Positions 1-50,837 of a DNA stretch of 50,837 nt are shown here, piece by piece. Both the position numbers and the translations under genes were made by a program. The DNA is from Candidatus Zapsychrus exili (lineage in GTDB: Bacteria; Omnitrophota; Gorgyraeia; Zapsychrales; Zapsychraceae): assembly GCA_030765585.1 (NCBI GenBank), contig JAVCCJ010000113.1, positions 1 through 50,837 of the forward strand. Direction: 5' to 3'. The notes below the pieces were generated by a model, which ran no database searches, was not told where the DNA came from, and saw only the letters and a program-made list of their open reading frames with translations. The number at the start of each line of letters is the position of its first letter. The first letter of the stretch is position 1.

Positions 1-2
1 AA

Positions 3-566
3 ATAGACAATCTGATCAATAAAGCCAATATAAACAATGATAAAAAGGTAGAAAAACTCAAACAAGAACGCATCAGGCTTGAGACTGCCCTCTCTCAAGT
101 GAAAGCAAAAATAAACAAGCTTATTGATGCTATTGAATCAGGACAAAATTTTAAGTCTTTGCAGGAAAGAATGCAAAAGCTGGAAACTGAAAGAGAAAAC
201 TTTGAAGTTAAGATATCTGAAGCAGATTTTGAAATACAAAAAATTGAGCAGGAAATTCTCAGCGCAGAAACTATTCGAAAAAACTTCAAACAACTGAATG
301 ACATCATTGACAAAGCAAAACCACAACAACTTAAAGATATCCTCGCAAATATAATCGAAATAGCTGAATACCACGAATCACAAAGTGATGATGCGGAAGG
401 ACATATAAAGATAAGCTATTTTGAACAACCCAACATTAGGTTCCCCAAAAATACAAAAAGCGAACAACTCAATAAAGAATTGTTCGCTCAGTGTATGAAT
501 TGGCTCCCTGATAAGCGTCTAAGATCTTTATATATAAATTATGAAGATCACTCTGAGATAGCCTAG
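3..566 (+). CDS. Large serine recombinase (integrase), C-terminal part; 5' end outside the window
   Basis: The frame is open from position 3 (IDNLINKAN...). It has a long coiled coil (KAKINKLIDAIESG...LQERMQKLETERE), then 'LKDILANIIEIAEYH...GHIKISY', ending near 'WLP', which resembles large serine recombinase C-termini. The catalytic domain is not visible. Confidence 0.7.
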   Translation: MDNLINKANINNDKKVEKLKQERIRLETALSQVKAKINKLIDAIESGQNFKSLQERMQKLETERENFEVKISEADFEIQKIEQEILSAETIRKNFKQLNDIIDKAKPQQLKDILANIIEIAEYHESQSDDAEGHIKISYFEQPNIRFPKNTKSEQLNKELFAQCMNWLPDKRLRSLYINYEDHSEIA

Positions 567-3500
567 GCACTGCAGGAGTATTTTGCATTATTTCTCTGAT
601 CATTTCATAAAGCACTACATTGTTATCGTCAAGAAGCTCTTTGATAGCTTGCTCCAAAGTCATATTTAAATCATGCTTATAATTTGTAAATAAATTCAAT
701 GCTTCATTAATAAAAACGTCAATCTTTTTTTTAGTTTGCATATACTCTTTAGACCCTGCTACCATCGCATTATCTATAGGAGTGTTCTCAACAGAAATGC
801 GTGTCGGTGATTTTCCATTGACAGGAGGCTGTCTTGACACCTCTTTTATATCTACAATAACATTTTTGACAACAGTTATCCCTGCCCTACTTGTGAAAAA
901 ATATCCGGAGATCTTTACCAGCTTATCCGCATTATTAACTATATTTATACGCCCTTTAGGAGTGATATCAGACAAATCGACTGGATTGCCTTCAAAAGTA
1001 ATTTCATTAAGCTCAAAAGTATTCAACCCTTTAAGTGCTTCGATAATTTTTGTTTTATCAAGTTCTGTTCCTTTGAAATCTTCAAACTTTACCTTCTTCT
1101 CTAAAGTAGAAGGTGTCGCTAGCATAGCTTTATCTTTAGCGTATTTATTACGTGCAATACGATTGTAAAGCTCGTCATCATCACTGGTAATAATAAAATT
1201 AATAGCTTTCTCCCCTTCATTCTCATAAAGAATTTTATGTAGAGAAAATTTCTTGCTATAGCCCTGCAAGGCTTTAACTACTTCTGTAATGTTAATTTCT
1301 CCCCAATTACCCTCTGTTGTTTTAGCTGTATATACGCGAACAAGGGCAATACTTTTATCTTGCATAGCTTGTTTTAATACCTCTAAGGCTTCATTGTAAT
1401 CTTTATGATTATACTGCTTATAATAAGAGACAGCAGGATCATTCTCAATGTCTTGCACAAAATCAAAACGATTTACTATTTTATTTGCTATTTTTTCTAA
1501 AACAAGCAAATGATCAGCTGCTTTTTGTCTTATCGCACGTTTGCGCGCCAAGCTTTCATCCGCTTCTTGATCTCCTGTATCATATAATACGAAAACTTTT
1601 ACTTTACGATTACTTACGCCCTTAAAAGTAAAACTATGCACAGCACAGTCTGTACTAAGATCTAAGCCGAAAACATCATTAGCTGCGATTATTTCTTTAT
1701 TCTTTGTCTGAATTACAAATGAATCCACACCACTATTATCTTTAATATAATTAACAACCTGCTCTCTTCTTCCTCTTAATCCGCCCCCCCTATAATCATA
1801 TTTACTAGCGCGTAATTTAGTTTTTAAGCCTACATTCATCCTAGGGCCAATATTATTTTGATCAATTTGCTCTCTAATCTTAGATATAATTTTTTTATTT
1901 TCTTCAGACTTTACATCAGTTTTATTCCAATTTTTGCTACCGTCACTATAACTACGGTTATAGTCATAATAATCATCATCATATGCTCTACTTCCCGAAC
2001 GTGAAGTTTTCGAACTAAACTCAATTTTATGTGGAAATGCATTTGTTTCGCCGACCTCCCAGCTGCTTTTTCCTTTTTTAGAAAGAATAACATACGAGTC
2101 ATACTCCAGACCTTCTCCGTATACATAAAACTTTAATTCCTCAACAAGACGTCTAGAGGTAAGTCCGCGTTTTGAATAATTAAGAGATACCTCCTCGCCA
2201 TTAGAATCAAGGCCTACAAATTTATCTACAGTTAAATGCCCAGAAACCGCATTCTCAAAAGCTCTAATAACTACATCAAACCCAGCCATCTGATCTACAA
2301 CTGACATATTAAATGTTATACTAGGTACCCCTTCTTTAAACTCATCATCATTTTGTTGCACATCTTGTCCCAATTCTTCGCTTCCTTCAATTGTTGCTTT
2401 TTTCTCTTTCTTGCTTGGCATACCTAAAATTGTTTTAATTCTTTTAAGAAGTCCAAACCCTGCTATTTTTTTCTTACCAGAATCGCTTAGCATTGCAGAA
2501 TCGCTTACAACCTCTGCGTTCTTCATAAAAGCACCAAAACCACCAGAGAAATATTTCTTAGGTATGATTTCCTGACTGCTTGGATCATATTCTTCTTTTA
2601 TATAATTGTACGCACCTTGTTTATAAGTCTTAAGGTATTTATTATAGATATCAAGCTTCGTATTTTTATCAACATCATCAACTCCAACTACTTTTCTTTT
2701 ATCAGCGTAAAGTTGACCCACGAGACTATTTTGAAGATTTTTCTTAAACCAATCAGCTAGAATAAGAGAATTGTATATTTGACGAAGTGGCGCAAAATGC
2801 GTGCCGCTATTTACTTCTTTTTCTAGCTCAGGGATGACTATTGATTTGATAATATTTGTTGCGTCATTGCGAGGAGTCGAAGACGAAGAAGCAATCTCAT
2901 CTTTTTCTGAGATTGCCGCGCTCTGCTTTGCAGAGCTCGCAATGACATCCTCTAGATATTCTTCCTCTAGCATCACCTTTAAACTTGATTCAGCAACAAA
3001 CGCAGCACCTTCATTAACATAAACAACAACCTTATTGGGCACTATCCAAACTCTATTTAAAGTATCTGTCGGTATTTCACTTATTCCAAATTCCGCTTTT
3101 GTTCTTTTATATATCTTGTCCCAGAATTTCTTGCCTGTCTCAGACTCTGGATAAATTAAAGACGACATGAGCTTCTTTAACAGATAATCTTGTGCTAAAA
3201 GATCGCGACCCATTTGTGTAACACTTAAATCATCTGGAATGATTCTGTTTTGTTCACCAGGCGCAAGGTTGACCCACAAATCCTTTTCAGGAATAGTTAA
3301 TGATGCCAAGAAATATCTAATAAGCTTATCCGCCTCTTCTTTAAAAGTTTCTCCTTTTATATTGCTATCGCCTTCATTAACTAGAAAATCAAATTCTAAA
3401 GGATTCTCTGGATGAAGAACAAGACCTTGTATCATAGGTGGCGTAAATGCAGGGCTTAAAGAAAGCATTACAGGCGGCAATGCAGGGGCAAATACATTCT

Positions 3501-3594
3501 GCGCAAAAGCCGGCGATGGCAAAATTGTGCCAAAAGAAAATACTAACAAGATTATAAAAGAAAATACTTTTTGGAATCTTTTAAATGATGACAT
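469..3594 (-). CDS. Large secreted modular protein (conserved ~350-aa N-domain plus D-x-A-M-delimited modules), probably 3'-truncated
   Basis: Signal peptide (...PSPAFA/Q) and AAGGAG RBS. The N-domain is clearly paralogous to 21560..26956 (HPENPLEFDFL, YFLASLT.P..DLWVNL, GRDLLAQDY.LK, LRQIY.SLILA.W, YIKEEYD..SQ.IIPKKYFSGG). Contains DSAM, DKAM and DNAM motifs but lacks the paralog's C-terminal tail. Confidence 0.85.
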   Translation of the reverse strand: MSSFKRFQKVFSFIILLVFSFGTILPSPAFAQNVFAPALPPVMLSLSPAFTPPMIQGLVLHPENPLEFDFLVNEGDSNIKGETFKEEADKLIRYFLASLTIPEKDLWVNLAPGEQNRIIPDDLSVTQMGRDLLAQDYLLKKLMSSLIYPESETGKKFWDKIYKRTKAEFGISEIPTDTLNRVWIVPNKVVVYVNEGAAFVAESSLKVMLEEEYLEDVIASSAKQSAAISEKDEIASSSSTPRNDATNIIKSIVIPELEKEVNSGTHFAPLRQIYNSLILADWFKKNLQNSLVGQLYADKRKVVGVDDVDKNTKLDIYNKYLKTYKQGAYNYIKEEYDPSSQEIIPKKYFSGGFGAFMKNAEVVSDSAMLSDSGKKKIAGFGLLKRIKTILGMPSKKEKKATIEGSEELGQDVQQNDDEFKEGVPSITFNMSVVDQMAGFDVVIRAFENAVSGHLTVDKFVGLDSNGEEVSLNYSKRGLTSRRLVEELKFYVYGEGLEYDSYVILSKKGKSSWEVGETNAFPHKIEFSSKTSRSGSRAYDDDYYDYNRSYSDGSKNWNKTDVKSEENKKIISKIREQIDQNNIGPRMNVGLKTKLRASKYDYRGGGLRGRREQVVNYIKDNSGVDSFVIQTKNKEIIAANDVFGLDLSTDCAVHSFTFKGVSNRKVKVFVLYDTGDQEADESLARKRAIRQKAADHLLVLEKIANKIVNRFDFVQDIENDPAVSYYKQYNHKDYNEALEVLKQAMQDKSIALVRVYTAKTTEGNWGEINITEVVKALQGYSKKFSLHKILYENEGEKAINFIITSDDDELYNRIARNKYAKDKAMLATPSTLEKKVKFEDFKGTELDKTKIIEALKGLNTFELNEITFEGNPVDLSDITPKGRINIVNNADKLVKISGYFFTSRAGITVVKNVIVDIKEVSRQPPVNGKSPTRISVENTPIDNAMVAGSKEYMQTKKKIDVFINEALNLFTNYKHDLNMTLEQAIKELLDDNNVVLYEMIREIMQNTPAVPRLSQSDLHNLYIKILDAYQGANSYTERTILY
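495..515. mobile_element. Probable att junction of an integrated element (tRNA-3'-like TGGCTCCCTG)
   Basis: 501-510 tggctccctg is the reverse complement of CAGGGAGCCA, which looks like a tRNA 3' end. It lies inside the 98-bp convergent overlap between the recombinase and the 1041-aa ORF. Confidence 0.45.
2863..2946. repeat. 84-bp palindromic element inserted in frame in a CDS (RPE/MITE-like)
   Basis: Terminal inverted repeat GTCATTGCGAG...CTCGCAATGAC, internal GCAATCTC/GAGATTGC and GCTCTGC-ttt-GCAGAGC stems. GC-rich against an AT-rich background; 84 bp equals 28 codons. Confidence 0.85.
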
Positions 3595-3621
3595 TAGACT
3601 TGCTCCTTTTAAATAGATAAA

Positions 3622-3713
3622 TATGCTTATTAAGCATAAAAATGAATTAATTTTTTAAGATTTTTCTTATTACCGTGGCTGGATTAATGCGACTCGGATT
3701 TTAATCGCATTAA
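3622..3713. promoter_or_regulatory. Two inverted repeats in the leader of the 1041-aa gene
   Basis: TATGCTTA-t-TAAGCATA (3622-3638) and TTAATGCGA-N12-TCGCATTAA (3684-3713). Confidence 0.4.
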
Positions 3714-3865
3714 AAATAATTTCTAACTTAAATATATATTCTATAATAAATTTTATTAATATTTATATAAGTATAATATATATTTAGAAAGAAAACAAGT
3801 CTATTTGGGTAGGAAATGAGGAAAATATACCTTATAGAGAAATGTGTCTACAACTAATGCTCTGA

Positions 3866-4192
3866 TTACGTACTCTTGTATAATTTGCCCTGTTTTGTGC
3901 GGTCAACTGACTCTAGCTTGCCCTGTTTTTGCAGTTGATTTATCAATAGCGATATCCAACTGCGACTCTCTCCGATAAACTCAGCCGTCTCGCTTGTTGT
4001 GTGTGGTGCGGTAAGGAAGCTTATAATACGCTGGCGAGTTGTCTCTTTACTAGCAGAAGGTCTATTCTGCACCTGAACTATTAATTCAAGTCTATTTTCA
4101 GCTAATTTAAACCTATCTTCTATCAATCTTAGCCTATTTTCTAGTTCTTTTACTCTTTTTTTACTCGGAAATAACCAGTTTAAAAGCGACAC
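3866..4192 (-). CDS. Small coiled-coil + winged helix-turn-helix DNA-binding protein
   Basis: GTG start with AAGGAG RBS. C-terminal 'RIISFLTAPHTTSETAEFIGESRSWISLLINQLQKQGKLE...GKLYK' fits a wHTH pattern. Confidence 0.75.
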   Translation of the reverse strand: MSLLNWLFPSKKRVKELENRLRLIEDRFKLAENRLELIVQVQNRPSASKETTRQRIISFLTAPHTTSETAEFIGESRSWISLLINQLQKQGKLESVDRTKQGKLYKST

Positions 4193-4319
4193 TTTATTCT
4201 CCTTTTATTCTCATTCTAATAGCACATTTGTTAGCTAACTTAACAAACAGTTAACAAGTATAATATTACTAGGAAATACTCCAAAAAGCAACAAAAATTA
4301 ACTCTTAGGCAATTCAGTT

Positions 4320-4865
4320 CGCGCGGACCGAATTCAAATTAACAATATTGGGGATAGACCCCCGTCTGTCCAAAATTCTCAAAGAAAATTTTATAATAAT
4401 ACTCCCCTGCTAATTTGTTTAATGCATAAGGAGAAACTAGCTTAGGTAGATGCTCTTCTTTTTGTGGAAATTGGTCTGTGTCAGCATAAATTGCAGAAGA
4501 TGAAGCAAGAACAAAACGTTTAACCTTTTACTTAGCTGCTGCGGTAAGCATAAAAAGTGTTCCGTTGATATTTGCCTCATTGAAAAGCTCAGGCTCTTTC
4601 ATTGAACCAAGAGCAGAACATAAAGCAGCTTGATGAGTGACATAATCAATTGACTGACAGGCCTTATCGGCAAGTACCTTTATCCCTTATATCGCCACGA
4701 ATTAGCTCAAACTTATCTGCGCTTAAGCCCTCTGCAAATTTAAGATTTTCTTCTGCCCCTGATGAGAAATCATCAAGCGCTCGCACAAAATTACCTTCAG
4801 ATATCAAGTACTCTGCAATATTTGAACCAATAAAACCAACGCCCCCCAGTAACTAAAAATCTTAC
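4320..4865 (-). pseudogene. NAD-dependent epimerase/dehydratase (extended SDR) pseudogene
   Basis: Manual translation gives FLVTGG/VGFIGSNIAEYL...RALDDFSSG...LIRGDIRD, HQAA, NINGT, KRFVLASSSAIY and SPYALNK (YxxxK). Broken by an extra G in the G6 run at ~4842-4847, further frameshifts and an in-frame TAA near 4530; truncated after FGPR. Confidence 0.9.
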
Positions 4866-4867
4866 TA

Positions 4868-5260
4868 CTACTCTACCTTCCCTTCCTCTATTCCATTTCC
4901 GCTTGAACGAGCATAGTCATCTTGAATTCTGTCAATATCATCTTCTAAGAGAATATCTCCACAAGCAACTTCAATAAAAACAAGTTTATCACGGCCTGTA
5001 TTTGCAATTCTATGAACTGCACCAACCGGAACATCCACAACAGTACCTGCTTGAACTTTTATTTCTTTATCATCAAGCGTAACCAAACCGATTCCTGAAA
5101 TTACATTCCATTTCTCAGAACGACACTTATGTCTTTGAAGGCTTAGACGAGAGCCGGGATTAACCTCAACGCGTTTAACCCAAACACCTTTTTCTTCAAA
5201 AAATTTAAAATAAAAACCCCAAGGTCTTTGAAAATAATTTATTATTCTTTGCTCTTCCAT
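4868..5260 (-). CDS. Mannose-6-phosphate isomerase type II C-terminal cupin protein
   Basis: RPWG, VKR.EV.PG.RLSLQRH..RSEKW, HRIAN, FIEV, EDDI.R.QDDYAR. Some canonical residues are altered. Confidence 0.85.
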   Translation of the reverse strand: MEEQRIINYFQRPWGFYFKFFEEKGVWVKRVEVNPGSRLSLQRHKCRSEKWNVISGIGLVTLDDKEIKVQAGTVVDVPVGAVHRIANTGRDKLVFIEVACGDILLEDDIDRIQDDYARSSGNGIEEGKVE

Positions 5261-5262
5261 AA

Positions 5263-5676
5263 TTACAATGCTTTCATAATAGCGGTTAAAATATCTTCTG
5301 AAACTTTACTGTCGCCTTCAACACCTATTTGAATACTTATTTTTGACTCAAAAGAAGCAATAGCATCGACATCTATCTTAAGCGATTTTCCGTCGTAATA
5401 CTTTGCTCTTATTTTTGCCGAACGTATACCGTGAGTTTCTTGATCGATAGCAATACCTAGATCTTTAAGCACTATCATAGAAACATGATAAACATTAAGC
5501 ACAGAACTTTCTACCTTTTTTTCTAAAACACCTCGACTAAACTCACCTGGAATATACTTAAAGTTCTCATCCCCTGCCGTCTTTGCCTTGTCTTCAAAAA
5601 GAAGCGCACAGCCAGACAAAAACACAAAAGATATTAAAGCAATAATTATTAAAGATTTATTGATACACCTTTTCAT
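5263..5676 (-). CDS. Lipoprotein, DUF3568-like
   Basis: Lipobox LSGC; 'SKISIQIGVEGD..SEDIL..I' C-terminus resembles DUF3568. Confidence 0.65.
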   Translation of the reverse strand: MKRCINKSLIIIALISFVFLSGCALLFEDKAKTAGDENFKYIPGEFSRGVLEKKVESSVLNVYHVSMIVLKDLGIAIDQETHGIRSAKIRAKYYDGKSLKIDVDAIASFESKISIQIGVEGDSKVSEDILTAIMKAL

Positions 5677-5723
5677 TGTTCTCCCCTTTAATATAATTTA
5701 ATTTATTCTAAACAAATATTTTT

Positions 5724-7607
5724 TTATCTTCTTACAGACACGCAGTTACCATCATAAGTACATTCTCCCCAAATAGTTTGACCGCGCGAATTATACGTTC
5801 TGCATCTTTCCCCGGGCGTTGGATTATGAACACAATAAGACAATGTTGTTCCAGAATTAATGCAATCGCCAGCAGTACACTCATTCCCATCATTACATTC
5901 ACCATCTTTATGACATGTAATTGTACCTGCTGAACAATCTTCCGGACAAAGCTCAGAATTTTCTTCAGCATCGCATATTCCATTTCCGCAAAGTTCTATT
6001 GAGCCTTCATCACCTTCGCCGCCGCAGGTTGATAAGAACAAGCAAGCATTAGTACAAACCTTAATATTTCCTTTTGGTGGCTTTGCTGGACAAACGTCTG
6101 AATTACTTCCTCCATTATCACACGCTTCAAAAGGCGTATCTACATTTCCGTCTCCGCAATAAGGGCCAATAACCTCTATTATAGTACAAGACTGCGAACA
6201 ATATTCACAAGTCTCATCATAAGCGGCCTCACAAGCAACTCCATTGCTACTACCATTATCACACTCTTCAGGAACTTCACCTAGCCCATCACCACAAGAA
6301 ACAGTTGCGCTTCCTGCACAATCTAAAGAACAGCCGTCAGATGTAGGACAATTCTTAACGCTATAATCTGAACATAACATTGAATAGCCAGAAACAGGTC
6401 TGCAATCGCACCCACAAGGCCCATTGCAACCATATGAATCTTCATCTGGAACAGTAAATGGAGGATTACAATTTGGACATGAGCCTTCGTCGACATATCC
6501 AACACACTCGTATTCGCATATAGGTTCACAAGAATTACCGTCCCATAAAAGCCCTTCTATACAAGCTGTTGCGGATACAACATTGCTCCATTCACTACTG
6601 TTAAATTCACCTGGACTAGTCTCTTCTTCTGCTCGCACTCTATAATAATATGTAGTCTGAAAATCAATATTCTCGTCACGCACCGTTAGATTCGTAGTTG
6701 GAGTAGACATACCAGCTGGGCTAAAAGTAGGGGATTCAGATCTATCAAGAAAATATCTATTTATAATTGTCGGAGATGGATTTGGAACTTGCCAAGCAAG
6801 ATCTACCCACCTTCCATCTCCTGCTTCAGCTGATAAATTTTTAGGTATACCTGGCACCTCTCCACAATCTTCAAAACAATTAGTTTCATTCTCTTCTCCG
6901 TCACAAATTCCGTTTCCGCAATAAACTTCTCCTCCTCCTGTGCAAGGTGGCTCTGGTTGCATCCACTCACATCCTTCTGTAGAAAATAAATCACATTCAC
7001 TTTCTCTATCAAAATCTGAACAATTCCAATCACCATCGTTAGGAGCCTGTTGAGAAGATAATTGGCACCACTCACCACCCCCAATAGGGCCTGTCCACCG
7101 ACATCCGCTTATGCGACCACATTGATCTTCATCTAGTCCACCACAACCACCACTACCACCAGTACAAATATTCGGACAACCACAATCAGCAGCGCAATTT
7201 ATATTATCTTCAACAGCATCACAAGTTCCGTCTCCACAACAAGTGACCTCATTTAAAGCAGCCTGAATTTCATCAATATGCAATTCTCTTATAAAAGTAA
7301 TGTTAGGATCGACAAAAGCTTTAGTAATATTCAAAGGAGATAGAGCATAAACCTCTTTGATAGCGCCCCTTAGCTCATCAATATGAGCTGCTTTGATGGG
7401 GGTTAAATTAGAGTACAGATTTTCGTTAGTCCAAGATTGATTTGGCAGACCACACTCATTACGCTTATTATTTATATTCGTTCTTAAACCATCAACTACT
7501 GCTACACTAAAATTTGTTGGAACGGCAGAAGCAATACTTGGAGCAATCGTAAGTACAATAGCCACAAAAGCTATAGTACAAAGTATTTTAAAATATGATT
7601 TTCTCAT
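5724..7607 (-). CDS. Secreted Cys-rich surface protein A (HIxELR domain, FN3, CGDG/CGNG repeats)
   Basis: Signal peptide; 'IKAAHIDELRGAI'; FN3-like 'PKNLSAEAG..WVDLAW...TYYYRVRA'; Myxococcus-type CGDG..EECD repeats. Confidence 0.85.
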   Translation of the reverse strand: MRKSYFKILCTIAFVAIVLTIAPSIASAVPTNFSVAVVDGLRTNINNKRNECGLPNQSWTNENLYSNLTPIKAAHIDELRGAIKEVYALSPLNITKAFVDPNITFIRELHIDEIQAALNEVTCCGDGTCDAVEDNINCAADCGCPNICTGGSGGCGGLDEDQCGRISGCRWTGPIGGGEWCQLSSQQAPNDGDWNCSDFDRESECDLFSTEGCEWMQPEPPCTGGGEVYCGNGICDGEENETNCFEDCGEVPGIPKNLSAEAGDGRWVDLAWQVPNPSPTIINRYFLDRSESPTFSPAGMSTPTTNLTVRDENIDFQTTYYYRVRAEEETSPGEFNSSEWSNVVSATACIEGLLWDGNSCEPICEYECVGYVDEGSCPNCNPPFTVPDEDSYGCNGPCGCDCRPVSGYSMLCSDYSVKNCPTSDGCSLDCAGSATVSCGDGLGEVPEECDNGSSNGVACEAAYDETCEYCSQSCTIIEVIGPYCGDGNVDTPFEACDNGGSNSDVCPAKPPKGNIKVCTNACLFLSTCGGEGDEGSIELCGNGICDAEENSELCPEDCSAGTITCHKDGECNDGNECTAGDCINSGTTLSYCVHNPTPGERCRTYNSRGQTIWGECTYDGNCVSVRR

Positions 7608-7619
7608 TTTAACACCCTC

Positions 7620-9044
7620 TTATTTACTTATGTTCACACAGCTACCATCATAAGTACATTCTCCCCAAATAGTTTGGCCGCGCGGATTATACGTCCTGCA
7701 TCTTTCCCCAGGCGTTGGATTAAGAACGCAATAAGACTCTTCTGTCCCAGGATTAATACATTCACCAACGGTGCATTCATTCTCATCATTACATTCGCCA
7801 TCTTTGTTACATGCAACTTGAGGACCGACGCAATCTTCTGGACAAAGCTCTACATTTTCTTCAGGGTCGCATATTCCGTTTCCACAAAGTTCTGATGAGT
7901 TTCCACCGTTACCACTGTTACCACTACCTTCACAACCACCATATACCAATACACAACTATCAGAACAATATGGGGTTGGTGTTTCTGGCGAACAATATGT
8001 TACATTGCCTTCTCCATCATCACATTCTTCGGTAGCTGGATCGTGATCTCCGTCTCCGCAATAGCCATCCTCTCCTAAGTGCTGACAAGTGCCTGCTCCG
8101 TCACAAGTTCCAGTTCCATAGTCACATGACGTACCTGCCGCAAGATTATCATTAACACATACTTTCATTTCTTGACCTTGTGGCTTTACGCACTCATCAT
8201 TAGTACAATCATTTGAGTCATCACAATCATCATCTATATTACACTCCATTACTTCACAAGAGTTGCCATCCCATAAATATCCTTCTTCGCAAGCTGTTGC
8301 TGAGACAGTATCGCTCCAGTCGCCTAAACTCTCCCAAACACCAGGTTCAAACTCATATTGCACTTTTACTCTATAATAATATGTGGTCCCCAAATCTATA
8401 TCTGTATCAATCGCGCCCTGCACAAGTCCACCAGTAAATTCAATTGGAGTATCAACTGGATTCTTAAAAGGATTTAATTGTATTGATCTGCTAAGAAGTT
8501 GTCTAGCTGAGTTCACAATCGGGTACGATTGTTCCCAAGTTAAATCTATCCACCATCCATCGCCTGCTAAAGCTGTAAGATTTTGAGGTATTTCTGTTGG
8601 CGCTCCACAATCTTGGACACAATTCATCACGGTTTCGGCAGAATCACAATTGCCGTCTCCACAACAAGGAGCATCATTTAAAGCAGACCAAACTTCATCA
8701 ATATGTGATTCCCTTAATATAGAAACTTCAGGATAGTTAAAATCATAAGTACCATTGTTTGGAGCTAATGCGTAAATTTCTTTAACGGCATCCCTTAACT
8801 CATAAATATGATCCGCTTTAACAGGAGTTTCGCCAGGAATCAATTCTTCATCTGACCAAGAATAATTCTCCTCTATACCACAAGCCTCACGCTTTTCATT
8901 TATACTAGATCTTATAGAATTAATTACCTCTACCCTAAAATTTGATGAGTTGGCAGAAGCAAAATTTGAGCTAACGACAAGTGCAATAAGCGAAAAAACT
9001 ACAATACAAAATATTTTAAAAAATAATTTTCTCATTGTAAGCAT
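7620..9044 (-). CDS. Secreted Cys-rich surface protein B, paralog
   Basis: Same architecture; C-terminus nearly identical to A (PTPGERCRTYN.RGQTIWGECTYDG). Confidence 0.85.
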   Translation of the reverse strand: MLTMRKLFFKIFCIVVFSLIALVVSSNFASANSSNFRVEVINSIRSSINEKREACGIEENYSWSDEELIPGETPVKADHIYELRDAVKEIYALAPNNGTYDFNYPEVSILRESHIDEVWSALNDAPCCGDGNCDSAETVMNCVQDCGAPTEIPQNLTALAGDGWWIDLTWEQSYPIVNSARQLLSRSIQLNPFKNPVDTPIEFTGGLVQGAIDTDIDLGTTYYYRVKVQYEFEPGVWESLGDWSDTVSATACEEGYLWDGNSCEVMECNIDDDCDDSNDCTNDECVKPQGQEMKVCVNDNLAAGTSCDYGTGTCDGAGTCQHLGEDGYCGDGDHDPATEECDDGEGNVTYCSPETPTPYCSDSCVLVYGGCEGSGNSGNGGNSSELCGNGICDPEENVELCPEDCVGPQVACNKDGECNDENECTVGECINPGTEESYCVLNPTPGERCRTYNPRGQTIWGECTYDGSCVNISK

Positions 9045-9139
9045 CCTTTTGTTAATTTATAATTTGCTAATTTCTTTAAATATACAGCAATACAATATTG
9101 TGTTTTTCTATATTTTAGTCTCTGCCATTTCCGATACAT

Positions 9140-9420
9140 TTATCTACCACTATTTCCACCACATTTATCTACCAACTTACAACTTGTAGAACAATATGGG
9201 GTTCGTGTTGCATAAGTGCAAACCGATACATTGCGAAACCCATCATCACATTTTTCACCAAAAGACCTATCTATGTTTTCATCCCCGCAAAAAGGACCTG
9301 TAACTGTTATTGGTTCACAAGAACTTGAACAATAGTCGCAAAATTTGTTATATCCTGTTGTGCAATCATCTTCATCATTACAATCTTAATCTTTATCACA
9401 ATCTATAACTTCGGGATCTT
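9140..9420 (-). pseudogene. Decayed out-of-frame 3' extension of Cys-rich protein C
   Basis: Alternate frame reads DPEVIDCDKD*DCNDEDDCTTGYNKFCDYCSSSCEPITVTGPFCGDENIDRSFGEKCDDG...TPYCSTSC; TAA at 9386-9388. Confidence 0.8.
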
Positions 9421-11052
9421 ACTTCTTAAATGTCTACCAGACCCACCACCGCCACCAGATCTATGTATTACTTCAGAACAATCTCCTGCACAATAATCAC
9501 AAGGTTTAGGGGAACATTGAACTCCATTAAGCGCTCCGTCGTCACAAACCTCAAAACAAGGAGGCCCATCATCTAAATTACCATCTCCGCAATAAGGTGC
9601 TACAATCGTTTTTTCCGTACAATCAGAATCGCAATACGTACACTCTCCTCCACAAGGCATAGGACAAGCTTGCCCATTAGCTTCCCCGTCATCGCACTCC
9701 TCTTTACCTTCAGTAAATATACCATCACCACAATAAAGTTCCTCTACTGTTACTTCTTGGCAATCACTATCACAATATGTACAATCTGATAGCCACCCAG
9801 GAGTACATTCTTCTCCATTATCTAACCCTTCATCGCATTCTTCATCAGGAGGCTCTGTTAATCCATCTCCGCAAGAAAGAGAGCAATCGTCAGAACAACT
9901 ATTTCCATCTTCTTCAGGCAGGCCATAACAATCCCCATCTCCGCACCATTCTGTAAATGCCGCTGTATTGCACGATAATGAACAAAACGTGCATTCTTCC
10001 CCGTAAGATGCTGGAGTACAAGAAGGACTATTTTGATCTCCGAGATCGCACTCTTCACCCGTATCAATGTTTCCATCTCCGCAATAGCCTCCCTCTGTAA
10101 TTACACAAGTTCCCGCCCCATCACAGGTTCCGGTTCCTAAATTACACGGCGTGCCTGCATCTTCATCCCAATAAAAACATTGTTTATTTGGTTCAGCTGG
10201 TGGTGGTGGTTTTAAGCACAAATTTTGAGTACAATCATTTGAATCATCACAATCCGAAGGCACAAGACACTCTCCAATAAGTTCACAAGAATTACTAGTA
10301 CTACTCCATAAAAGCCCTTCTTCGCAAGCTGTCATTGAGACAACATTACCATACTCACCAGTAATACAACTGACACCTGCTTCACATATTCGCAATGCTA
10401 CCTTATAATCATATTTAATCTCAAAATCTATGTCTTCATCAAACAAGCCGCCTACAGCAGTAGTATGTATACCAGTACTTTCACCCAAAGCGGCTTGAGC
10501 TTCGGTTTGCTTAGTAATAGCATAACCATAATACCACCCAGGCGGAAGAACATCTAATTCTGGCTGATTCCAAGCCAATTCTATCCATCTTCCATTACCT
10601 GCTATAGCTGAAAGAGATATTATCGGAAGTTCCTCGCAATCACTCGGACAATTACTACTGTTCTCAACAGCATCGCAGGTGCCGTCTCCGCAACAAATAA
10701 CATCATCTAATGCTTTTTGAATTTCAGTGATATGTGATTCTTTCATCATAGTCATATTGGTGTCAACATAACCATAAGTGCCATTTAGCGGCGGCAACTC
10801 GTAAACTTCCAGAATAGCTTTTCTTAAATCCTCCATATGAGTCGCTCTTACAGGAGTTATGCCAGGAGCTAGTTCAGCGTCATTCCAAATATAAGCATCC
10901 AATTTACATTCAATACGCTTATCATTTATATCAGCTCTTAGCTTGTCTATTTTTGATACACTGAAATTAGTTGAAACAGCAAAGGCAGCGCAAGGAAAGA
11001 CCACTAGCATAATTAAAATTGCTATATATCTATATATCTTTTTATTTTTCAT
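9403..11052 (-). CDS. Secreted Cys-rich surface protein C, paralog
   Basis: Signal peptide, RATHMEDLR domain, FN3-like region, multiple CGDG repeats. Confidence 0.85.
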   Translation of the reverse strand: MKNKKIYRYIAILIMLVVFPCAAFAVSTNFSVSKIDKLRADINDKRIECKLDAYIWNDAELAPGITPVRATHMEDLRKAILEVYELPPLNGTYGYVDTNMTMMKESHITEIQKALDDVICCGDGTCDAVENSSNCPSDCEELPIISLSAIAGNGRWIELAWNQPELDVLPPGWYYGYAITKQTEAQAALGESTGIHTTAVGGLFDEDIDFEIKYDYKVALRICEAGVSCITGEYGNVVSMTACEEGLLWSSTSNSCELIGECLVPSDCDDSNDCTQNLCLKPPPPAEPNKQCFYWDEDAGTPCNLGTGTCDGAGTCVITEGGYCGDGNIDTGEECDLGDQNSPSCTPASYGEECTFCSLSCNTAAFTEWCGDGDCYGLPEEDGNSCSDDCSLSCGDGLTEPPDEECDEGLDNGEECTPGWLSDCTYCDSDCQEVTVEELYCGDGIFTEGKEECDDGEANGQACPMPCGGECTYCDSDCTEKTIVAPYCGDGNLDDGPPCFEVCDDGALNGVQCSPKPCDYCAGDCSEVIHRSGGGGGSGRHLRSKIPKL

Positions 11053-11114
11053 AACTACTTTTTAGCTTGCAACTAACCTTTCTCTTAACCTTATAATGTA
11101 ACTACTTTAAGAAA

Positions 11115-13271
11115 TCATTTTACAGTTGTGCATCGTCCGCTAAAACATTTCCCCCTCATTCTTCCTATCTTACAAGCGCTTCCATCTGATCTATCTAAAT
11201 TTCTACAATAAGATTCCGTAGTTCCAGGATAGACGCACATATCTATTGTGCATGGATTTGTATCTGCACATTCAGAATCACGGCTACATTTAATTGTACC
11301 TGTACCTCTGCTAGTTGTACTACAATCTTTGGAACAATTACTGCTAGTCTCAATCGGAATATTACAAGTGCCATCCCCACAAGAACCCCCAAAAACTTCT
11401 ATTTCAATACAACTTGTTGAACAATATGTGCACTCATCTCCATAAGGAGGATGACAATGGATTCCATTATACCTATCGTTATCACACTCTTCAGGAACTT
11501 GAACTATTCCATCTCCACAAACGGTAGCAGCACCACAATCATCGGGACAATTATAGCTAAACTCGTGCTCATCAGCATCGCAAATACCATCGCCACAATA
11601 AGGACCGACAATCTCTATTCTTGTGCAAGTATCTGAACAATAAGTACAAGTTACACCATAACTAGCATGACAAGGTATTCCATTGCGAGTGCCAGAATCG
11701 CATTACTCGCCATGATTTATAACATCATCCCCACAAACTGCCGCACAATCAGCAGAACATGTATTACTAGTTTCATTTCCTGAATTACAAGTTCCATCTC
11801 CACAATAAGAACCTGTTACTGTTTCTAGAGAACAGTTGCTACAATATTCACAACTTCCATCATAAGGCGGTACGCACGGAGATTCATTGCCATCGCATTC
11901 TTCGCCAGAGTCAATAGTTCCATTTCCACAAGTTTCTTGGCAATCAACAGAACATGTGCTACTATTCTCATCTTCATCATTACAAATACCGTCTCCGCAA
12001 TAAGGACCAATAACCTCTACTATTTTACAAGCAGACGAACAATATTCGCAAATTTTATCATAAGCAGGTTCACAAGCCGTTCCATTACTACGACCATTAT
12101 CACATTCTTCATCGTCATCAATAATATTATCATCATTGCAAGGCATGGATACCTCTATTATAGTACAAGTATCCGAACAATAGGTGCAAGTCCCTCCACT
12201 AGGATTGCAAGGCTTACCATTATTCCTGCCATTATCACATTCCTCAGGAACTTCAGATAGTCCATCACCACAAGAAGCAGTTGCACTTCCTGCACAATCT
12301 AAAGAACAGCCGTCAGATGTAGGGCAATTTTTGACACTATAATCTGAACATAACATTGAATAACCAGAAGCAGGTCTGCAATCGCATCCACAAGGCCCAT
12401 TGCAACCATATAAATCTTCATATGGAACAGTAAATGGAGAATTACAATTTGGGCATGAGCCTTCGTCGATATATCCAACACACTCGGTTTCGCATATAGA
12501 TTCGCAAGAATTACCATCCCATAAAAGCCCTTCTATACAAGCTGTGGCGGATACAACATTGCTCCAATCACTAACACTTTGATTACCTGAATCCAAATTT
12601 ATTTCCAGTCTTACCCTATAATAATATTTGACCCTATAACTTATGTCTGTATCACGCACGAGTGATCTTGTAGTAGAGATAGATGTTATAAGTGGAGAAA
12701 AGGTTGAAGAGTTCGATTTCTGAAGAACAAATATATACTTAAGTTCTTCGCTGTAAAATGCTGCTTTCCAAGCCAATTCTATCCATCTTCCGCCTCCTGC
12801 TATAGCTGCAAGAGTTTCTGGCACTTGAACTTCTATACAATCAGCGGCGCAATTGCTACTATTTTCAACAACGTCACAAGTGCCGTCTCCACAACAAGTA
12901 GCCCCATCTAAAGCAGTCTGAATTTCTTCAATATGCGACTCTTTCATCATAGTCATATTGACATCAGCATAACCATAAGTGCCGTTTAGAGGCGGTAGCT
13001 CATAAACTTCCACAATGGCTTCTCTTAAATCTTTCATATGAGTCGCTCTTACGGGAGTTATACCAGGGGCTAGTTCAGCGTCATTCCAAGTATAAGCGTC
13101 CAATTTACATTCAACACGCTTATCATTTATATCAGCTCTTAACTTGTCTATTTTTGATACACTAAAATTAGTTGTTTTAGCAAAGGCAAGATTTAGGTTT
13201 ATTGCAGATAAAATAACTATAACAAATAAAATACGAAATATGTTTAAGAAGGGTTTTTTAACAATATTCAT
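11115..13271 (-). pseudogene. Cys-rich surface protein D interrupted by one in-frame TAA (522 aa expressed; 718 aa if repaired)
   Basis: TAA at 11703-11705 in 'HGE*CD', where paralogous repeats have EECD. The same frame continues 195 codons of CGDG repeats to TGA at 11115. Confidence 0.85.
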
Positions 13272-13336
13272 ATTAAATACTCCTTATCTTGTGTCACAAT
13301 TAACAATTTACCTTATACTACAATTATACAACATTT

Positions 13337-15424
13337 TTATGATATTAACCGCTTTATATTAGGCAGTAAATCCCTTGTTGCGTCTTCTCCGCTCTTTACA
13401 ATTTCATCCACTCTGTTTAATTCATACCACTCTATACCTATCAAATCAGGGTGTATTAGAACATTTGCCTGCTTTGCACTCTTCTCTGCAATAAAATATT
13501 CAGTAGCTTGAAGTGTTTTCACTATAATATCAGATATACTTGGTGCAAATAAATTATCAAAAGGTTTGGCTACTTTGGCTTTAATATATCCTAACGGGGA
13601 CTCTTTAAAGGATACATTCTTTTTCTCTTCTCTACTATGTTTCAGTATATCAACGCCTTCTGCAACATCTTCTGGAGATTGCAAAACATTTACAGCTATT
13701 ATTTTTTTAACTCCGCGCTTAACTAAAACATCAACTGGCAAAGGGTTAACAACTCCTCCATCTATAACTAATTTTCCCTGTTTTCTTATAGGTTCTATTA
13801 CTCCTGGGATAGATATGCTTTCACGAACCGCATCTAAAATAGATCCGCTCTCATAAATAATATCCTCTCTTCTAGTTAAATCATATGCTATTACTTTAAG
13901 AGGTATTTTTGCGCTATAAAACGTTTTATCTCCCAAATATTTCTTAAGCCATTTTTTAATAGCCCGCCCACCTATAAAACCTGAAATAGGCATAACAGGA
14001 TCAAAAAGCTTAAGCATATTTTTCTTATCTTTAAATTCTACTGCTATTTTCTCTATTTCATCAGCACTTTTACCTGTTGACCAAAGAGCAGCTATGAGCG
14101 CACCCATGCTACTTCCAACAACAACATCAATAGGTATATCATTTTCCTCTAAAACCTTTAAAACGCCTATATGCGCAATGCCCAAAGCAGCCCCGCCACC
14201 TAATACAAGGCCAACTAAAACCTTGCCTATCTCTCTTGATATTCTTGTAACTTCCCTAGAATAATCACTTTTAGGAGAATTTTTTAAACAGGCAATATTC
14301 TCTGTATCTATTTTTCCTATTAAGTCAGAATCTCCAATATTGGGAAGCATTTTATAAACATCGTATCCAATAACCTTATTAATTTCCTCAAACGATAAAT
14401 AGAATTGATTACGAACAGACTTGATTAAAACACGCACCTTCTCTTGCCTAAAATTATTTTTTAGATGTTGCCTTAATTTATTTAAGACAGGCACTATTTG
14501 CTCTAAATCTTTTTTTCTGTCGCTCATAATTAAATGTATCAAATCAGATTGTATCAATGTCTCAAGAACAACATCATCCATATCATTTGGAAGATCAACT
14601 ATGACATAATGATAATCTCCAACTAAAGTACTTATGAGAGAATCTATTTCTCGTCTTAGAAAATCAGGAGACACGTCTTTTTGTTCAAAAGCTATATTTA
14701 ACATATCCATATCGAGTTCGTCTCTTACAATGCCCTCAGACATCTTTTCATAATCTTCTACTATTTCATTTAACCTAAGTCCGGGCTTCTTCCACTTAGG
14801 AGAAATATCGTAGGTTGGCTGAGAATTATCTAAAACAGTGCTTTCCTTTGAATATATACTTACAAAAATAACTTTTTTATTTGTCTCTTTTTTTAAACTT
14901 AAGGCAAGGTTAAACGCATAAGATGTACTTCCCGTACCCTTAACAGGACTATATACAGATATTATGTTACTTTCAAAATCTGCACCACGCCCCTTTACCT
15001 TTTTTCTTACCTGCTGAGAAAGAGTTAGGCTCAACTCAATTGCTAATTTTGGAAAGGATTTTAAGGCTTCCTTAAAATCATATTTGGGAATTTGTAATAT
15101 TAGAGAATTGTTTATTGCTTGATAATTTAATGAATGAGTTTCATCGGTCAAAACAGACACAACGCCGAAATACATTCCTCTATGTATAAAATCAATGTCC
15201 TCTTTTGCATCAAATTCGTTTAGCGTATAAGACCTTAATCTGCCAGAAATAATACAATAAAAGAAATCTGCAGGATCTCCCTCATTGCAAATTATATCTC
15301 CTTTTTTGTATTCAGATATAATGGATTTTAATGCAATCTTAAGTATTTGAAAGAAATTTAAAGAAGAGAAAACTTTTAAATGTTTTATATAGCTAATTTT
15401 ATTTACTAAAGATATATCGCTCAT
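13337..15424 (-). CDS. cNMP-binding + MinD/CpaE-like + patatin phospholipase fusion
   Basis: N-terminal cNMP domain (ICNEGD..D.FY.IISG, G.YFG); central 'ISVYSPVKGTGST..A.NLA..L...YHYVIVDLP'; patatin motifs GGGAALG, GSSMG and DGG. Confidence 0.9.
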   Translation of the reverse strand: MSDISLVNKISYIKHLKVFSSLNFFQILKIALKSIISEYKKGDIICNEGDPADFFYCIISGRLRSYTLNEFDAKEDIDFIHRGMYFGVVSVLTDETHSLNYQAINNSLILQIPKYDFKEALKSFPKLAIELSLTLSQQVRKKVKGRGADFESNIISVYSPVKGTGSTSYAFNLALSLKKETNKKVIFVSIYSKESTVLDNSQPTYDISPKWKKPGLRLNEIVEDYEKMSEGIVRDELDMDMLNIAFEQKDVSPDFLRREIDSLISTLVGDYHYVIVDLPNDMDDVVLETLIQSDLIHLIMSDRKKDLEQIVPVLNKLRQHLKNNFRQEKVRVLIKSVRNQFYLSFEEINKVIGYDVYKMLPNIGDSDLIGKIDTENIACLKNSPKSDYSREVTRISREIGKVLVGLVLGGGAALGIAHIGVLKVLEENDIPIDVVVGSSMGALIAALWSTGKSADEIEKIAVEFKDKKNMLKLFDPVMPISGFIGGRAIKKWLKKYLGDKTFYSAKIPLKVIAYDLTRREDIIYESGSILDAVRESISIPGVIEPIRKQGKLVIDGGVVNPLPVDVLVKRGVKKIIAVNVLQSPEDVAEGVDILKHSREEKKNVSFKESPLGYIKAKVAKPFDNLFAPSISDIIVKTLQATEYFIAEKSAKQANVLIHPDLIGIEWYELNRVDEIVKSGEDATRDLLPNIKRLIS

Positions 15425-15426
15425 AA

Positions 15427-16464
15427 TTATGCTTTGTTTTTTAAAAGTACCAATGTCTCTAGATGTCTTGTTTTAGGGAAGAAATCAAAAGGAATAATCT
15501 CTTTTATCTCCCACGTTACACTACATAAATCTGCCAAATCTCTTGCTAAAGCATCTGGATTGCAAGATAAATACATCATATAATCCAAATTCTTATGCGA
15601 CTCTAATGCATCTCTTACGCTCTGGCTTAAACCTGCACGCGGCGGATCAATCATCACAACATTTAAAGCACTGGCGTCAGAGTTCAAAATATTTTCCAAT
15701 CTATCTTCAACCCGCCCCTCTATAATATTAATATTATTAATATTATGATAATTTATATTATATCTGGCAAGCTTCAAAGAAGAAAGGCTTTCTTCTATTA
15801 ATATAACTTGCTTTACTTTATCTATTAATCCCAAACCAAACAACCCAACACCGCCATAAAGATCGTAAAAAGTAACGTCTTTCTTAAAAAAATCAAAAGC
15901 ACCAATAGTTTCAAATAATTTAGGCAATATAGAAAGATTTGCCTGAAAAAAGGTATCAAGAGAATAGAATATCTTTCTATTATTTATTTTAGTCCAAAAA
16001 TAATCCTCTTCTGCTAAGCGTGTGCTTCTCTTGCCTATCCCACCCCAAAATACACGACCATCATCTGATGTTCTAACGCAAATATTTGCTCTTCTGTATT
16101 TAGAATTATCTTTTAACTTTTCTACTATCTCTTTTTTTAATTGCGGAAATTCTTTAACAATTGCCTCATCTGCTATAAAACAATTATCAATAGTCAAAAT
16201 TCCTCTACCTGTACTAGGAGTAAACCCAACCAACACTCTATCATCTTTTGTTCGAATTAATTTAAGATCGAGTCTATGTCGATAATTATAAGGTTTCGGA
16301 GAGGCAACTGCTGGTTTAAAGACGCCTTCTTTTATATTAATTTCTTTCTTTAAAGTTGTCTTTAGCTTTTCTTCTTTTAACGCTAGTTCTTGTTTGTAGT
16401 CAATGTCCTGATAAAGACAGCCTCCGCATTCTCCGAATACAGGGCAAAGTGGCTTAACATTCAT
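15427..16464 (-). CDS. RNA (uracil-5)-methyltransferase, TrmA/RlmD family
   Basis: CPVFGECGGC Fe-S motif, FFQAN, DLYGGVG, DPPRAGL, YLSCNP, DFFPKTRHLE. Confidence 0.92.
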   Translation of the reverse strand: MNVKPLCPVFGECGGCLYQDIDYKQELALKEEKLKTTLKKEINIKEGVFKPAVASPKPYNYRHRLDLKLIRTKDDRVLVGFTPSTGRGILTIDNCFIADEAIVKEFPQLKKEIVEKLKDNSKYRRANICVRTSDDGRVFWGGIGKRSTRLAEEDYFWTKINNRKIFYSLDTFFQANLSILPKLFETIGAFDFFKKDVTFYDLYGGVGLFGLGLIDKVKQVILIEESLSSLKLARYNINYHNINNINIIEGRVEDRLENILNSDASALNVVMIDPPRAGLSQSVRDALESHKNLDYMMYLSCNPDALARDLADLCSVTWEIKEIIPFDFFPKTRHLETLVLLKNKA

Positions 16465-16486
16465 AAGTGTATTGCCTCATTTAAAA

Positions 16487-16540
16487 GTAGAGGCGCGGTA
16501 ACCGCGCCCTTTAGTTGGGCTAGAAAACCTAAGCCCCTAT
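16487..16540. repeat. Pair of GTAG-type REP-like hairpins (could also act as a terminator)
   Basis: GTAGAGGCGCGG-taa-CCGCGCC followed by an inverted GGGCTAG-aaaa-CCTAAGCCCCTAT. Confidence 0.6.
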
Positions 16541-16559
16541 ATTAATTTTATATAAATTT

Positions 16560-17120
16560 CTATTTTAAGATTCTAAAAGAACTTACCATTTTTTCTATAT
16601 TCTCAATATATTTATCATAATGCGTTTCTAATGAAGTGTAGACTACTTGATAGGCTGACGTCTTTTTTATCGTCCAAGCACACCTATACTTTAAATTAAC
16701 ATCTGGATTCTTACCTATAAATATATATTTATACCCATAAATCCCACCTAAACGTGCTGGTTTAGACTCGACTACATCAATAAACTTCCTAAACATAGCA
16801 TCCATCTGACCAATAGCTAAATCAGTGTACTCTTTTAAACCCATTGGTTTAAAAGAAATATCTTGAACAACTACACTAATACTTTCCCGAAACAAATCCA
16901 AATCATTTTCTAGAGGAGAATAAAAAGTAACTGCCGCCCCAAATACATTCTCTTTATATGACCAAGTCTTAGGATATTTAATAGAAAAGCCCTTTGACTC
17001 ATTTTTATAAGTCCTAAATGTTTTATCTTTAAATGCAAACCAGGCTGTGGTCGCCATTAGGCTTATGCCAACAATGGCTATAATTGCAAAGAACAATACT
17101 TGATTATTTTGTCTTTTCAT
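16560..17120 (-). CDS. PsbP/DcrB-like membrane-anchored protein
   Basis: N-terminal TM; 'TYKNESKGFSIKYPKTW' ... 'AYQVVYT...Y...IEKMVSSFRI'. Confidence 0.75.
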   Translation of the reverse strand: MKRQNNQVLFFAIIAIVGISLMATTAWFAFKDKTFRTYKNESKGFSIKYPKTWSYKENVFGAAVTFYSPLENDLDLFRESISVVVQDISFKPMGLKEYTDLAIGQMDAMFRKFIDVVESKPARLGGIYGYKYIFIGKNPDVNLKYRCAWTIKKTSAYQVVYTSLETHYDKYIENIEKMVSSFRILK

Positions 17121-17138
17121 ATATTCATATCCTTTTTC

Positions 17139-17924
17139 TTAATTGATTAAAACTCTTATAGCATCACCTTCATTTTCGAAAGTATTCTCAGATGAAAAAT
17201 CCTTAGCAGATTGTTTGTCTAATAAAAACAATAGCTCTCCATCTACCGGAGAAACTCTAGTTGCTGGTAAATCTTGCTTTTCTTCTAAGATCTTCTTTAC
17301 CATTCTAGCCTTATGAGCTCCCTTAATAAAGAATACTACACAATCTGCATTATTTATGACCGACATCGTTAAACTTACTCTATCTGTTTTTAAATACTCA
17401 GGATAAGTTGCAATAACCGCTACTTCTTGATTGTCAATTCCTTCTACTGTAGGAAATAATGACGCAATATGCCCATCGCTGCCAAGCCCAAGAAGAATAA
17501 AATTTATCTTAGGCAATTCATTTACAATTGGCAAAACATGCCTTAACTCCTCTTCATACGTTTGAGCTGCTAAAAAAGCATTCTCCTCTTCTGTATTAAT
17601 TGGATGCACATTCTGTGGCGGAATATTGACAAAATCAAGCAAGTTATCTTTTATAAGCTTTAGATTACTATCTTTACTATTTTTGGATACAAAGCGTTCG
17701 TCAGTCAGAAAAATATGTGTATTTTTCCATACAGAAAAATCCTTTATACCAGAAAGCTTACTATAAAACTCAACAACAGTGCTGCCGCCAGTTAAGGCAA
17801 CAAAAAATTTGCCATATTTTTCTATTGATTGATTTGCTACATCAAAGAATTTTTGTATTAAATGATTGGTGAGGGTATAGGTGTCTTCAAAAACAAGTAT
17901 TTTTTTATTTATGCCTAAAGACAT
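17139..17924 (-). CDS. pgl: 6-phosphogluconolactonase
   Basis: ALTGGST, DERFV...DSN, LLGLGSDGHIASLFP, RVSLT. Confidence 0.95.
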   Translation of the reverse strand: MSLGINKKILVFEDTYTLTNHLIQKFFDVANQSIEKYGKFFVALTGGSTVVEFYSKLSGIKDFSVWKNTHIFLTDERFVSKNSKDSNLKLIKDNLLDFVNIPPQNVHPINTEEENAFLAAQTYEEELRHVLPIVNELPKINFILLGLGSDGHIASLFPTVEGIDNQEVAVIATYPEYLKTDRVSLTMSVINNADCVVFFIKGAHKARMVKKILEEKQDLPATRVSPVDGELLFLLDKQSAKDFSSENTFENEGDAIRVLIN

Positions 17925-17926
17925 TT

Positions 17927-19069
17927 TTAACTTAGTTCTTTTAAGGAAAGTTGTTCTGATTTTTGTTTTATAGCGCTAAAAAGCGATTCAAAGGCTTCTT
18001 CAAACGACAAAACGCCAGCGGCAAGAAGATTAGCGCAAATACTATTTATATCAATATCAAAAGCTTTTAAATTCTTTATTACATTTTCTGCATCTTCTTT
18101 TAATGTAAACTTATCTCCTCCAACTTCTCCATGATCAAGAAAAGCCATAAAAGTTTTTTCTGGCAAAGTGTTTACAGTAGGCTTTGAAATGAGTTCTGTT
18201 ACATATTTTATGTCACTATATTCTGCGCTCTTTGTACTTGTAGATGCCCATAACACGCGTTGAATATTAGCTTTTTTATCCAGCAGAGCTTTAAAATCGT
18301 TACTATCAAATATTTCTTCAAATTTATTAAAAACAAGCGCACAATTTGATACAGCAGCTTTACCTTGCAAAGATTTCATTCTTGACTTTATATCGTCGTC
18401 TGCTTCTGCATTAATCTTTTCATCAAGTATTTTATCTATAGCGGAGTCTGTTCTACTTACAAAAACACTTGCAACCGAATGAACACCACTTAAATCATCT
18501 TGAGTTTCTGCTAGTCTAGTTAAGCCCTTTATGTATGCCTTAGCTGTATCGATATAATGCTGTAAAGAAAATATAAGTGTCGCATTTACATTTATTCCAC
18601 AAGAAATAAGTTCTTCAATGACAGGATAACCTTCTTTTGTTGCAGGGACTTTTATCATTAAATTAGGTCGACCAACTTTTTCAAATAATCTTTTTCCTTC
18701 TTTAATCGACTCGTCTACTTTATCAGAAAGTTGCGGGTTTATCTCAAGACTTACATATCCATCTTTTTTATTTGTACTTTCATATATTCCCAAAAAAGCG
18801 TCAGCAGCGTCTGCTATGTCTTTTACTGTAAGTTCATCATAAATTTCAAAAGTAGTTTTACCAGCTTCTTTTAATTCTATTATCTTTTTATCATAATCTT
18901 CACTCTTACTTATTGCGGCATTAAATATAGAAGGATTTGATGTTATGCCTAGCACACCTCGGACAATCATTTCATTTAGTTTTCCACTCTCAATCATAGA
19001 GCGGCTTATAGAATCAAGCCAAGCGCTTTGTCCATATTCTGATAATTTTTGTATAGAAGTTTCTGGCAT
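17927..19069 (-). CDS. tal: Transaldolase (long type)
   Basis: GQSAWLD, GITSNPSIF, GYVSLEINP, NLMIKVPAT, VASVFVSR, QRVLWASTS. Confidence 0.96.
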   Translation of the reverse strand: MPETSIQKLSEYGQSAWLDSISRSMIESGKLNEMIVRGVLGITSNPSIFNAAISKSEDYDKKIIELKEAGKTTFEIYDELTVKDIADAADAFLGIYESTNKKDGYVSLEINPQLSDKVDESIKEGKRLFEKVGRPNLMIKVPATKEGYPVIEELISCGINVNATLIFSLQHYIDTAKAYIKGLTRLAETQDDLSGVHSVASVFVSRTDSAIDKILDEKINAEADDDIKSRMKSLQGKAAVSNCALVFNKFEEIFDSNDFKALLDKKANIQRVLWASTSTKSAEYSDIKYVTELISKPTVNTLPEKTFMAFLDHGEVGGDKFTLKEDAENVIKNLKAFDIDINSICANLLAAGVLSFEEAFESLFSAIKQKSEQLSLKELS

Positions 19070-19084
19070 ATATGTCCTTTTAAT

Positions 19085-19231
19085 AAATTCTAAACTCTAA
19101 ATCCGAAATCCTAAATAAACCACAAGAAACAAAACTCAAACTTTTTGAATATATATTCTATAAATATTATTAACTTTTTATAATTTGAATTTTAAATTTG
19201 TTTAGAGTTTCGTGTTTAGTGCTTAAGGTTT
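19085..19231. repeat. Inverted pair of degenerate heptamer (AAAnnnn) tandem arrays
   Basis: Left arm aaattct/aaactct/aaatccg/aaatcct/aaataaa; reverse complement of the right arm aaacctt/aagcact/aaacacg/aaactct/aaacaaa. Confidence 0.7.
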
Positions 19232-19232
19232 T

Positions 19233-20180
19233 CTAAACCCCTGCTGCTCTTTCTATTACTTTCTTTGCAGCCTCCACGATGTTTACATCTTTTAGATTAA
19301 ACTTAGAAAGCAACTCTTCAGGGCTTCCGCTTTCTCCAAACGAATCATTTACCCCTATCATCTCAACAGGCACAGGACAATTTTTAACAAGCACTTCTGC
19401 AACCGCACTACCCAAACCAGCAGTTATCTGATGTTCTTCTGCTGTTACAATTGAACCTGTCTCTTTTGCACAAGCGATTATCATTTCCTCATCAATTGGC
19501 TTAATTGTATGCATATTTACAACCTTTGCTTCTATATCATCTTTAGCAAGTCTTTCGGCGGCTGCCATTGCTTCAGCAACCATAACGCCACAAGCTATTA
19601 TGGTAACGTCCTTACCTTCTCTTAATACATTAGCTTTTCCAATTATAAATTTATCATCTGCTTTTGTTAGCACAGGAAGTGGTGCGCGTGACGTGCTCAT
19701 ATACATAGGACCAATTTCTCTTGCAAAAGCACGCGTTGCTTTTCTTGCTTCAAAATCATCACAAGGACAAACTACTTTCATATTAGGCAATGCTCTCATT
19801 ATTGCAAAGTCTTCAAGGCATTGTGCTGATGCGCCATCTTGTCCAACGGTAACTCCACCATGAGAACAAATTACTTTTACATTACAATCATTATAGCAAA
19901 GGTCCAGTCTTAGCATGTCATATGCTCTATTAGTTAAGAATGCGGCGAAAGAATTAATGAACACAACAAACCCTTGCATGCTTAAGCCTGCTGCCATTCC
20001 AACCATATCTTGTTCAGCAATGCCTACACTAAAAAATCTATCTGGAAATTCTTTTTTAAAATATTCGGCCCTCGTTGCATCTTCAAGGTCAGCTGAGACT
20101 ACAACTATTTTGTCATTCTCGCGGCCTAACTCAACCAATTCTTTTCCGAAACCATCTCTCGTCGGTATTTTTTCACTCAT
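19233..20180 (-). CDS. tkt: Transketolase, C-terminal subunit
   Basis: TRDGFG, GIAEQDMVG.AAG, G.DGAS, TIKPID, TAEEH...GLGSAV. Confidence 0.95.
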   Translation of the reverse strand: MSEKIPTRDGFGKELVELGRENDKIVVVSADLEDATRAEYFKKEFPDRFFSVGIAEQDMVGMAAGLSMQGFVVFINSFAAFLTNRAYDMLRLDLCYNDCNVKVICSHGGVTVGQDGASAQCLEDFAIMRALPNMKVVCPCDDFEARKATRAFAREIGPMYMSTSRAPLPVLTKADDKFIIGKANVLREGKDVTIIACGVMVAEAMAAAERLAKDDIEAKVVNMHTIKPIDEEMIIACAKETGSIVTAEEHQITAGLGSAVAEVLVKNCPVPVEMIGVNDSFGESGSPEELLSKFNLKDVNIVEAAKKVIERAAGV

Positions 20181-20205
20181 TATTGTTCTCTTACCTTTCC
20201 TATTA

Positions 20206-21036
20206 TTATTCTTCTGGCGCTAATTCTTTTAAAGCTTCTTTTAATTGATCGCCATTAGGTGCTTTGCCGTGCCAACTTTTTTCGCCTTCCATAAAAGATA
20301 TTCCTTTACCTTTAATAGTGTGTGCAATAATCGCAAAAGGTTTATCTTTAATTGTACCGAACTCATCTAAAGCTATTATAAGCTGCTTTAAATTATGACC
20401 TATTACTTCTCTAGTCTCAAAACCAAAGCTTCTAAATTTATCAGCTAAGGGTTCTAATCCTTTTATTTCGCTAACAGGTCCATTTTCCTGAACCTTGTTA
20501 TAATCTACAATCGCACAAACATTATCTAATTTAAAATGAGCCGCACTCATTGCAGCCTCCCAAACAGAACCTTCTTGTATTTCTCCATCACCCATAATGC
20601 AATATGTTTTAAAATCTTTCTTCAAAAGTTTTGCACCCATTGCAATTCCATTAGCGACAGACAATCCGTGTCCTAAAGAACCAGTATTAAACTCAACTCC
20701 TGGAACTTTGATATGCACATGACCTTGCAAAATTCTTCCAAACTTTCTAAATCCTTTTAATTCTTCTTTTGGAAAATAACCACAATTAGCAAGAGTAACA
20801 TACGTTACTGGACTTATGTGGCCTTTTGATACTATAAGCCTATCTCTATCTTCCCATTTAGGGTCGTCAGACTTATGATTCATTTTATAGTCGTAAAGGG
20901 CTATAAATATCTCAACGGCTGAAAGAGACCCACCAGGATGACCTGAACCAGCTTCTGTTATTGTTTCTAATATTTCTCTTCTATACTGAACTGCTTTTTT
21001 CTTCAATGCATCGATATCAATTTCTTCTACTGGCAC
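20206..21036 (-). CDS. tkt: Transketolase, N-terminal subunit
   Basis: GSGHPGGSLS, SKGH, TGSLGHG, GDGEIQEG (TPP motif), HTIKGKG, WHGKAP; GTG start with AGGAG RBS. Confidence 0.96.
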   Translation of the reverse strand: MPVEEIDIDALKKKAVQYRREILETITEAGSGHPGGSLSAVEIFIALYDYKMNHKSDDPKWEDRDRLIVSKGHISPVTYVTLANCGYFPKEELKGFRKFGRILQGHVHIKVPGVEFNTGSLGHGLSVANGIAMGAKLLKKDFKTYCIMGDGEIQEGSVWEAAMSAAHFKLDNVCAIVDYNKVQENGPVSEIKGLEPLADKFRSFGFETREVIGHNLKQLIIALDEFGTIKDKPFAIIAHTIKGKGISFMEGEKSWHGKAPNGDQLKEALKELAPEE

Positions 21037-21066
21037 TTAGGTCTCCTATTTATTTTTATTGTGTAT

Positions 21067-21101
21067 TGGTGGGCCATGCAGGGATCAAACCTGCTACCCA
21101 T
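21067..21101 (-). repeat. Duplicated 3' 35 nt of tRNA-Lys (one mismatch), fused to a hairpin
   Basis: tggtgggccatgcagggatcaaacctgctacccat versus 21150-21184. Confidence 0.9.
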
Positions 21102-21149
21102 CCCGACCAACACATTGTGTTGTGCATCAGGATTTCTATAAAAAAGTAT

Positions 21150-21225
21150 TGGTGGGCCATGCAGGGATCGAACCTGCTACCCATTGATTAAGAGTCAATT
21201 GCTCTACCAAGTGAGCTAATGGCCC
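21150..21225 (-). tRNA. tRNA-Lys(CTT)
   Basis: GGGCCATTAGCTCACTTGGTAGAGCAATTGACTCTTAATCAATGGGTAGCAGGTTCGATCCCTGCATGGCCCACCA: 76 nt, cloverleaf, anticodon loop CTCTTAA, encoded CCA. Confidence 0.97.
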
Positions 21226-21256
21226 AGAAATTTATATTCTGGTTGTAAATATAAGT

Positions 21257-21311
21257 GCTCGCCAAAATACTCGGCGAGTTCGCCAATCTTTGTGGCGAAA
21301 GCTAATAGCCC
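21257..21311 (-). repeat. Degenerate copy of the tRNA-Lys 5' end with two CGCC/GGCG hairpins
   Basis: agctaatagccc matches tRNA agctaatggccc; preceded by ctcgcc-N9-ggcgag and ttcgcca-N7-tggcgaa. Confidence 0.6.
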
Positions 21312-21559
21312 AATATTCACAAAAATTTTACGCAGAATGCGTGCGAACGCACTAAATTATATAATCTATATAGATATTATTAATAATATGAAAGTTTTAT
21401 TCTAATTATTATAAATTCCGGTTGGATTTATACGATAATTCAGATATCTTTTTCGCTTTGCATAAATTCATACAACAACTTATGTTCGCTCGTCTTAAAG
21501 CTCACTCTATAAGTTACGTATTTATTTATATCAAACTTTATAGACCATGTAAAGAGGAT

Positions 21560-24500
21560 TTACAAAAAATATATATCTTCTTTTATGACAGCTCTAGACA
21601 ATTGAAGGGCAACTTCTTGTTCTTCTTCTTTTTCTTCTATATCTAGACCTAAGAGAGGTAGAACGCTATTTATTGGAATTATATTAATAATTACTGGCAA
21701 AAATCCCTTAATATCAACACCTTTAATAGAGTCAAACGCATTAGCATCAAAAATAATTTCACCTTCGCTTCCCCTAGCATCAAGTTCAATACTATTCATA
21801 TTAATACCACCAACGCTAGACACCATAGCTTTGTCATTTATATGATACGACTCAACCAATTTTAACAATATCTCTGGTAAGCTATCCTTTACCTTTAATA
21901 GCTGACTTAATATTTCAATATCAGCTATTTGTTCATATCTATCAACTGCTACTGAACTATTTTCTTTCACCAAAACTCCAAGAATGTCTTTTATCTCATT
22001 CATCATTTCTGTTCGCGTAAATTTCTCAACAAAATCATCTTCTGTGATATTTAAATTTATACCCTTTAAAAACTCGGCCGCACTCATAGGAGTTATTCCT
22101 TTTGAAATGATGCCTCTTGTTCCATCAACAGAAACAATAGAATTACTATCAATAGCTTCATTCTTTAATAAAATCGCACCGCCTTCTATAAACTGCATAT
22201 TATTTCTTACACTAATTACTGCTACAATTCCGCTTTCTTTTAAAATATCAACAGCATGAGATGTCCTTGCGCCTTTCTGCATAATAATAGCACCGATCAT
22301 TTGCTTTCCATCTTCTGTTTTTGTCTGTTCAATAAAAGAAATGGTTTCATCCGCGCCCAAACTATCTGTCACCAAAACCAGACCGTCTACTAACTCATCT
22401 TCTTTAGATTTCTTGTATTCTTCAATAATCTTATTTCTTATATCCTCATTAAATTCATGTCCTTTTATTGCTATTACTCTGCCTCTATATCCGCCCTCTG
22501 AAGCACCAATTGCTTCTCCTTGTTTTATAATAGAATTACCATTGTTAGGCACCACAGGAAAAGTCTTGAGTTTTGCTTCACTTGAAGCATCTCTTGCTTG
22601 AAGAATAAAAAATGTATCAGCAGTTACAGTTAACTCTACTTCTGTATCTGTAGCTAAATAATCATCTAGTTCTTGCATCTGGTCTACAAATTTATCTCTC
22701 CATTCTTTTGATTCTATTATTTTCTTAAAATCTGTTATGGCAGCAGCATTTCCAATAGCAATATCATCTCCCTGAGAAGATGCTTTATAATCTCCCGTCA
22801 TATTCCACTCAAATAAATTGCCTCTTCTTGTTTGTAGAACAGCTGCTCCAGCTCCATCTCTAGTATTTCCAAAAACCATTGGCTGTATAATAATGGCAGA
22901 TCTCTTCCATCGCTCTGATAAATTAATTGATTTTAAATAGCCTACTGCCTTTTCTTGTCCTTTATGTACAGCCTTAACAACAAGTTCTATCTGCTCGTCC
23001 AAATCCTCAGGAATACTATTTTTACCCGCTTTGTCTTCTACATATTTATGATAAGCTAATGCCACTTGCTTCATTTGATCTGCAGTTAATTTATATTTTA
23101 CATTAATGTTGAATTCATTCTTCATATTATATAAGATTACATCAAAGCTTTTACTGTTTAAAGAAAGCACATCAACCGCAAATCCTTTTACAAGTTTCCT
23201 ATAACAATCCCATGCTGTCCAAGACGCATCTTCTTTTGATAGCCCAGAGGCTATAAACATATCTATCAATCCACCTATATTCTTTTGATTTAATCCAACA
23301 TTGGTAATGGTAGGCAGCTGTCCAGGAAGCGTAAAATAAGCACCTGATCTAACAGATACAAGCATCGGCTCTTTCATATCTCCATACTTACCTTTAAATA
23401 TATTTCCTTCATTTTCTCCTATATATTTATGTAAATCTCCTAAAGCCAAATCAAAAACAGAATTCTCTCCTTTAAAAATATTATCAACATCTACTTCTTC
23501 CATGTCCAAAGGAAATACTACGGCAGGCGGTACATTCAAACTTAATAATGCAGACCTTACAAGCCCAATGGCTTTTGCACCTAATAAATATCGCCCGACA
23601 TTACTTATTGTTTCCTTTAAATATCCTTTATCTAAATACTTACCCACAAGATGATATGGCCTAGCATTTTCTTTATCTAAAATAACTTCATCATAAAATA
23701 ATTCTTTAGACGTATCTTTGCCGTCGGATAAAGACTCTTGCCATCTATTATCCACATAACCAACTAATTTATTAATAAACTTAAACAAGAAAGATAAACT
23801 ATGATCATAATTCTCGACATTAAACTTCTTTTCTTCCATAGAAAATAATTGTACCAATTCCGGCAAATGACCTTCTAGCTTATCTACAATATTATCTAAC
23901 TTATTTTTCAGGTATAAGACAAGATCTTTTAACTCTTCTAAAGTTATATCATTTCTTTGCATACTATCTACATAATCAATAAACGAAATAGGAACAGAAC
24001 CATTTGTATAGTTTGACTCTATCAATTCTCTTAAAAAAGAAACAGCTCCATTAATATTATTCTTATCAATTCTTGTAAAATTCTTTGATATTATTTGAGG
24101 CAAAATTTCAGCTTCCAACAAAGAAAGCAGTTGCTCGAGTTTGTATAAATAAAATCTATCATCACGAAACTTGGCTCCACCAGTGGCATTTCCAGTGTCA
24201 TCCCTACCTTCCTCTTCTCTAAACCTATCGTCCAATTCTTCAGGATTGTACTTGACATCATCACTAAACAATAAATCTTTTACTTCTAATTTGATGTCTG
24301 TAATCAAAGATAGTGCACCAATATAATCTCCCGTTAAAATCCTGCTGCTGATCTGATCTACTTCTCCTAAATCAATCTTATTAGAGAATTTATAATATAT
24401 TTCTTCAATATATCTATCAAAACGCTTTATATGATTATTAAGTTCTCCTCTATTAAATCTTCTACTTAATTCTCTGTAAGCATAAATATAACCTCCAAAG

Positions 24501-26956
24501 CTTACAGTTTGTTCAGTAATATATTCTTCTCCCAATATTTCAGCAATTTGTTCTTCACTAGCGTTTCTTAATCTCTCATATTTTGTTTCTCCTAAAGATT
24601 TCGGAAGACTGCCTAACAGTTCTTTAAGCTGCTTTGCATACCCTTTTTCAGCTTCATAGTGCACAGCACCATCAGGAATTCTTTCTATTCTCATATCATA
24701 TACACTCTTAGGATACAGACCTTTTACGTAATTCTTCTCGCCTTTAAAATAATCCACCTGATAATCTTCATCTATTAAAACTTTAGGATCTTGCGTCAAA
24801 AGATACTCCAAATATCTTTCTAACAATCCAACGCACTGAATGCCTAAGAAATTATGAATATTGTCTCTAATAAATCCATAGATGCCTATACCATATGAAC
24901 CCTGCCTTGTTCGCCGTCTTAAAGGATGATCTGCTCCAACATTTACTTGCCCAGATACATCTTTTAACATTAACCTTGCAAGAAGCCTTACAAGATAATA
25001 ATCTCTCTTCCCTTCTATCTGATTAATTAAATGTATTAGTTTTCTAGTATAATGTTCATCAGTTTCTAGAATAAAATATCCCTTCTCTAAAATATTCTTT
25101 GATGTCCAAGCCAATAGATCTTGTGACAAAGTTATATCCATTGGAACAATTGCAAGAATAAGATTGAAAAGATGTTTTTGTTTTCTTACATTCTTTGAAT
25201 ACGGTAATTTTACAATTCTTTGCAATATCTCCTCAAAAATTTCTATTTCCCCTGCTGCCTTAAGAGCTGATGCAAGATTCTCAATAACATCATTAACTGC
25301 ATGGGAAGCATTATCAGTTACATAGGAAGCATAATTAACTTGCCTTCCATCTACCTGATAATTCTCGTCTAACAAATCGTTAAGAACCCTAAACAAGATA
25401 TTCAAAATGCCCTTTTTATATTTCTTAAATAGCTCTAATCGATCTAAAGAAAAATTCTTTCTGTTAACATCTAATATCCCATTAAATTTTAACTTTCTTA
25501 ATTCATAAAAATCAATTTTATAGGTAGGCTTATCTACTTCTTTGAACCATTTGCTTAGATTAGGAGCACTATCTTTGCTATTTAGTAATATGCTTGCATA
25601 CCTTTTAGCTAATATCTTTTTAGACACATCTAGCTTCTGTAAAATGCCTCTTGTCTCAAGCCTGATACCATCTCGAGGATGGTCTAAATTATTTAAAAAT
25701 GCTTCTTCAATTTTTTGTCTTTGCTTCGACTTGCTTTTATACCTAGCAACTAATTCTTTTAAAGAATTCAACCTAATGTTTTTATCTATATTATCAAGTT
25801 GCCTAATATGCCAATTAGTACCACGAGACATCATCGCTTCATCGCTACCCTGTGGATTTAATTGAACTGATTCAACAAATTCAGAACCCACTTTTGCCAA
25901 CTGAATTTTGCTTATATCGTCCGTACGAGATACTGTCATCGCCTTATCTTTGAAACCGCCTGAAAAATACTTTTTAGGAATAATTTGTTGCGAGGTGAAG
26001 TCGTATTCCTCTTTTATATAGCTATATACACCTTTTTTGTAGGCATCCATATATTGATTGTAAATATCTTCTTTTGCAGTAGGTGAGCTTAAATTGATTC
26101 CTTCAACCTTGTTCTTATCAATATAAACTTTTGAAATAATGCTGTTCTTAACTTTTTGTTTATACCATTTAGCAAGTATCAGCGAGTGATATATCTGTCT
26201 TAAAAGAGCAAAATTCTCTCCCTGGTTCACTTCTTTTTCAATAGCAGGAAGAATAATCTCTTTTATTAATTGAGAGTTTAAAGATTCTTTGTTGTTACCT
26301 ATCATACGATCGCTATCTAACATTACCTTCATCTTAGACTCAACTACATAGACGGTTGTACCGTGCTCATAAATGGTAGCAGTGTCTGGAAGGATCCAAA
26401 CCTTATTAAATGTATCTGTGGAAATATCAGTAGTACCAAACTTATCCTGAGCTTGTTTATATATTTTATCCCAAAACTTTTTACCCGATTTACCTTCTGG
26501 GTGCATTAGAGATGCTGTTAATTGTTTTAGAATATAATCTTGCGCTAATAAGTCGCGACCTAGCTCTGTTGAACCCAGTTCATCTGGGACAATTCTATCT
26601 TTTTCTCCTGGCGATAAATTAACCCACAAGTCCCCTTGCGGAACTGTTAAAGATGCCAAGAAATAATTAATCAAACGTTTACTTTCGCTTTTCAAGTCTT
26701 CTCCTTGAACCTTTGAGTGACCGTTATCAATAATAAAATCAAACTTAAACGGATCTTCTGGGTGAATTGTCATACCTTTTAGAAAAGTTGGCACATATGT
26801 AGGACTAGCTGTAATAAAAGTTCCTGGAGCGGGCAAACTAATTGCCTGTGCAAAAGACAACGAGGGGGCAATTGAACTAAAAATAAGTGAGAAAACAAGC
26901 AAAAATGATATAACTTTACAAATATAGTTATGTTTTCCTTTAACGAAAGAACTCAT
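21560..26956 (-). CDS. 1798-aa secreted modular protein: conserved N-domain + PPDK-like ATP-grasp and phospho-His module + conserved-looking C-tail
   Basis: Signal peptide; N-domain paralogous to 469..3594. PPDK-like motifs LGAKA, PMLVSVRSGA...LPGQLPTITNVGLN, AWDCYRKL, IIQPMVFGN, SQGDDI, EVELT, FILQAR and GARTSHA. Tail DKAM..VGGINMN...GFLPVII. Confidence 0.88.
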   Translation of the reverse strand: MSSFVKGKHNYICKVISFLLVFSLIFSSIAPSLSFAQAISLPAPGTFITASPTYVPTFLKGMTIHPEDPFKFDFIIDNGHSKVQGEDLKSESKRLINYFLASLTVPQGDLWVNLSPGEKDRIVPDELGSTELGRDLLAQDYILKQLTASLMHPEGKSGKKFWDKIYKQAQDKFGTTDISTDTFNKVWILPDTATIYEHGTTVYVVESKMKVMLDSDRMIGNNKESLNSQLIKEIILPAIEKEVNQGENFALLRQIYHSLILAKWYKQKVKNSIISKVYIDKNKVEGINLSSPTAKEDIYNQYMDAYKKGVYSYIKEEYDFTSQQIIPKKYFSGGFKDKAMTVSRTDDISKIQLAKVGSEFVESVQLNPQGSDEAMMSRGTNWHIRQLDNIDKNIRLNSLKELVARYKSKSKQRQKIEEAFLNNLDHPRDGIRLETRGILQKLDVSKKILAKRYASILLNSKDSAPNLSKWFKEVDKPTYKIDFYELRKLKFNGILDVNRKNFSLDRLELFKKYKKGILNILFRVLNDLLDENYQVDGRQVNYASYVTDNASHAVNDVIENLASALKAAGEIEIFEEILQRIVKLPYSKNVRKQKHLFNLILAIVPMDITLSQDLLAWTSKNILEKGYFILETDEHYTRKLIHLINQIEGKRDYYLVRLLARLMLKDVSGQVNVGADHPLRRRTRQGSYGIGIYGFIRDNIHNFLGIQCVGLLERYLEYLLTQDPKVLIDEDYQVDYFKGEKNYVKGLYPKSVYDMRIERIPDGAVHYEAEKGYAKQLKELLGSLPKSLGETKYERLRNASEEQIAEILGEEYITEQTVSFGGYIYAYRELSRRFNRGELNNHIKRFDRYIEEIYYKFSNKIDLGEVDQISSRILTGDYIGALSLITDIKLEVKDLLFSDDVKYNPEELDDRFREEEGRDDTGNATGGAKFRDDRFYLYKLEQLLSLLEAEILPQIISKNFTRIDKNNINGAVSFLRELIESNYTNGSVPISFIDYVDSMQRNDITLEELKDLVLYLKNKLDNIVDKLEGHLPELVQLFSMEEKKFNVENYDHSLSFLFKFINKLVGYVDNRWQESLSDGKDTSKELFYDEVILDKENARPYHLVGKYLDKGYLKETISNVGRYLLGAKAIGLVRSALLSLNVPPAVVFPLDMEEVDVDNIFKGENSVFDLALGDLHKYIGENEGNIFKGKYGDMKEPMLVSVRSGAYFTLPGQLPTITNVGLNQKNIGGLIDMFIASGLSKEDASWTAWDCYRKLVKGFAVDVLSLNSKSFDVILYNMKNEFNINVKYKLTADQMKQVALAYHKYVEDKAGKNSIPEDLDEQIELVVKAVHKGQEKAVGYLKSINLSERWKRSAIIIQPMVFGNTRDGAGAAVLQTRRGNLFEWNMTGDYKASSQGDDIAIGNAAAITDFKKIIESKEWRDKFVDQMQELDDYLATDTEVELTVTADTFFILQARDASSEAKLKTFPVVPNNGNSIIKQGEAIGASEGGYRGRVIAIKGHEFNEDIRNKIIEEYKKSKEDELVDGLVLVTDSLGADETISFIEQTKTEDGKQMIGAIIMQKGARTSHAVDILKESGIVAVISVRNNMQFIEGGAILLKNEAIDSNSIVSVDGTRGIISKGITPMSAAEFLKGINLNITEDDFVEKFTRTEMMNEIKDILGVLVKENSSVAVDRYEQIADIEILSQLLKVKDSLPEILLKLVESYHINDKAMVSSVGGINMNSIELDARGSEGEIIFDANAFDSIKGVDIKGFLPVIINIIPINSVLPLLGLDIEEKEEEQEVALQLSRAVIKEDIYFL

Positions 26957-27158
26957 TAATTAACCTTTTTTATCGATATTTTTGGTTTTTTTGATATATT
27001 TGCTGGATTTTCCCAAAAAAAGTCAAATTCTTAAATAAAATTATATATAATTTCAAAAAACTTAATATAAGTCTTAATAGTAAAGTATGCAATATATGCT
27101 AGGGGTTGTCAAGGTGGGCTACCTATAAAATAATACAATTAAAAGTAGTATTAATATA

Positions 27159-27194
27159 TATGATGGGGACAGGTGTTAACCCCTTCCCCATCAT
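27159..27194. promoter_or_regulatory. Inverted repeat in the divergent promoter region
   Basis: ATGATGGGGA...TCCCCATCAT. Confidence 0.45.
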
Positions 27195-27297
27195 TATAAA
27201 CCAGAAAAACGACAAATTAAATAGATGGCACAAAAAAGGCGCTTAGGTGGGTTCAATTAGCAAGTGCAACACCTAAAAAAAATGTTAGGATAGTTGC

Positions 27298-28041
27298 ATG
27301 AAAAAAGAACTAAAAATATCTTTAGTTGTTATATTCCTTACTTTTAATGCCTGTGCTTTATATGCGCAAGATTCACTCATAGAAAGAATTTTAAGTGTTC
27401 GCGAATCAATTGTACATATAAAAGCTATACAAACAAATATATACAAAAACCCTCAAGCTAGTGCTGCTATCAATCCTAAGACGGGAAAGATCGTTGTTTC
27501 TCAAAGAGCAAGACGCGCATATTCACAAAAAAAAGGTGCTGGGATAATCCTTAACAATGAAGGCTTAATTGTTACCAACCTTCACACCATAAGAGGAGCT
27601 GAAAAAATAACTGTAGAATTCTTTAATGAAAAAGTTTTAAGTGCCAAAGTAGTTAAGCTTATGTCTAAGCACGACCTAGCCCTTCTTAAAGTAGAAGCAG
27701 ACTTTAATTTAAAACCTATCAAATTTTACGATTCAAACAATATTAAACTAAAAGACAAAGTGATACACATAAGCAGCTCTGAAATATTAAATAACACTAT
27801 TTCATCTGGAATAATTAGAGGCTTAGGTACTAGCACTATAAAGAATAGTAAACCTGCTGTTGAGCTTATAAAAATAAGTATAAATATGTATAAGGGAGAC
27901 AGTGGTGGACCAATATTAAATGAAGATGGCCAACTTATAGGCATAATAGTGGCAAAGCAGAGAAAGAAGCAAAGAGTGAGTTTTGCTATACCTTCAAACA
28001 AGATAAAAAAATTATATCTTCATTTCATAAAAGAGCTATAA
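27298..28041 (+). CDS. Secreted trypsin-like serine protease (HtrA-type catalytic domain, no PDZ)
   Basis: Signal peptide; catalytic triad in TNLH, HDLALLK and GDSGGP; FAIP. Confidence 0.92.
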   Translation: MKKELKISLVVIFLTFNACALYAQDSLIERILSVRESIVHIKAIQTNIYKNPQASAAINPKTGKIVVSQRARRAYSQKKGAGIILNNEGLIVTNLHTIRGAEKITVEFFNEKVLSAKVVKLMSKHDLALLKVEADFNLKPIKFYDSNNIKLKDKVIHISSSEILNNTISSGIIRGLGTSTIKNSKPAVELIKISINMYKGDSGGPILNEDGQLIGIIVAKQRKKQRVSFAIPSNKIKKLYLHFIKEL

Positions 28042-28069
28042 TTAATTATTAAAAAATAATTCTACAAAA

Positions 28070-30583
28070 ATGCTTAAATTAAAAAATTCTAACTTTGCTC
28101 AATATACACTCATAGCGCTTATTGCTCTAAGCATAGGACTATATTTTAGACTCTACCCTCTTTTATCTTTTACCTCTTCAGACTCTTCAGAGAAAGCAAC
28201 AGTTTTAATATTATCTCGCATAAATAAAATAGCAAAGTCACAAATAAATCGCGCCCATCCAAATTTTTCTGAGCCTCAAAAACAATTGCTAACCAAAAAA
28301 CTATTTAATGAATTGGTTAAAAAAGAATCACCTAGGCTAAAAGAAACTATAAGCAGAGTATCCAAAGAAATCGAAAAAGACAAAAAGAATAATAAAAAAA
28401 CATACCTTCTGGCATCTGATTCTTTTTATTATTATGGCTTAACAAAAAACATACTAAACAAAGGCTCTATTAGCGAAAAAACAAAAGGAAGCAAATATCT
28501 AAACAATCTTATGCTTGCGCCAAAAGGTCACTGGGAACCACTAAATTTACACCCTTACGTCGGAGCATTCGTCTACAAAATAATTAAAATATTTGATACT
28601 AATATATCTTTAATGAAAGCTTTAAGCTTTACGCCTTTACTTATCGTAATACTATCTATTATTCCGTTCTTATTTATCTGCAGTTTACTAAAAATAAAAC
28701 CTGTCATTACTTTAACAGTAAACATCTTTTTTCTTCTATCACCTATTTTCATAGAAAGAAGTGCTTTTGGATGGTATGACAACGATCCTTACAATATTCT
28801 ATTTCCGCTTATCATATTGTCCTTTTTCTTCTTAGGTATAAAAAAATCAAATAATACAAAGAATACTATTATATTTGGCTCTATAACATCAGCTGCTGTC
28901 GCACTTTATGCTTTTTTCTGGCAAGGATGGGTGTTAACATTTAGTATTATTTTTGCATCTACAATAACAATAATTATCTACAACTATTTAACTATAAAAA
29001 CAAAAAATGATACAAAGCATCTGTCCTGCTATCTTGGAGTCATCTCTCTTACTAGCTTTGTGTTTATTGGTATTTTATTTGGCACAAACGAATTCTTTGT
29101 TCTGTTTAAAGAAGGCTGGATTGCTCTTAAAAACTTTATTGAGCCACAACTATCTGCTTGGCCAGATTTATATATTAGTGTAGGCGAACTTCATAGCACA
29201 CCTATTCTATCTATTATTAAAACATCAGGAGGAAAATTTTTCTTCTATACCGCTATTCTAGGGGCAATCATATCTATTGCAGAAATAATAAAGCAGATCT
29301 TTTCTCGTCTAAAAACAGAAGATTACAATATAAAAATATCCCTGCTTATCTTCTTAATCGCTTCTTTTATAATAACCTCTGGCGCTAAAAGATTCGCCAT
29401 TCTTCTTTTAATACCTTTAAGCATATTCTTTGCCATTGCTTTAGAAAAAATATATACTGCACTTGAAAAAATAATAACAAAAAAATTTCCTGATAAAAAT
29501 AAACTAAGCATAAAAATATTTTTATCAATCATTGTCTTATCAACAATAATTGTACCAATAAAATCTACTAACAAATCAATAAGCTCACTTCTCTCAACTA
29601 TATACAATGAAACTTGGGAAAAAGCCCTACTTCAATTAAAAGAAAAAACTAGCGAAAATAGCATTATCACAGCTTGGTGGCCTCCAGGTCATTTTATAAA
29701 ATCCATAGCAGAAAGAAAAGTATCCTTTGATGGAGCTACAATCAACTTTCCTCAAAGCTATTGGATATCAAACATATTCTTAAGCCAAGATGAACGTCAA
29801 GCCGCTGGACTTATAAGAATGCTAAACAACAGCGCAAACGAATCAGTAGAGTATCTAGAAAGCCTTGGCGTACCTCTTAGCGTTTGCATTCCATTATTAA
29901 AAGAAGTAGCAAGGCTGAAAAAAGACGATGCTAGAGAAGCTCTAAAAAAAATACTAAAGAACGATGATGTCGTTGAACATATCTTAAAATTAACACATAG
30001 CAAGCCTCCCGAATCATATTGTCTTATTTATAATGAATTTGTGGAAAATAATCTTCAGCTTAAATTTATAGGAGATTGGAATTTCGGAGCAATTGAGAAA
30101 ATAAACAAAGATAAGAATCTTTTTGATAATATTCCTAAAAGAAATTCAAAAGAATACATAAATTTCTTATGGAAGCTTGCAGGTGGACCGCATAAATACA
30201 GTGGACCATTAGCTCAAATAAGTGAAATCAAAGAAGATGTATTGTTTGAGGATGGTATTAGATTAAATATTAATACAATGAATTGCACTATCTCATCTAA
30301 GAAATATGGAAAAGGAGTTCCTTTAAGTATTTTCTACGAAAAAGATGGTGAGATAATTGAGAAAAAATTTGAAAACGGAAACCTGCCCTATTCTATTACT
30401 CTAGTAGATAGCAAACCTAACAAAACTGTATTCTTAATGGATCAAGAGCTTGCAAAATCAATCCTTATGCGGCTTTTCCTCTTTAAAGGAAAAGGATTAA
30501 AATATTTTGAACCTTTTATAGAGGAAAGCGATCTAACTGGGCGTACGCAAATTTATGTTTTTAAAGTAAATTTTGATGAGTAA
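28070..30583 (+). CDS. STT3/PglB/AglB-like oligosaccharyltransferase
   Basis: Many TM segments; 'SDSFYY', 'RSAFGWYDND', 'SVGEL', 'KRF', 'ITAWWPPGH', 'FDGA'. Confidence 0.88.
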   Translation: MLKLKNSNFAQYTLIALIALSIGLYFRLYPLLSFTSSDSSEKATVLILSRINKIAKSQINRAHPNFSEPQKQLLTKKLFNELVKKESPRLKETISRVSKEIEKDKKNNKKTYLLASDSFYYYGLTKNILNKGSISEKTKGSKYLNNLMLAPKGHWEPLNLHPYVGAFVYKIIKIFDTNISLMKALSFTPLLIVILSIIPFLFICSLLKIKPVITLTVNIFFLLSPIFIERSAFGWYDNDPYNILFPLIILSFFFLGIKKSNNTKNTIIFGSITSAAVALYAFFWQGWVLTFSIIFASTITIIIYNYLTIKTKNDTKHLSCYLGVISLTSFVFIGILFGTNEFFVLFKEGWIALKNFIEPQLSAWPDLYISVGELHSTPILSIIKTSGGKFFFYTAILGAIISIAEIIKQIFSRLKTEDYNIKISLLIFLIASFIITSGAKRFAILLLIPLSIFFAIALEKIYTALEKIITKKFPDKNKLSIKIFLSIIVLSTIIVPIKSTNKSISSLLSTIYNETWEKALLQLKEKTSENSIITAWWPPGHFIKSIAERKVSFDGATINFPQSYWISNIFLSQDERQAAGLIRMLNNSANESVEYLESLGVPLSVCIPLLKEVARLKKDDAREALKKILKNDDVVEHILKLTHSKPPESYCLIYNEFVENNLQLKFIGDWNFGAIEKINKDKNLFDNIPKRNSKEYINFLWKLAGGPHKYSGPLAQISEIKEDVLFEDGIRLNINTMNCTISSKKYGKGVPLSIFYEKDGEIIEKKFENGNLPYSITLVDSKPNKTVFLMDQELAKSILMRLFLFKGKGLKYFEPFIEESDLTGRTQIYVFKVNFDE

Positions 30584-30705
30584 TTTATAGCTGATTTTAT
30601 AGGAATGAGACTATATTTGCGTCTTTTTTGTAATTCGAATGATTACACGCAGATTATGTCACAATAGCGCAATTAAGCTTTAAGCGGGGATTCCTGTATT
30701 CGTTC

Positions 30706-30849
30706 CTAGACGTTGTACATCTCTACACTTCGCAGGAACAACAAAATCATTTTAGTACAAATTATCACAAAGTAATATCCACTTAATGAATAATCTCGTT
30801 TGGATAATCGTGTTGATTTAATTCGAAATTTATTTCTAAATAATTTCAT
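30706..30849 (-). pseudogene. N-terminal relic of a REP-associated tyrosine transposase (RAYT, Y1)
   Basis: MKLFRNKFRIKSTRLSKRDYSLSGYYFVIICTK resembles the RAYT N-terminus (S.RL...DY...G.YFVTICT). It degenerates after ~33 codons into a GTAGAGA..CGTCT REP-like remnant. Confidence 0.7.
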
Positions 30850-30887
30850 ATGATAATAATATTGTAGAAATACAGCATACCTCCTCT

Positions 30888-32573
30888 CTACCTAAAATCA
30901 TACAAATAAATACCAACGTTTTTTCCTTCCCAATATTAAAGACGCTTACCTGACATATCTAACATTGATAAAATTATATTTTGATACTCTTTGCTCATAG
31001 TAGAAAGAATTACCCACGTTCTATTAGACTTTAAAAAAGATACTGGCTGACCAGCTAACACAAATAATCGTTTATTCTTCTTTAACAACTGAAAAGATTT
31101 CTTGTAAAAACCAGATTTATCAAATACATTGACAGATTCACGAAATCCTATAAACTCCCTATTCCTGATCTGTATAGGTAATGGGCTAAAATCTAATGAT
31201 AAAAAACATTCCTGATCTTGTCTGCCATCTGCGCCACAATCATGCTTTGTAATCTTATTACTAAATTTCAACTGACTTATATAATACATAAAAGTAATAC
31301 GCCCACTGGCGTTAAAAAGAAATTTATCTTCAGGTCTATAATACTGACTTAAATATTCAACTATTTGCCTATCTTGATATTCCTCTAATCCTTTAAAATA
31401 ATTACCATAAGCGTTTAATAATTGAGACCATAAAAGAATTACTGCAAGAATTAAAGCGACAACATTAGACAGCTTACGATTCTTTATCCAAAATCCGCAT
31501 ATACCTTCAGCCAAAAAAACACTAAAGAAAGGAAACAAAAATAACAACACCCTACCTCGAAATGGATATTTATTAAACAAGGCAGCTAAAAATGTTAATA
31601 AAATAACAGACACCCACATAACTGTCTGTTGCCTATCTCTTGCGTAATGCCTAAAGCAACCTATTATAAATAACACAAGAGCTACAACTGGAAGGTATTT
31701 AAAACCTAATGGATTTCTTAACGCATCAATAAAAACATCTTTTGTCCAGATTATTGTATCTAGGCTAATTAAGTTAATTGGTCCAAATGCTCCTACCCAT
31801 GTTCTATTTATACCATTATTATTTACCATACCGGTTAAAAAAAGCTTATACAAAAGAACAAAACTTAAAAACGAAATCATAGACATCAACACTGTTATTC
31901 TTACTTTATGCCAATCTTTTGCTTGTATATAAAAAATAAACGTCGTCGATAAAAATCCCGCCAAAACAAAAATAGCTGAATTTGATAACCATAAAACAAA
32001 AGCACACACACATGCTTGAATTAAAATATTTTTTATGCTAAATTTCTGCTTGCGCAAATAATCAAAGAAAATAATCAATAATACAGTAACAAGTAAATCA
32101 GAAGAATATTGTTTTACTTCTGCCAAATAATATATTATTGATTCTGCAATAGAAAAAATAGCTAAAGCTATTAAACCAATTCAATTTCCTAGATTATTCT
32201 TTAAATAATATGCAAACAATACCAAAACCATTAATGATGATATCAAAAGAAACAAACGAAGCATATATTCGCAATTGCCTCCAAGTTGCACAAAAAATTT
32301 CTGAACAAACATAAAAATCAATGGTCATTTAGCAAATTCTGTAAAGATCTCAACATTATTGACAATATCAGAAAAGGAGCGATGAACAATACTTATAGCT
32401 ATATGACTTTCATCTAACCAGAGAGAACGATTTCCAAAATAGTGCCTTAACCTTAATAGAGAACCTAATAAAACAAAGAATGCAAAACCAATATCATAAA
32501 TATTAAAATTTATAAAATATTGTATTATTTTTTTAACTAAGTCGGATAATCTGTTTAATTTTTTTAACAACAT
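30888..32573 (-). pseudogene. GT-C (GT39/ArnT-like) membrane glycosyltransferase with three in-frame stops
   Basis: RSLWLDE, EYMLRL, EVKQYS and YPFRGR in one frame. Stops: TGA 32325-32327, TGA 32181-32183, TAA 30936-30938, followed by YWEGKNVGIYLYDFR*. Confidence 0.85.
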
Positions 32574-32583
32574 ATATCTTTTG

Positions 32584-33462
32584 TTAGTATCCTACCGAAT
32601 CAAATGAATGCTTAGAGCCTTCTGTTCTAAGCTCTAATATTCTATCTTTCGGAGACATAGTATTATTATTTTCTAAAACTCTTAAAGTATCTTCCTGAGT
32701 ATTAAACAAATTACTTTTCATATAAAACTTTGCTGCGGATACTGCGCTTTCTTGCGCCTCTTCTTTTAAATATTCTTCACCATTAGAACTATCATTAATG
32801 ATGTCTGCTAAACTTTTTCTTTGAGAAGAGCTATTTTTACCTAACCGCACCATTGCCTCAAGTTGAAAAGCAAAACTCTCCTCTTTAATTTCTCTTAACG
32901 ATGTAATAACTTCAAGTACCATCGCTATCCTTCCTCCCATATAATAAGAAAGCCCTAAGCCAAAATAAGCATACGGCAATTTCAATTTATTAGCAATTTC
33001 TTTAAAATACGAGACAGCAACATCTGGCTTATCTTTTCCTATAAGATAAATCCATCCCAAAGTAAGATATCCAGTTATATAATTTGGATCAAGCTCTAAC
33101 GTTTTAAGTCCATACTCTTCTGCTTTAACAAAATTTCCTAAAGAATAATAGAACTTAGCTAAATTATCATTAACCGGTGCGTATTTCGAATCTGCTTCTA
33201 TGGCTTTCTGATATATACCTATAACCTCGTCGTTACTTGCTCCCAACTCTTTCTTGCATAATGCTATGTAATTATATGCAGCAGCTAATTGAGGATATAA
33301 ATCAATGGCTTCTTGAAAACAGTCTACTGCTTCTTTGTATTCTTTTTGTTTATACAAAGAAAGTCCTTTTTCAAAAGCTTCTCTTATTGGGTTAACCTGT
33401 GCAAAAGAATCAAACTCTAAAAACATAACAAATAATAAAATTATAATAAAATATTTTTTCAT
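32584..33462 (-). CDS. Secreted TPR-repeat protein
   Basis: Signal peptide; repeated TPR patterns (AYNYIA, NLAKFYYSLG, GYLTLGWIY, AYFGLGLSY). Confidence 0.88.
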   Translation of the reverse strand: MKKYFIIILLFVMFLEFDSFAQVNPIREAFEKGLSLYKQKEYKEAVDCFQEAIDLYPQLAAAYNYIALCKKELGASNDEVIGIYQKAIEADSKYAPVNDNLAKFYYSLGNFVKAEEYGLKTLELDPNYITGYLTLGWIYLIGKDKPDVAVSYFKEIANKLKLPYAYFGLGLSYYMGGRIAMVLEVITSLREIKEESFAFQLEAMVRLGKNSSSQRKSLADIINDSSNGEEYLKEEAQESAVSAAKFYMKSNLFNTQEDTLRVLENNNTMSPKDRILELRTEGSKHSFDSVGY

Positions 33463-33517
33463 TTTTTATATAAATAGAAAGGTTAAAACAAGAAAAATGT
33501 AAAAAAATTTACCGCGT

Positions 33518-34090
33518 TTAAGGAGTAGAACTAGTGTTGGACATACCATGACCTATTATTAATTTAACAATAGTCATTGAGACATTTACTTCATCAGGAA
33601 ACCCTCGTTTTTCAGTCATATTAAACTTTACCACCTTAAGCATTTCTGATGTAGAGTTAATAGCATGCATAAAAGATATTATATTCTCCAAGTTGCCAGA
33701 ACAATCTAACTCTGCATAATATTCAATATATCTTTTTCGAGCCTCTGTTTTTGTGGGGTTGCTTCTTGCTAAATTTATATTTAAATTTGTTGCAAGCTTT
33801 TCAACAGTACTTAAAAAATCTGCACTAATTACATCTTCGTCTTCTATTTCATCTATAAAATAACTATCAAACACTTCATTTTCTTTTATAATCTTATCCT
33901 TATATTGCAAGAATCTAGCATCTCTCTGAATTACAGATTTTTGAGTCTCAACTTCTTTTTTAATATCATTCAGCTTGTCTAATACTGGACCCAAAAAAAG
34001 CCTATCTAATAAAGCTAAAGAAACTAATACAATAGCTATATAAAATATTTTCTTTTCTTTTTCTGAAAGTTTAGCAATGTATTGCTTCAA
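33518..34090 (-). CDS. pilO: PilO/GspM-like alignment subunit
   Basis: LSEKEKK + TM + coiled coil + 'LDCSGNLENIISFMHAI...LKV'; follows pilM. Confidence 0.75.
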   Translation of the reverse strand: MKQYIAKLSEKEKKIFYIAIVLVSLALLDRLFLGPVLDKLNDIKKEVETQKSVIQRDARFLQYKDKIIKENEVFDSYFIDEIEDEDVISADFLSTVEKLATNLNINLARSNPTKTEARKRYIEYYAELDCSGNLENIISFMHAINSTSEMLKVVKFNMTEKRGFPDEVNVSMTIVKLIIGHGMSNTSSTP

Positions 34091-34093
34091 CTA

Positions 34094-35575
34094 TTATTCC
34101 TCCTGTATTAAAGGCTTTTCAACCTCTTCTTCAAATGCAGACTCCAGCTTTAACTCAATCTCAAAAGCATGTGTATCTTTATTTCTATCTTTTTTAGCTG
34201 TCATAGATTTAATATCTGCGCTCTTAAACAACTCTGATTCTTTTAATGTTGTTCCTAAATTAAAAACTAACGATGCTATATCTGATATTCCCTGAATATT
34301 AATAACTCCATCTTCATTCATAGAAATATTCGTTAAATACATTTCATTTGGAACGTTTAGATAGAGCTCATTAACAACATCTAAACCTATCATTCTACTT
34401 GCAAGATAGCTTTTAATTATTCTAGTTTCTAAAGATCTTTGCTCTAGAGCCATAACTTCTTGACGATTTGCACGAAGTTCATCTTTAATCTTATTTAAAA
34501 ATGAATTCTGAAAATAAATCTTAAGCCCAAGAACACATGCTATTAAAATTAAAACAACAAACCCTAGCGTAGCAGTTTTAAAAGCTTCCTTACCTTGCTC
34601 TTCTATTGTTTTCTGAAATTGAACCTCTTCAGGCATCAAATCTATATTTACTTCTTCTGCCTCAACAGAAGAAACAACCAAGTCCAAGAATGAATTATTT
34701 CCAAAATCTACTCCTAAACGCTTTAAGGCCCCTTGCGTTGCCTTAATATTGTCAACATATGATATAGCCTCAACTTCCCAATTTAATTTCTCTTTCAACA
34801 TATCTTTTAGTCCATCAAATTCATCTTGCATATTTGCCAAAATATATTTTGATGGTACTTGCTCTATATCTTCGTTCTTATAAGACTCTAATGTCTTTTT
34901 TAATTCTTCTATTAATTTGCTTTCATAATCTAAGTCTTCTTTTAACAATTGATTTTTTCCTACTGGTATACTTCGCGACGCTATTGCTAAACCACGAAAA
35001 GCAATAACAAAATTTGTTGAGTCTGCTCCAACATCAATAATACCAACAGATAAAGATTTATTTTCTAAATCAAGAGCTTTAGAATAAAAAGACGCTATTG
35101 CCTCTGAAGGAAAAATAACTTTATTTATTTTAAGACCAACTTTATCGAGAACCTCTAGCTGCTTCTTAAGAATATTCTTATTAACAATGATAAGCAAAAC
35201 TTTTGTATAATTAGTTTTGTATACTCCTATGTTAATGAAATCGACTTCTATCTCTTCTCTAGAAAAAGGTGTATGTCTACCAGCTTGAAGATTTACAATA
35301 GATTTAATTTCTTCAGGCTCGATAGAAGGAATTTCAATATTTTTAGTAGTCACCACACTAGGATCTATAACACAATATACGTTGGCTGATTTCACAGGAA
35401 ATCCTTTTAAAGTTACATTGATGATTTTAGGCAAACTTACTTCATCAACACCTTTAATATCCTGTGCTATTGCATTTATAATTTTTGCAGAAGAACCTAT
35501 ACCTTTAACGTGAGACACTTTAAGCGTATCTTCGCTTAAAGTTATAGATATACTGTCATTGCTTTTTCTTACCAT
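34094..35575 (-). CDS. pilM: PilM-PilN fusion (GspL-like)
   Basis: Actin-like domain (IIDVGADST, SRSIPVG), 'IDLMP' linker, TM and a PilN-like periplasmic domain. Confidence 0.8.
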   Translation of the reverse strand: MVRKSNDSISITLSEDTLKVSHVKGIGSSAKIINAIAQDIKGVDEVSLPKIINVTLKGFPVKSANVYCVIDPSVVTTKNIEIPSIEPEEIKSIVNLQAGRHTPFSREEIEVDFINIGVYKTNYTKVLLIIVNKNILKKQLEVLDKVGLKINKVIFPSEAIASFYSKALDLENKSLSVGIIDVGADSTNFVIAFRGLAIASRSIPVGKNQLLKEDLDYESKLIEELKKTLESYKNEDIEQVPSKYILANMQDEFDGLKDMLKEKLNWEVEAISYVDNIKATQGALKRLGVDFGNNSFLDLVVSSVEAEEVNIDLMPEEVQFQKTIEEQGKEAFKTATLGFVVLILIACVLGLKIYFQNSFLNKIKDELRANRQEVMALEQRSLETRIIKSYLASRMIGLDVVNELYLNVPNEMYLTNISMNEDGVINIQGISDIASLVFNLGTTLKESELFKSADIKSMTAKKDRNKDTHAFEIELKLESAFEEEVEKPLIQEE

Positions 35576-35666
35576 CGCTAAACGCTACTCCTTTTAATAA
35601 TATAATTTTACAATAATATTATTATAATTTAAATTATTAATTTATATAAATAAAAATTCATTTTTT

Positions 35667-36704
35667 TTACCGCTCCCTATAATACTCAAACTTATTTTCT
35701 TTTACGCTATAAACACACTTTGCAAGTAAATTTTGCTTACCGCTGCCTAATTCTCCCTTACTTTTTATAAGATAAAAATAAGAATTCGTTGTTAGAAGCC
35801 CTGCAGTATTAACTGAATCAATTTGTTTTGCCTCTGATTCTTTAAGCTCAACAAATTGAGTAATTTCACTAGCTATATCATGTGTTTTATAAAAAACATA
35901 ATCATCTTCCGTCGCCTCTTGCCTGTCCAAACCACGCCTTACAATAAATATCTTATTTACAACGCTTTCGTCAATGCCAAGTGACAACAAAACTTGATGA
36001 GAAGCTGTATTTATATTTACCGCCCCATCACCATATATGGTAATAAACGGTTCTATTTTATCAAATATCTCCTTGGTCATTCCCTGTACTAACAATAACT
36101 CATCAATTATCTCAAACTCAGCATTCTTAATTCTATAAGGATACTTTAAACTATCATAATAATAATCACTATAAAATCCTTCCAATTGCGTAGACCCAAA
36201 TTCTCTCCAAGAAATAATTGCCTCGGTCAAATCAATAGAATCTTGTTTATTTAATAAGTTAAGACTATATACAAGTCTTCTTAATATATCTCTTGATACT
36301 GTATTTATATTTATTTTGCTTTCCTCGTCAACAATTCCATATCGTATATATGAATTTAGAAAAGTATCATCGAAATAAGAATACTCAACATTACAAAGCC
36401 CATCATTTAATTTTATATCTTTAAACTTTTCAGGATTATTATGTCTATAGAATTTACTATAAGAAGAATAAATTTGCTTACTTCTCATTAAATCTTGTCT
36501 TAATATTGCAACAGCTTTTTTTATTCCAGCTTCTGCTGTAAAACGCAACTTACTTCTATCTTCTATTCTGTGCAACAAAGTAACTCTTTGTCGCACTTTA
36601 AGTCCTATATGTACCGCAAATATAGTCAAAAAGGACAACGTCCATAATGCGACTATTAAAACCGATCCAATTTTATTATTTTTATAAACAATATGTTTCT
36701 TCAT
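35667..36704 (-). CDS. gspK: T2SS minor pseudopilin GspK
   Basis: GSVLIVALW, AEAGI..A, DEESKININT, ELLLVQGM, VNINTAS..VL. Confidence 0.92.
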   Translation of the reverse strand: MKKHIVYKNNKIGSVLIVALWTLSFLTIFAVHIGLKVRQRVTLLHRIEDRSKLRFTAEAGIKKAVAILRQDLMRSKQIYSSYSKFYRHNNPEKFKDIKLNDGLCNVEYSYFDDTFLNSYIRYGIVDEESKININTVSRDILRRLVYSLNLLNKQDSIDLTEAIISWREFGSTQLEGFYSDYYYDSLKYPYRIKNAEFEIIDELLLVQGMTKEIFDKIEPFITIYGDGAVNINTASHQVLLSLGIDESVVNKIFIVRRGLDRQEATEDDYVFYKTHDIASEITQFVELKESEAKQIDSVNTAGLLTTNSYFYLIKSKGELGSGKQNLLAKCVYSVKENKFEYYRER

Positions 36705-36707
36705 ATA

Positions 36708-37310
36708 TCAATAACCAACAATAATATTAATAAACTTATTAGCTTTCCTTTTCCCTCTTTTATCTGTAAATTCAACCGTCACCTCTAAACCTGAAGGAAA
36801 GGTTTCCAATGTTTTATCACTTTCAATTTCTCCACTATCTGTAGAATAAAAATATTTAAATCCTAAGCTATCAACAGGACCTACCAAAAGTCTGGCTTTA
36901 AAAAACTTATCACTTTCTGCTTTGCTATAATTTGCTTCTCTTTTATAAATACCTCCATCGAGTGAGTCAAAATAATATTCAACTTTGCCAATCTGATTCA
37001 CATATCCTTCTTTTTTCTGTGTGCTTCTAGGATCTGCTGGTGTATATACTATGGTGGGAAAAGAAAATTTATTATCAGTTCCTTCAAAACTTATTTTTGA
37101 ATAATAAAAAGTATTTCTTAAATCACTATTTATTTTATCAAAAAATATAACAATATCTTCTTCAATTAACGCATAATTGCTTCTGTCCCAAACTCGTAAA
37201 CCATTTGCTAGCGCATTATACAAAGCTATGCTAAGAACAGAAAACAAAGAAATAACTATAAGAACCTCAATGAAAGTCATAGCATTCTTTTTAAATATTT
37301 TATTATTCAT
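36708..37310 (-). CDS. gspJ: Minor pseudopilin GspJ-like
   Basis: KKNA/MTFIEVLIV prepilin motif; 'INSDLRN'; 'FPSGLEVTV'. Confidence 0.8.
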   Translation of the reverse strand: MNNKIFKKNAMTFIEVLIVISLFSVLSIALYNALANGLRVWDRSNYALIEEDIVIFFDKINSDLRNTFYYSKISFEGTDNKFSFPTIVYTPADPRSTQKKEGYVNQIGKVEYYFDSLDGGIYKREANYSKAESDKFFKARLLVGPVDSLGFKYFYSTDSGEIESDKTLETFPSGLEVTVEFTDKRGKRKANKFINIIVGY

Positions 37311-37319
37311 TTTATTTAC

Positions 37320-37730
37320 TTATTTATTATCAAGATCTCTAAATTCAGAAATATACTTAGAGCGAGATATGTTTAATTCTTTATTATTTTCTTTCCAAGA
37401 CAACTTTAAATCTAATTTAAAAACTTCTACAAAATCTTCTATTTCGCCTATGCTAACATATTCCTTAAATCCCACCTTTTTCCCGCCAACATCCACCTCT
37501 CTTACCTGCTGTTCATCAAATGGCAAGGCTCCATAAACTTTCAAAAAACGATCTATTCTTTCTATACGATTATCTAAAAGCGTTGTTGCATATAATCTAT
37601 TGGTAAGATAATTCATCCTATCGAGGGAAATGAGAAAAGACTTAAAAATCATAACTATGCCAACAGAAAAAATCACCAAAGTGACCATAACTTCTATAAA
37701 AGTAAAACCATTTTCTCTATTGAATCGCAC
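37320..37730 (-). CDS. Minor pseudopilin GspI/PilV-like (start revised to GTG at 37730)
   Basis: MRFNRENG/FTFIEVMV. The longer start in the ORF track overlaps gspG. Confidence 0.8.
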   Translation of the reverse strand: MRFNRENGFTFIEVMVTLVIFSVGIVMIFKSFLISLDRMNYLTNRLYATTLLDNRIERIDRFLKVYGALPFDEQQVREVDVGGKKVGFKEYVSIGEIEDFVEVFKLDLKLSWKENNKELNISRSKYISEFRDLDNK

Positions 37731-37752
37731 GTTTTTTATGGAAGATCTCTTT

Positions 37753-38175
37753 TTACCAATTAATAATATCATCACTACTTGAACTTGTGTCTTTACCTTC
37801 AGATGAAAGATCATAATCAGGATTATGCTTTCCCGGAGAAACATAAACATAATCATTTCTCCACGGATCAGCAGGATCTTTCTCTAAGTAAGGACCATTC
37901 CAATTAGAAGGAATTGGGCTAGTTGAGGATTTTATTTTTAAAGCCATCAAACCTTGACTAGTCGTAGGAAACTGTCCATTGTCTAGCTCATAGAGCTTAA
38001 GGCCTGTTGCAATATTTGCTTCAATATCCGATTTTGCAACAGATACTTTTGCTTGTTCAGAACGACCAACCAGCCTTGGTATAACCATGGCAGACAGAGC
38101 TGCTATAATTGTTACAACAAGCATAATTTCTACTAACGTAAATCCACTTTTATATTTACTAATATTTTTAAACAT
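37753..38175 (-). CDS. gspG: Major pseudopilin GspG
   Basis: G/FTLVEIM, LKLYELDNGQFPTT.QGL.AL, WNGPYL, DPW...Y.Y.SPG, DDIINW; GGAGG RBS. Confidence 0.96.
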   Translation of the reverse strand: MFKNISKYKSGFTLVEIMLVVTIIAALSAMVIPRLVGRSEQAKVSVAKSDIEANIATGLKLYELDNGQFPTTSQGLMALKIKSSTSPIPSNWNGPYLEKDPADPWRNDYVYVSPGKHNPDYDLSSEGKDTSSSSDDIINW

Positions 38176-38340
38176 AATATATCCTCCCTATAAAAAATAT
38201 TTACTTTTTATACTGTTATATATATCTATATTTATCATACTATACAAATTAATTTTTTATATATCTTAACTATTTTTTTTAAAATCATATATATCGTAAA
38301 ATATACTAATATATTCACTATAAAGAATTAATATACTTAC

Positions 38341-39549
38341 CTAGCGAGCCAAAACATCTATCTGAAATATTGGAAGCAACATTGCAAAAACAATAAAACC
38401 TACAATCAAGCCAATAGCAAGTATCATTATTGGTTCCAGCAAGGTTGTTATCACTTTTATCTTCTCTTCTGTCTCTTGTTCATAAGAATCAGCTATATCG
38501 TTTAATACACTATTTAAATTTCCAGATTCTTCTCCAACAGATATAAGATGTCCCATCATAACTGGAATTTGTTCACACTTTCTTATTCCATCACCAAATG
38601 ATCCACCTGCGATTAAATCATCCTTACACTTAACAAAACTTAGCTTTATAACTTCATTACTCATAATTGGAATAGAAATTCTAATTGCATTAACTATAGA
38701 TATTCCACTATTAAGCAATAAAACTACTGTTCTACAAAAACATGCTAATTCATTTCTTAAAACAATTTCTCCAAATATAGGAATGCGTAATAAAATATTG
38801 CTTATTGCAAGATGTCCTTTTTGAGATTTCGCCCACCTAATAATTCCAAAAACAATAAGAAGAATAGCTAGAATAATTACTATTGCATACTGATTAAATA
38901 AATAACTTATTTTTAACAATATTATTGTTGGCAACGGTAAAGTATCTGCTATGCTTTCAAACAATCCCGCCATCCTAGGAAGAACAAAAGTTAAAATAAA
39001 ATAAACAGATACCAAACCCATAAAAAACATAAAAAGAGGATATGCTAAAGCTGATTTAACCTTGGCTGTTATCTGCTGCTGCTGATATTGATACTCTGAT
39101 ATTTTTTCAATTACTTCTTCTAAATTATTGCTTTCTTCCCCCACAGTAACCATAGTAATATATAATTGAGAAAATAAGCTTGGATATACCATTAAACATT
39201 CAGAAAAAGATTTTCCGTTTCTTATTCCCAAGCCAATCGCTACAATTATTCTTCTAAAAGTAATATTTTCAGTCTGATCTTCAATAATAGACAATGCCTT
39301 TAAAATAGAAACACCAGACTTAAGGAGATTTCTCAATTGTTTATTGAAAATATAAAGTTCTTTTCTTTTAATCTTTTTTATTTTATTTAAATCTATGGAA
39401 AGGTCTTTTGAAGATTGTGACTTAACAAAAATTGGCAATAAACCTAACTCGTTTATCAATTCTATCGCTTCATCCTGAGTATTGGCCGAAATAGTTCCTG
39501 TTACTGTCTTTATCGTTCCTTTTTTTGCTTTATATATAAACGTAGTCAT
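38341..39549 (-). CDS. gspF: T2SS/T4P platform protein GspF/PilC
   Basis: QL..LLKSGV, GEES, ALAYP, GEESGNL, LLEP, AMLLPIF. Confidence 0.95.
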   Translation of the reverse strand: MTTFIYKAKKGTIKTVTGTISANTQDEAIELINELGLLPIFVKSQSSKDLSIDLNKIKKIKRKELYIFNKQLRNLLKSGVSILKALSIIEDQTENITFRRIIVAIGLGIRNGKSFSECLMVYPSLFSQLYITMVTVGEESNNLEEVIEKISEYQYQQQQITAKVKSALAYPLFMFFMGLVSVYFILTFVLPRMAGLFESIADTLPLPTIILLKISYLFNQYAIVIILAILLIVFGIIRWAKSQKGHLAISNILLRIPIFGEIVLRNELACFCRTVVLLLNSGISIVNAIRISIPIMSNEVIKLSFVKCKDDLIAGGSFGDGIRKCEQIPVMMGHLISVGEESGNLNSVLNDIADSYEQETEEKIKVITTLLEPIMILAIGLIVGFIVFAMLLPIFQIDVLAR

Positions 39550-39559
39550 ATTATATCTA

Positions 39560-41779
39560 CTAGATAACTTGTCGCTTCATCTGAAGCTTTGTTTTTTCCT
39601 TAAGTTTTTTCTCAACAAATTTATTTATTAAAGCCCTATCTGCGCCTGATATATCTAAATAATAAGAGACAATTGTATAGATATTCTTAAGACTATCTTC
39701 TTCTAGACGACAAATCTTGGCTAAACAGCCTATACTTTTCTGACCCTCTTCTAACTGTATCTTAAGCTCAATAAGAGATCCGGGTTTAATCATTACTTTT
39801 GAAATAAATTTCAAACCACCCGCACTTATATCTTCTGCTATTGTAGGATATTCAATGCCATCTGACACAAGAGAATTCGGATCACTAGAACTTCTGTTTA
39901 CTAAACTATACCTAATCTTTACCTGTGCACTTGCTCTTGGATAAATTCTACCTTTATGAGAATTGTCATTTTTAACGTCAGAACTTTCCGTGTTTTTTTC
40001 AAAACTCTCTTCTATATCAGAATCCATTTTATCATCTGACATAGAAGCACCTATGCAAGAGCTATCATCTTTTACTGTAAAATTTATAACCTCATCAGGA
40101 GTTGTTAGCCCATTATAAACGGCTTTCCATCCATTTTGACGAAGAGTAACCAGGCCTTCTTTTATTGCTATTTGTTTTATATAATCAGAGCGTGGTTTTT
40201 CTAAAATAGCTGTCCTAATCGCATCATTAAGAGTAAGTATTTCATAAATGGCCATCCTTCCATAAAATCCAGTACCATTACAATAATCACACCCTTTTCC
40301 CTGATAAACTTTTACATCATCTATACTTGCTAATCCCAAAGAGCTTGCCATTTCTTCTTTTACTTTTACTTGTATATTCTTTGTTTCTTCTTTACATTTT
40401 GGACAAATAATACGAATTAATCTTTGCGCTACAAAAGCCTCAACACTTGACGCAACCAAATAAGGCTCTACTCCCATATCAATTAATCGAGTTATACCAC
40501 TTGCAGCATCGTTTGTATGTAAAGTAGAAAAAACAAGATGTCCTGTTAAGGCTGTTCTAATAGCAATTTCTGCAGTCTCAACATCGCGAACCTCACCCAC
40601 CATCAGAATGTCAGGGTCATGTCGCAACACACTTCTTAAGCCCTCTGAAAAGCCAAAGCCTACTTTAGGATTAACCTGAACTTGTGTAACCCCATCCATC
40701 TCATATTCTACCGGGTCTTCTATAGTAATAATCTTTCTTTCATGTGTATTAATTTCATTTAAACAAGCATAAAGAGTTGTAGTTTTTCCAGATCCCGTTG
40801 GACCTGTCATAAAAATAATTCCATGAGGCTTACTTATTAAATCTTTAAATTTACTTATACTCTTAGTATTAAAACCTAACTTTTCAAGACTAAACAACAT
40901 AACTTTTGTAGGTAATATTCTAATAACCATACCTTCTCCTCTTGGAGTTGGCATAGTAGAAATTCTTAAATCAAGATGCTGATCTTTTGTCTTAACAACC
41001 GCACTTCCATCTTGAGGCAAACGCTTTTCAGTAATACTTAAATTTGCCATAATTTTAATTCTAGATAAAATAGGATGCAAAAAATGCTTAACTTCTTTGG
41101 GTAGATTTGCATCAACCAAAACTCCATCTACTCTATATCTAAACCTTACTCTGTCGCGATATGGTTCGATATGTATATCAGTCGCACGTTTTTGATATGC
41201 TTCAAGTATAATTTGATTAACAAGTTGAGCTACAGTAGGATCTTCTGATTTTAATTCAATATCTTCAACCCATTTACCACTATCAGAAGAAGAAACTGTT
41301 TCTTTTACAGGATCTTTTGACATAATCTTGTCAATTGTATCTGATGCAAGTCCATAATGTTTCTTAATAACATCTAGAATACGTCCGTCTTCAACAAGAA
41401 CTATATTAATATCAAATCCGAGATGCATTCTTATTTCGTCTTGAATTTTAATATCTAAAGGAAATTCAACTGCTATAGTTAAAACATCATCTTTTATAAA
41501 TATTGGCATAAATTTATAATGCCATACAAACTTGATTGGTATAGTATTAATCAAGGATTGCTCGACAGAAACATCTTGCAAATCAAGAACATCTAAATTC
41601 TCGCTCTGAGATAAAGATATTAATAATTGTTTTTTTGTAATAATTTCGTTGGTAAGAAGATATTCTTTAAATGAAATGTTCTTTGCTTGGCTTTCAACTA
41701 AATATTTTTTTATATCTATTTCAGAAAGAACATTGTTTCTAACTAAAGCTTCTTTGAGGATCCTATTTATCTGATTCAT
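39560..41779 (-). CDS. gspE: GspE/PilB assembly ATPase with C-terminal PilZ domain
   Basis: ATDIHIEP, RYRVDG, RLPQDG, GPTGSGKTTTLY, TIEDPVEY, LRHDPD..MVGEVRD, TGHLVFSTLH and a tetra-Cys motif; PilZ motifs RIYPR and DISAGG. Confidence 0.95.
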   Translation of the reverse strand: MNQINRILKEALVRNNVLSEIDIKKYLVESQAKNISFKEYLLTNEIITKKQLLISLSQSENLDVLDLQDVSVEQSLINTIPIKFVWHYKFMPIFIKDDVLTIAVEFPLDIKIQDEIRMHLGFDINIVLVEDGRILDVIKKHYGLASDTIDKIMSKDPVKETVSSSDSGKWVEDIELKSEDPTVAQLVNQIILEAYQKRATDIHIEPYRDRVRFRYRVDGVLVDANLPKEVKHFLHPILSRIKIMANLSITEKRLPQDGSAVVKTKDQHLDLRISTMPTPRGEGMVIRILPTKVMLFSLEKLGFNTKSISKFKDLISKPHGIIFMTGPTGSGKTTTLYACLNEINTHERKIITIEDPVEYEMDGVTQVQVNPKVGFGFSEGLRSVLRHDPDILMVGEVRDVETAEIAIRTALTGHLVFSTLHTNDAASGITRLIDMGVEPYLVASSVEAFVAQRLIRIICPKCKEETKNIQVKVKEEMASSLGLASIDDVKVYQGKGCDYCNGTGFYGRMAIYEILTLNDAIRTAILEKPRSDYIKQIAIKEGLVTLRQNGWKAVYNGLTTPDEVINFTVKDDSSCIGASMSDDKMDSDIEESFEKNTESSDVKNDNSHKGRIYPRASAQVKIRYSLVNRSSSDPNSLVSDGIEYPTIAEDISAGGLKFISKVMIKPGSLIELKIQLEEGQKSIGCLAKICRLEEDSLKNIYTIVSYYLDISGADRALINKFVEKKLKEKTKLQMKRQVI

Positions 41780-41781
41780 AT

Positions 41782-43287
<1,506 letters not shown>

Positions 43288-43334
43288 TTAATCCTTTCAA
43301 AAACATTCCTGTCTACCAACAGGCAATCTTTATT

Positions 43335-44186
43335 TTACTTCATGGACATCATTCTTGCAGAAAATGTCTCTCTTAAACTTTTATCAATATCACTTTTCTT
43401 AACTTTTCTATACTTTATAGCTGTCTTAGCTTGTTCTTTTTTCATTTTATCGACACTATCGTCGAGAAATGCTGCTAAAGCTGCAGCGGACGCAATATTG
43501 CTGTCAATAAATATCTCATGCAACCTAACTGTTACCCATAAATTGGCCAAATAACCAATAATATCTTTCGAATCAGATTCTTCTATAACATTCTCAAATG
43601 CATCAACAAACTCTGTTTGTTTTGAAACAAGATCTTCGCATGGCAATAAAGGGATAACTCTAGCTTTTTGTGAATCAAAAGATTTAGACCAACAATACAC
43701 AACAACAACCTTTCCAATCTCACCTTTCATTATTCTATCTACCAAATAATCTTTTATCTCAACTGCCATATTATACATTCCCTTAGATTCCATACCAGAG
43801 AACATCTTTAAATCAGGAGTATATGCTTTCAATCTATCAATAGCTTTATTTCCAACAGCTATAAATTCAAAATCTTCATACCTATCTTTTACTTTAACTG
43901 CGGCTCTTAATATCTTGTTATTAAACTTTCCTAAAAAACTTCCTTCAATAGTTATGACCAGTATAGCGACCTTCTTGCAATCATTAGACATCAAAAAATG
44001 TTTTGTCCTGGTCAAACTTATCATTCTAAAAAATTCTACAAACGTCTCTCCAAAACGTCTGAATTTTTCCTTATCTGATAATAACATAAAAAACTTATTA
44101 TCCGCAATATCCTTTAAAACCTGGATGAGATAAACCATTTCAATTGCGTCTCGTAATTCAAACTTAACTTTATTTGCTTTTCCCAT
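43335..44186 (-). CDS. atpG: F1 gamma-like subunit (highly divergent)
   Basis: Length, position, 'ILVITIEGSFLGKFNNKI', 'IAVGNKA', 'PLLP' and long terminal helices. Confidence 0.8.
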   Translation of the reverse strand: MGKANKVKFELRDAIEMVYLIQVLKDIADNKFFMLLSDKEKFRRFGETFVEFFRMISLTRTKHFLMSNDCKKVAILVITIEGSFLGKFNNKILRAAVKVKDRYEDFEFIAVGNKAIDRLKAYTPDLKMFSGMESKGMYNMAVEIKDYLVDRIMKGEIGKVVVVYCWSKSFDSQKARVIPLLPCEDLVSKQTEFVDAFENVIEESDSKDIIGYLANLWVTVRLHEIFIDSNIASAAALAAFLDDSVDKMKKEQAKTAIKYRKVKKSDIDKSLRETFSARMMSMK

Positions 44187-44193
44187 TTTAGAA

Positions 44194-44943
44194 TTAGCTT
44201 TCTTTCATCTCTATTTGCTCTTGCATAACAATCCCTCTTTCTCTTATTAAGTTTTGAACACTTCCATCTAGAGCCATGCTTCCAAATCTTAATATAAGAC
44301 CTCCACCAATAGATTCGTCAGTACTTGTATTAACAGACACATCTCTTCCTAATTTATCTTTTACTATAGAAAGTATTTGAGACTTTACAAAATCATTGAC
44401 TGGGTTAAAACCGACTATATCTATTGTGTTTATATCTGCGCTTATTCTGCTCATATCAATGTCTTTTAACTTTTCAAGGAATTCTTTAATAAGCACATCA
44501 TCTAAGGGTCCCTTAGACTCTTCGCTTAAAACATCATTTAAAATTTCCATAGCATATTTTACAACTTTAATATCATTATCTTTTTCCATATCAAAACGTA
44601 TTTTTTCTTTAGAGCCTTGAGCTTTTGCAATAATATCTTCACCCTCTTCTCTTGCCTTGCCAACAATCTTATCTCTTTCCGCCCTAAACTCTTCTTCAAC
44701 TTCAGATCTCATTCTGTTCGTAAGCTCACTCGCTTCTTTTTGTTTCTCTGCTAATTCTTCACTAGCTTCTTTTATTTTCTTACTTAATTCTTCCTGCTGA
44801 GCTGCCATCCTATTATTCTCTTCGTTTAATTTCTGGACAGCTCCTTCAGTACTCGCAACAAGAGATCTGTGCAAAAAGAATATAATTCCACCAGCAACAA
44901 TAAATGTTAAAACCAAAAATTTTATTATTAACCCCATTATCAT
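44194..44943 (-). CDS. Fused b (AtpF)-delta (AtpH)-like peripheral stalk protein
   Basis: N-terminal TM + coiled coil (AREEGEDIIAKA), then delta-like C-terminus 'DESIGGGLILRFGSMALDGSV'. Confidence 0.82.
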   Translation of the reverse strand: MIMGLIIKFLVLTFIVAGGIIFFLHRSLVASTEGAVQKLNEENNRMAAQQEELSKKIKEASEELAEKQKEASELTNRMRSEVEEEFRAERDKIVGKAREEGEDIIAKAQGSKEKIRFDMEKDNDIKVVKYAMEILNDVLSEESKGPLDDVLIKEFLEKLKDIDMSRISADINTIDIVGFNPVNDFVKSQILSIVKDKLGRDVSVNTSTDESIGGGLILRFGSMALDGSVQNLIRERGIVMQEQIEMKES

Positions 44944-44969
44944 AAGTCATAACTCCTTTTCTATTTTAA

Positions 44970-45197
44970 CTAAAAAAATATATAAAATACAGTCAAAGAC
45001 AAAAATGTTATTATCTCGACGACAACCAACTGAATTAAAATACCCATCTGTATCGTCGGTGTCTTAGAAGGGTACCGCCCCATAGATTCTATAGTTCTTT
45101 TTCCTAAAGCAGCAATTATAATACAAGGTATGATTATTATTACACTAAACATTGCTGAAAATATAAAACTTTCAGACCATAGATTAAATTCAACCAT
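44970..45197 (-). CDS. Second, more divergent c-subunit-like hairpin
   Basis: 75 aa with two TM helices, loop GRYP (cf. ARQP/ARNP) and Glu in helix 2 (VVVEII). Confidence 0.7.
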   Translation of the reverse strand: MVEFNLWSESFIFSAMFSVIIIIPCIIIAALGKRTIESMGRYPSKTPTIQMGILIQLVVVEIITFLSLTVFYIFF

Positions 45198-45207
45198 ATA
45201 TTATTCC

Positions 45208-45426
45208 CTATTTTGAAAATAATTGAAATATAATTAAAATAGCGATTATAGCTATAGCCTCAACAAATATAAGCATAACAATCATACCCATAAATATTTT
45301 AGAAGCAGCCGAAGGGTTTCTTGCTAAAGCCTTTATAACCGCATTACCTAAAACAGCTATAACAATGGAAGGCCCCATAACAGCCACCATCATAACTCCA
45401 ACAATGATCATTGTTTCAGCTAACAT
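45208..45426 (-). CDS. atpE: c-subunit-like proteolipid
   Basis: 72 aa; loop ALARNP; 'FVEAIAI' carboxylate. Confidence 0.85.
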   Translation of the reverse strand: MLAETMIIVGVMMVAVMGPSIVIAVLGNAVIKALARNPSAASKIFMGMIVMLIFVEAIAIIAILIIFQLFSK

Positions 45427-45446
45427 AATTAATCCTTACTTTAATT

Positions 45447-45722
45447 TTATTTTTTACTTTTTGTTGCTCGCAAATCTTCTTCTACCATTATAATGCATTC
45501 ATTTGCGTAAAAACGAACAATACCACCATCTATAGGAATTTTTTCTTCCCAATTTATAATAATATTACCTTTTTTTAAAACTCCTAAAAGAGGATAATGA
45601 TATGCCAACAATTCATATTCCCCTTTATCTCCTGTCAAAAAAATACTTTTTATTTCATTCTGATAAATAAGATTATTTGGGCTTATTATAACGCATTTAA
45701 AATTTCCTAAATTTTTCATCAA
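45447..45722 (-). CDS. atpC: Epsilon-like subunit, beta-sandwich only
   Basis: IISP, GDKGEYELLAYHYPLLGVLKKG, IDGG; no C-terminal helical hairpin. Confidence 0.8.
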   Translation of the reverse strand: MMKNLGNFKCVIISPNNLIYQNEIKSIFLTGDKGEYELLAYHYPLLGVLKKGNIIINWEEKIPIDGGIVRFYANECIIMVEEDLRATKSKK

Positions 45723-45753
45723 AATCTCTTATAAAATATGCTGACGTGAATTC

Positions 45754-47391
45754 TTACTCATCATCGTCATCTAATTCTATCTCGCCAAAGTCCTTTTGTT
45801 TATTTATTTTAGATGTTACATCGTCTAATACATCTTTTCCTATATTCGCCACAATCCCCTCTCCTACATCGTCCTCTGATGAAGCTTCACCATTTTCCTC
45901 AGCTTCTTTGGCAGCATCTATTTTATCCTGCTCTGCTTTTATATTGCCAACATATTCTTCTAAAATACTTACAAGTCCTTTATCTATTTCATCATCCATT
46001 TTTCTGCGCTCTCTAAGCAATGCTACTAGTTCTGAATTCTTTCCTTTTGCAAAATCATAAACTTCATCTAACATGGTTTGCACTCTAGCCATGTTAGGCA
46101 TCTGCTGTATATATTTTCTCTTAAAACTAAAAAGAATCAAAACCAAAGCTTCCATAATAACAGGCTGATTTTTATCCTGTCTTAACAATAATGTTAATAT
46201 TTCTCCGCTTTTTAATTGTTCTAAAACTTCATCTGACAATTGTCTTCCAACCCTTAACTTTGTTGCTTTTTGAAGCTCTCTAAATTGAAGATATTCTAAA
46301 CGTAAAAATCTACTTAGTTCTTTAATAATAGGCCATTGAACTTTTGCACCTACTCGAGAAACTGAAAGCCCTAAGTCAAGTGCTGGCTTTTGCCCTTCAC
46401 CGAAAAGAGTAGAATCTAACATTATCTGCCCATCTGTCATAGAAATAAGATTAGATGGAACAAACGCTGTTAAATCTCCTTCCAAAATCTCTACTGCTGG
46501 CAAAAATGTCATTGAGCCAGAACCATGCGCTTCATCTAAATAACATGCTCTTTCAATCATTTTTGAATGAAGATAAAATATATCGCCAGGATATGAGTCT
46601 CGACCAGGCGCACGACCTAAGAGCAAAGAAATTTCACGATAACACCATGCATGTTTAGTAAAGTCATCAAATCCTATGAAAACATGTTTACCTTGACTTC
46701 TAAAATGTTCACCTAATGAGCAAGCAACATATGGAGATAAGTATTGTTGTCCTGGAAGGCTAGAAGAAGGTGCTGCCACAATAATAGAATAATCAAAAGC
46801 ATTGTTCTCTTGAAAAAGCTGAACAACACGAGCCAACTGAGATCTTGCCTTTCCAATAGCACAATAGATACAAATAACACCTGTATGTTTTTGATTTAAA
46901 ATAGTATCTGTTATGATAGTTGTCTTACCAGTCACTTTGTTACCTAAAATTAACTGGCGCTGACCCAGTCCAATAGGAATCATTGAATCTAGTACCTTAA
47001 TCCCAGTTTCTAAAGTCAAACACAATGGCTGTCGTTCTAAAATAGCAGGAGCAGATGGAAATATAGGATTATAAGCGCTTGACTCAATATCTCCTAAGCC
47101 ATCTATAGGCTCACACAAAGAATTTACTATACGACCAACAAATGCATTTCCTACAGGAATATTAAAGGGCTCTAAAGAAGCCCTAACCTCATCACCTGTT
47201 TTAATTCTTTCAGACTCTTTTATAAGAAGAACATGTGTTTCTTCCTCGGTAAAACCTAAAACCATACCTTGAGTTCCAAACCCAAAGTTAATAATCTGAC
47301 CATTAATACAACTCTTAAGGCCACTTACAACAACTATGCAGCCGCGAATACTTTTGACTCGACCAACTTCTGTATAGCGTAACTCTGCCAC
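45754..47391 (-). CDS. atpA: F1 ATPase alpha-like subunit (divergent)
   Basis: TGIKVLDSMIPIGLGQRQLILG, GNKVTGKT, REISLLL.R.PGR..YPGDIFYLHS..IERA, NLISMTDGQI, SVSRVG; acidic C-terminal extension. Confidence 0.93.
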   Translation of the reverse strand: MAELRYTEVGRVKSIRGCIVVVSGLKSCINGQIINFGFGTQGMVLGFTEEETHVLLIKESERIKTGDEVRASLEPFNIPVGNAFVGRIVNSLCEPIDGLGDIESSAYNPIFPSAPAILERQPLCLTLETGIKVLDSMIPIGLGQRQLILGNKVTGKTTIITDTILNQKHTGVICIYCAIGKARSQLARVVQLFQENNAFDYSIIVAAPSSSLPGQQYLSPYVACSLGEHFRSQGKHVFIGFDDFTKHAWCYREISLLLGRAPGRDSYPGDIFYLHSKMIERACYLDEAHGSGSMTFLPAVEILEGDLTAFVPSNLISMTDGQIMLDSTLFGEGQKPALDLGLSVSRVGAKVQWPIIKELSRFLRLEYLQFRELQKATKLRVGRQLSDEVLEQLKSGEILTLLLRQDKNQPVIMEALVLILFSFKRKYIQQMPNMARVQTMLDEVYDFAKGKNSELVALLRERRKMDDEIDKGLVSILEEYVGNIKAEQDKIDAAKEAEENGEASSEDDVGEGIVANIGKDVLDDVTSKINKQKDFGEIELDDDDE

Positions 47392-47405
47392 TCTTTATCT
47401 CCTTG

Positions 47406-48737
47406 CTATGTTGTTTTCTCTTTTTCGTCTTCAGGTTCTTCTAATTCTTCTTCTTTTAAATTCTTAGATCTTTTTCCCCAAACAACAAAATTAATTATTG
47501 TAAATATAGCAACAAATGCCATAATGCCATAAATGATTTTCCAAACAGTAGACATTAACGGCTTCTCTCCAAACATTGCAGCAGCTATTGCAGCAATAGT
47601 GTTAAGAAGGGTTATTTTTTGCAATACATTCTTTAACGAACTTCTTTCAAAATATTCACGAACAGCTCTCAATAAATTTTCTAAAACTACAACATCTTTT
47701 TTTACAGTATCAAAAAGTTTCTTATTAGTACGATAGGCACCTATATGCTCTTCTATTTTTTTTTCCTGCGTCTGAGATTCTTCTATTTTCTTCACATTTT
47801 CTTTGATACTAGTTACCAAAAAATCTGCACTATTTGCATATTCAGTTGTCTTAAGTAATTTATAAGCATGTCCAGTTCTAAACTTTATATCATCTATATC
47901 TGTCTGAAGAATACTCCATACATCAACAACCTCTATCTTGTATCTCTTAGTTTCGCTAGGAAGAAGATCTTCTTCTCTTGAAAGATAAGATTTTCCCTTT
48001 CCTGCATCATAACGAACACTAAAGCCTTCTGCATTAACAATATGTTCTGGCTTAACCTCTGCGGGAAGATAATGCTTCCTATCAGCTGTATTAATAGTAT
48101 CTTTGGTTGGATTGTTAATATCTATGATGAAATTTAATACATTAGCTTCTTGGAAATCTGGAGGCTTAGATCGCCAATAATCGATAGAAAAAGCATCACT
48201 TCTAATATTTTCTATCTCTTGAGAATATATACTATATCTACCAATTCTTTCTTCTACGTTCTCGCTATTATCTTCTTGCTGCTCTATGATACTATCGAGT
48301 CTTTGAAGTAAACTTTCTTTTCTTATTTTTCCAATTTCATAATATTCAGTATCTGCTATTAATCCTAAGCTCTCATTTATTTGCTTCTTTATTCCATCAA
48401 TCTCGCCTGTGTCTACTTGCCATGTATCTTTGAGCCGAACTTTAAAAGTTTTAGTTTCTTTAGCACTTAAACTTACTTCGCCTTGAACCATATATCTTTC
48501 TTCATTTACATCATAATCTAATTTTAGACCAGATGTATCAAGAACATTTTCGGATTTAAGTCCAATCGGTAAATAATATTTTATATTTGTTTCTTTTAGC
48601 TTTTCTGTTCCATTAACAGTAAGAATATTAATAGTTACATCTGCACAGGCATATTTAACAAAACCAAAAGCAAAAATTATACACAATAAAAGAACAATAA
48701 TTTTTTTAAAATATTTTTCCAAGTTTTCCTGCATCAT
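47406..48737 (-). CDS. Exported, C-terminally anchored protein with two tandem ~175-aa domains
   Basis: Signal peptide; duplicated N.T...K.YLP..[LV]K.E....G....YD......L...ETK..K....D.W; C-terminal TM and charged tail; start overlaps the upstream stop (TAATG). Confidence 0.8.
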   Translation of the reverse strand: MMQENLEKYFKKIIVLLLCIIFAFGFVKYACADVTINILTVNGTEKLKETNIKYYLPIGLKSENVLDTSGLKLDYDVNEERYMVQGEVSLSAKETKTFKVRLKDTWQVDTGEIDGIKKQINESLGLIADTEYYEIGKIRKESLLQRLDSIIEQQEDNSENVEERIGRYSIYSQEIENIRSDAFSIDYWRSKPPDFQEANVLNFIIDINNPTKDTINTADRKHYLPAEVKPEHIVNAEGFSVRYDAGKGKSYLSREEDLLPSETKRYKIEVVDVWSILQTDIDDIKFRTGHAYKLLKTTEYANSADFLVTSIKENVKKIEESQTQEKKIEEHIGAYRTNKKLFDTVKKDVVVLENLLRAVREYFERSSLKNVLQKITLLNTIAAIAAAMFGEKPLMSTVWKIIYGIMAFVAIFTIINFVVWGKRSKNLKEEELEEPEDEKEKTT

Positions 48738-50836
48738 TAGTCACTCTCAAACCAAGTCTTTATTATAATTTCACTTTCAGTTACAGATTCTTTTATCGCT
48801 GAAATCTTAGCATCAATTTCCTCTAGTTTTTCATTAACCTTCTCAGAGTCTTGTCTTTCCTCTTCCACTAACTTCTTAACCTTAAGACCTAGACCTAACG
48901 AATCTGCGCTTTGATTTACCAATTCTCCTAATATATCCATCATCTCAACAGCTGTTGATTGAGAATCGCTGCTCATATCTGATATTTCATATACAACCGC
49001 TTCTATTTCACTTAAAGCTCCCTCTAGATCATCAACTTTTGTATAGAGATTTGGTGTTTGTCCGTCTATACCTAAATCTGTCTTTATTTCCTGAATGATG
49101 CTCAACGCAGAATCTGCACTTTGTTTGCCTTTGTTAGCATTTTCATTGATATTATTTAAACGCCCAAATACTGAGTCTGCTGTTTCTGCATCGCCAGCAA
49201 CACCTGTTAAAGCTTCTAGATTGTTTAAATCACCAAATATTGTTGAGTCAGCAGAAGTATCGGCTTCATCGCCTAATACGCTCTCTATAGTTGTTACCTT
49301 TGTTAATATAGTTCTTATATCAGTACCACCAACAGCGTCTTTAACATCAGCGATTTTTCCAAACAATGTACTTGACGCAGAAGTATCAGATGATGTACCC
49401 ACTAAACTATTGATAGTGTTTACAACGCTTAATATAGTAGTGACGTTTCCAACAAGAGCCTGTGCATTATCAGCAAAATAATTTAATCCATCCCAGTTGA
49501 TATTCTTACTTGTCATATCAGCTAGATCACTCCAATTGATATTAGAAGTAGTTGATGCTGCCATATCTTCCCAGTTCATTCCAGTTCCTGACATATAAGA
49601 TATATCAGCCCAATTTATTCCAGATGCTGACATTGAAGCTATATCGTCCCAATTAATTCCGGTTTCACTAAGAACTGTAATCTCATCCCAGTTTATGCCA
49701 GCTGCTGACAATTCTCCAAAATTATACCAATTAGCTCCAGCGCTGCTTAACACACCTATATCATCCCAGTTAACACCTGTTTCGCTCATCACATCTATAT
49801 CGTCCCAATTAATTCCAGCATTAGATAGAGATCCTATATTGTCCCAATTGATTCCAGCGTCGCTCATATCATTAATGCCTTCCCAATTAACGCCAGCATC
49901 ACTTAGATCTTTTATTTCTACCCAATTTACACCTGCTGCAGATAGTTCTGCGAAATTATACCAATTTGCTCCAGCACCACTTAACACTCCTATATCGTCC
50001 CAGTTAATTCCTGTTTCTGTTAAAACTTCTATATCTTCCCAATTGATTCCAGCGCCTGATAGTTCTCCAATGTTTGTCCAATTGATTCCAGCGTCGCTTA
50101 AAGAATTAATATCTTCCCAATTAATTCCTGTGTCTGACATAATGTCGATATCGGACCAATTAATTCCTGCATCAGACATATCTCCAATACTTGTCCAATT
50201 AATACCACTACTTGACATGTTTCCTATATTAGACCAATTAATGCCTGTATCTGACAATACATCAAAGTCAGACCAATTAACTCCTGCATCTGAAAGAACA
50301 TCTAAATCAGACCAATTAATTCCGGCGTCACTCATTACATCAAAATCGGACCAGTTAATACCAGTTTCAGTTAGCGCTCTTATATCATCCCAATTGACAC
50401 CTGCGTCTGAAAGTACATTTATATCTTCCCAATTAACACCAGCTACTGATAATCTTCCAATATCGTCCCAATTAATACCTGTATCTGAAAGAACATCTAT
50501 ATCAGACCAATTAATTCCTGCAGAAGACATGTCTCCAATGCTTGTCCAGTTGATACCATTACTTGACATATTTCCTATATTAGACCAATTAATGCCTGTA
50601 TCTGACAATACATCAAAGTCAGACCAATTAATACCAGTTTCACTTAACGCTCTTATATCATCCCAATTAACACCTGCGTCTGAAAGAACATTGATGTCAT
50701 CCCAATTAACACCTGTATCTGAAAGAACATCTATATCAGACCAATTAATACCAGTTTCACTTAACGCTCTTATATCATCCCAATTAACACCTGCGTCTGA
50801 AAGTAGATTTATATCTTGCCAATTAACACCAGCTTC
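48737..50836 (-). CDS. Large 13-aa-repeat protein, C-terminal part (5' end outside the window)
   Basis: The frame is open to the window edge, with 35 visible S-x-x-G-[IV]-N-W-x-D-I-x-x-[LM] units, then G...D.....[TS][LIV]FG repeats and a coiled coil. Confidence 0.9.
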   Translation of the reverse strand, partial: EAGVNWQDINLLSDAGVNWDDIRALSETGINWSDIDVLSDTGVNWDDINVLSDAGVNWDDIRALSETGINWSDFDVLSDTGINWSNIGNMSSNGINWTSIGDMSSAGINWSDIDVLSDTGINWDDIGRLSVAGVNWEDINVLSDAGVNWDDIRALTETGINWSDFDVMSDAGINWSDLDVLSDAGVNWSDFDVLSDTGINWSNIGNMSSSGINWTSIGDMSDAGINWSDIDIMSDTGINWEDINSLSDAGINWTNIGELSGAGINWEDIEVLTETGINWDDIGVLSGAGANWYNFAELSAAGVNWVEIKDLSDAGVNWEGINDMSDAGINWDNIGSLSNAGINWDDIDVMSETGVNWDDIGVLSSAGANWYNFGELSAAGINWDEITVLSETGINWDDIASMSASGINWADISYMSGTGMNWEDMAASTTSNINWSDLADMTSKNINWDGLNYFADNAQALVGNVTTILSVVNTINSLVGTSSDTSASSTLFGKIADVKDAVGGTDIRTILTKVTTIESVLGDEADTSADSTIFGDLNNLEALTGVAGDAETADSVFGRLNNINENANKGKQSADSALSIIQEIKTDLGIDGQTPNLYTKVDDLEGALSEIEAVVYEISDMSSDSQSTAVEMMDILGELVNQSADSLGLGLKVKKLVEEERQDSEKVNEKLEEIDAKISAIKESVTESEIIIKTWFESD

Positions 50837-50837
50837 G
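49485..50837. repeat. Coding 39-bp tandem repeat array
   Basis: ccaattaat/ccagttaa recurring every 39 bp, with higher-order blocks of 117 and 351 bp. Confidence 0.95.

Follow-up and report, generated by a model that had tools for sequence, protein, structure and literature searches.

A clade-restricted Omnitrophota protein family with a constant head and tail, variable cargo and a recurrent joint peptide

The DNA analyzed here, referred to throughout as the window, is a stretch of 50,837 nt from Candidatus Zapsychrus exili (assembly GCA_030765585.1, contig JAVCCJ010000113.1, positions 1 to 50,837, forward strand). On its minus strand lie two ORFs, P0001 and P0002 (Table 1), which belong to a family restricted to a clade of Omnitrophota and here called head-cargo-tail. 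Its features are a Sec-type leader, a head of ~300 residues ending in (K/R)KYFSGG, cargo and a tail of ~60 residues, with joint peptides. Both ORFs are matched at E ≤ 1e-148 by a head HMM made from 112 relatives. BLASTP aligned residues 1-353 of P0001 with residues 1-335 of P0002 (170/358 identities, 47%, E 1e-108) and gave no further significant match outside these ranges, which agrees with the original prediction that the two share a signal peptide and an N-domain ending in KKYFSGG and diverge thereafter.

Table 1. Features of P0001 and P0002, with positions in the window
Feature	Position	Strand	Evidence
P0001, 1041 aa: signal peptide, head, three D-x-A-M-delimited cargo modules, no tail	469..3594	-	ORF, head HMM
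P0001 Sec-type signal peptide, residues 1-31, predicted cut AFA/Q	3502..3594	-	read from sequence
P0001 head, residues 32-352, KKYFSGG end at 2539-2559	2539..3501	-	head HMM E 4.5e-154; BLASTP vs P0002
P0001 90-nt two-hairpin REP-like element, in frame within head	2863..2952	-	alignment gap; fold -40.8 kcal/mol
P0001 joint 1 DSAM, residues 365-368, 13 residues past head	2491..2502	-	motif scan
P0001 joint 2 DKAM, residues 821-824	1123..1134	-	motif scan
P0001 joint 3 DNAM, residues 941-944, then 97-residue end piece	763..774	-	motif scan
P0002, 1798 aa: signal peptide, head, cargo, tail	21560..26956	-	ORF, head and tail HMMs
P0002 Sec-type signal peptide, residues 1-36, predicted cut SFA/Q	26849..26956	-	read from sequence
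P0002 head, residues 37-334, KKYFSGG end at 25955-25975	25955..26848	-	head HMM E 5.1e-150
P0002 joint 1 DKAM, residues 337-340, 3 residues past head	25937..25948	-	motif scan
P0002 joint 2 DEAM, residues 372-375, end of 31-residue spacer	25832..25843	-	motif scan
P0002 cargo part 1, residues 376-1115, no recognizable family	23612..25831	-	Pfam, NCBIfam and PDB searches
P0002 cargo part 2, residues 1116-1634, N-terminal half of pyruvate phosphate dikinase	22055..23611	-	TIGR01828, PF00391, PDB 5jvn
P0002 joint 3 DKAM, residues 1708-1711, 4 residues upstream of tail	21824..21835	-	motif scan
P0002 tail, residues 1715-1775, GGINMN...GFLPVIINIIP...LLG	21632..21814	-	tail HMM E 6.1e-13
P0002 variable acidic extension past tail, residues 1776-1798	21563..21631	-	sequence, relatives

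The REP-like element gives the P0001 head 30 extra residues that are absent from P0002, and a 97.8% identical copy occupies the same place in a paralogue on contig C43. No match to the P0001 cargo was obtained in Pfam, NCBIfam, PDB sequences or the Atlas. A constant C-terminal domain had been expected in such proteins; P0002 has one, and in P0001 no tail was found in the ORF or in any frame of the 468 downstream bases.

In P0002, the 31-residue spacer closed by the second joint follows a pattern common to many family members. Cargo part 1 had no match in Pfam, NCBIfam or PDB sequences. Cargo part 2 consists of an ATP-grasp and a phosphohistidine swivel domain, matches PF00391 and aligns with positions 14-517 of the 865 of TIGR01828 and with residues 20-344 of PDB 5jvn. 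It shares with pyruvate phosphate dikinase (PPDK) these two domains and the TSH motif (GARTSHAV at 22250-22273) but differs in being embedded in a predicted exported carrier and in lacking the C-terminal PEP/pyruvate-binding barrel. Assignment as a full PPDK was rejected, as the barrel is missing and the TIGR01828 score of 176 bits lies below the equivalog cut-off of 843.

Profile searches of the genome, as proposed beforehand for counting paralogues, identified heads in 16 ORFs and one fragment and tails in 16 ORFs, with nine ORFs carrying both, giving a family of 23 ORFs (32,155 aa). The majority of the incomplete ones reach contig ends. A phmmer search with the head returned 8,026 cluster representatives at E ≤ 1e-3. 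In separate searches, the head had 4,234 matches in proteins of 572-1822 aa and 1,249 in shorter proteins. The head is always N-terminal, starting within the first 75 residues in 150/150 matches listed. As modeled with AlphaFold2 (P0002 head, pLDDT 79.4, pTM 0.71), the ~300-residue head has no known fold among the PDB chains compared: Foldseek found no PDB match at E ≤ 1e-3, and VIA-align against 48,161 chains gave best Z values of 4.1 (head) and 4.4 (a cargo-less member). Three BPI/PLUNC-type lipid-binding proteins recurred in the VIA-align results at Z 3.0-3.6 and are only a lead.

The tail, with the consensus GGI(D/N)x/GGIDL...GFxPVIINxxP...LLG over ~60 C-terminal residues, was present in 90 of the 121 proteins examined and absent from 31, in some owing to contig ends. 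Enzyme-sized complete modules are located between ...YFSGG and GGIDL..., so that unrelated cargo lies between an N-terminal head and a C-terminal tail that both stay constant, as the original prediction had it; its reading of the family as polymorphic effectors is possible. Head and tail form a constant core, since there are members in which only a short linker joins them, such as P0201 (438 aa), which consists of the head, 14 residues and the tail and whose AlphaFold2 model places tail residues 371-420 at pLDDT 70-91. No D-x-A-M occurs in P0201 or in four other short-linker members. Two internal genes (contigs C39 and C67) encode a tail with no head or leader in the called ORF and two others (P0001 and one on C83) a head with no tail; head and tail are therefore not strictly required in one chain.

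The six D-x-A-M sites anticipated in the two ORFs all translate as such, and the last of them precedes the GGINMN...GFLPVII segment. Across the 23 family ORFs, the pattern D.AM was observed 81 times against 2.7 expected from composition, a 30-fold enrichment, and in the remaining 1,670 ORFs kept (575,059 aa) 45 times against 45.6 expected. Among twelve scrambled or neighboring patterns used as controls, eleven were near expectation and M.AD occurred 12 times (2.7 expected). This proteome-wide comparison had been suggested as a check, and together with the placement of the sites it upholds the proposal that D-x-A-M marks module borders. The motif lies 2-56 residues past the head in 16/16 head ORFs and 5-16 residues ahead of the tail in 13/16 tail ORFs, and it also lies between modules. 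Pfam-matched stretches make up 27.8% of the cargo, and none of 47 sites fell inside them (13.1 expected, P about 2e-7), while the profiles of guanylate kinase, enolase, PGK, UDPGP and PFK start 3-17 residues after the D-x-A-M Met. In this genome, the joint consensus D-x-A-M-(V/I/L)-(A/T)-(D/E) opens each module and a further copy stands ahead of the tail. As exceptions, two GAPDH modules share one D-x-A-M interval and some enzyme borders carry no joint.

Synonymous codon positions vary within D-x-A-M sites, and a Shine-Dalgarno sequence precedes 12.3% of D-x-A-M Mets, compared with 10% of other Mets and 37% of gene starts; from these sequence patterns, D-x-A-M appears to be read at the peptide level. 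The Ala codon is purine-ended in 69/81 sites, compared with a background of about 53%, a bias left unexplained by reading at the peptide level.

D.AM is enriched in genomes G000, G129, G139 and G167. In G151, a congener of G167, it is N.A[VI]L that is in excess (10 observed, 0.2 expected), with sites of the form N-x-A-V-L that are post-head, internal and pre-tail like those of D-x-A-M. SSP[VILM] is 37-fold enriched at equivalent joint positions in other lineages, and related genomes carry Val or Gln in place of Met at equivalent joints. That the peptide differs between genomes at the same positions suggests a trans-acting reader, and its concerted change would fit a recognition site. Because all paralogues of one genome share a peptide and related genomes use another at the same positions, we infer that the joint peptide serves for recognition, most likely leading to cleavage, by a factor whose gene lies elsewhere in the genome.

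Cysteine makes up 0.137% of family residues and 1.166% of those in other ORFs of at least 200 aa, an about 8-fold difference. The depletion is specific to the family, since other signal-peptide proteins in the window hold 7.4-9.4% Cys. A member of 2,991 aa with two GAPDH modules, PGK, enolase and aldolase contains four Cys in total, one in the leader, one in the aldolase part and two in the GAPDH catalytic NASCTTN motifs. The cargo enzymes have lost nearly all Cys and kept the catalytic ones. They are also second, more divergent copies: separate housekeeping PGK, enolase and GAPDH genes are present in the genome, along with a weaker PGI-type match (81.7 bits). Where cargo has a family match, it is metabolic or regulatory and includes ATP- and NAD-dependent enzyme types that are normally cytoplasmic. 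Outside the cytoplasm, such enzymes have no obvious supply of cofactors unless another cell is reached.

Taken as a whole, the best explanation, to which we give about an even chance, is an exported head-cargo-tail carrier whose joint peptide is a recognition and probable cleavage site. The chain would be exported by Sec and stay unfolded or disulfide-free, like autotransporter passengers. Head and tail would act as a carrier bringing active "cytoplasmic" enzymes outside the cytoplasm, either to the cell surface or to a partner or prey cell; P0002 would carry a PPDK-type ATP-grasp/phosphohistidine module and P0001 modules with no recognized function. Neither a protease nor any other gene turned up that co-occurs with the family; the neighboring S1 peptidase was present in 14/26 head-bearing and 90/175 head-less genomes.

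A competing explanation that we consider possible, if doubtful, is an uncleaved display scaffold in which head and tail dock within or between chains to build a surface layer or fiber, the cargo looping out as an extracellular multi-enzyme coat and D-x-A-M serving as a hinge or docking peptide. Head-plus-tail proteins with no cargo, the modeled tail beside the head in a single chain and the hydrophobic, strand-like GFxPVIINxxP segment are all in keeping with docking, and the two head-only and two tail-only internal genes could pair in trans. A mere hinge, however, would have no need of a consensus seven residues long that changes jointly across a genome, and D-x-A-M is absent from the cargo-less members.

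Omnitrophota, which are widespread, uncultured and for the most part ultrasmall, are believed to live as dependents or predators of other cells. The carrier reading might be extended to a phylum-specific delivery system, similar in logic to MARTX toxins though with no sequence relationship to them, in which an ultrasmall Omnitrophota cell exports a string of enzymes via Sec into or onto a host or prey, a genome-specific protease cuts the joints and the metabolism of the partner is rewired for the benefit of the parasite, an extension we regard as unlikely. Cuts at D-x-A-M here, and at N-x-A-V-L or SSP-V elsewhere, would then release a complete set of glycolytic enzymes, kinases, methyltransferases and, in P0002, the PPDK-type phosphotransfer module.

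Distinctly improbable, in our estimate, is that the proteins are not exported, the hydrophobic stretch being a membrane anchor, the enzymes fused metabolic assemblies on the cytoplasmic face, and D-x-A-M either left over from the fusion of start codons or an internal start of translation. The ATP- and NAD-dependent enzyme types of the cargo, the start of enzymes 3-17 residues after the Met and the purine bias immediately upstream of ATG speak for this explanation, and a 2023 preprint points out that the extracellular position predicted for glycolytic domains of Omnitrophota giants might be a topology error (10.1101/2023.11.21.568195). However, the N-terminus has basic residues, a hydrophobic core and then an AxA-type site, the Cys depletion spares catalytic Cys, housekeeping copies are present, D-x-A-M Mets have no ribosome-binding signal ahead of them, and Met gives way to Val or Gln at equivalent joints of related genomes.

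It had also been proposed that the family represents substrates of the neighboring type II secretion system (T2SS), driven by the adjacent F1-like ATPase cluster, which we now hold to be very improbable. Both ORFs share their 50-kb contig with a set of T2SS/pilus genes and with genes for an F1-type ATPase, and, like T2SS substrates, they carry Sec leaders. Against this, the suggested co-occurrence did not emerge: a marker protein of the locus (47406-48737) was found in 13/26 head-bearing and 88/175 head-less genomes, including 39/63 genomes of one family in which the head was found in 0/63. In this genome, the other 21 paralogues are on different contigs with no recurrent neighbor, including downstream, and no neighbor from the window lies within 20 kb of a head-tail gene pair in the relative G129. 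T2SS exports folded, often disulfide-bonded proteins, so the Cys depletion of the family also speaks against this route. Finally, genes that are decaying or mis-assembled and now functionless, as hinted at by two frameshift-split members (contigs C73 and C119) and numerous members stopping at contig edges, have a negligible chance given the long intact frames, the retained catalytic residues and the thousands of relatives sharing the conserved head, tail and joint grammar; where paralogous ends are repeated, contigs can be expected to break.

The exported carrier with its putative recognition peptide resembles several known systems in part. Type IX secretion cargo of Bacteroidota, including gingipain polyproteins, likewise has a Sec leader, variable domains and a conserved short C-terminal domain, and some of it is cut into pieces after export; head-cargo-tail proteins differ in their extra constant N-terminal head and cytoplasmic-type enzyme cargo. 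The tail is not a CTD of the Por_Secre_tail type, since Pfam and NCBIfam searches at E ≤ 0.01 gave no Por_Secre_tail or T9SS CTD match in P0002, tail included, and P0002 was on these grounds rejected as type IX cargo. MARTX toxins are similar in logic, with constant N- and C-terminal regions around swappable modules and effectors released by cuts at their borders. They use type I secretion with no Sec leader, contain regions of glycine-rich repeats and bring a cysteine protease domain of their own. P0001 and P0002 were rejected as MARTX toxins, having no glycine-rich repeat or cysteine protease Pfam families and a Sec leader instead of a type I signal.

Passengers of autotransporters (type V) share the Sec leader and a marked scarcity of Cys, a trait that in autotransporters goes with being transported unfolded. 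P0002 differs in having no C-terminal beta-barrel and a tail of about 60 residues with no Pfam match; a type Va autotransporter was rejected for P0002 given no Pfam autotransporter match and only about 85 residues beyond the last joint, compared with a barrel of 250-300 residues. Polymorphic toxin systems combine a C-terminal variable toxin with a downstream immunity gene, whereas in head-cargo-tail proteins the variable part is central.

From the same phylum come the long and giant multi-enzyme proteins of Omnitrophota (West-Roberts et al. 2023, 10.1101/2023.11.21.568195; "A complete-genome view of phylum Omnitrophota", 2026, 10.64898/2026.06.07.730766). In the passages of these preprints that describe them, the giants, like the present family, embed PPDK_N, glycolytic enzymes, HATPase_c, NUDIX and methyltransferases, with signal peptides and a non-cytoplasmic location predicted for both. 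They differ in being at least 10,000 aa long and in having many transmembrane helices and C39/S8 peptidase and SecA-like domains; P0001 and P0002, at just 1,041 and 1,798 residues and with no C39/S8 peptidase or SecA-like Pfam families, were rejected as giants of the archaeovorin type. Those passages contain no description of the head, the tail or the joint peptide, and both preprints pose cleavage into pieces as an open question (10.1101/2023.11.21.568195; 10.64898/2026.06.07.730766). The many long Omnitrophota proteins filled with "cytoplasmic" enzymes have been puzzling, and the head-cargo-tail grammar, with its constant head, constant tail and short joint peptide at known positions that differs between close relatives, makes the cleavage question testable. 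If the enzymes truly work outside the cytoplasm of their producer, they would represent a new mode of bacterial interaction, and the head-tail cassette could become a tool for enzyme export or display.

P0001 and P0002, the two ORFs under study, are similar by BLASTP in their N-terminal ~350 residues (170/358 identities, E 1e-108) and cannot be aligned beyond them, the common region terminating at KKYFSGG. Read from the sequence, both leaders pass from basic residues through a hydrophobic core to an AxA-type site (AFA followed by Q in P0001, SFA followed by Q in P0002). The shared N-domain with signal peptide and subsequent divergence described in the original prediction are thereby confirmed, and translation yields D-x-A-M at all six sites that it named; the observation on these two ORFs is real and strong. 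A constant C-terminal domain had also been proposed, and of the two ORFs P0002 alone has one. Its GGINMN...GFLPVII tail starts four residues past the last D-x-A-M, while P0001 lacks a tail and none is present in any frame of the 468 bases downstream. The P0001 head contains a REP-like element; the contig C43 paralogue has a 97.8% identical copy at the corresponding position, the two heads being 55% identical at the protein level.

Coordinates of features in the window and of two split family genes on other contigs of the same genome
Feature	Contig	Positions	Strand	Description
P0001	window	469-3594	-	1,041 aa
REP-like element	window	2863-2952	-	in-frame 90-nt two-hairpin palindromic element within the P0001 head, adding 30 residues
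Cys-rich paralogue	window	5724-7607	-	signal-peptide protein
Cys-rich paralogue	window	7620-9044	-	signal-peptide protein
Cys-rich paralogue	window	9403-11052	-	signal-peptide protein
Cys-rich paralogue	window	11703-13271	-	signal-peptide protein
695-aa protein	window	13337-15424	-	cyclic-nucleotide-binding domain, ParA/MinD-like AAA_31 and patatin-type phospholipase
Pentose-phosphate set	window	17139-21036	-	directly downstream of P0002; leaderless split transketolase, transaldolase, 6-phosphogluconolactonase
P0002	window	21560-26956	-	1,798 aa
S1 peptidase and oligosaccharyltransferase	window	27298-30583	+	exported trypsin-like S1 peptidase, directly followed by an 837-aa STT3/PglB-type enzyme; both divergent from P0002
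T2SS/pilus set	window	33518-50836	-	PilO, PilM-PilN fusion, GspK, pseudopilins, GspG, GspF, GspE with C-terminal PilZ, followed by the F1-type ATPase genes and two large proteins
Split family gene	C73	6254-14492		head ORF and tail ORF in different frames, overlap 86 bases
Split family gene	C119	3375-11316		head ORF and tail ORF in different frames, overlap 14 bases

The two ORFs belong to a large paralogous family. Counting with HMMs of the head (from 112 sequences) and of the tail (from 88), as had been suggested, located the head in 16 ORFs and one 84-aa fragment and the tail in 16 ORFs of this 2.04-Mb Omnitrophota genome (129 contigs, the window being C13), nine ORFs having both. The majority of the incomplete members lie at contig ends, two members (on C73 and C119) are split by frameshifts, and four single-ended genes are internal: P0001 and a gene on C83 have a head only, and genes on C39 and C67 have a tail only, with no detectable head on either of the latter contigs. 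Family genes stand at contig ends strikingly often (C25, C43, C60, C80, C86, C103 and C114). Repeated heads and tails probably break short-read assemblies, so that draft genomes give minimum copy numbers for the family.

Beyond this genome, the P0001 head retrieved at E<=1e-3 4,234 proteins in the range of 572-1822 aa, from 7,913 candidates, and another 1,249 that are shorter, from 3,103 candidates. A phmmer search of 1.84 billion cluster representatives with the P0002 head gave 8,026, 7,409 and 6,215 matches at E 1e-3, 1e-10 and 1e-30, respectively, and the head began within the first 75 residues in all 150 of the matches listed. Where source labels were given, they read Omnitrophota, Omnitrophica or a metagenome, apart from one partial record labeled Pacearchaeota. 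The head was found in 26 of 201 genomes sampled across the phylum, among them 8/9 of the same order and members of several families in its class, and in none of the 63 genomes of the largest sampled family. The P0002 tail used as query was found in 8/201 genomes, every one head-bearing and of the same order. The tail HMM matched 27/27 members fetched from seven genomes of the order vs 1/13 from class-level relatives, in which the head passes straight into ...YFSGGVDL....

Of 121 proteins examined, 90 end in a ~60-residue module, GGI(D/N)x...GFxPVIINxxP...LLG, past which lies an extension that varies and is in many cases acidic. Five short members space head and tail by 14-162 residues and have no D-x-A-M; one of these cargo-less relatives, P0201 (438 aa, 14-residue linker), was found on 5 contigs. 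Head and tail are thus the constant core, and the motif accompanies cargo.

Neither head nor tail is matched by any Pfam or NCBIfam model, and the head has no clear fold relative in the PDB. In its model (pLDDT 79.4, pTM 0.71), the P0002 head consists of long helices against which two long beta-hairpins pack, with no Foldseek match in the PDB at E<=1e-3, a best VIA-align Z of 4.1 and no clear relative of the fold in the ESM Atlas. P0201 was modeled as well (pLDDT 75.9, pTM 0.71; tail residues 371-420 at pLDDT 70-91), with a best VIA-align Z of 4.4. Latherin, BSP30b and Der f 7, which are BPI/PLUNC-type lipid binders, recur at Z 3.0-3.6 and may be taken as a weak lead.

D-x-A-M marks the borders between modules. 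Genome-wide, it was observed 81 times in the 23 family ORFs vs 2.7 expected, and 45 times vs 45.6 expected in the 1,670 other ORFs kept, which is chance level. It stands 2-56 residues past the head in 16/16 head ORFs, often paired at 20-36 residues, and 5-16 residues ahead of the tail in 13/16 tail ORFs. None of the 47 cargo sites falls within Pfam-matched stretches, which make up 27.8% of the cargo (13.1 expected; P about 2e-7, assuming independent sites), so that the proposed enrichment at domain borders over the rest of the proteome is upheld. In the glycolytic members, the motif stands between GAPDH and PGK, PGK and enolase, UGPase and PFK, and PFK and PGI, and the profiles of the enzymes start 3-17 residues beyond its Met; the two GAPDH modules of the 2,991-aa member share one D-x-A-M interval.

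The consensus in this genome is D-x-A-M-(V/I/L/M/T)-(A/T/S)-(D/E), and since synonymous positions vary, it is mainly the peptide that is constrained. The third base of the Ala codon is a purine at 69/81 sites vs a background of about 53%, the six sites of the window included, and GCT makes up 11% of these codons vs 39% for Ala codons throughout the same genes. Reading at the peptide level does not account for this nucleotide bias ahead of the ATG. An internal translation start at the Met can be set aside, as Shine-Dalgarno-like words are not enriched there (12.3% vs 10% ahead of other internal Mets and 37% ahead of gene starts) and other genomes have a different residue in place of the Met. 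The idea that the post-head spacer arose by duplication of the tail's first half was rejected too, as 113 post-head segments scored no better with the tail HMM than 113 control cargo segments.

The peptide itself differs among relatives. In the cargo of 119 metagenomic relatives, D-x-A-M occurs 116 times vs 9.6 expected (12-fold; 61 proteins), and (A)SSP(V/I/L/M) is about 37-fold enriched at the same positions; 51 relatives have D-x-A-M only, 25 the SSP type only, 10 both and 33 neither. RSE-x-R was found twice in the cargo of these relatives and not at all in the family of the present genome, which has 81 D-x-A-M and a single SSP-type joint. Among 40 members from 15 other genomes, small samples of 1-5 proteins per genome, joint type goes with genome. 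G129, G139 and G167 are of the D-x-A-M type, like the present genome, and G143, G157, G189 and G095 of the SSP type. G151, which shares its genus with G167, has N-x-A-(V/I)-L (10 vs 0.2 expected) after the head, internally and 9-16 residues ahead of the tail, and G169 has D-x-A-Q (6 vs 1.5 expected); the 1-5 members scored from each of G141 and G079 displayed no clear joint motif. The joint thus switches in concert across paralogues, the pattern expected of a site read by a genome-encoded factor. Such a genome-specific recognition peptide between modules would probably be cut. The main rival explanation, that the chain serves as a display scaffold and its modules are never released by cleavage, is considered unlikely.

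The recognizable modules between head and tail are of cytoplasmic type, both enzymes and regulators. In a Pfam scan of 22 family proteins (P0001, P0002 and 20 paralogues), cargo was assigned in 10. The 2,991-aa member on C80 combines PGK, enolase and class II aldolase with two GAPDH modules, and a 2,027-aa member contains UGPase, PFK and PGI; guanylate kinase, HATPase_c, NUDIX, an HTH array and methyltransferases accompanied by GNAT domains are among the other cargo in this genome. Precomputed Pfam types in the matches elsewhere comprise PGK, TIM, UGPase, phosphohexomutases, acyl-CoA dehydrogenase and NDK, as well as RelA/SpoT, HATPase_c, methyltransferases, NUDIX, DnaJ and receiver domains. 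The recognizable cargo of P0002 corresponds to the N-terminal half of pyruvate phosphate dikinase, with ATP-grasp and phosphohistidine domains and the TSH motif kept, and is devoid of the substrate barrel. The P0001 cargo and P0002 residues 376-1115 have no match in Pfam, NCBIfam, PDB sequences or the Atlas; polysaccharide lyase 7o78 appeared as one weak row (E 0.0039), probably by chance. The leaderless pentose-phosphate genes beside P0002 show that stand-alone cytoplasmic sugar metabolism exists alongside the enzyme copies predicted to be exported.

Multi-enzyme long proteins of Omnitrophota with PPDK_N and glycolytic domains, predicted to be extracytoplasmic, are reported in two preprints, and the portions of text available from both raise their cleavage as a question and do not describe a head, tail or joint peptide (10.1101/2023.11.21.568195; 10.64898/2026.06.07.730766). 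Full-text searches on long or signal-peptide proteins of Omnitrophota and on Velamenicoccus proteomics likewise gave no description of these three elements, and a search joining Omnitrophota and polyproteins found no paper.

The suggestion that the family is a set of substrates for the ATPase-T2SS machine gained no support. A 443-aa protein marking that locus occurs in 101/201 genomes, 13/26 with the head and 88/175 without; this marker is noisy, as partial matches and paralogues are included, and the co-occurrence test therefore fails to support the link and does not disprove it. When the genes flanking the 23 family ORFs, up to three per side, were compared all against all, no gene family was common to different loci, and the head-tail locus of G129 had no match within 20 kb to any of the 23 other window proteins used as queries. 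In the window, the T2SS/pilus set leads straight into F1-type ATPase genes (beta, gamma, delta-like and alpha), beside which two large proteins have no clear Pfam family, one giving a weak sub-threshold match to DUF5605. The S1 peptidase next to P0002 was dismissed as the joint protease, since it occurs widely in the phylum and its phyletic pattern is unrelated to the head (14/26 vs 90/175 genomes, a marker noisy in the same way).

The family is strikingly poor in cysteine, with 44 in 32,155 residues (0.137%) vs 1.166% in other ORFs of >=200 aa, a set used uncleaned that may contain spurious ORFs. The 2,991-aa member has four Cys in all, one in the leader, two in the GAPDH catalytic motifs NASCTTN and one in the aldolase part; the housekeeping GAPDH retains a second Cys in that motif. 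Stand-alone PGK, enolase and GAPDH genes are present, together with a weaker PGI-type match, and the housekeeping copies outscore the cargo copies on Pfam models, PGI being the exception. The cargo enzymes may therefore be active extra copies that pass through, or remain in, a compartment in which free cysteines do harm.

A low Cys content is not a general trait of the organism's exported proteins, since four paralogous signal-peptide proteins of the same window (474-627 aa) contain 7.4-9.4% Cys. They share an N-terminal region of ~130 residues and many CxxxC and CGDG repeats, have no Pfam match at E<=1e-3, and are the opposite extreme to the Cys-purged family. We give about even chances to the overall reading that head and tail would export active, Cys-purged modules as a carrier, with the genome-specific joint as its probable cut site. 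Scarcity of cysteine is known from the passengers of autotransporters.

Follow-up and report, generated by a model that had tools for sequence, protein, structure and literature searches.

Within the window analyzed here, the whole stretch of 50,837 nucleotides from Candidatus Zapsychrus exili, a run of genes lying entirely on the minus strand (32584-50837) appears to encode an F1Fo-derived rotary ATPase devoid of subunit a, which probably functions as an ATP-burning rotor serving the envelope machine encoded with it. The run was delineated from the list of open reading frames and from Pfam and NCBIfam profile searches (table 1), which bear out the gene order of the initial annotation, coordinates included. 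Its genes are tightly packed, with intervals of 14 nt between anchor and alpha, 31 between alpha and epsilon, 20 between epsilon and c1, 10 between c1 and c2, 26 between c2 and b-delta, 7 between b-delta and gamma, 50 between gamma and beta, and 2 between beta and gspE. Some of the original labels need qualification: The repeat protein is present, yet it is merely the tail of a giant protein (about 8,090 residues in the copy of genome G037), the gene called I matches the GspI model below threshold (33.2 bits, cut-off 44.35), and the one called J took its name from position alone. The absence of atpB noted in the operon extends to the whole genome (2.04 Mb in 129 contigs, 96.25% complete), in which PF00119 finds no match for subunit a, the same search recovering the subunit in 9 of 14 control genomes; no gene of the locus matches AtpI in Pfam. 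There being no ion path, the complex would make no ATP from a gradient. The F-type set is not the sole rotary ATPase of the organism, as contig C59 of the same genome carries a V-type operon that is complete (E, A, B, D, I, c).

Table 1. Features of the ATPase and secretion gene run in the window.
Feature	Coordinates	Strand	Evidence or remark
Giant repeat protein, C-terminal 699 aa	48737-50837	-	5' end cut by contig end
Anchored protein, 443 aa	47406-48737	-	ORF, alignment, AlphaFold model
alpha	45754-47391	-	Pfam, TIGR00962, alignment, tree
epsilon, 91 aa	45447-45722	-	PF02823, TIGR01216
c1 (c subunit)	45208-45426	-	PF00137
c2 (c-like hairpin paralogue)	44970-45197	-	Weak c-subunit matches, hhalign vs c1
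b-delta fusion	44194-44943	-	PF00213, alignment
gamma	43335-44186	-	PF00231, 84.5 bits
beta	41782-43284	-	Sequence motifs, TIGR01039, tree
gspE (GspE/PilB-type ATPase)	39560-41779	-	ORF, Pfam, NCBIfam
gspF (GspF/PilC platform protein)	38341-39549	-	Pfam, NCBIfam
gspG (major pseudopilin)	37753-38175	-	TIGR01710
GspI-like prepilin-type protein	37320-37856	-	N_methyl motif; GspI model below cut-off
Second minor prepilin-type protein	36708-37310	-	N_methyl motif
GspK-like minor pseudopilin	35667-36704	-	PF21687; NF037980 below cut-off
PilM-PilN fusion, GspL position	34094-35575	-	Pfam, NCBIfam
PilO/GspM-like protein	33518-34090	-	Pfam, NCBIfam
TPR protein	32584-33462	-	Pfam, NCBIfam; weak PilW/Tgl-like matches

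Loci of this kind have been reported in the same phylum by Seymour et al. (2023, Nat Microbiol, PMC10066038), who described a "symbiotic" F-type ATPase (sF-ATP) associated with type-4a pilus (T4aP) genes in Omnitrophota, with alpha and beta in a non-respiratory clade apart from the respiratory one, GspE/PilB-type genes co-located and giant ORFs nearby. Our locus belongs to this kind: The genome is of an Omnitrophota organism, alpha lies outside the canonical clade, pilus/T2SS genes lie within 10 kb (gspE begins 2 nt past beta), and nothing in the passages of that paper describing the sF-ATP loci sets it apart from them. Consequently, the ATPase/pilus pairing cannot be called an undescribed system, as first proposed, having been published in outline in 2023. 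Those passages make no mention of a loss of subunit a, a retained c-ring, a c-paralogue, a b-delta fusion or an anchor, and the term "subunit a" has no match in the text of the eight supplementary files. Among named relatives, the nearest are MAGs of Candidatus Omnitrophota.

Among the core subunits, alpha and beta both clear the cut-offs of the canonical F-type models (alpha, TIGR00962, 489.1 bits, cut-off 484.45; beta, TIGR01039, 524.8 bits, cut-off 462.85) and every one of their best matches in the PDB is a canonical F1 enzyme, the G1 beta of M. mobile (9io5_A) scoring under every canonical beta among the PDB matches listed for beta. In phylogenetic trees the alpha and beta proteins linked to secretion genes form their own clade beside the ordinary F-type enzymes (SH-aLRT 97 for beta and 96 for alpha) and, as had been expected, are not nested within ordinary F- or N-ATPases; two Rhodobacteraceae loci (L049, L050), labeled N-ATPase from their beta-before-alpha order only, fall outside it. 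By reading of its sequence, beta retains intact the P-loop, the Walker B motif and the catalytic glutamate of GER, together with a DELSETD motif. Alignment indicates that alpha is devoid of the N-terminal segment of canonical alphas, while its acidic C-terminal tail bears the motif NIGxDxLxxxTSK. Epsilon is reduced to its beta-sandwich domain, PF02823 covering residues 8-81 and TIGR01216 matching at profile positions 2-86 of 130, without the C-terminal helices which in canonical enzymes inhibit hydrolysis. The b-delta fusion consists of an N-terminal transmembrane (TM) helix, a coiled coil and, of delta/OSCP, just the C-terminal part, since it matches positions 100-165 of the 172 of PF00213 and the N-terminal domain of delta is thus absent. 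Alpha and delta have therefore both lost N-terminal parts, which poses a difficulty for a working rotor as to how the stalk would grip the head. Gamma, the N-terminal domain of epsilon, c and the C-terminal part of OSCP all score above the Pfam gathering threshold.

The best conserved protein of the set is c1, with a mean column identity of 0.85, from which it follows that the ring is not a relic. It has the RNP loop and the conserved glutamate of TM2, which is kept in 17 of 18 orthologues besides the query locus; in locus L022 a type-1 c1 has Ser in its place. Such a carboxylate is what would be expected of an ion-coupled ring, and its presence would be unexplained if the ring merely idled in lipid. 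Its paralogue c2 has no Pfam match and weak c-subunit matches in NCBIfam, yet it aligns with c1 by hhalign (probability 98.1%, E 1.1e-13) with the glutamates in register, that of c2 being present in 11 of 13 sequences. At class- and phylum-level loci, outside the order of the query, c2 was not detected.

Compared with the canonical F1Fo enzyme (atpIBEFHAGDC), with which it shares alpha and beta passing the equivalog models and homologues of gamma, epsilon, c, b and delta, the locus therefore differs in the absence of a and AtpI, in gene order, in the extra c-paralogue and in the truncations and fusion just described. The N-ATPases resemble it in accompanying the main rotary ATPase as an additional F-type set and in having a long b and no separate delta gene, and the best NCBIfam match of b-delta is indeed the N-ATPase b model TIGR03321, far under its cut-off. 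N-ATPases retain a, AtpQ and AtpR. Membership in this group was rejected on the scores of TIGR03324 (448.3, cut-off 750.5) and TIGR03305 (451.6, cut-off 752), on the missing a gene and on an order, alpha-epsilon-c-c'-b-delta-gamma-beta, that is not atpDCQRBEFAG. The Mycoplasma ATPases of Type 2 (gliding, G1-ATPase) and Type 3 ("F1-like X0", MIB-MIP) offer another term of comparison (Beven 2012, PMC3369863; Berlureau 2026, PMC12994834), being F1-like ATPases turned to a cell-surface function in small host-dependent bacteria and encoded with membrane proteins of unknown family. Their seven-gene clusters comprise alpha-, beta-, gamma- and epsilon-like genes plus three unique proteins (PMC3369863); the abstracts of these studies name no homologue of c or b-delta, both of which the Omnitrophota locus keeps. 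Seymour et al. group the Omnitrophota alpha with these types; the corresponding models are not reached here (score against cut-off: NF045863, 378 and 600; NF045936, 281 and 520; NF045858, 424 and 850; NF045934, 394 and 570).

The genes downstream of beta resemble those of a type II secretion system (T2SS, gspC-O), with gspE, F, G, an I-like gene, K and the genes in L and M positions in canonical order, PilMN and PilO occupying the places of GspL and GspM. GspG is well above the cut-off of TIGR01710 (131.8 bits against 88.85), GspK is below that of NF037980 (87.1 against 130), as is the GspM match of PilO (38.1 against 60), and GspE and GspF, like GspK and the I-like protein, have the respective NCBIfam models as top matches, yet under the cut-offs; unlike in the T2SS, GspE bears an MshEN domain at the N-terminus and a PilZ domain at the C-terminus. 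A gspC-like gene and a secretin lie upstream in G037, where the block under study sits between them and gspE. The query genome has the same layout across contigs C44 and C13, whose join we infer: C44, outside the window, holds the gspC-like gene and a secretin orthologous to the one in G037 (62% identity), and ends in FGE-like genes, the same that precede the giant gene in G037. The locus thus differs from a T2SS by an insert of about 30 kb between gspD and gspE, which codes for a TPR protein, a pair of FGE-sulfatase-like proteins, the giant protein and the anchor and also holds the seven ATPase genes. In G037 the orthologue of the giant protein is a single open frame with a signal peptide; its tail in our locus is made of 13-residue GxNWxDIxxLSDx units followed by a non-repeat end of about 250 residues, and no Pfam family reaches its cut-off. 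The anchor is a predicted bitopic envelope protein with a signal peptide, two modules each formed by a beta-sandwich and a three-helix bundle, and, at the C-terminus, a TM helix followed by a short tail in the cytoplasm; its AlphaFold model (pLDDT 79.7) has no specific fold match. Its family counts 951 representatives. The TM helix is as conserved as the folded domains (0.58, against 0.28 for the signal peptide). In four inspected proteins and in locus L095, the anchor and the end of the giant protein form one polypeptide, which in L095 is encoded directly before epsilon-c-b-delta-alpha-gamma-beta-gspE-gspF.

In functional terms, these features raise a question: What would a rotary ATPase without an ion path do beside a secretion apparatus? 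In the reading that we favor, ATP hydrolysis would make gamma, epsilon and the c-ring rotate in the inner membrane relative to alpha3beta3 and b-delta, and the work of this rotor would serve the apparatus of the pseudopilus, the upstream secretin and the surface protein of about 8,000 residues, which the anchor of 443 residues would hold in the inner membrane. The torque might be taken up by the anchor TM helix, by the GspF/L/M platform or by another part. Seymour et al. (PMC10066038) arrive at the same general reading. An ATP-driven secretion or surface module that is not an ATP synthase, as the initial annotation had it, is what we too infer as the best-supported interpretation, stripped of its novelty; the c-ring-based translocase and the motor acting with the pseudopilus that it suggested would be conceivable forms of such a module. 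A more specific version, which we advance tentatively and as somewhat doubtful, takes the c-ring as an output shaft transmitting torque to the conserved anchor TM helix of the giant fibre, which would itself run through the T2SS-like conduit and secretin.

The same membrane features could be read otherwise, namely that the complex is still ion-coupled, a partner such as c2, the anchor TM helix, GspF or the product of a distant gene replacing subunit a, so that it pumps ions or is driven by a gradient. We regard this as unlikely. The c1 glutamate (17/18) in the most conserved subunit, that of c2 (11/13) and the conservation of the anchor TM helix would suit it, but the TM stretches of c2, b-delta and the anchor show no membrane arginine, c2 is not detected beyond the order, and L022 has replaced the c1 glutamate. 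A membrane-embedded arginine defines subunit a and its V-type equivalent.

The rotor reading leans on the association with secretion genes, which was examined across the phylum. Of 45 assessable related loci, 44 have gspE directly after beta: 24 of the 25 distinct loci that are order-level or named, all 18 at class and phylum level, and L092 and L095; the adjacency that the initial annotation singled out is therefore conserved and, being recurrent across the phylum, far beyond chance. The junction persists though beta identity drops to 48% and across two internal gene orders. In one complete genome, however, a stand-alone c-b-delta-alpha-gamma-beta set lies among unrelated neighbours, with no secretion genes beside it, and linkage in cis is therefore not obligatory. 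This set, along with the F-type ATPases of other ultra-small bacteria, for which a homeostatic role has been discussed (PMC11484514), lends something to the notion that the adjacency is operon hitch-hiking and the ATPase has a housekeeping role, for instance in pH or ATP homeostasis. Nevertheless, the near-constant junction, with its gap of 2 nt here, and the inability of a complex that lacks an ion path to influence pH render this improbable.

Embedding in a secretion operon might also signify that the F1-like head does not rotate and is a docking or unfolding ATPase for export, like FliH/FliI/FliJ in type III export, the b-delta fusion being similar in arrangement to FliH. Yet c1, gamma and epsilon are all kept and conserved, and the giant protein carries a signal peptide of the Sec type, which leaves a cytoplasmic unfoldase without an obvious substrate; we hold this idea to be quite improbable.

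Related genomes bear on whether subunit a is supplied from elsewhere. PF00119 detects it in 28 of 41 order-level genomes, and 25 of these 28 genes lie on the same contig as, and within about 5 kb of, a canonical beta that is 43-49% identical to that of the query; 12 of the 13 genomes without a match nonetheless have the linked beta. None of the linked sets fetched from order-level genomes contains an a match, those of the same genomes being located on a different contig or, for G037, at a distance of about 460 kb, and in a complete chromosome the sole a gene is about 550 kb from the channel-less set. That the set borrows a from the canonical operon found in those 28 genomes, making an ordinary second ATP synthase, is highly improbable given the 12 genomes (71-96% complete, the query included) with a linked set and no detected a, the deep separation of the linked clade from the canonical one, and the altered stalk and alpha N-terminus.

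Rotary ATPases are classically converters of energy, and those rebuilt as mechanical motors for another machine are rare, the instances being Mycoplasma gliding and the MIB-MIP system. FliI/FliH/FliJ are distant relatives of rotary ATPases, likewise rebuilt. Among the systems compared, only the Omnitrophota version keeps the c-ring and the side stalk while losing the ion channel, and it allows a clean test of the role of a c-ring without subunit a. To what has been published we add the position of the block within a split T2SS-like locus, with gspC/gspD on one side and gspE on the other, the passing of canonical F-type models by alpha and beta together with their failure with N-ATPase and Mycoplasma type 2/3 models, the joint loss of the alpha N-terminal segment and the delta N-terminal domain, the status of c as best-conserved subunit with its carboxylate kept, and the fusion of anchor and giant protein in other organisms; the gspD-gspE insertion, this fusion and the joint N-terminal loss provide experimental handles. 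The set spans the phylum, in ultra-small bacteria for which a dependence on hosts has been described (PMC10066038), and is tied to the giant surface proteins and pilus-like machines of these bacteria, which have been implicated in attachment or predation (Seymour et al., PMC10066038; West-Roberts et al.). If the c-ring were indeed an output shaft, the complex would be a motor, rotary or reeling and powered by ATP, that acts on a giant adhesin, and a rotary ATPase would once more have been recruited independently to surface mechanics, here, unlike in Mycoplasma types 2 and 3, with the membrane rotor kept.

The genes at 32584-50837 form a single co-directional run on the minus strand (ORF calls), the members of which, identified by Pfam and NCBIfam searches, are listed in transcription order in the table. 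The ATPase genes are separated by gaps of 7-50 nt, gspE starts 2 nt past the beta stop, and the stop of the giant gene overlaps the start of the gene for the 443-aa protein, hereafter the anchor. The gene list and layout of the initial annotation thus stood up, except that its names I and J for the prepilin-type genes are weak, J being positional only. Promoter-like sites give no signal above shuffled sequences (83 found vs 94.7 expected), and the 11 terminator-like sites (6.6 +/- 2.4 expected from shuffles) are not counted as signal. One short hairpin with a T-rich tail lies on the coding strand at 43308-43323, inside the 50-nt gamma-beta gap; it is weak, and such sites barely exceed the shuffle expectation. 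The N-terminal MshEN and C-terminal PilZ domains of the GspE/PilB-type ATPase are two putative c-di-GMP sensing modules; since the alignment ends near residue 570 in several relatives, the PilZ part is not universal.

Features of the ATPase-secretion gene run (in transcription order), other genes of the window, and FGE-like pairs on related contigs
Feature	Coordinates	Strand	Remarks
Giant repeat protein, last 699 aa	runs off contig end	-	first
443-aa protein (anchor)		-	second; belongs to no known family
F-type alpha		-	third
Epsilon, 91 aa		-	fourth; beta-sandwich domain only
c1, c subunit		-	fifth
c2, 75-aa hairpin		-	sixth; no Pfam match
b-delta fusion		-	seventh; OSCP profile matched at positions 100-165 of 172 only
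Gamma		-	eighth
Beta		-	ninth
GspE/PilB-type ATPase	39560-41779	-	tenth; MshEN and PilZ domains
GspF		-	eleventh
GspG		-	twelfth; equivalog model passed
Two prepilin-type proteins		-	after GspG; one GspI-like, under its cut-off
GspK-like protein		-	after the prepilin-type pair
PilM-PilN fusion		-	after the GspK-like protein
PilO/GspM-like protein		-	after PilM-PilN
TPR protein		-	last in the run
695-aa protein	13337-15424	-	cyclic-nucleotide-binding domain, weak AAA_31 match, patatin-like phospholipase domain
1,798-aa protein	21560-26956	-	sole Pfam match, PEP-utilising mobile domain
837-aa oligosaccharyltransferase	28070-30583	+	STT3/PglB type
Two tandem secreted FGE-sulfatase-like proteins	L073 3662-6842 (own contig C44)		always before giant gene
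Two tandem secreted FGE-sulfatase-like proteins	L068 15126-18339 (relative G037)		before giant gene

The initial annotation took the locus for the strongest candidate for an undescribed system, but the pairing of ATPase and pilus is already in print: the available text of Seymour et al. 2023 (PMC10066038) reports that 56 of 111 Velamenicoccia species have non-respiratory F-type ATPase genes beside type-4a pilus clusters, and that the two lie no more than 10 kb apart in 57 of 66 contigs from all classes. According to the same paper, 'Ca. Velamenicoccus archaeovorus' of the LiM enrichment is one of the carriers of such a locus. T2SS-like genes beside Omnitrophota giant genes are likewise described in the accessible portions of the preprint of West-Roberts et al. 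and of a 2026 preprint. Hence, the locus is a further case of a known Omnitrophota arrangement, the mechanism of which remains unexplained. The lack of subunit a goes unmentioned in the available text of these three sources, and "subunit a" has 0 matches in the supplement text of Seymour et al., whose text coverage may be partial; beyond Seymour et al. 2023, no literature treating this ATPase was found in the accessible text of the sources searched, PMC11484514 and two preprints included.

The absence of a gene for a, the ion-channel subunit, had been claimed from the window, and it extends to the whole genome (2.04 Mb, 96.25% complete), in which PF00119 has no match; 9 of 14 control genomes do match this profile. 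Matches to ATP-synt_ab occur at five places in the genome, namely the alpha and beta genes considered here, the A/B pair of a V-type ATPase on contig C59, and contig C87, where the match is weaker than the other four. The V-type operon is complete (E, A, B, D, I subunit and c/K proteolipid, with the I subunit above the Pfam cut-off) and constitutes the separate rotary ATPase for which the initial annotation had advised a search. Among 41 order-level genomes, including that of Zapsychrus exili itself, 28 possess an a gene. In 25 of them a beta with 43-49% identity to the query is found on the same contig no more than about 5 kb away, so that the a gene belongs to an ordinary operon; the remaining three a genes are on small contigs. 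No a gene is detected in the other 13 genomes, 12 of which carry the secretion-linked beta. The complete chromosome CP070807.1 has a single a gene at 35.8 kb, beside canonical alpha and beta, and a channel-less set at 587-590 kb.

The association with gspE recurs across the phylum. Twenty loci fetched from order-level relatives follow either the gene order of the window (14 loci: alpha-epsilon-c1-c2-b-delta-gamma-beta) or a second order (6 loci: anchor-epsilon-c-b-delta-alpha-gamma-beta), and gspE-gspF-gspG and further genes lie directly 3' of beta in all of them (14/14 and 6/6). With the addition of named relatives, which are Candidatus Omnitrophota MAGs, 27 loci were examined, two of them duplicating fetched contigs, and gspE adjoins beta in 24 of the 25 distinct loci. 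The same junction is present in 18/18 loci from other families or classes of the phylum (beta 48-65% identical), as well as in L092 and in L095, a locus from a metagenome; the sequences of L093 and L094 stop at beta, and these two stay outside the count. The synteny that the initial annotation proposed to follow across relatives is thus conserved in 44 of 45 assessable loci. The sole exception (L048, CP070807.1, 580985-594364) is a c-b-delta-alpha-gamma-beta operon that stands by itself, its neighbours being NAPRTase, AhpC-like and MoxR-type genes, and in which no epsilon, anchor or gsp genes were detected; it falls inside the secretion-linked clade of both the alpha and beta trees. In the wider phylum sample of 201 genomes, 120 carry a beta that matches the query at E <= 1e-140, a threshold chosen in this analysis, the canonical betas of close relatives lying at about 1e-102 to 1e-136. 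Apparent alpha-gamma and beta-GspE fusions in L039 (G003:C12; frames of 783 and 1017 aa) were rejected as N runs read as X: the locus contains 400 N, with in-frame runs at 5420-5520 and 7670-7770, which are a trap when reading open-frame lengths.

The phylogenetic trees, which the initial annotation had called for, separate the linked set from canonical enzymes. In the beta tree (36 rows, rooted on the V-type A subunit of the same genome), one clade (SH-aLRT 97) contains the 21 secretion-linked sequences and the other (SH-aLRT 87) the 14 canonical ones, 8 from Omnitrophota and 6 from other phyla; in the alpha tree (52 rows), a branch with support 96 sets the 37 linked-clade sequences apart from the rest. 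Both trees were computed quickly under LG+G4, and the outgroup branch is very long in each. With curated models, alpha passes the canonical F-type (489.1, cut-off 484.45) and fails the N-ATPase (448 vs 750.5), Mycoplasma gliding (378 vs 600) and Mycoplasma type-3 (281 vs 520) models, and the same holds for beta (524.8 with a canonical cut-off of 462.85; then 452 vs 752, 424 vs 850 and 394 vs 570, respectively). Among the PDB matches listed for beta, canonical betas score 386-458 bits and the G1-ATPase beta of M. mobile 344 bits; G1 alpha is absent from the best 60 PDB matches to alpha. Judged from these scores, alpha and beta lie outside the Mycoplasma type 2/3 families by curated definitions, which does not by itself disprove the grouping of Omnitrophota alpha with Mycoplasma type 2/3 reported in the available text of Seymour et al. 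2023 (PMC10066038).

Catalytic motifs are intact. Beta retains GGAGCGKT, the glutamate of GER, the aspartate of Walker B and a DELSETD motif, and alpha retains the GxKxTGKT P-loop and the SVSRVG arginine. In alignments, the secretion-linked alphas of both gene orders start at the crown domain, all of them lacking a segment of roughly 20-25 N-terminal residues that is found in canonical alphas of Omnitrophota and other phyla. This segment binds delta/OSCP in known enzymes, and the b-delta protein has no N-terminal domain of delta, so that the head-to-stalk joint is altered on both sides. Where the gene order is that of the window, alpha ends in a tail bearing a conserved NIGxDxLxxxTSK motif. 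The RNP loop and TM2 glutamate of c1 are present in the window, in 12 of 13 same-order orthologues (that of L022 has Ser instead of the glutamate) and in 5/5 second-order loci. By profile comparison c2 is a true c-paralogue: hhalign aligns it with c1 at 98.1% probability (E 1.1e-13), glutamate upon glutamate, and the residue is kept in 11 of 13 sequences; tblastn detects no c2 outside this taxonomic order. Mean column identity is highest in the set for c1 (0.85), with 0.54-0.66 for b-delta segments and about 0.57-0.58 for c2 and the periplasmic and TM parts of the anchor. In G037, a free-standing 113-aa protein (L068:9621-9962) resembles OSCP/delta in the C-terminal part alone (E 1.1e-8); it adjoins glycosyltransferase genes, 3 kb upstream of a gspC-like gene, and has no match in the Zapsychrus exili genome.

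The AlphaFold model of the anchor (14 orthologues, pLDDT 79.7) has a signal/TM helix, two tandem modules of beta-sandwich plus three-helix bundle, and a C-terminal TM helix at residues 395-432 followed by a short charged tail. Foldseek finds no PDB match at E <= 0.001 and a wide VIA-align search only generic three-helix bundles (Z up to 10.5). In the ESM Atlas, only unnamed Omnitrophota clusters came up. A profile search of 1.84 billion representatives returns 951 relatives at E <= 0.001, the best 150 of which include five over 1,100 aa that match at their C-terminal end; four of these were inspected. In P0033, residues 1158-1396 align with the last 248 residues of the giant protein, down to its final IKTWFES (E 3e-10), and residues 1397-1833 with the mature anchor from residue 32, just beyond the predicted signal peptide (E 4e-47). 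Since no signal peptide intervenes, P0033 is a true single chain and not a read-through. One fused form clusters with an NCBI Omnitrophota protein, and in L095, a metagenome contig with no N, a fused relative (42% identical) lies directly upstream of the series epsilon-c-b-delta-alpha-gamma-beta-gspE-gspF. Further fusions suggested by "open_frame_aa" values in several phylum genomes are left out of the evidence, the giant and anchor genes being separate in the three loci fetched (L092-L094, 0 of 3 fused). The giant and anchor genes share one frame in L094, with one stop codon between them (6373-6377), and in L092, with two (5164-5174); these stops may be the trace of a single-chain form. Given the single-chain forms elsewhere, the giant protein and anchor are two halves of one unit. 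This unit, whose genes lie directly upstream of the ATPase set, is predicted to be a surface protein fixed to the inner membrane through its C-terminal helix. Conservation of the TM helix equals that of the folded domains (mean column identity 0.58) and far exceeds that of the signal peptide (0.28), which hints at specific contacts in the membrane.

The larger locus is visible in G037, on a 1.34-Mb contig, where the repeat protein is a single frame of about 8,090 aa (L055:367 to L028:4628). It has a signal peptide and a non-repeat part at the N-terminus, and 13-aa GVNWxDLxVLSxx units make up thousands of its residues. A structural model of the last 300 aa of the giant protein (pLDDT 64.3) is too low in confidence for fold searches. 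Upstream on the same strand in G037 lie genes for a T2SSC-like protein, a secretin, a TPR protein and two FGE-sulfatase-like proteins; the 6.8-kb contig C44 of Zapsychrus exili has the same five genes in identical order, its secretin being 62% identical to that of G037, and ends in the second FGE-like gene. Joining C44 to the window by synteny, not by assembly, the full order would be gspC-like, gspD, TPR, two FGE-like, giant, anchor, seven ATPase genes, gspE-F-G through L/M-like, and TPR, and the giant-anchor-ATPase block would split a T2SS-like operon between its gspD and gspE. The 2-Mb genome is unusually rich in pilus/secretion machines, with 10 matches to T2SSE-family ATPases and 8 to secretins at about 7 loci; prepilin peptidase is a single gene on contig C72.

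How might such an ATPase work? Its intact F1 motifs, conserved c-ring and stalk genes, lack of subunit a, fixed place in a secretion/pilus operon beside a giant anchored surface protein, and coexistence with a V-type ATPase point to a complex that would use ATP hydrolysis to rotate gamma, epsilon and the c-ring but would move no ions. The short epsilon fits a hydrolysis mode because the C-terminal helices it lacks are the usual brake on hydrolysis. The main fact that ion-free rotation leaves unexplained is the conserved carboxylate of c1, which keeps alive the rival view that the complex, despite the missing channel subunit, is still ion-coupled. A possible analogy is the rotary gliding motor of Bacteroidota, which includes the giant adhesin SprB and the GldJ/GldK proteins of the FGE family; the FGE-sulfatase Pfam family includes the gliding/T9SS proteins GldJ, GldK and PorK. 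FliH/FliI/FliJ of type III export provide a second possible analogy. The tested precedents for repurposed F1-like ATPases are those of Mycoplasma: in the available text of the sources, the Type 2 enzyme is part of the machinery for gliding, and the MIB-MIP system requires the Type 3 F1-like X0 ATPase (PMC12994834). In Omnitrophota, the rotary work of the channel-less complex would serve an envelope machine.
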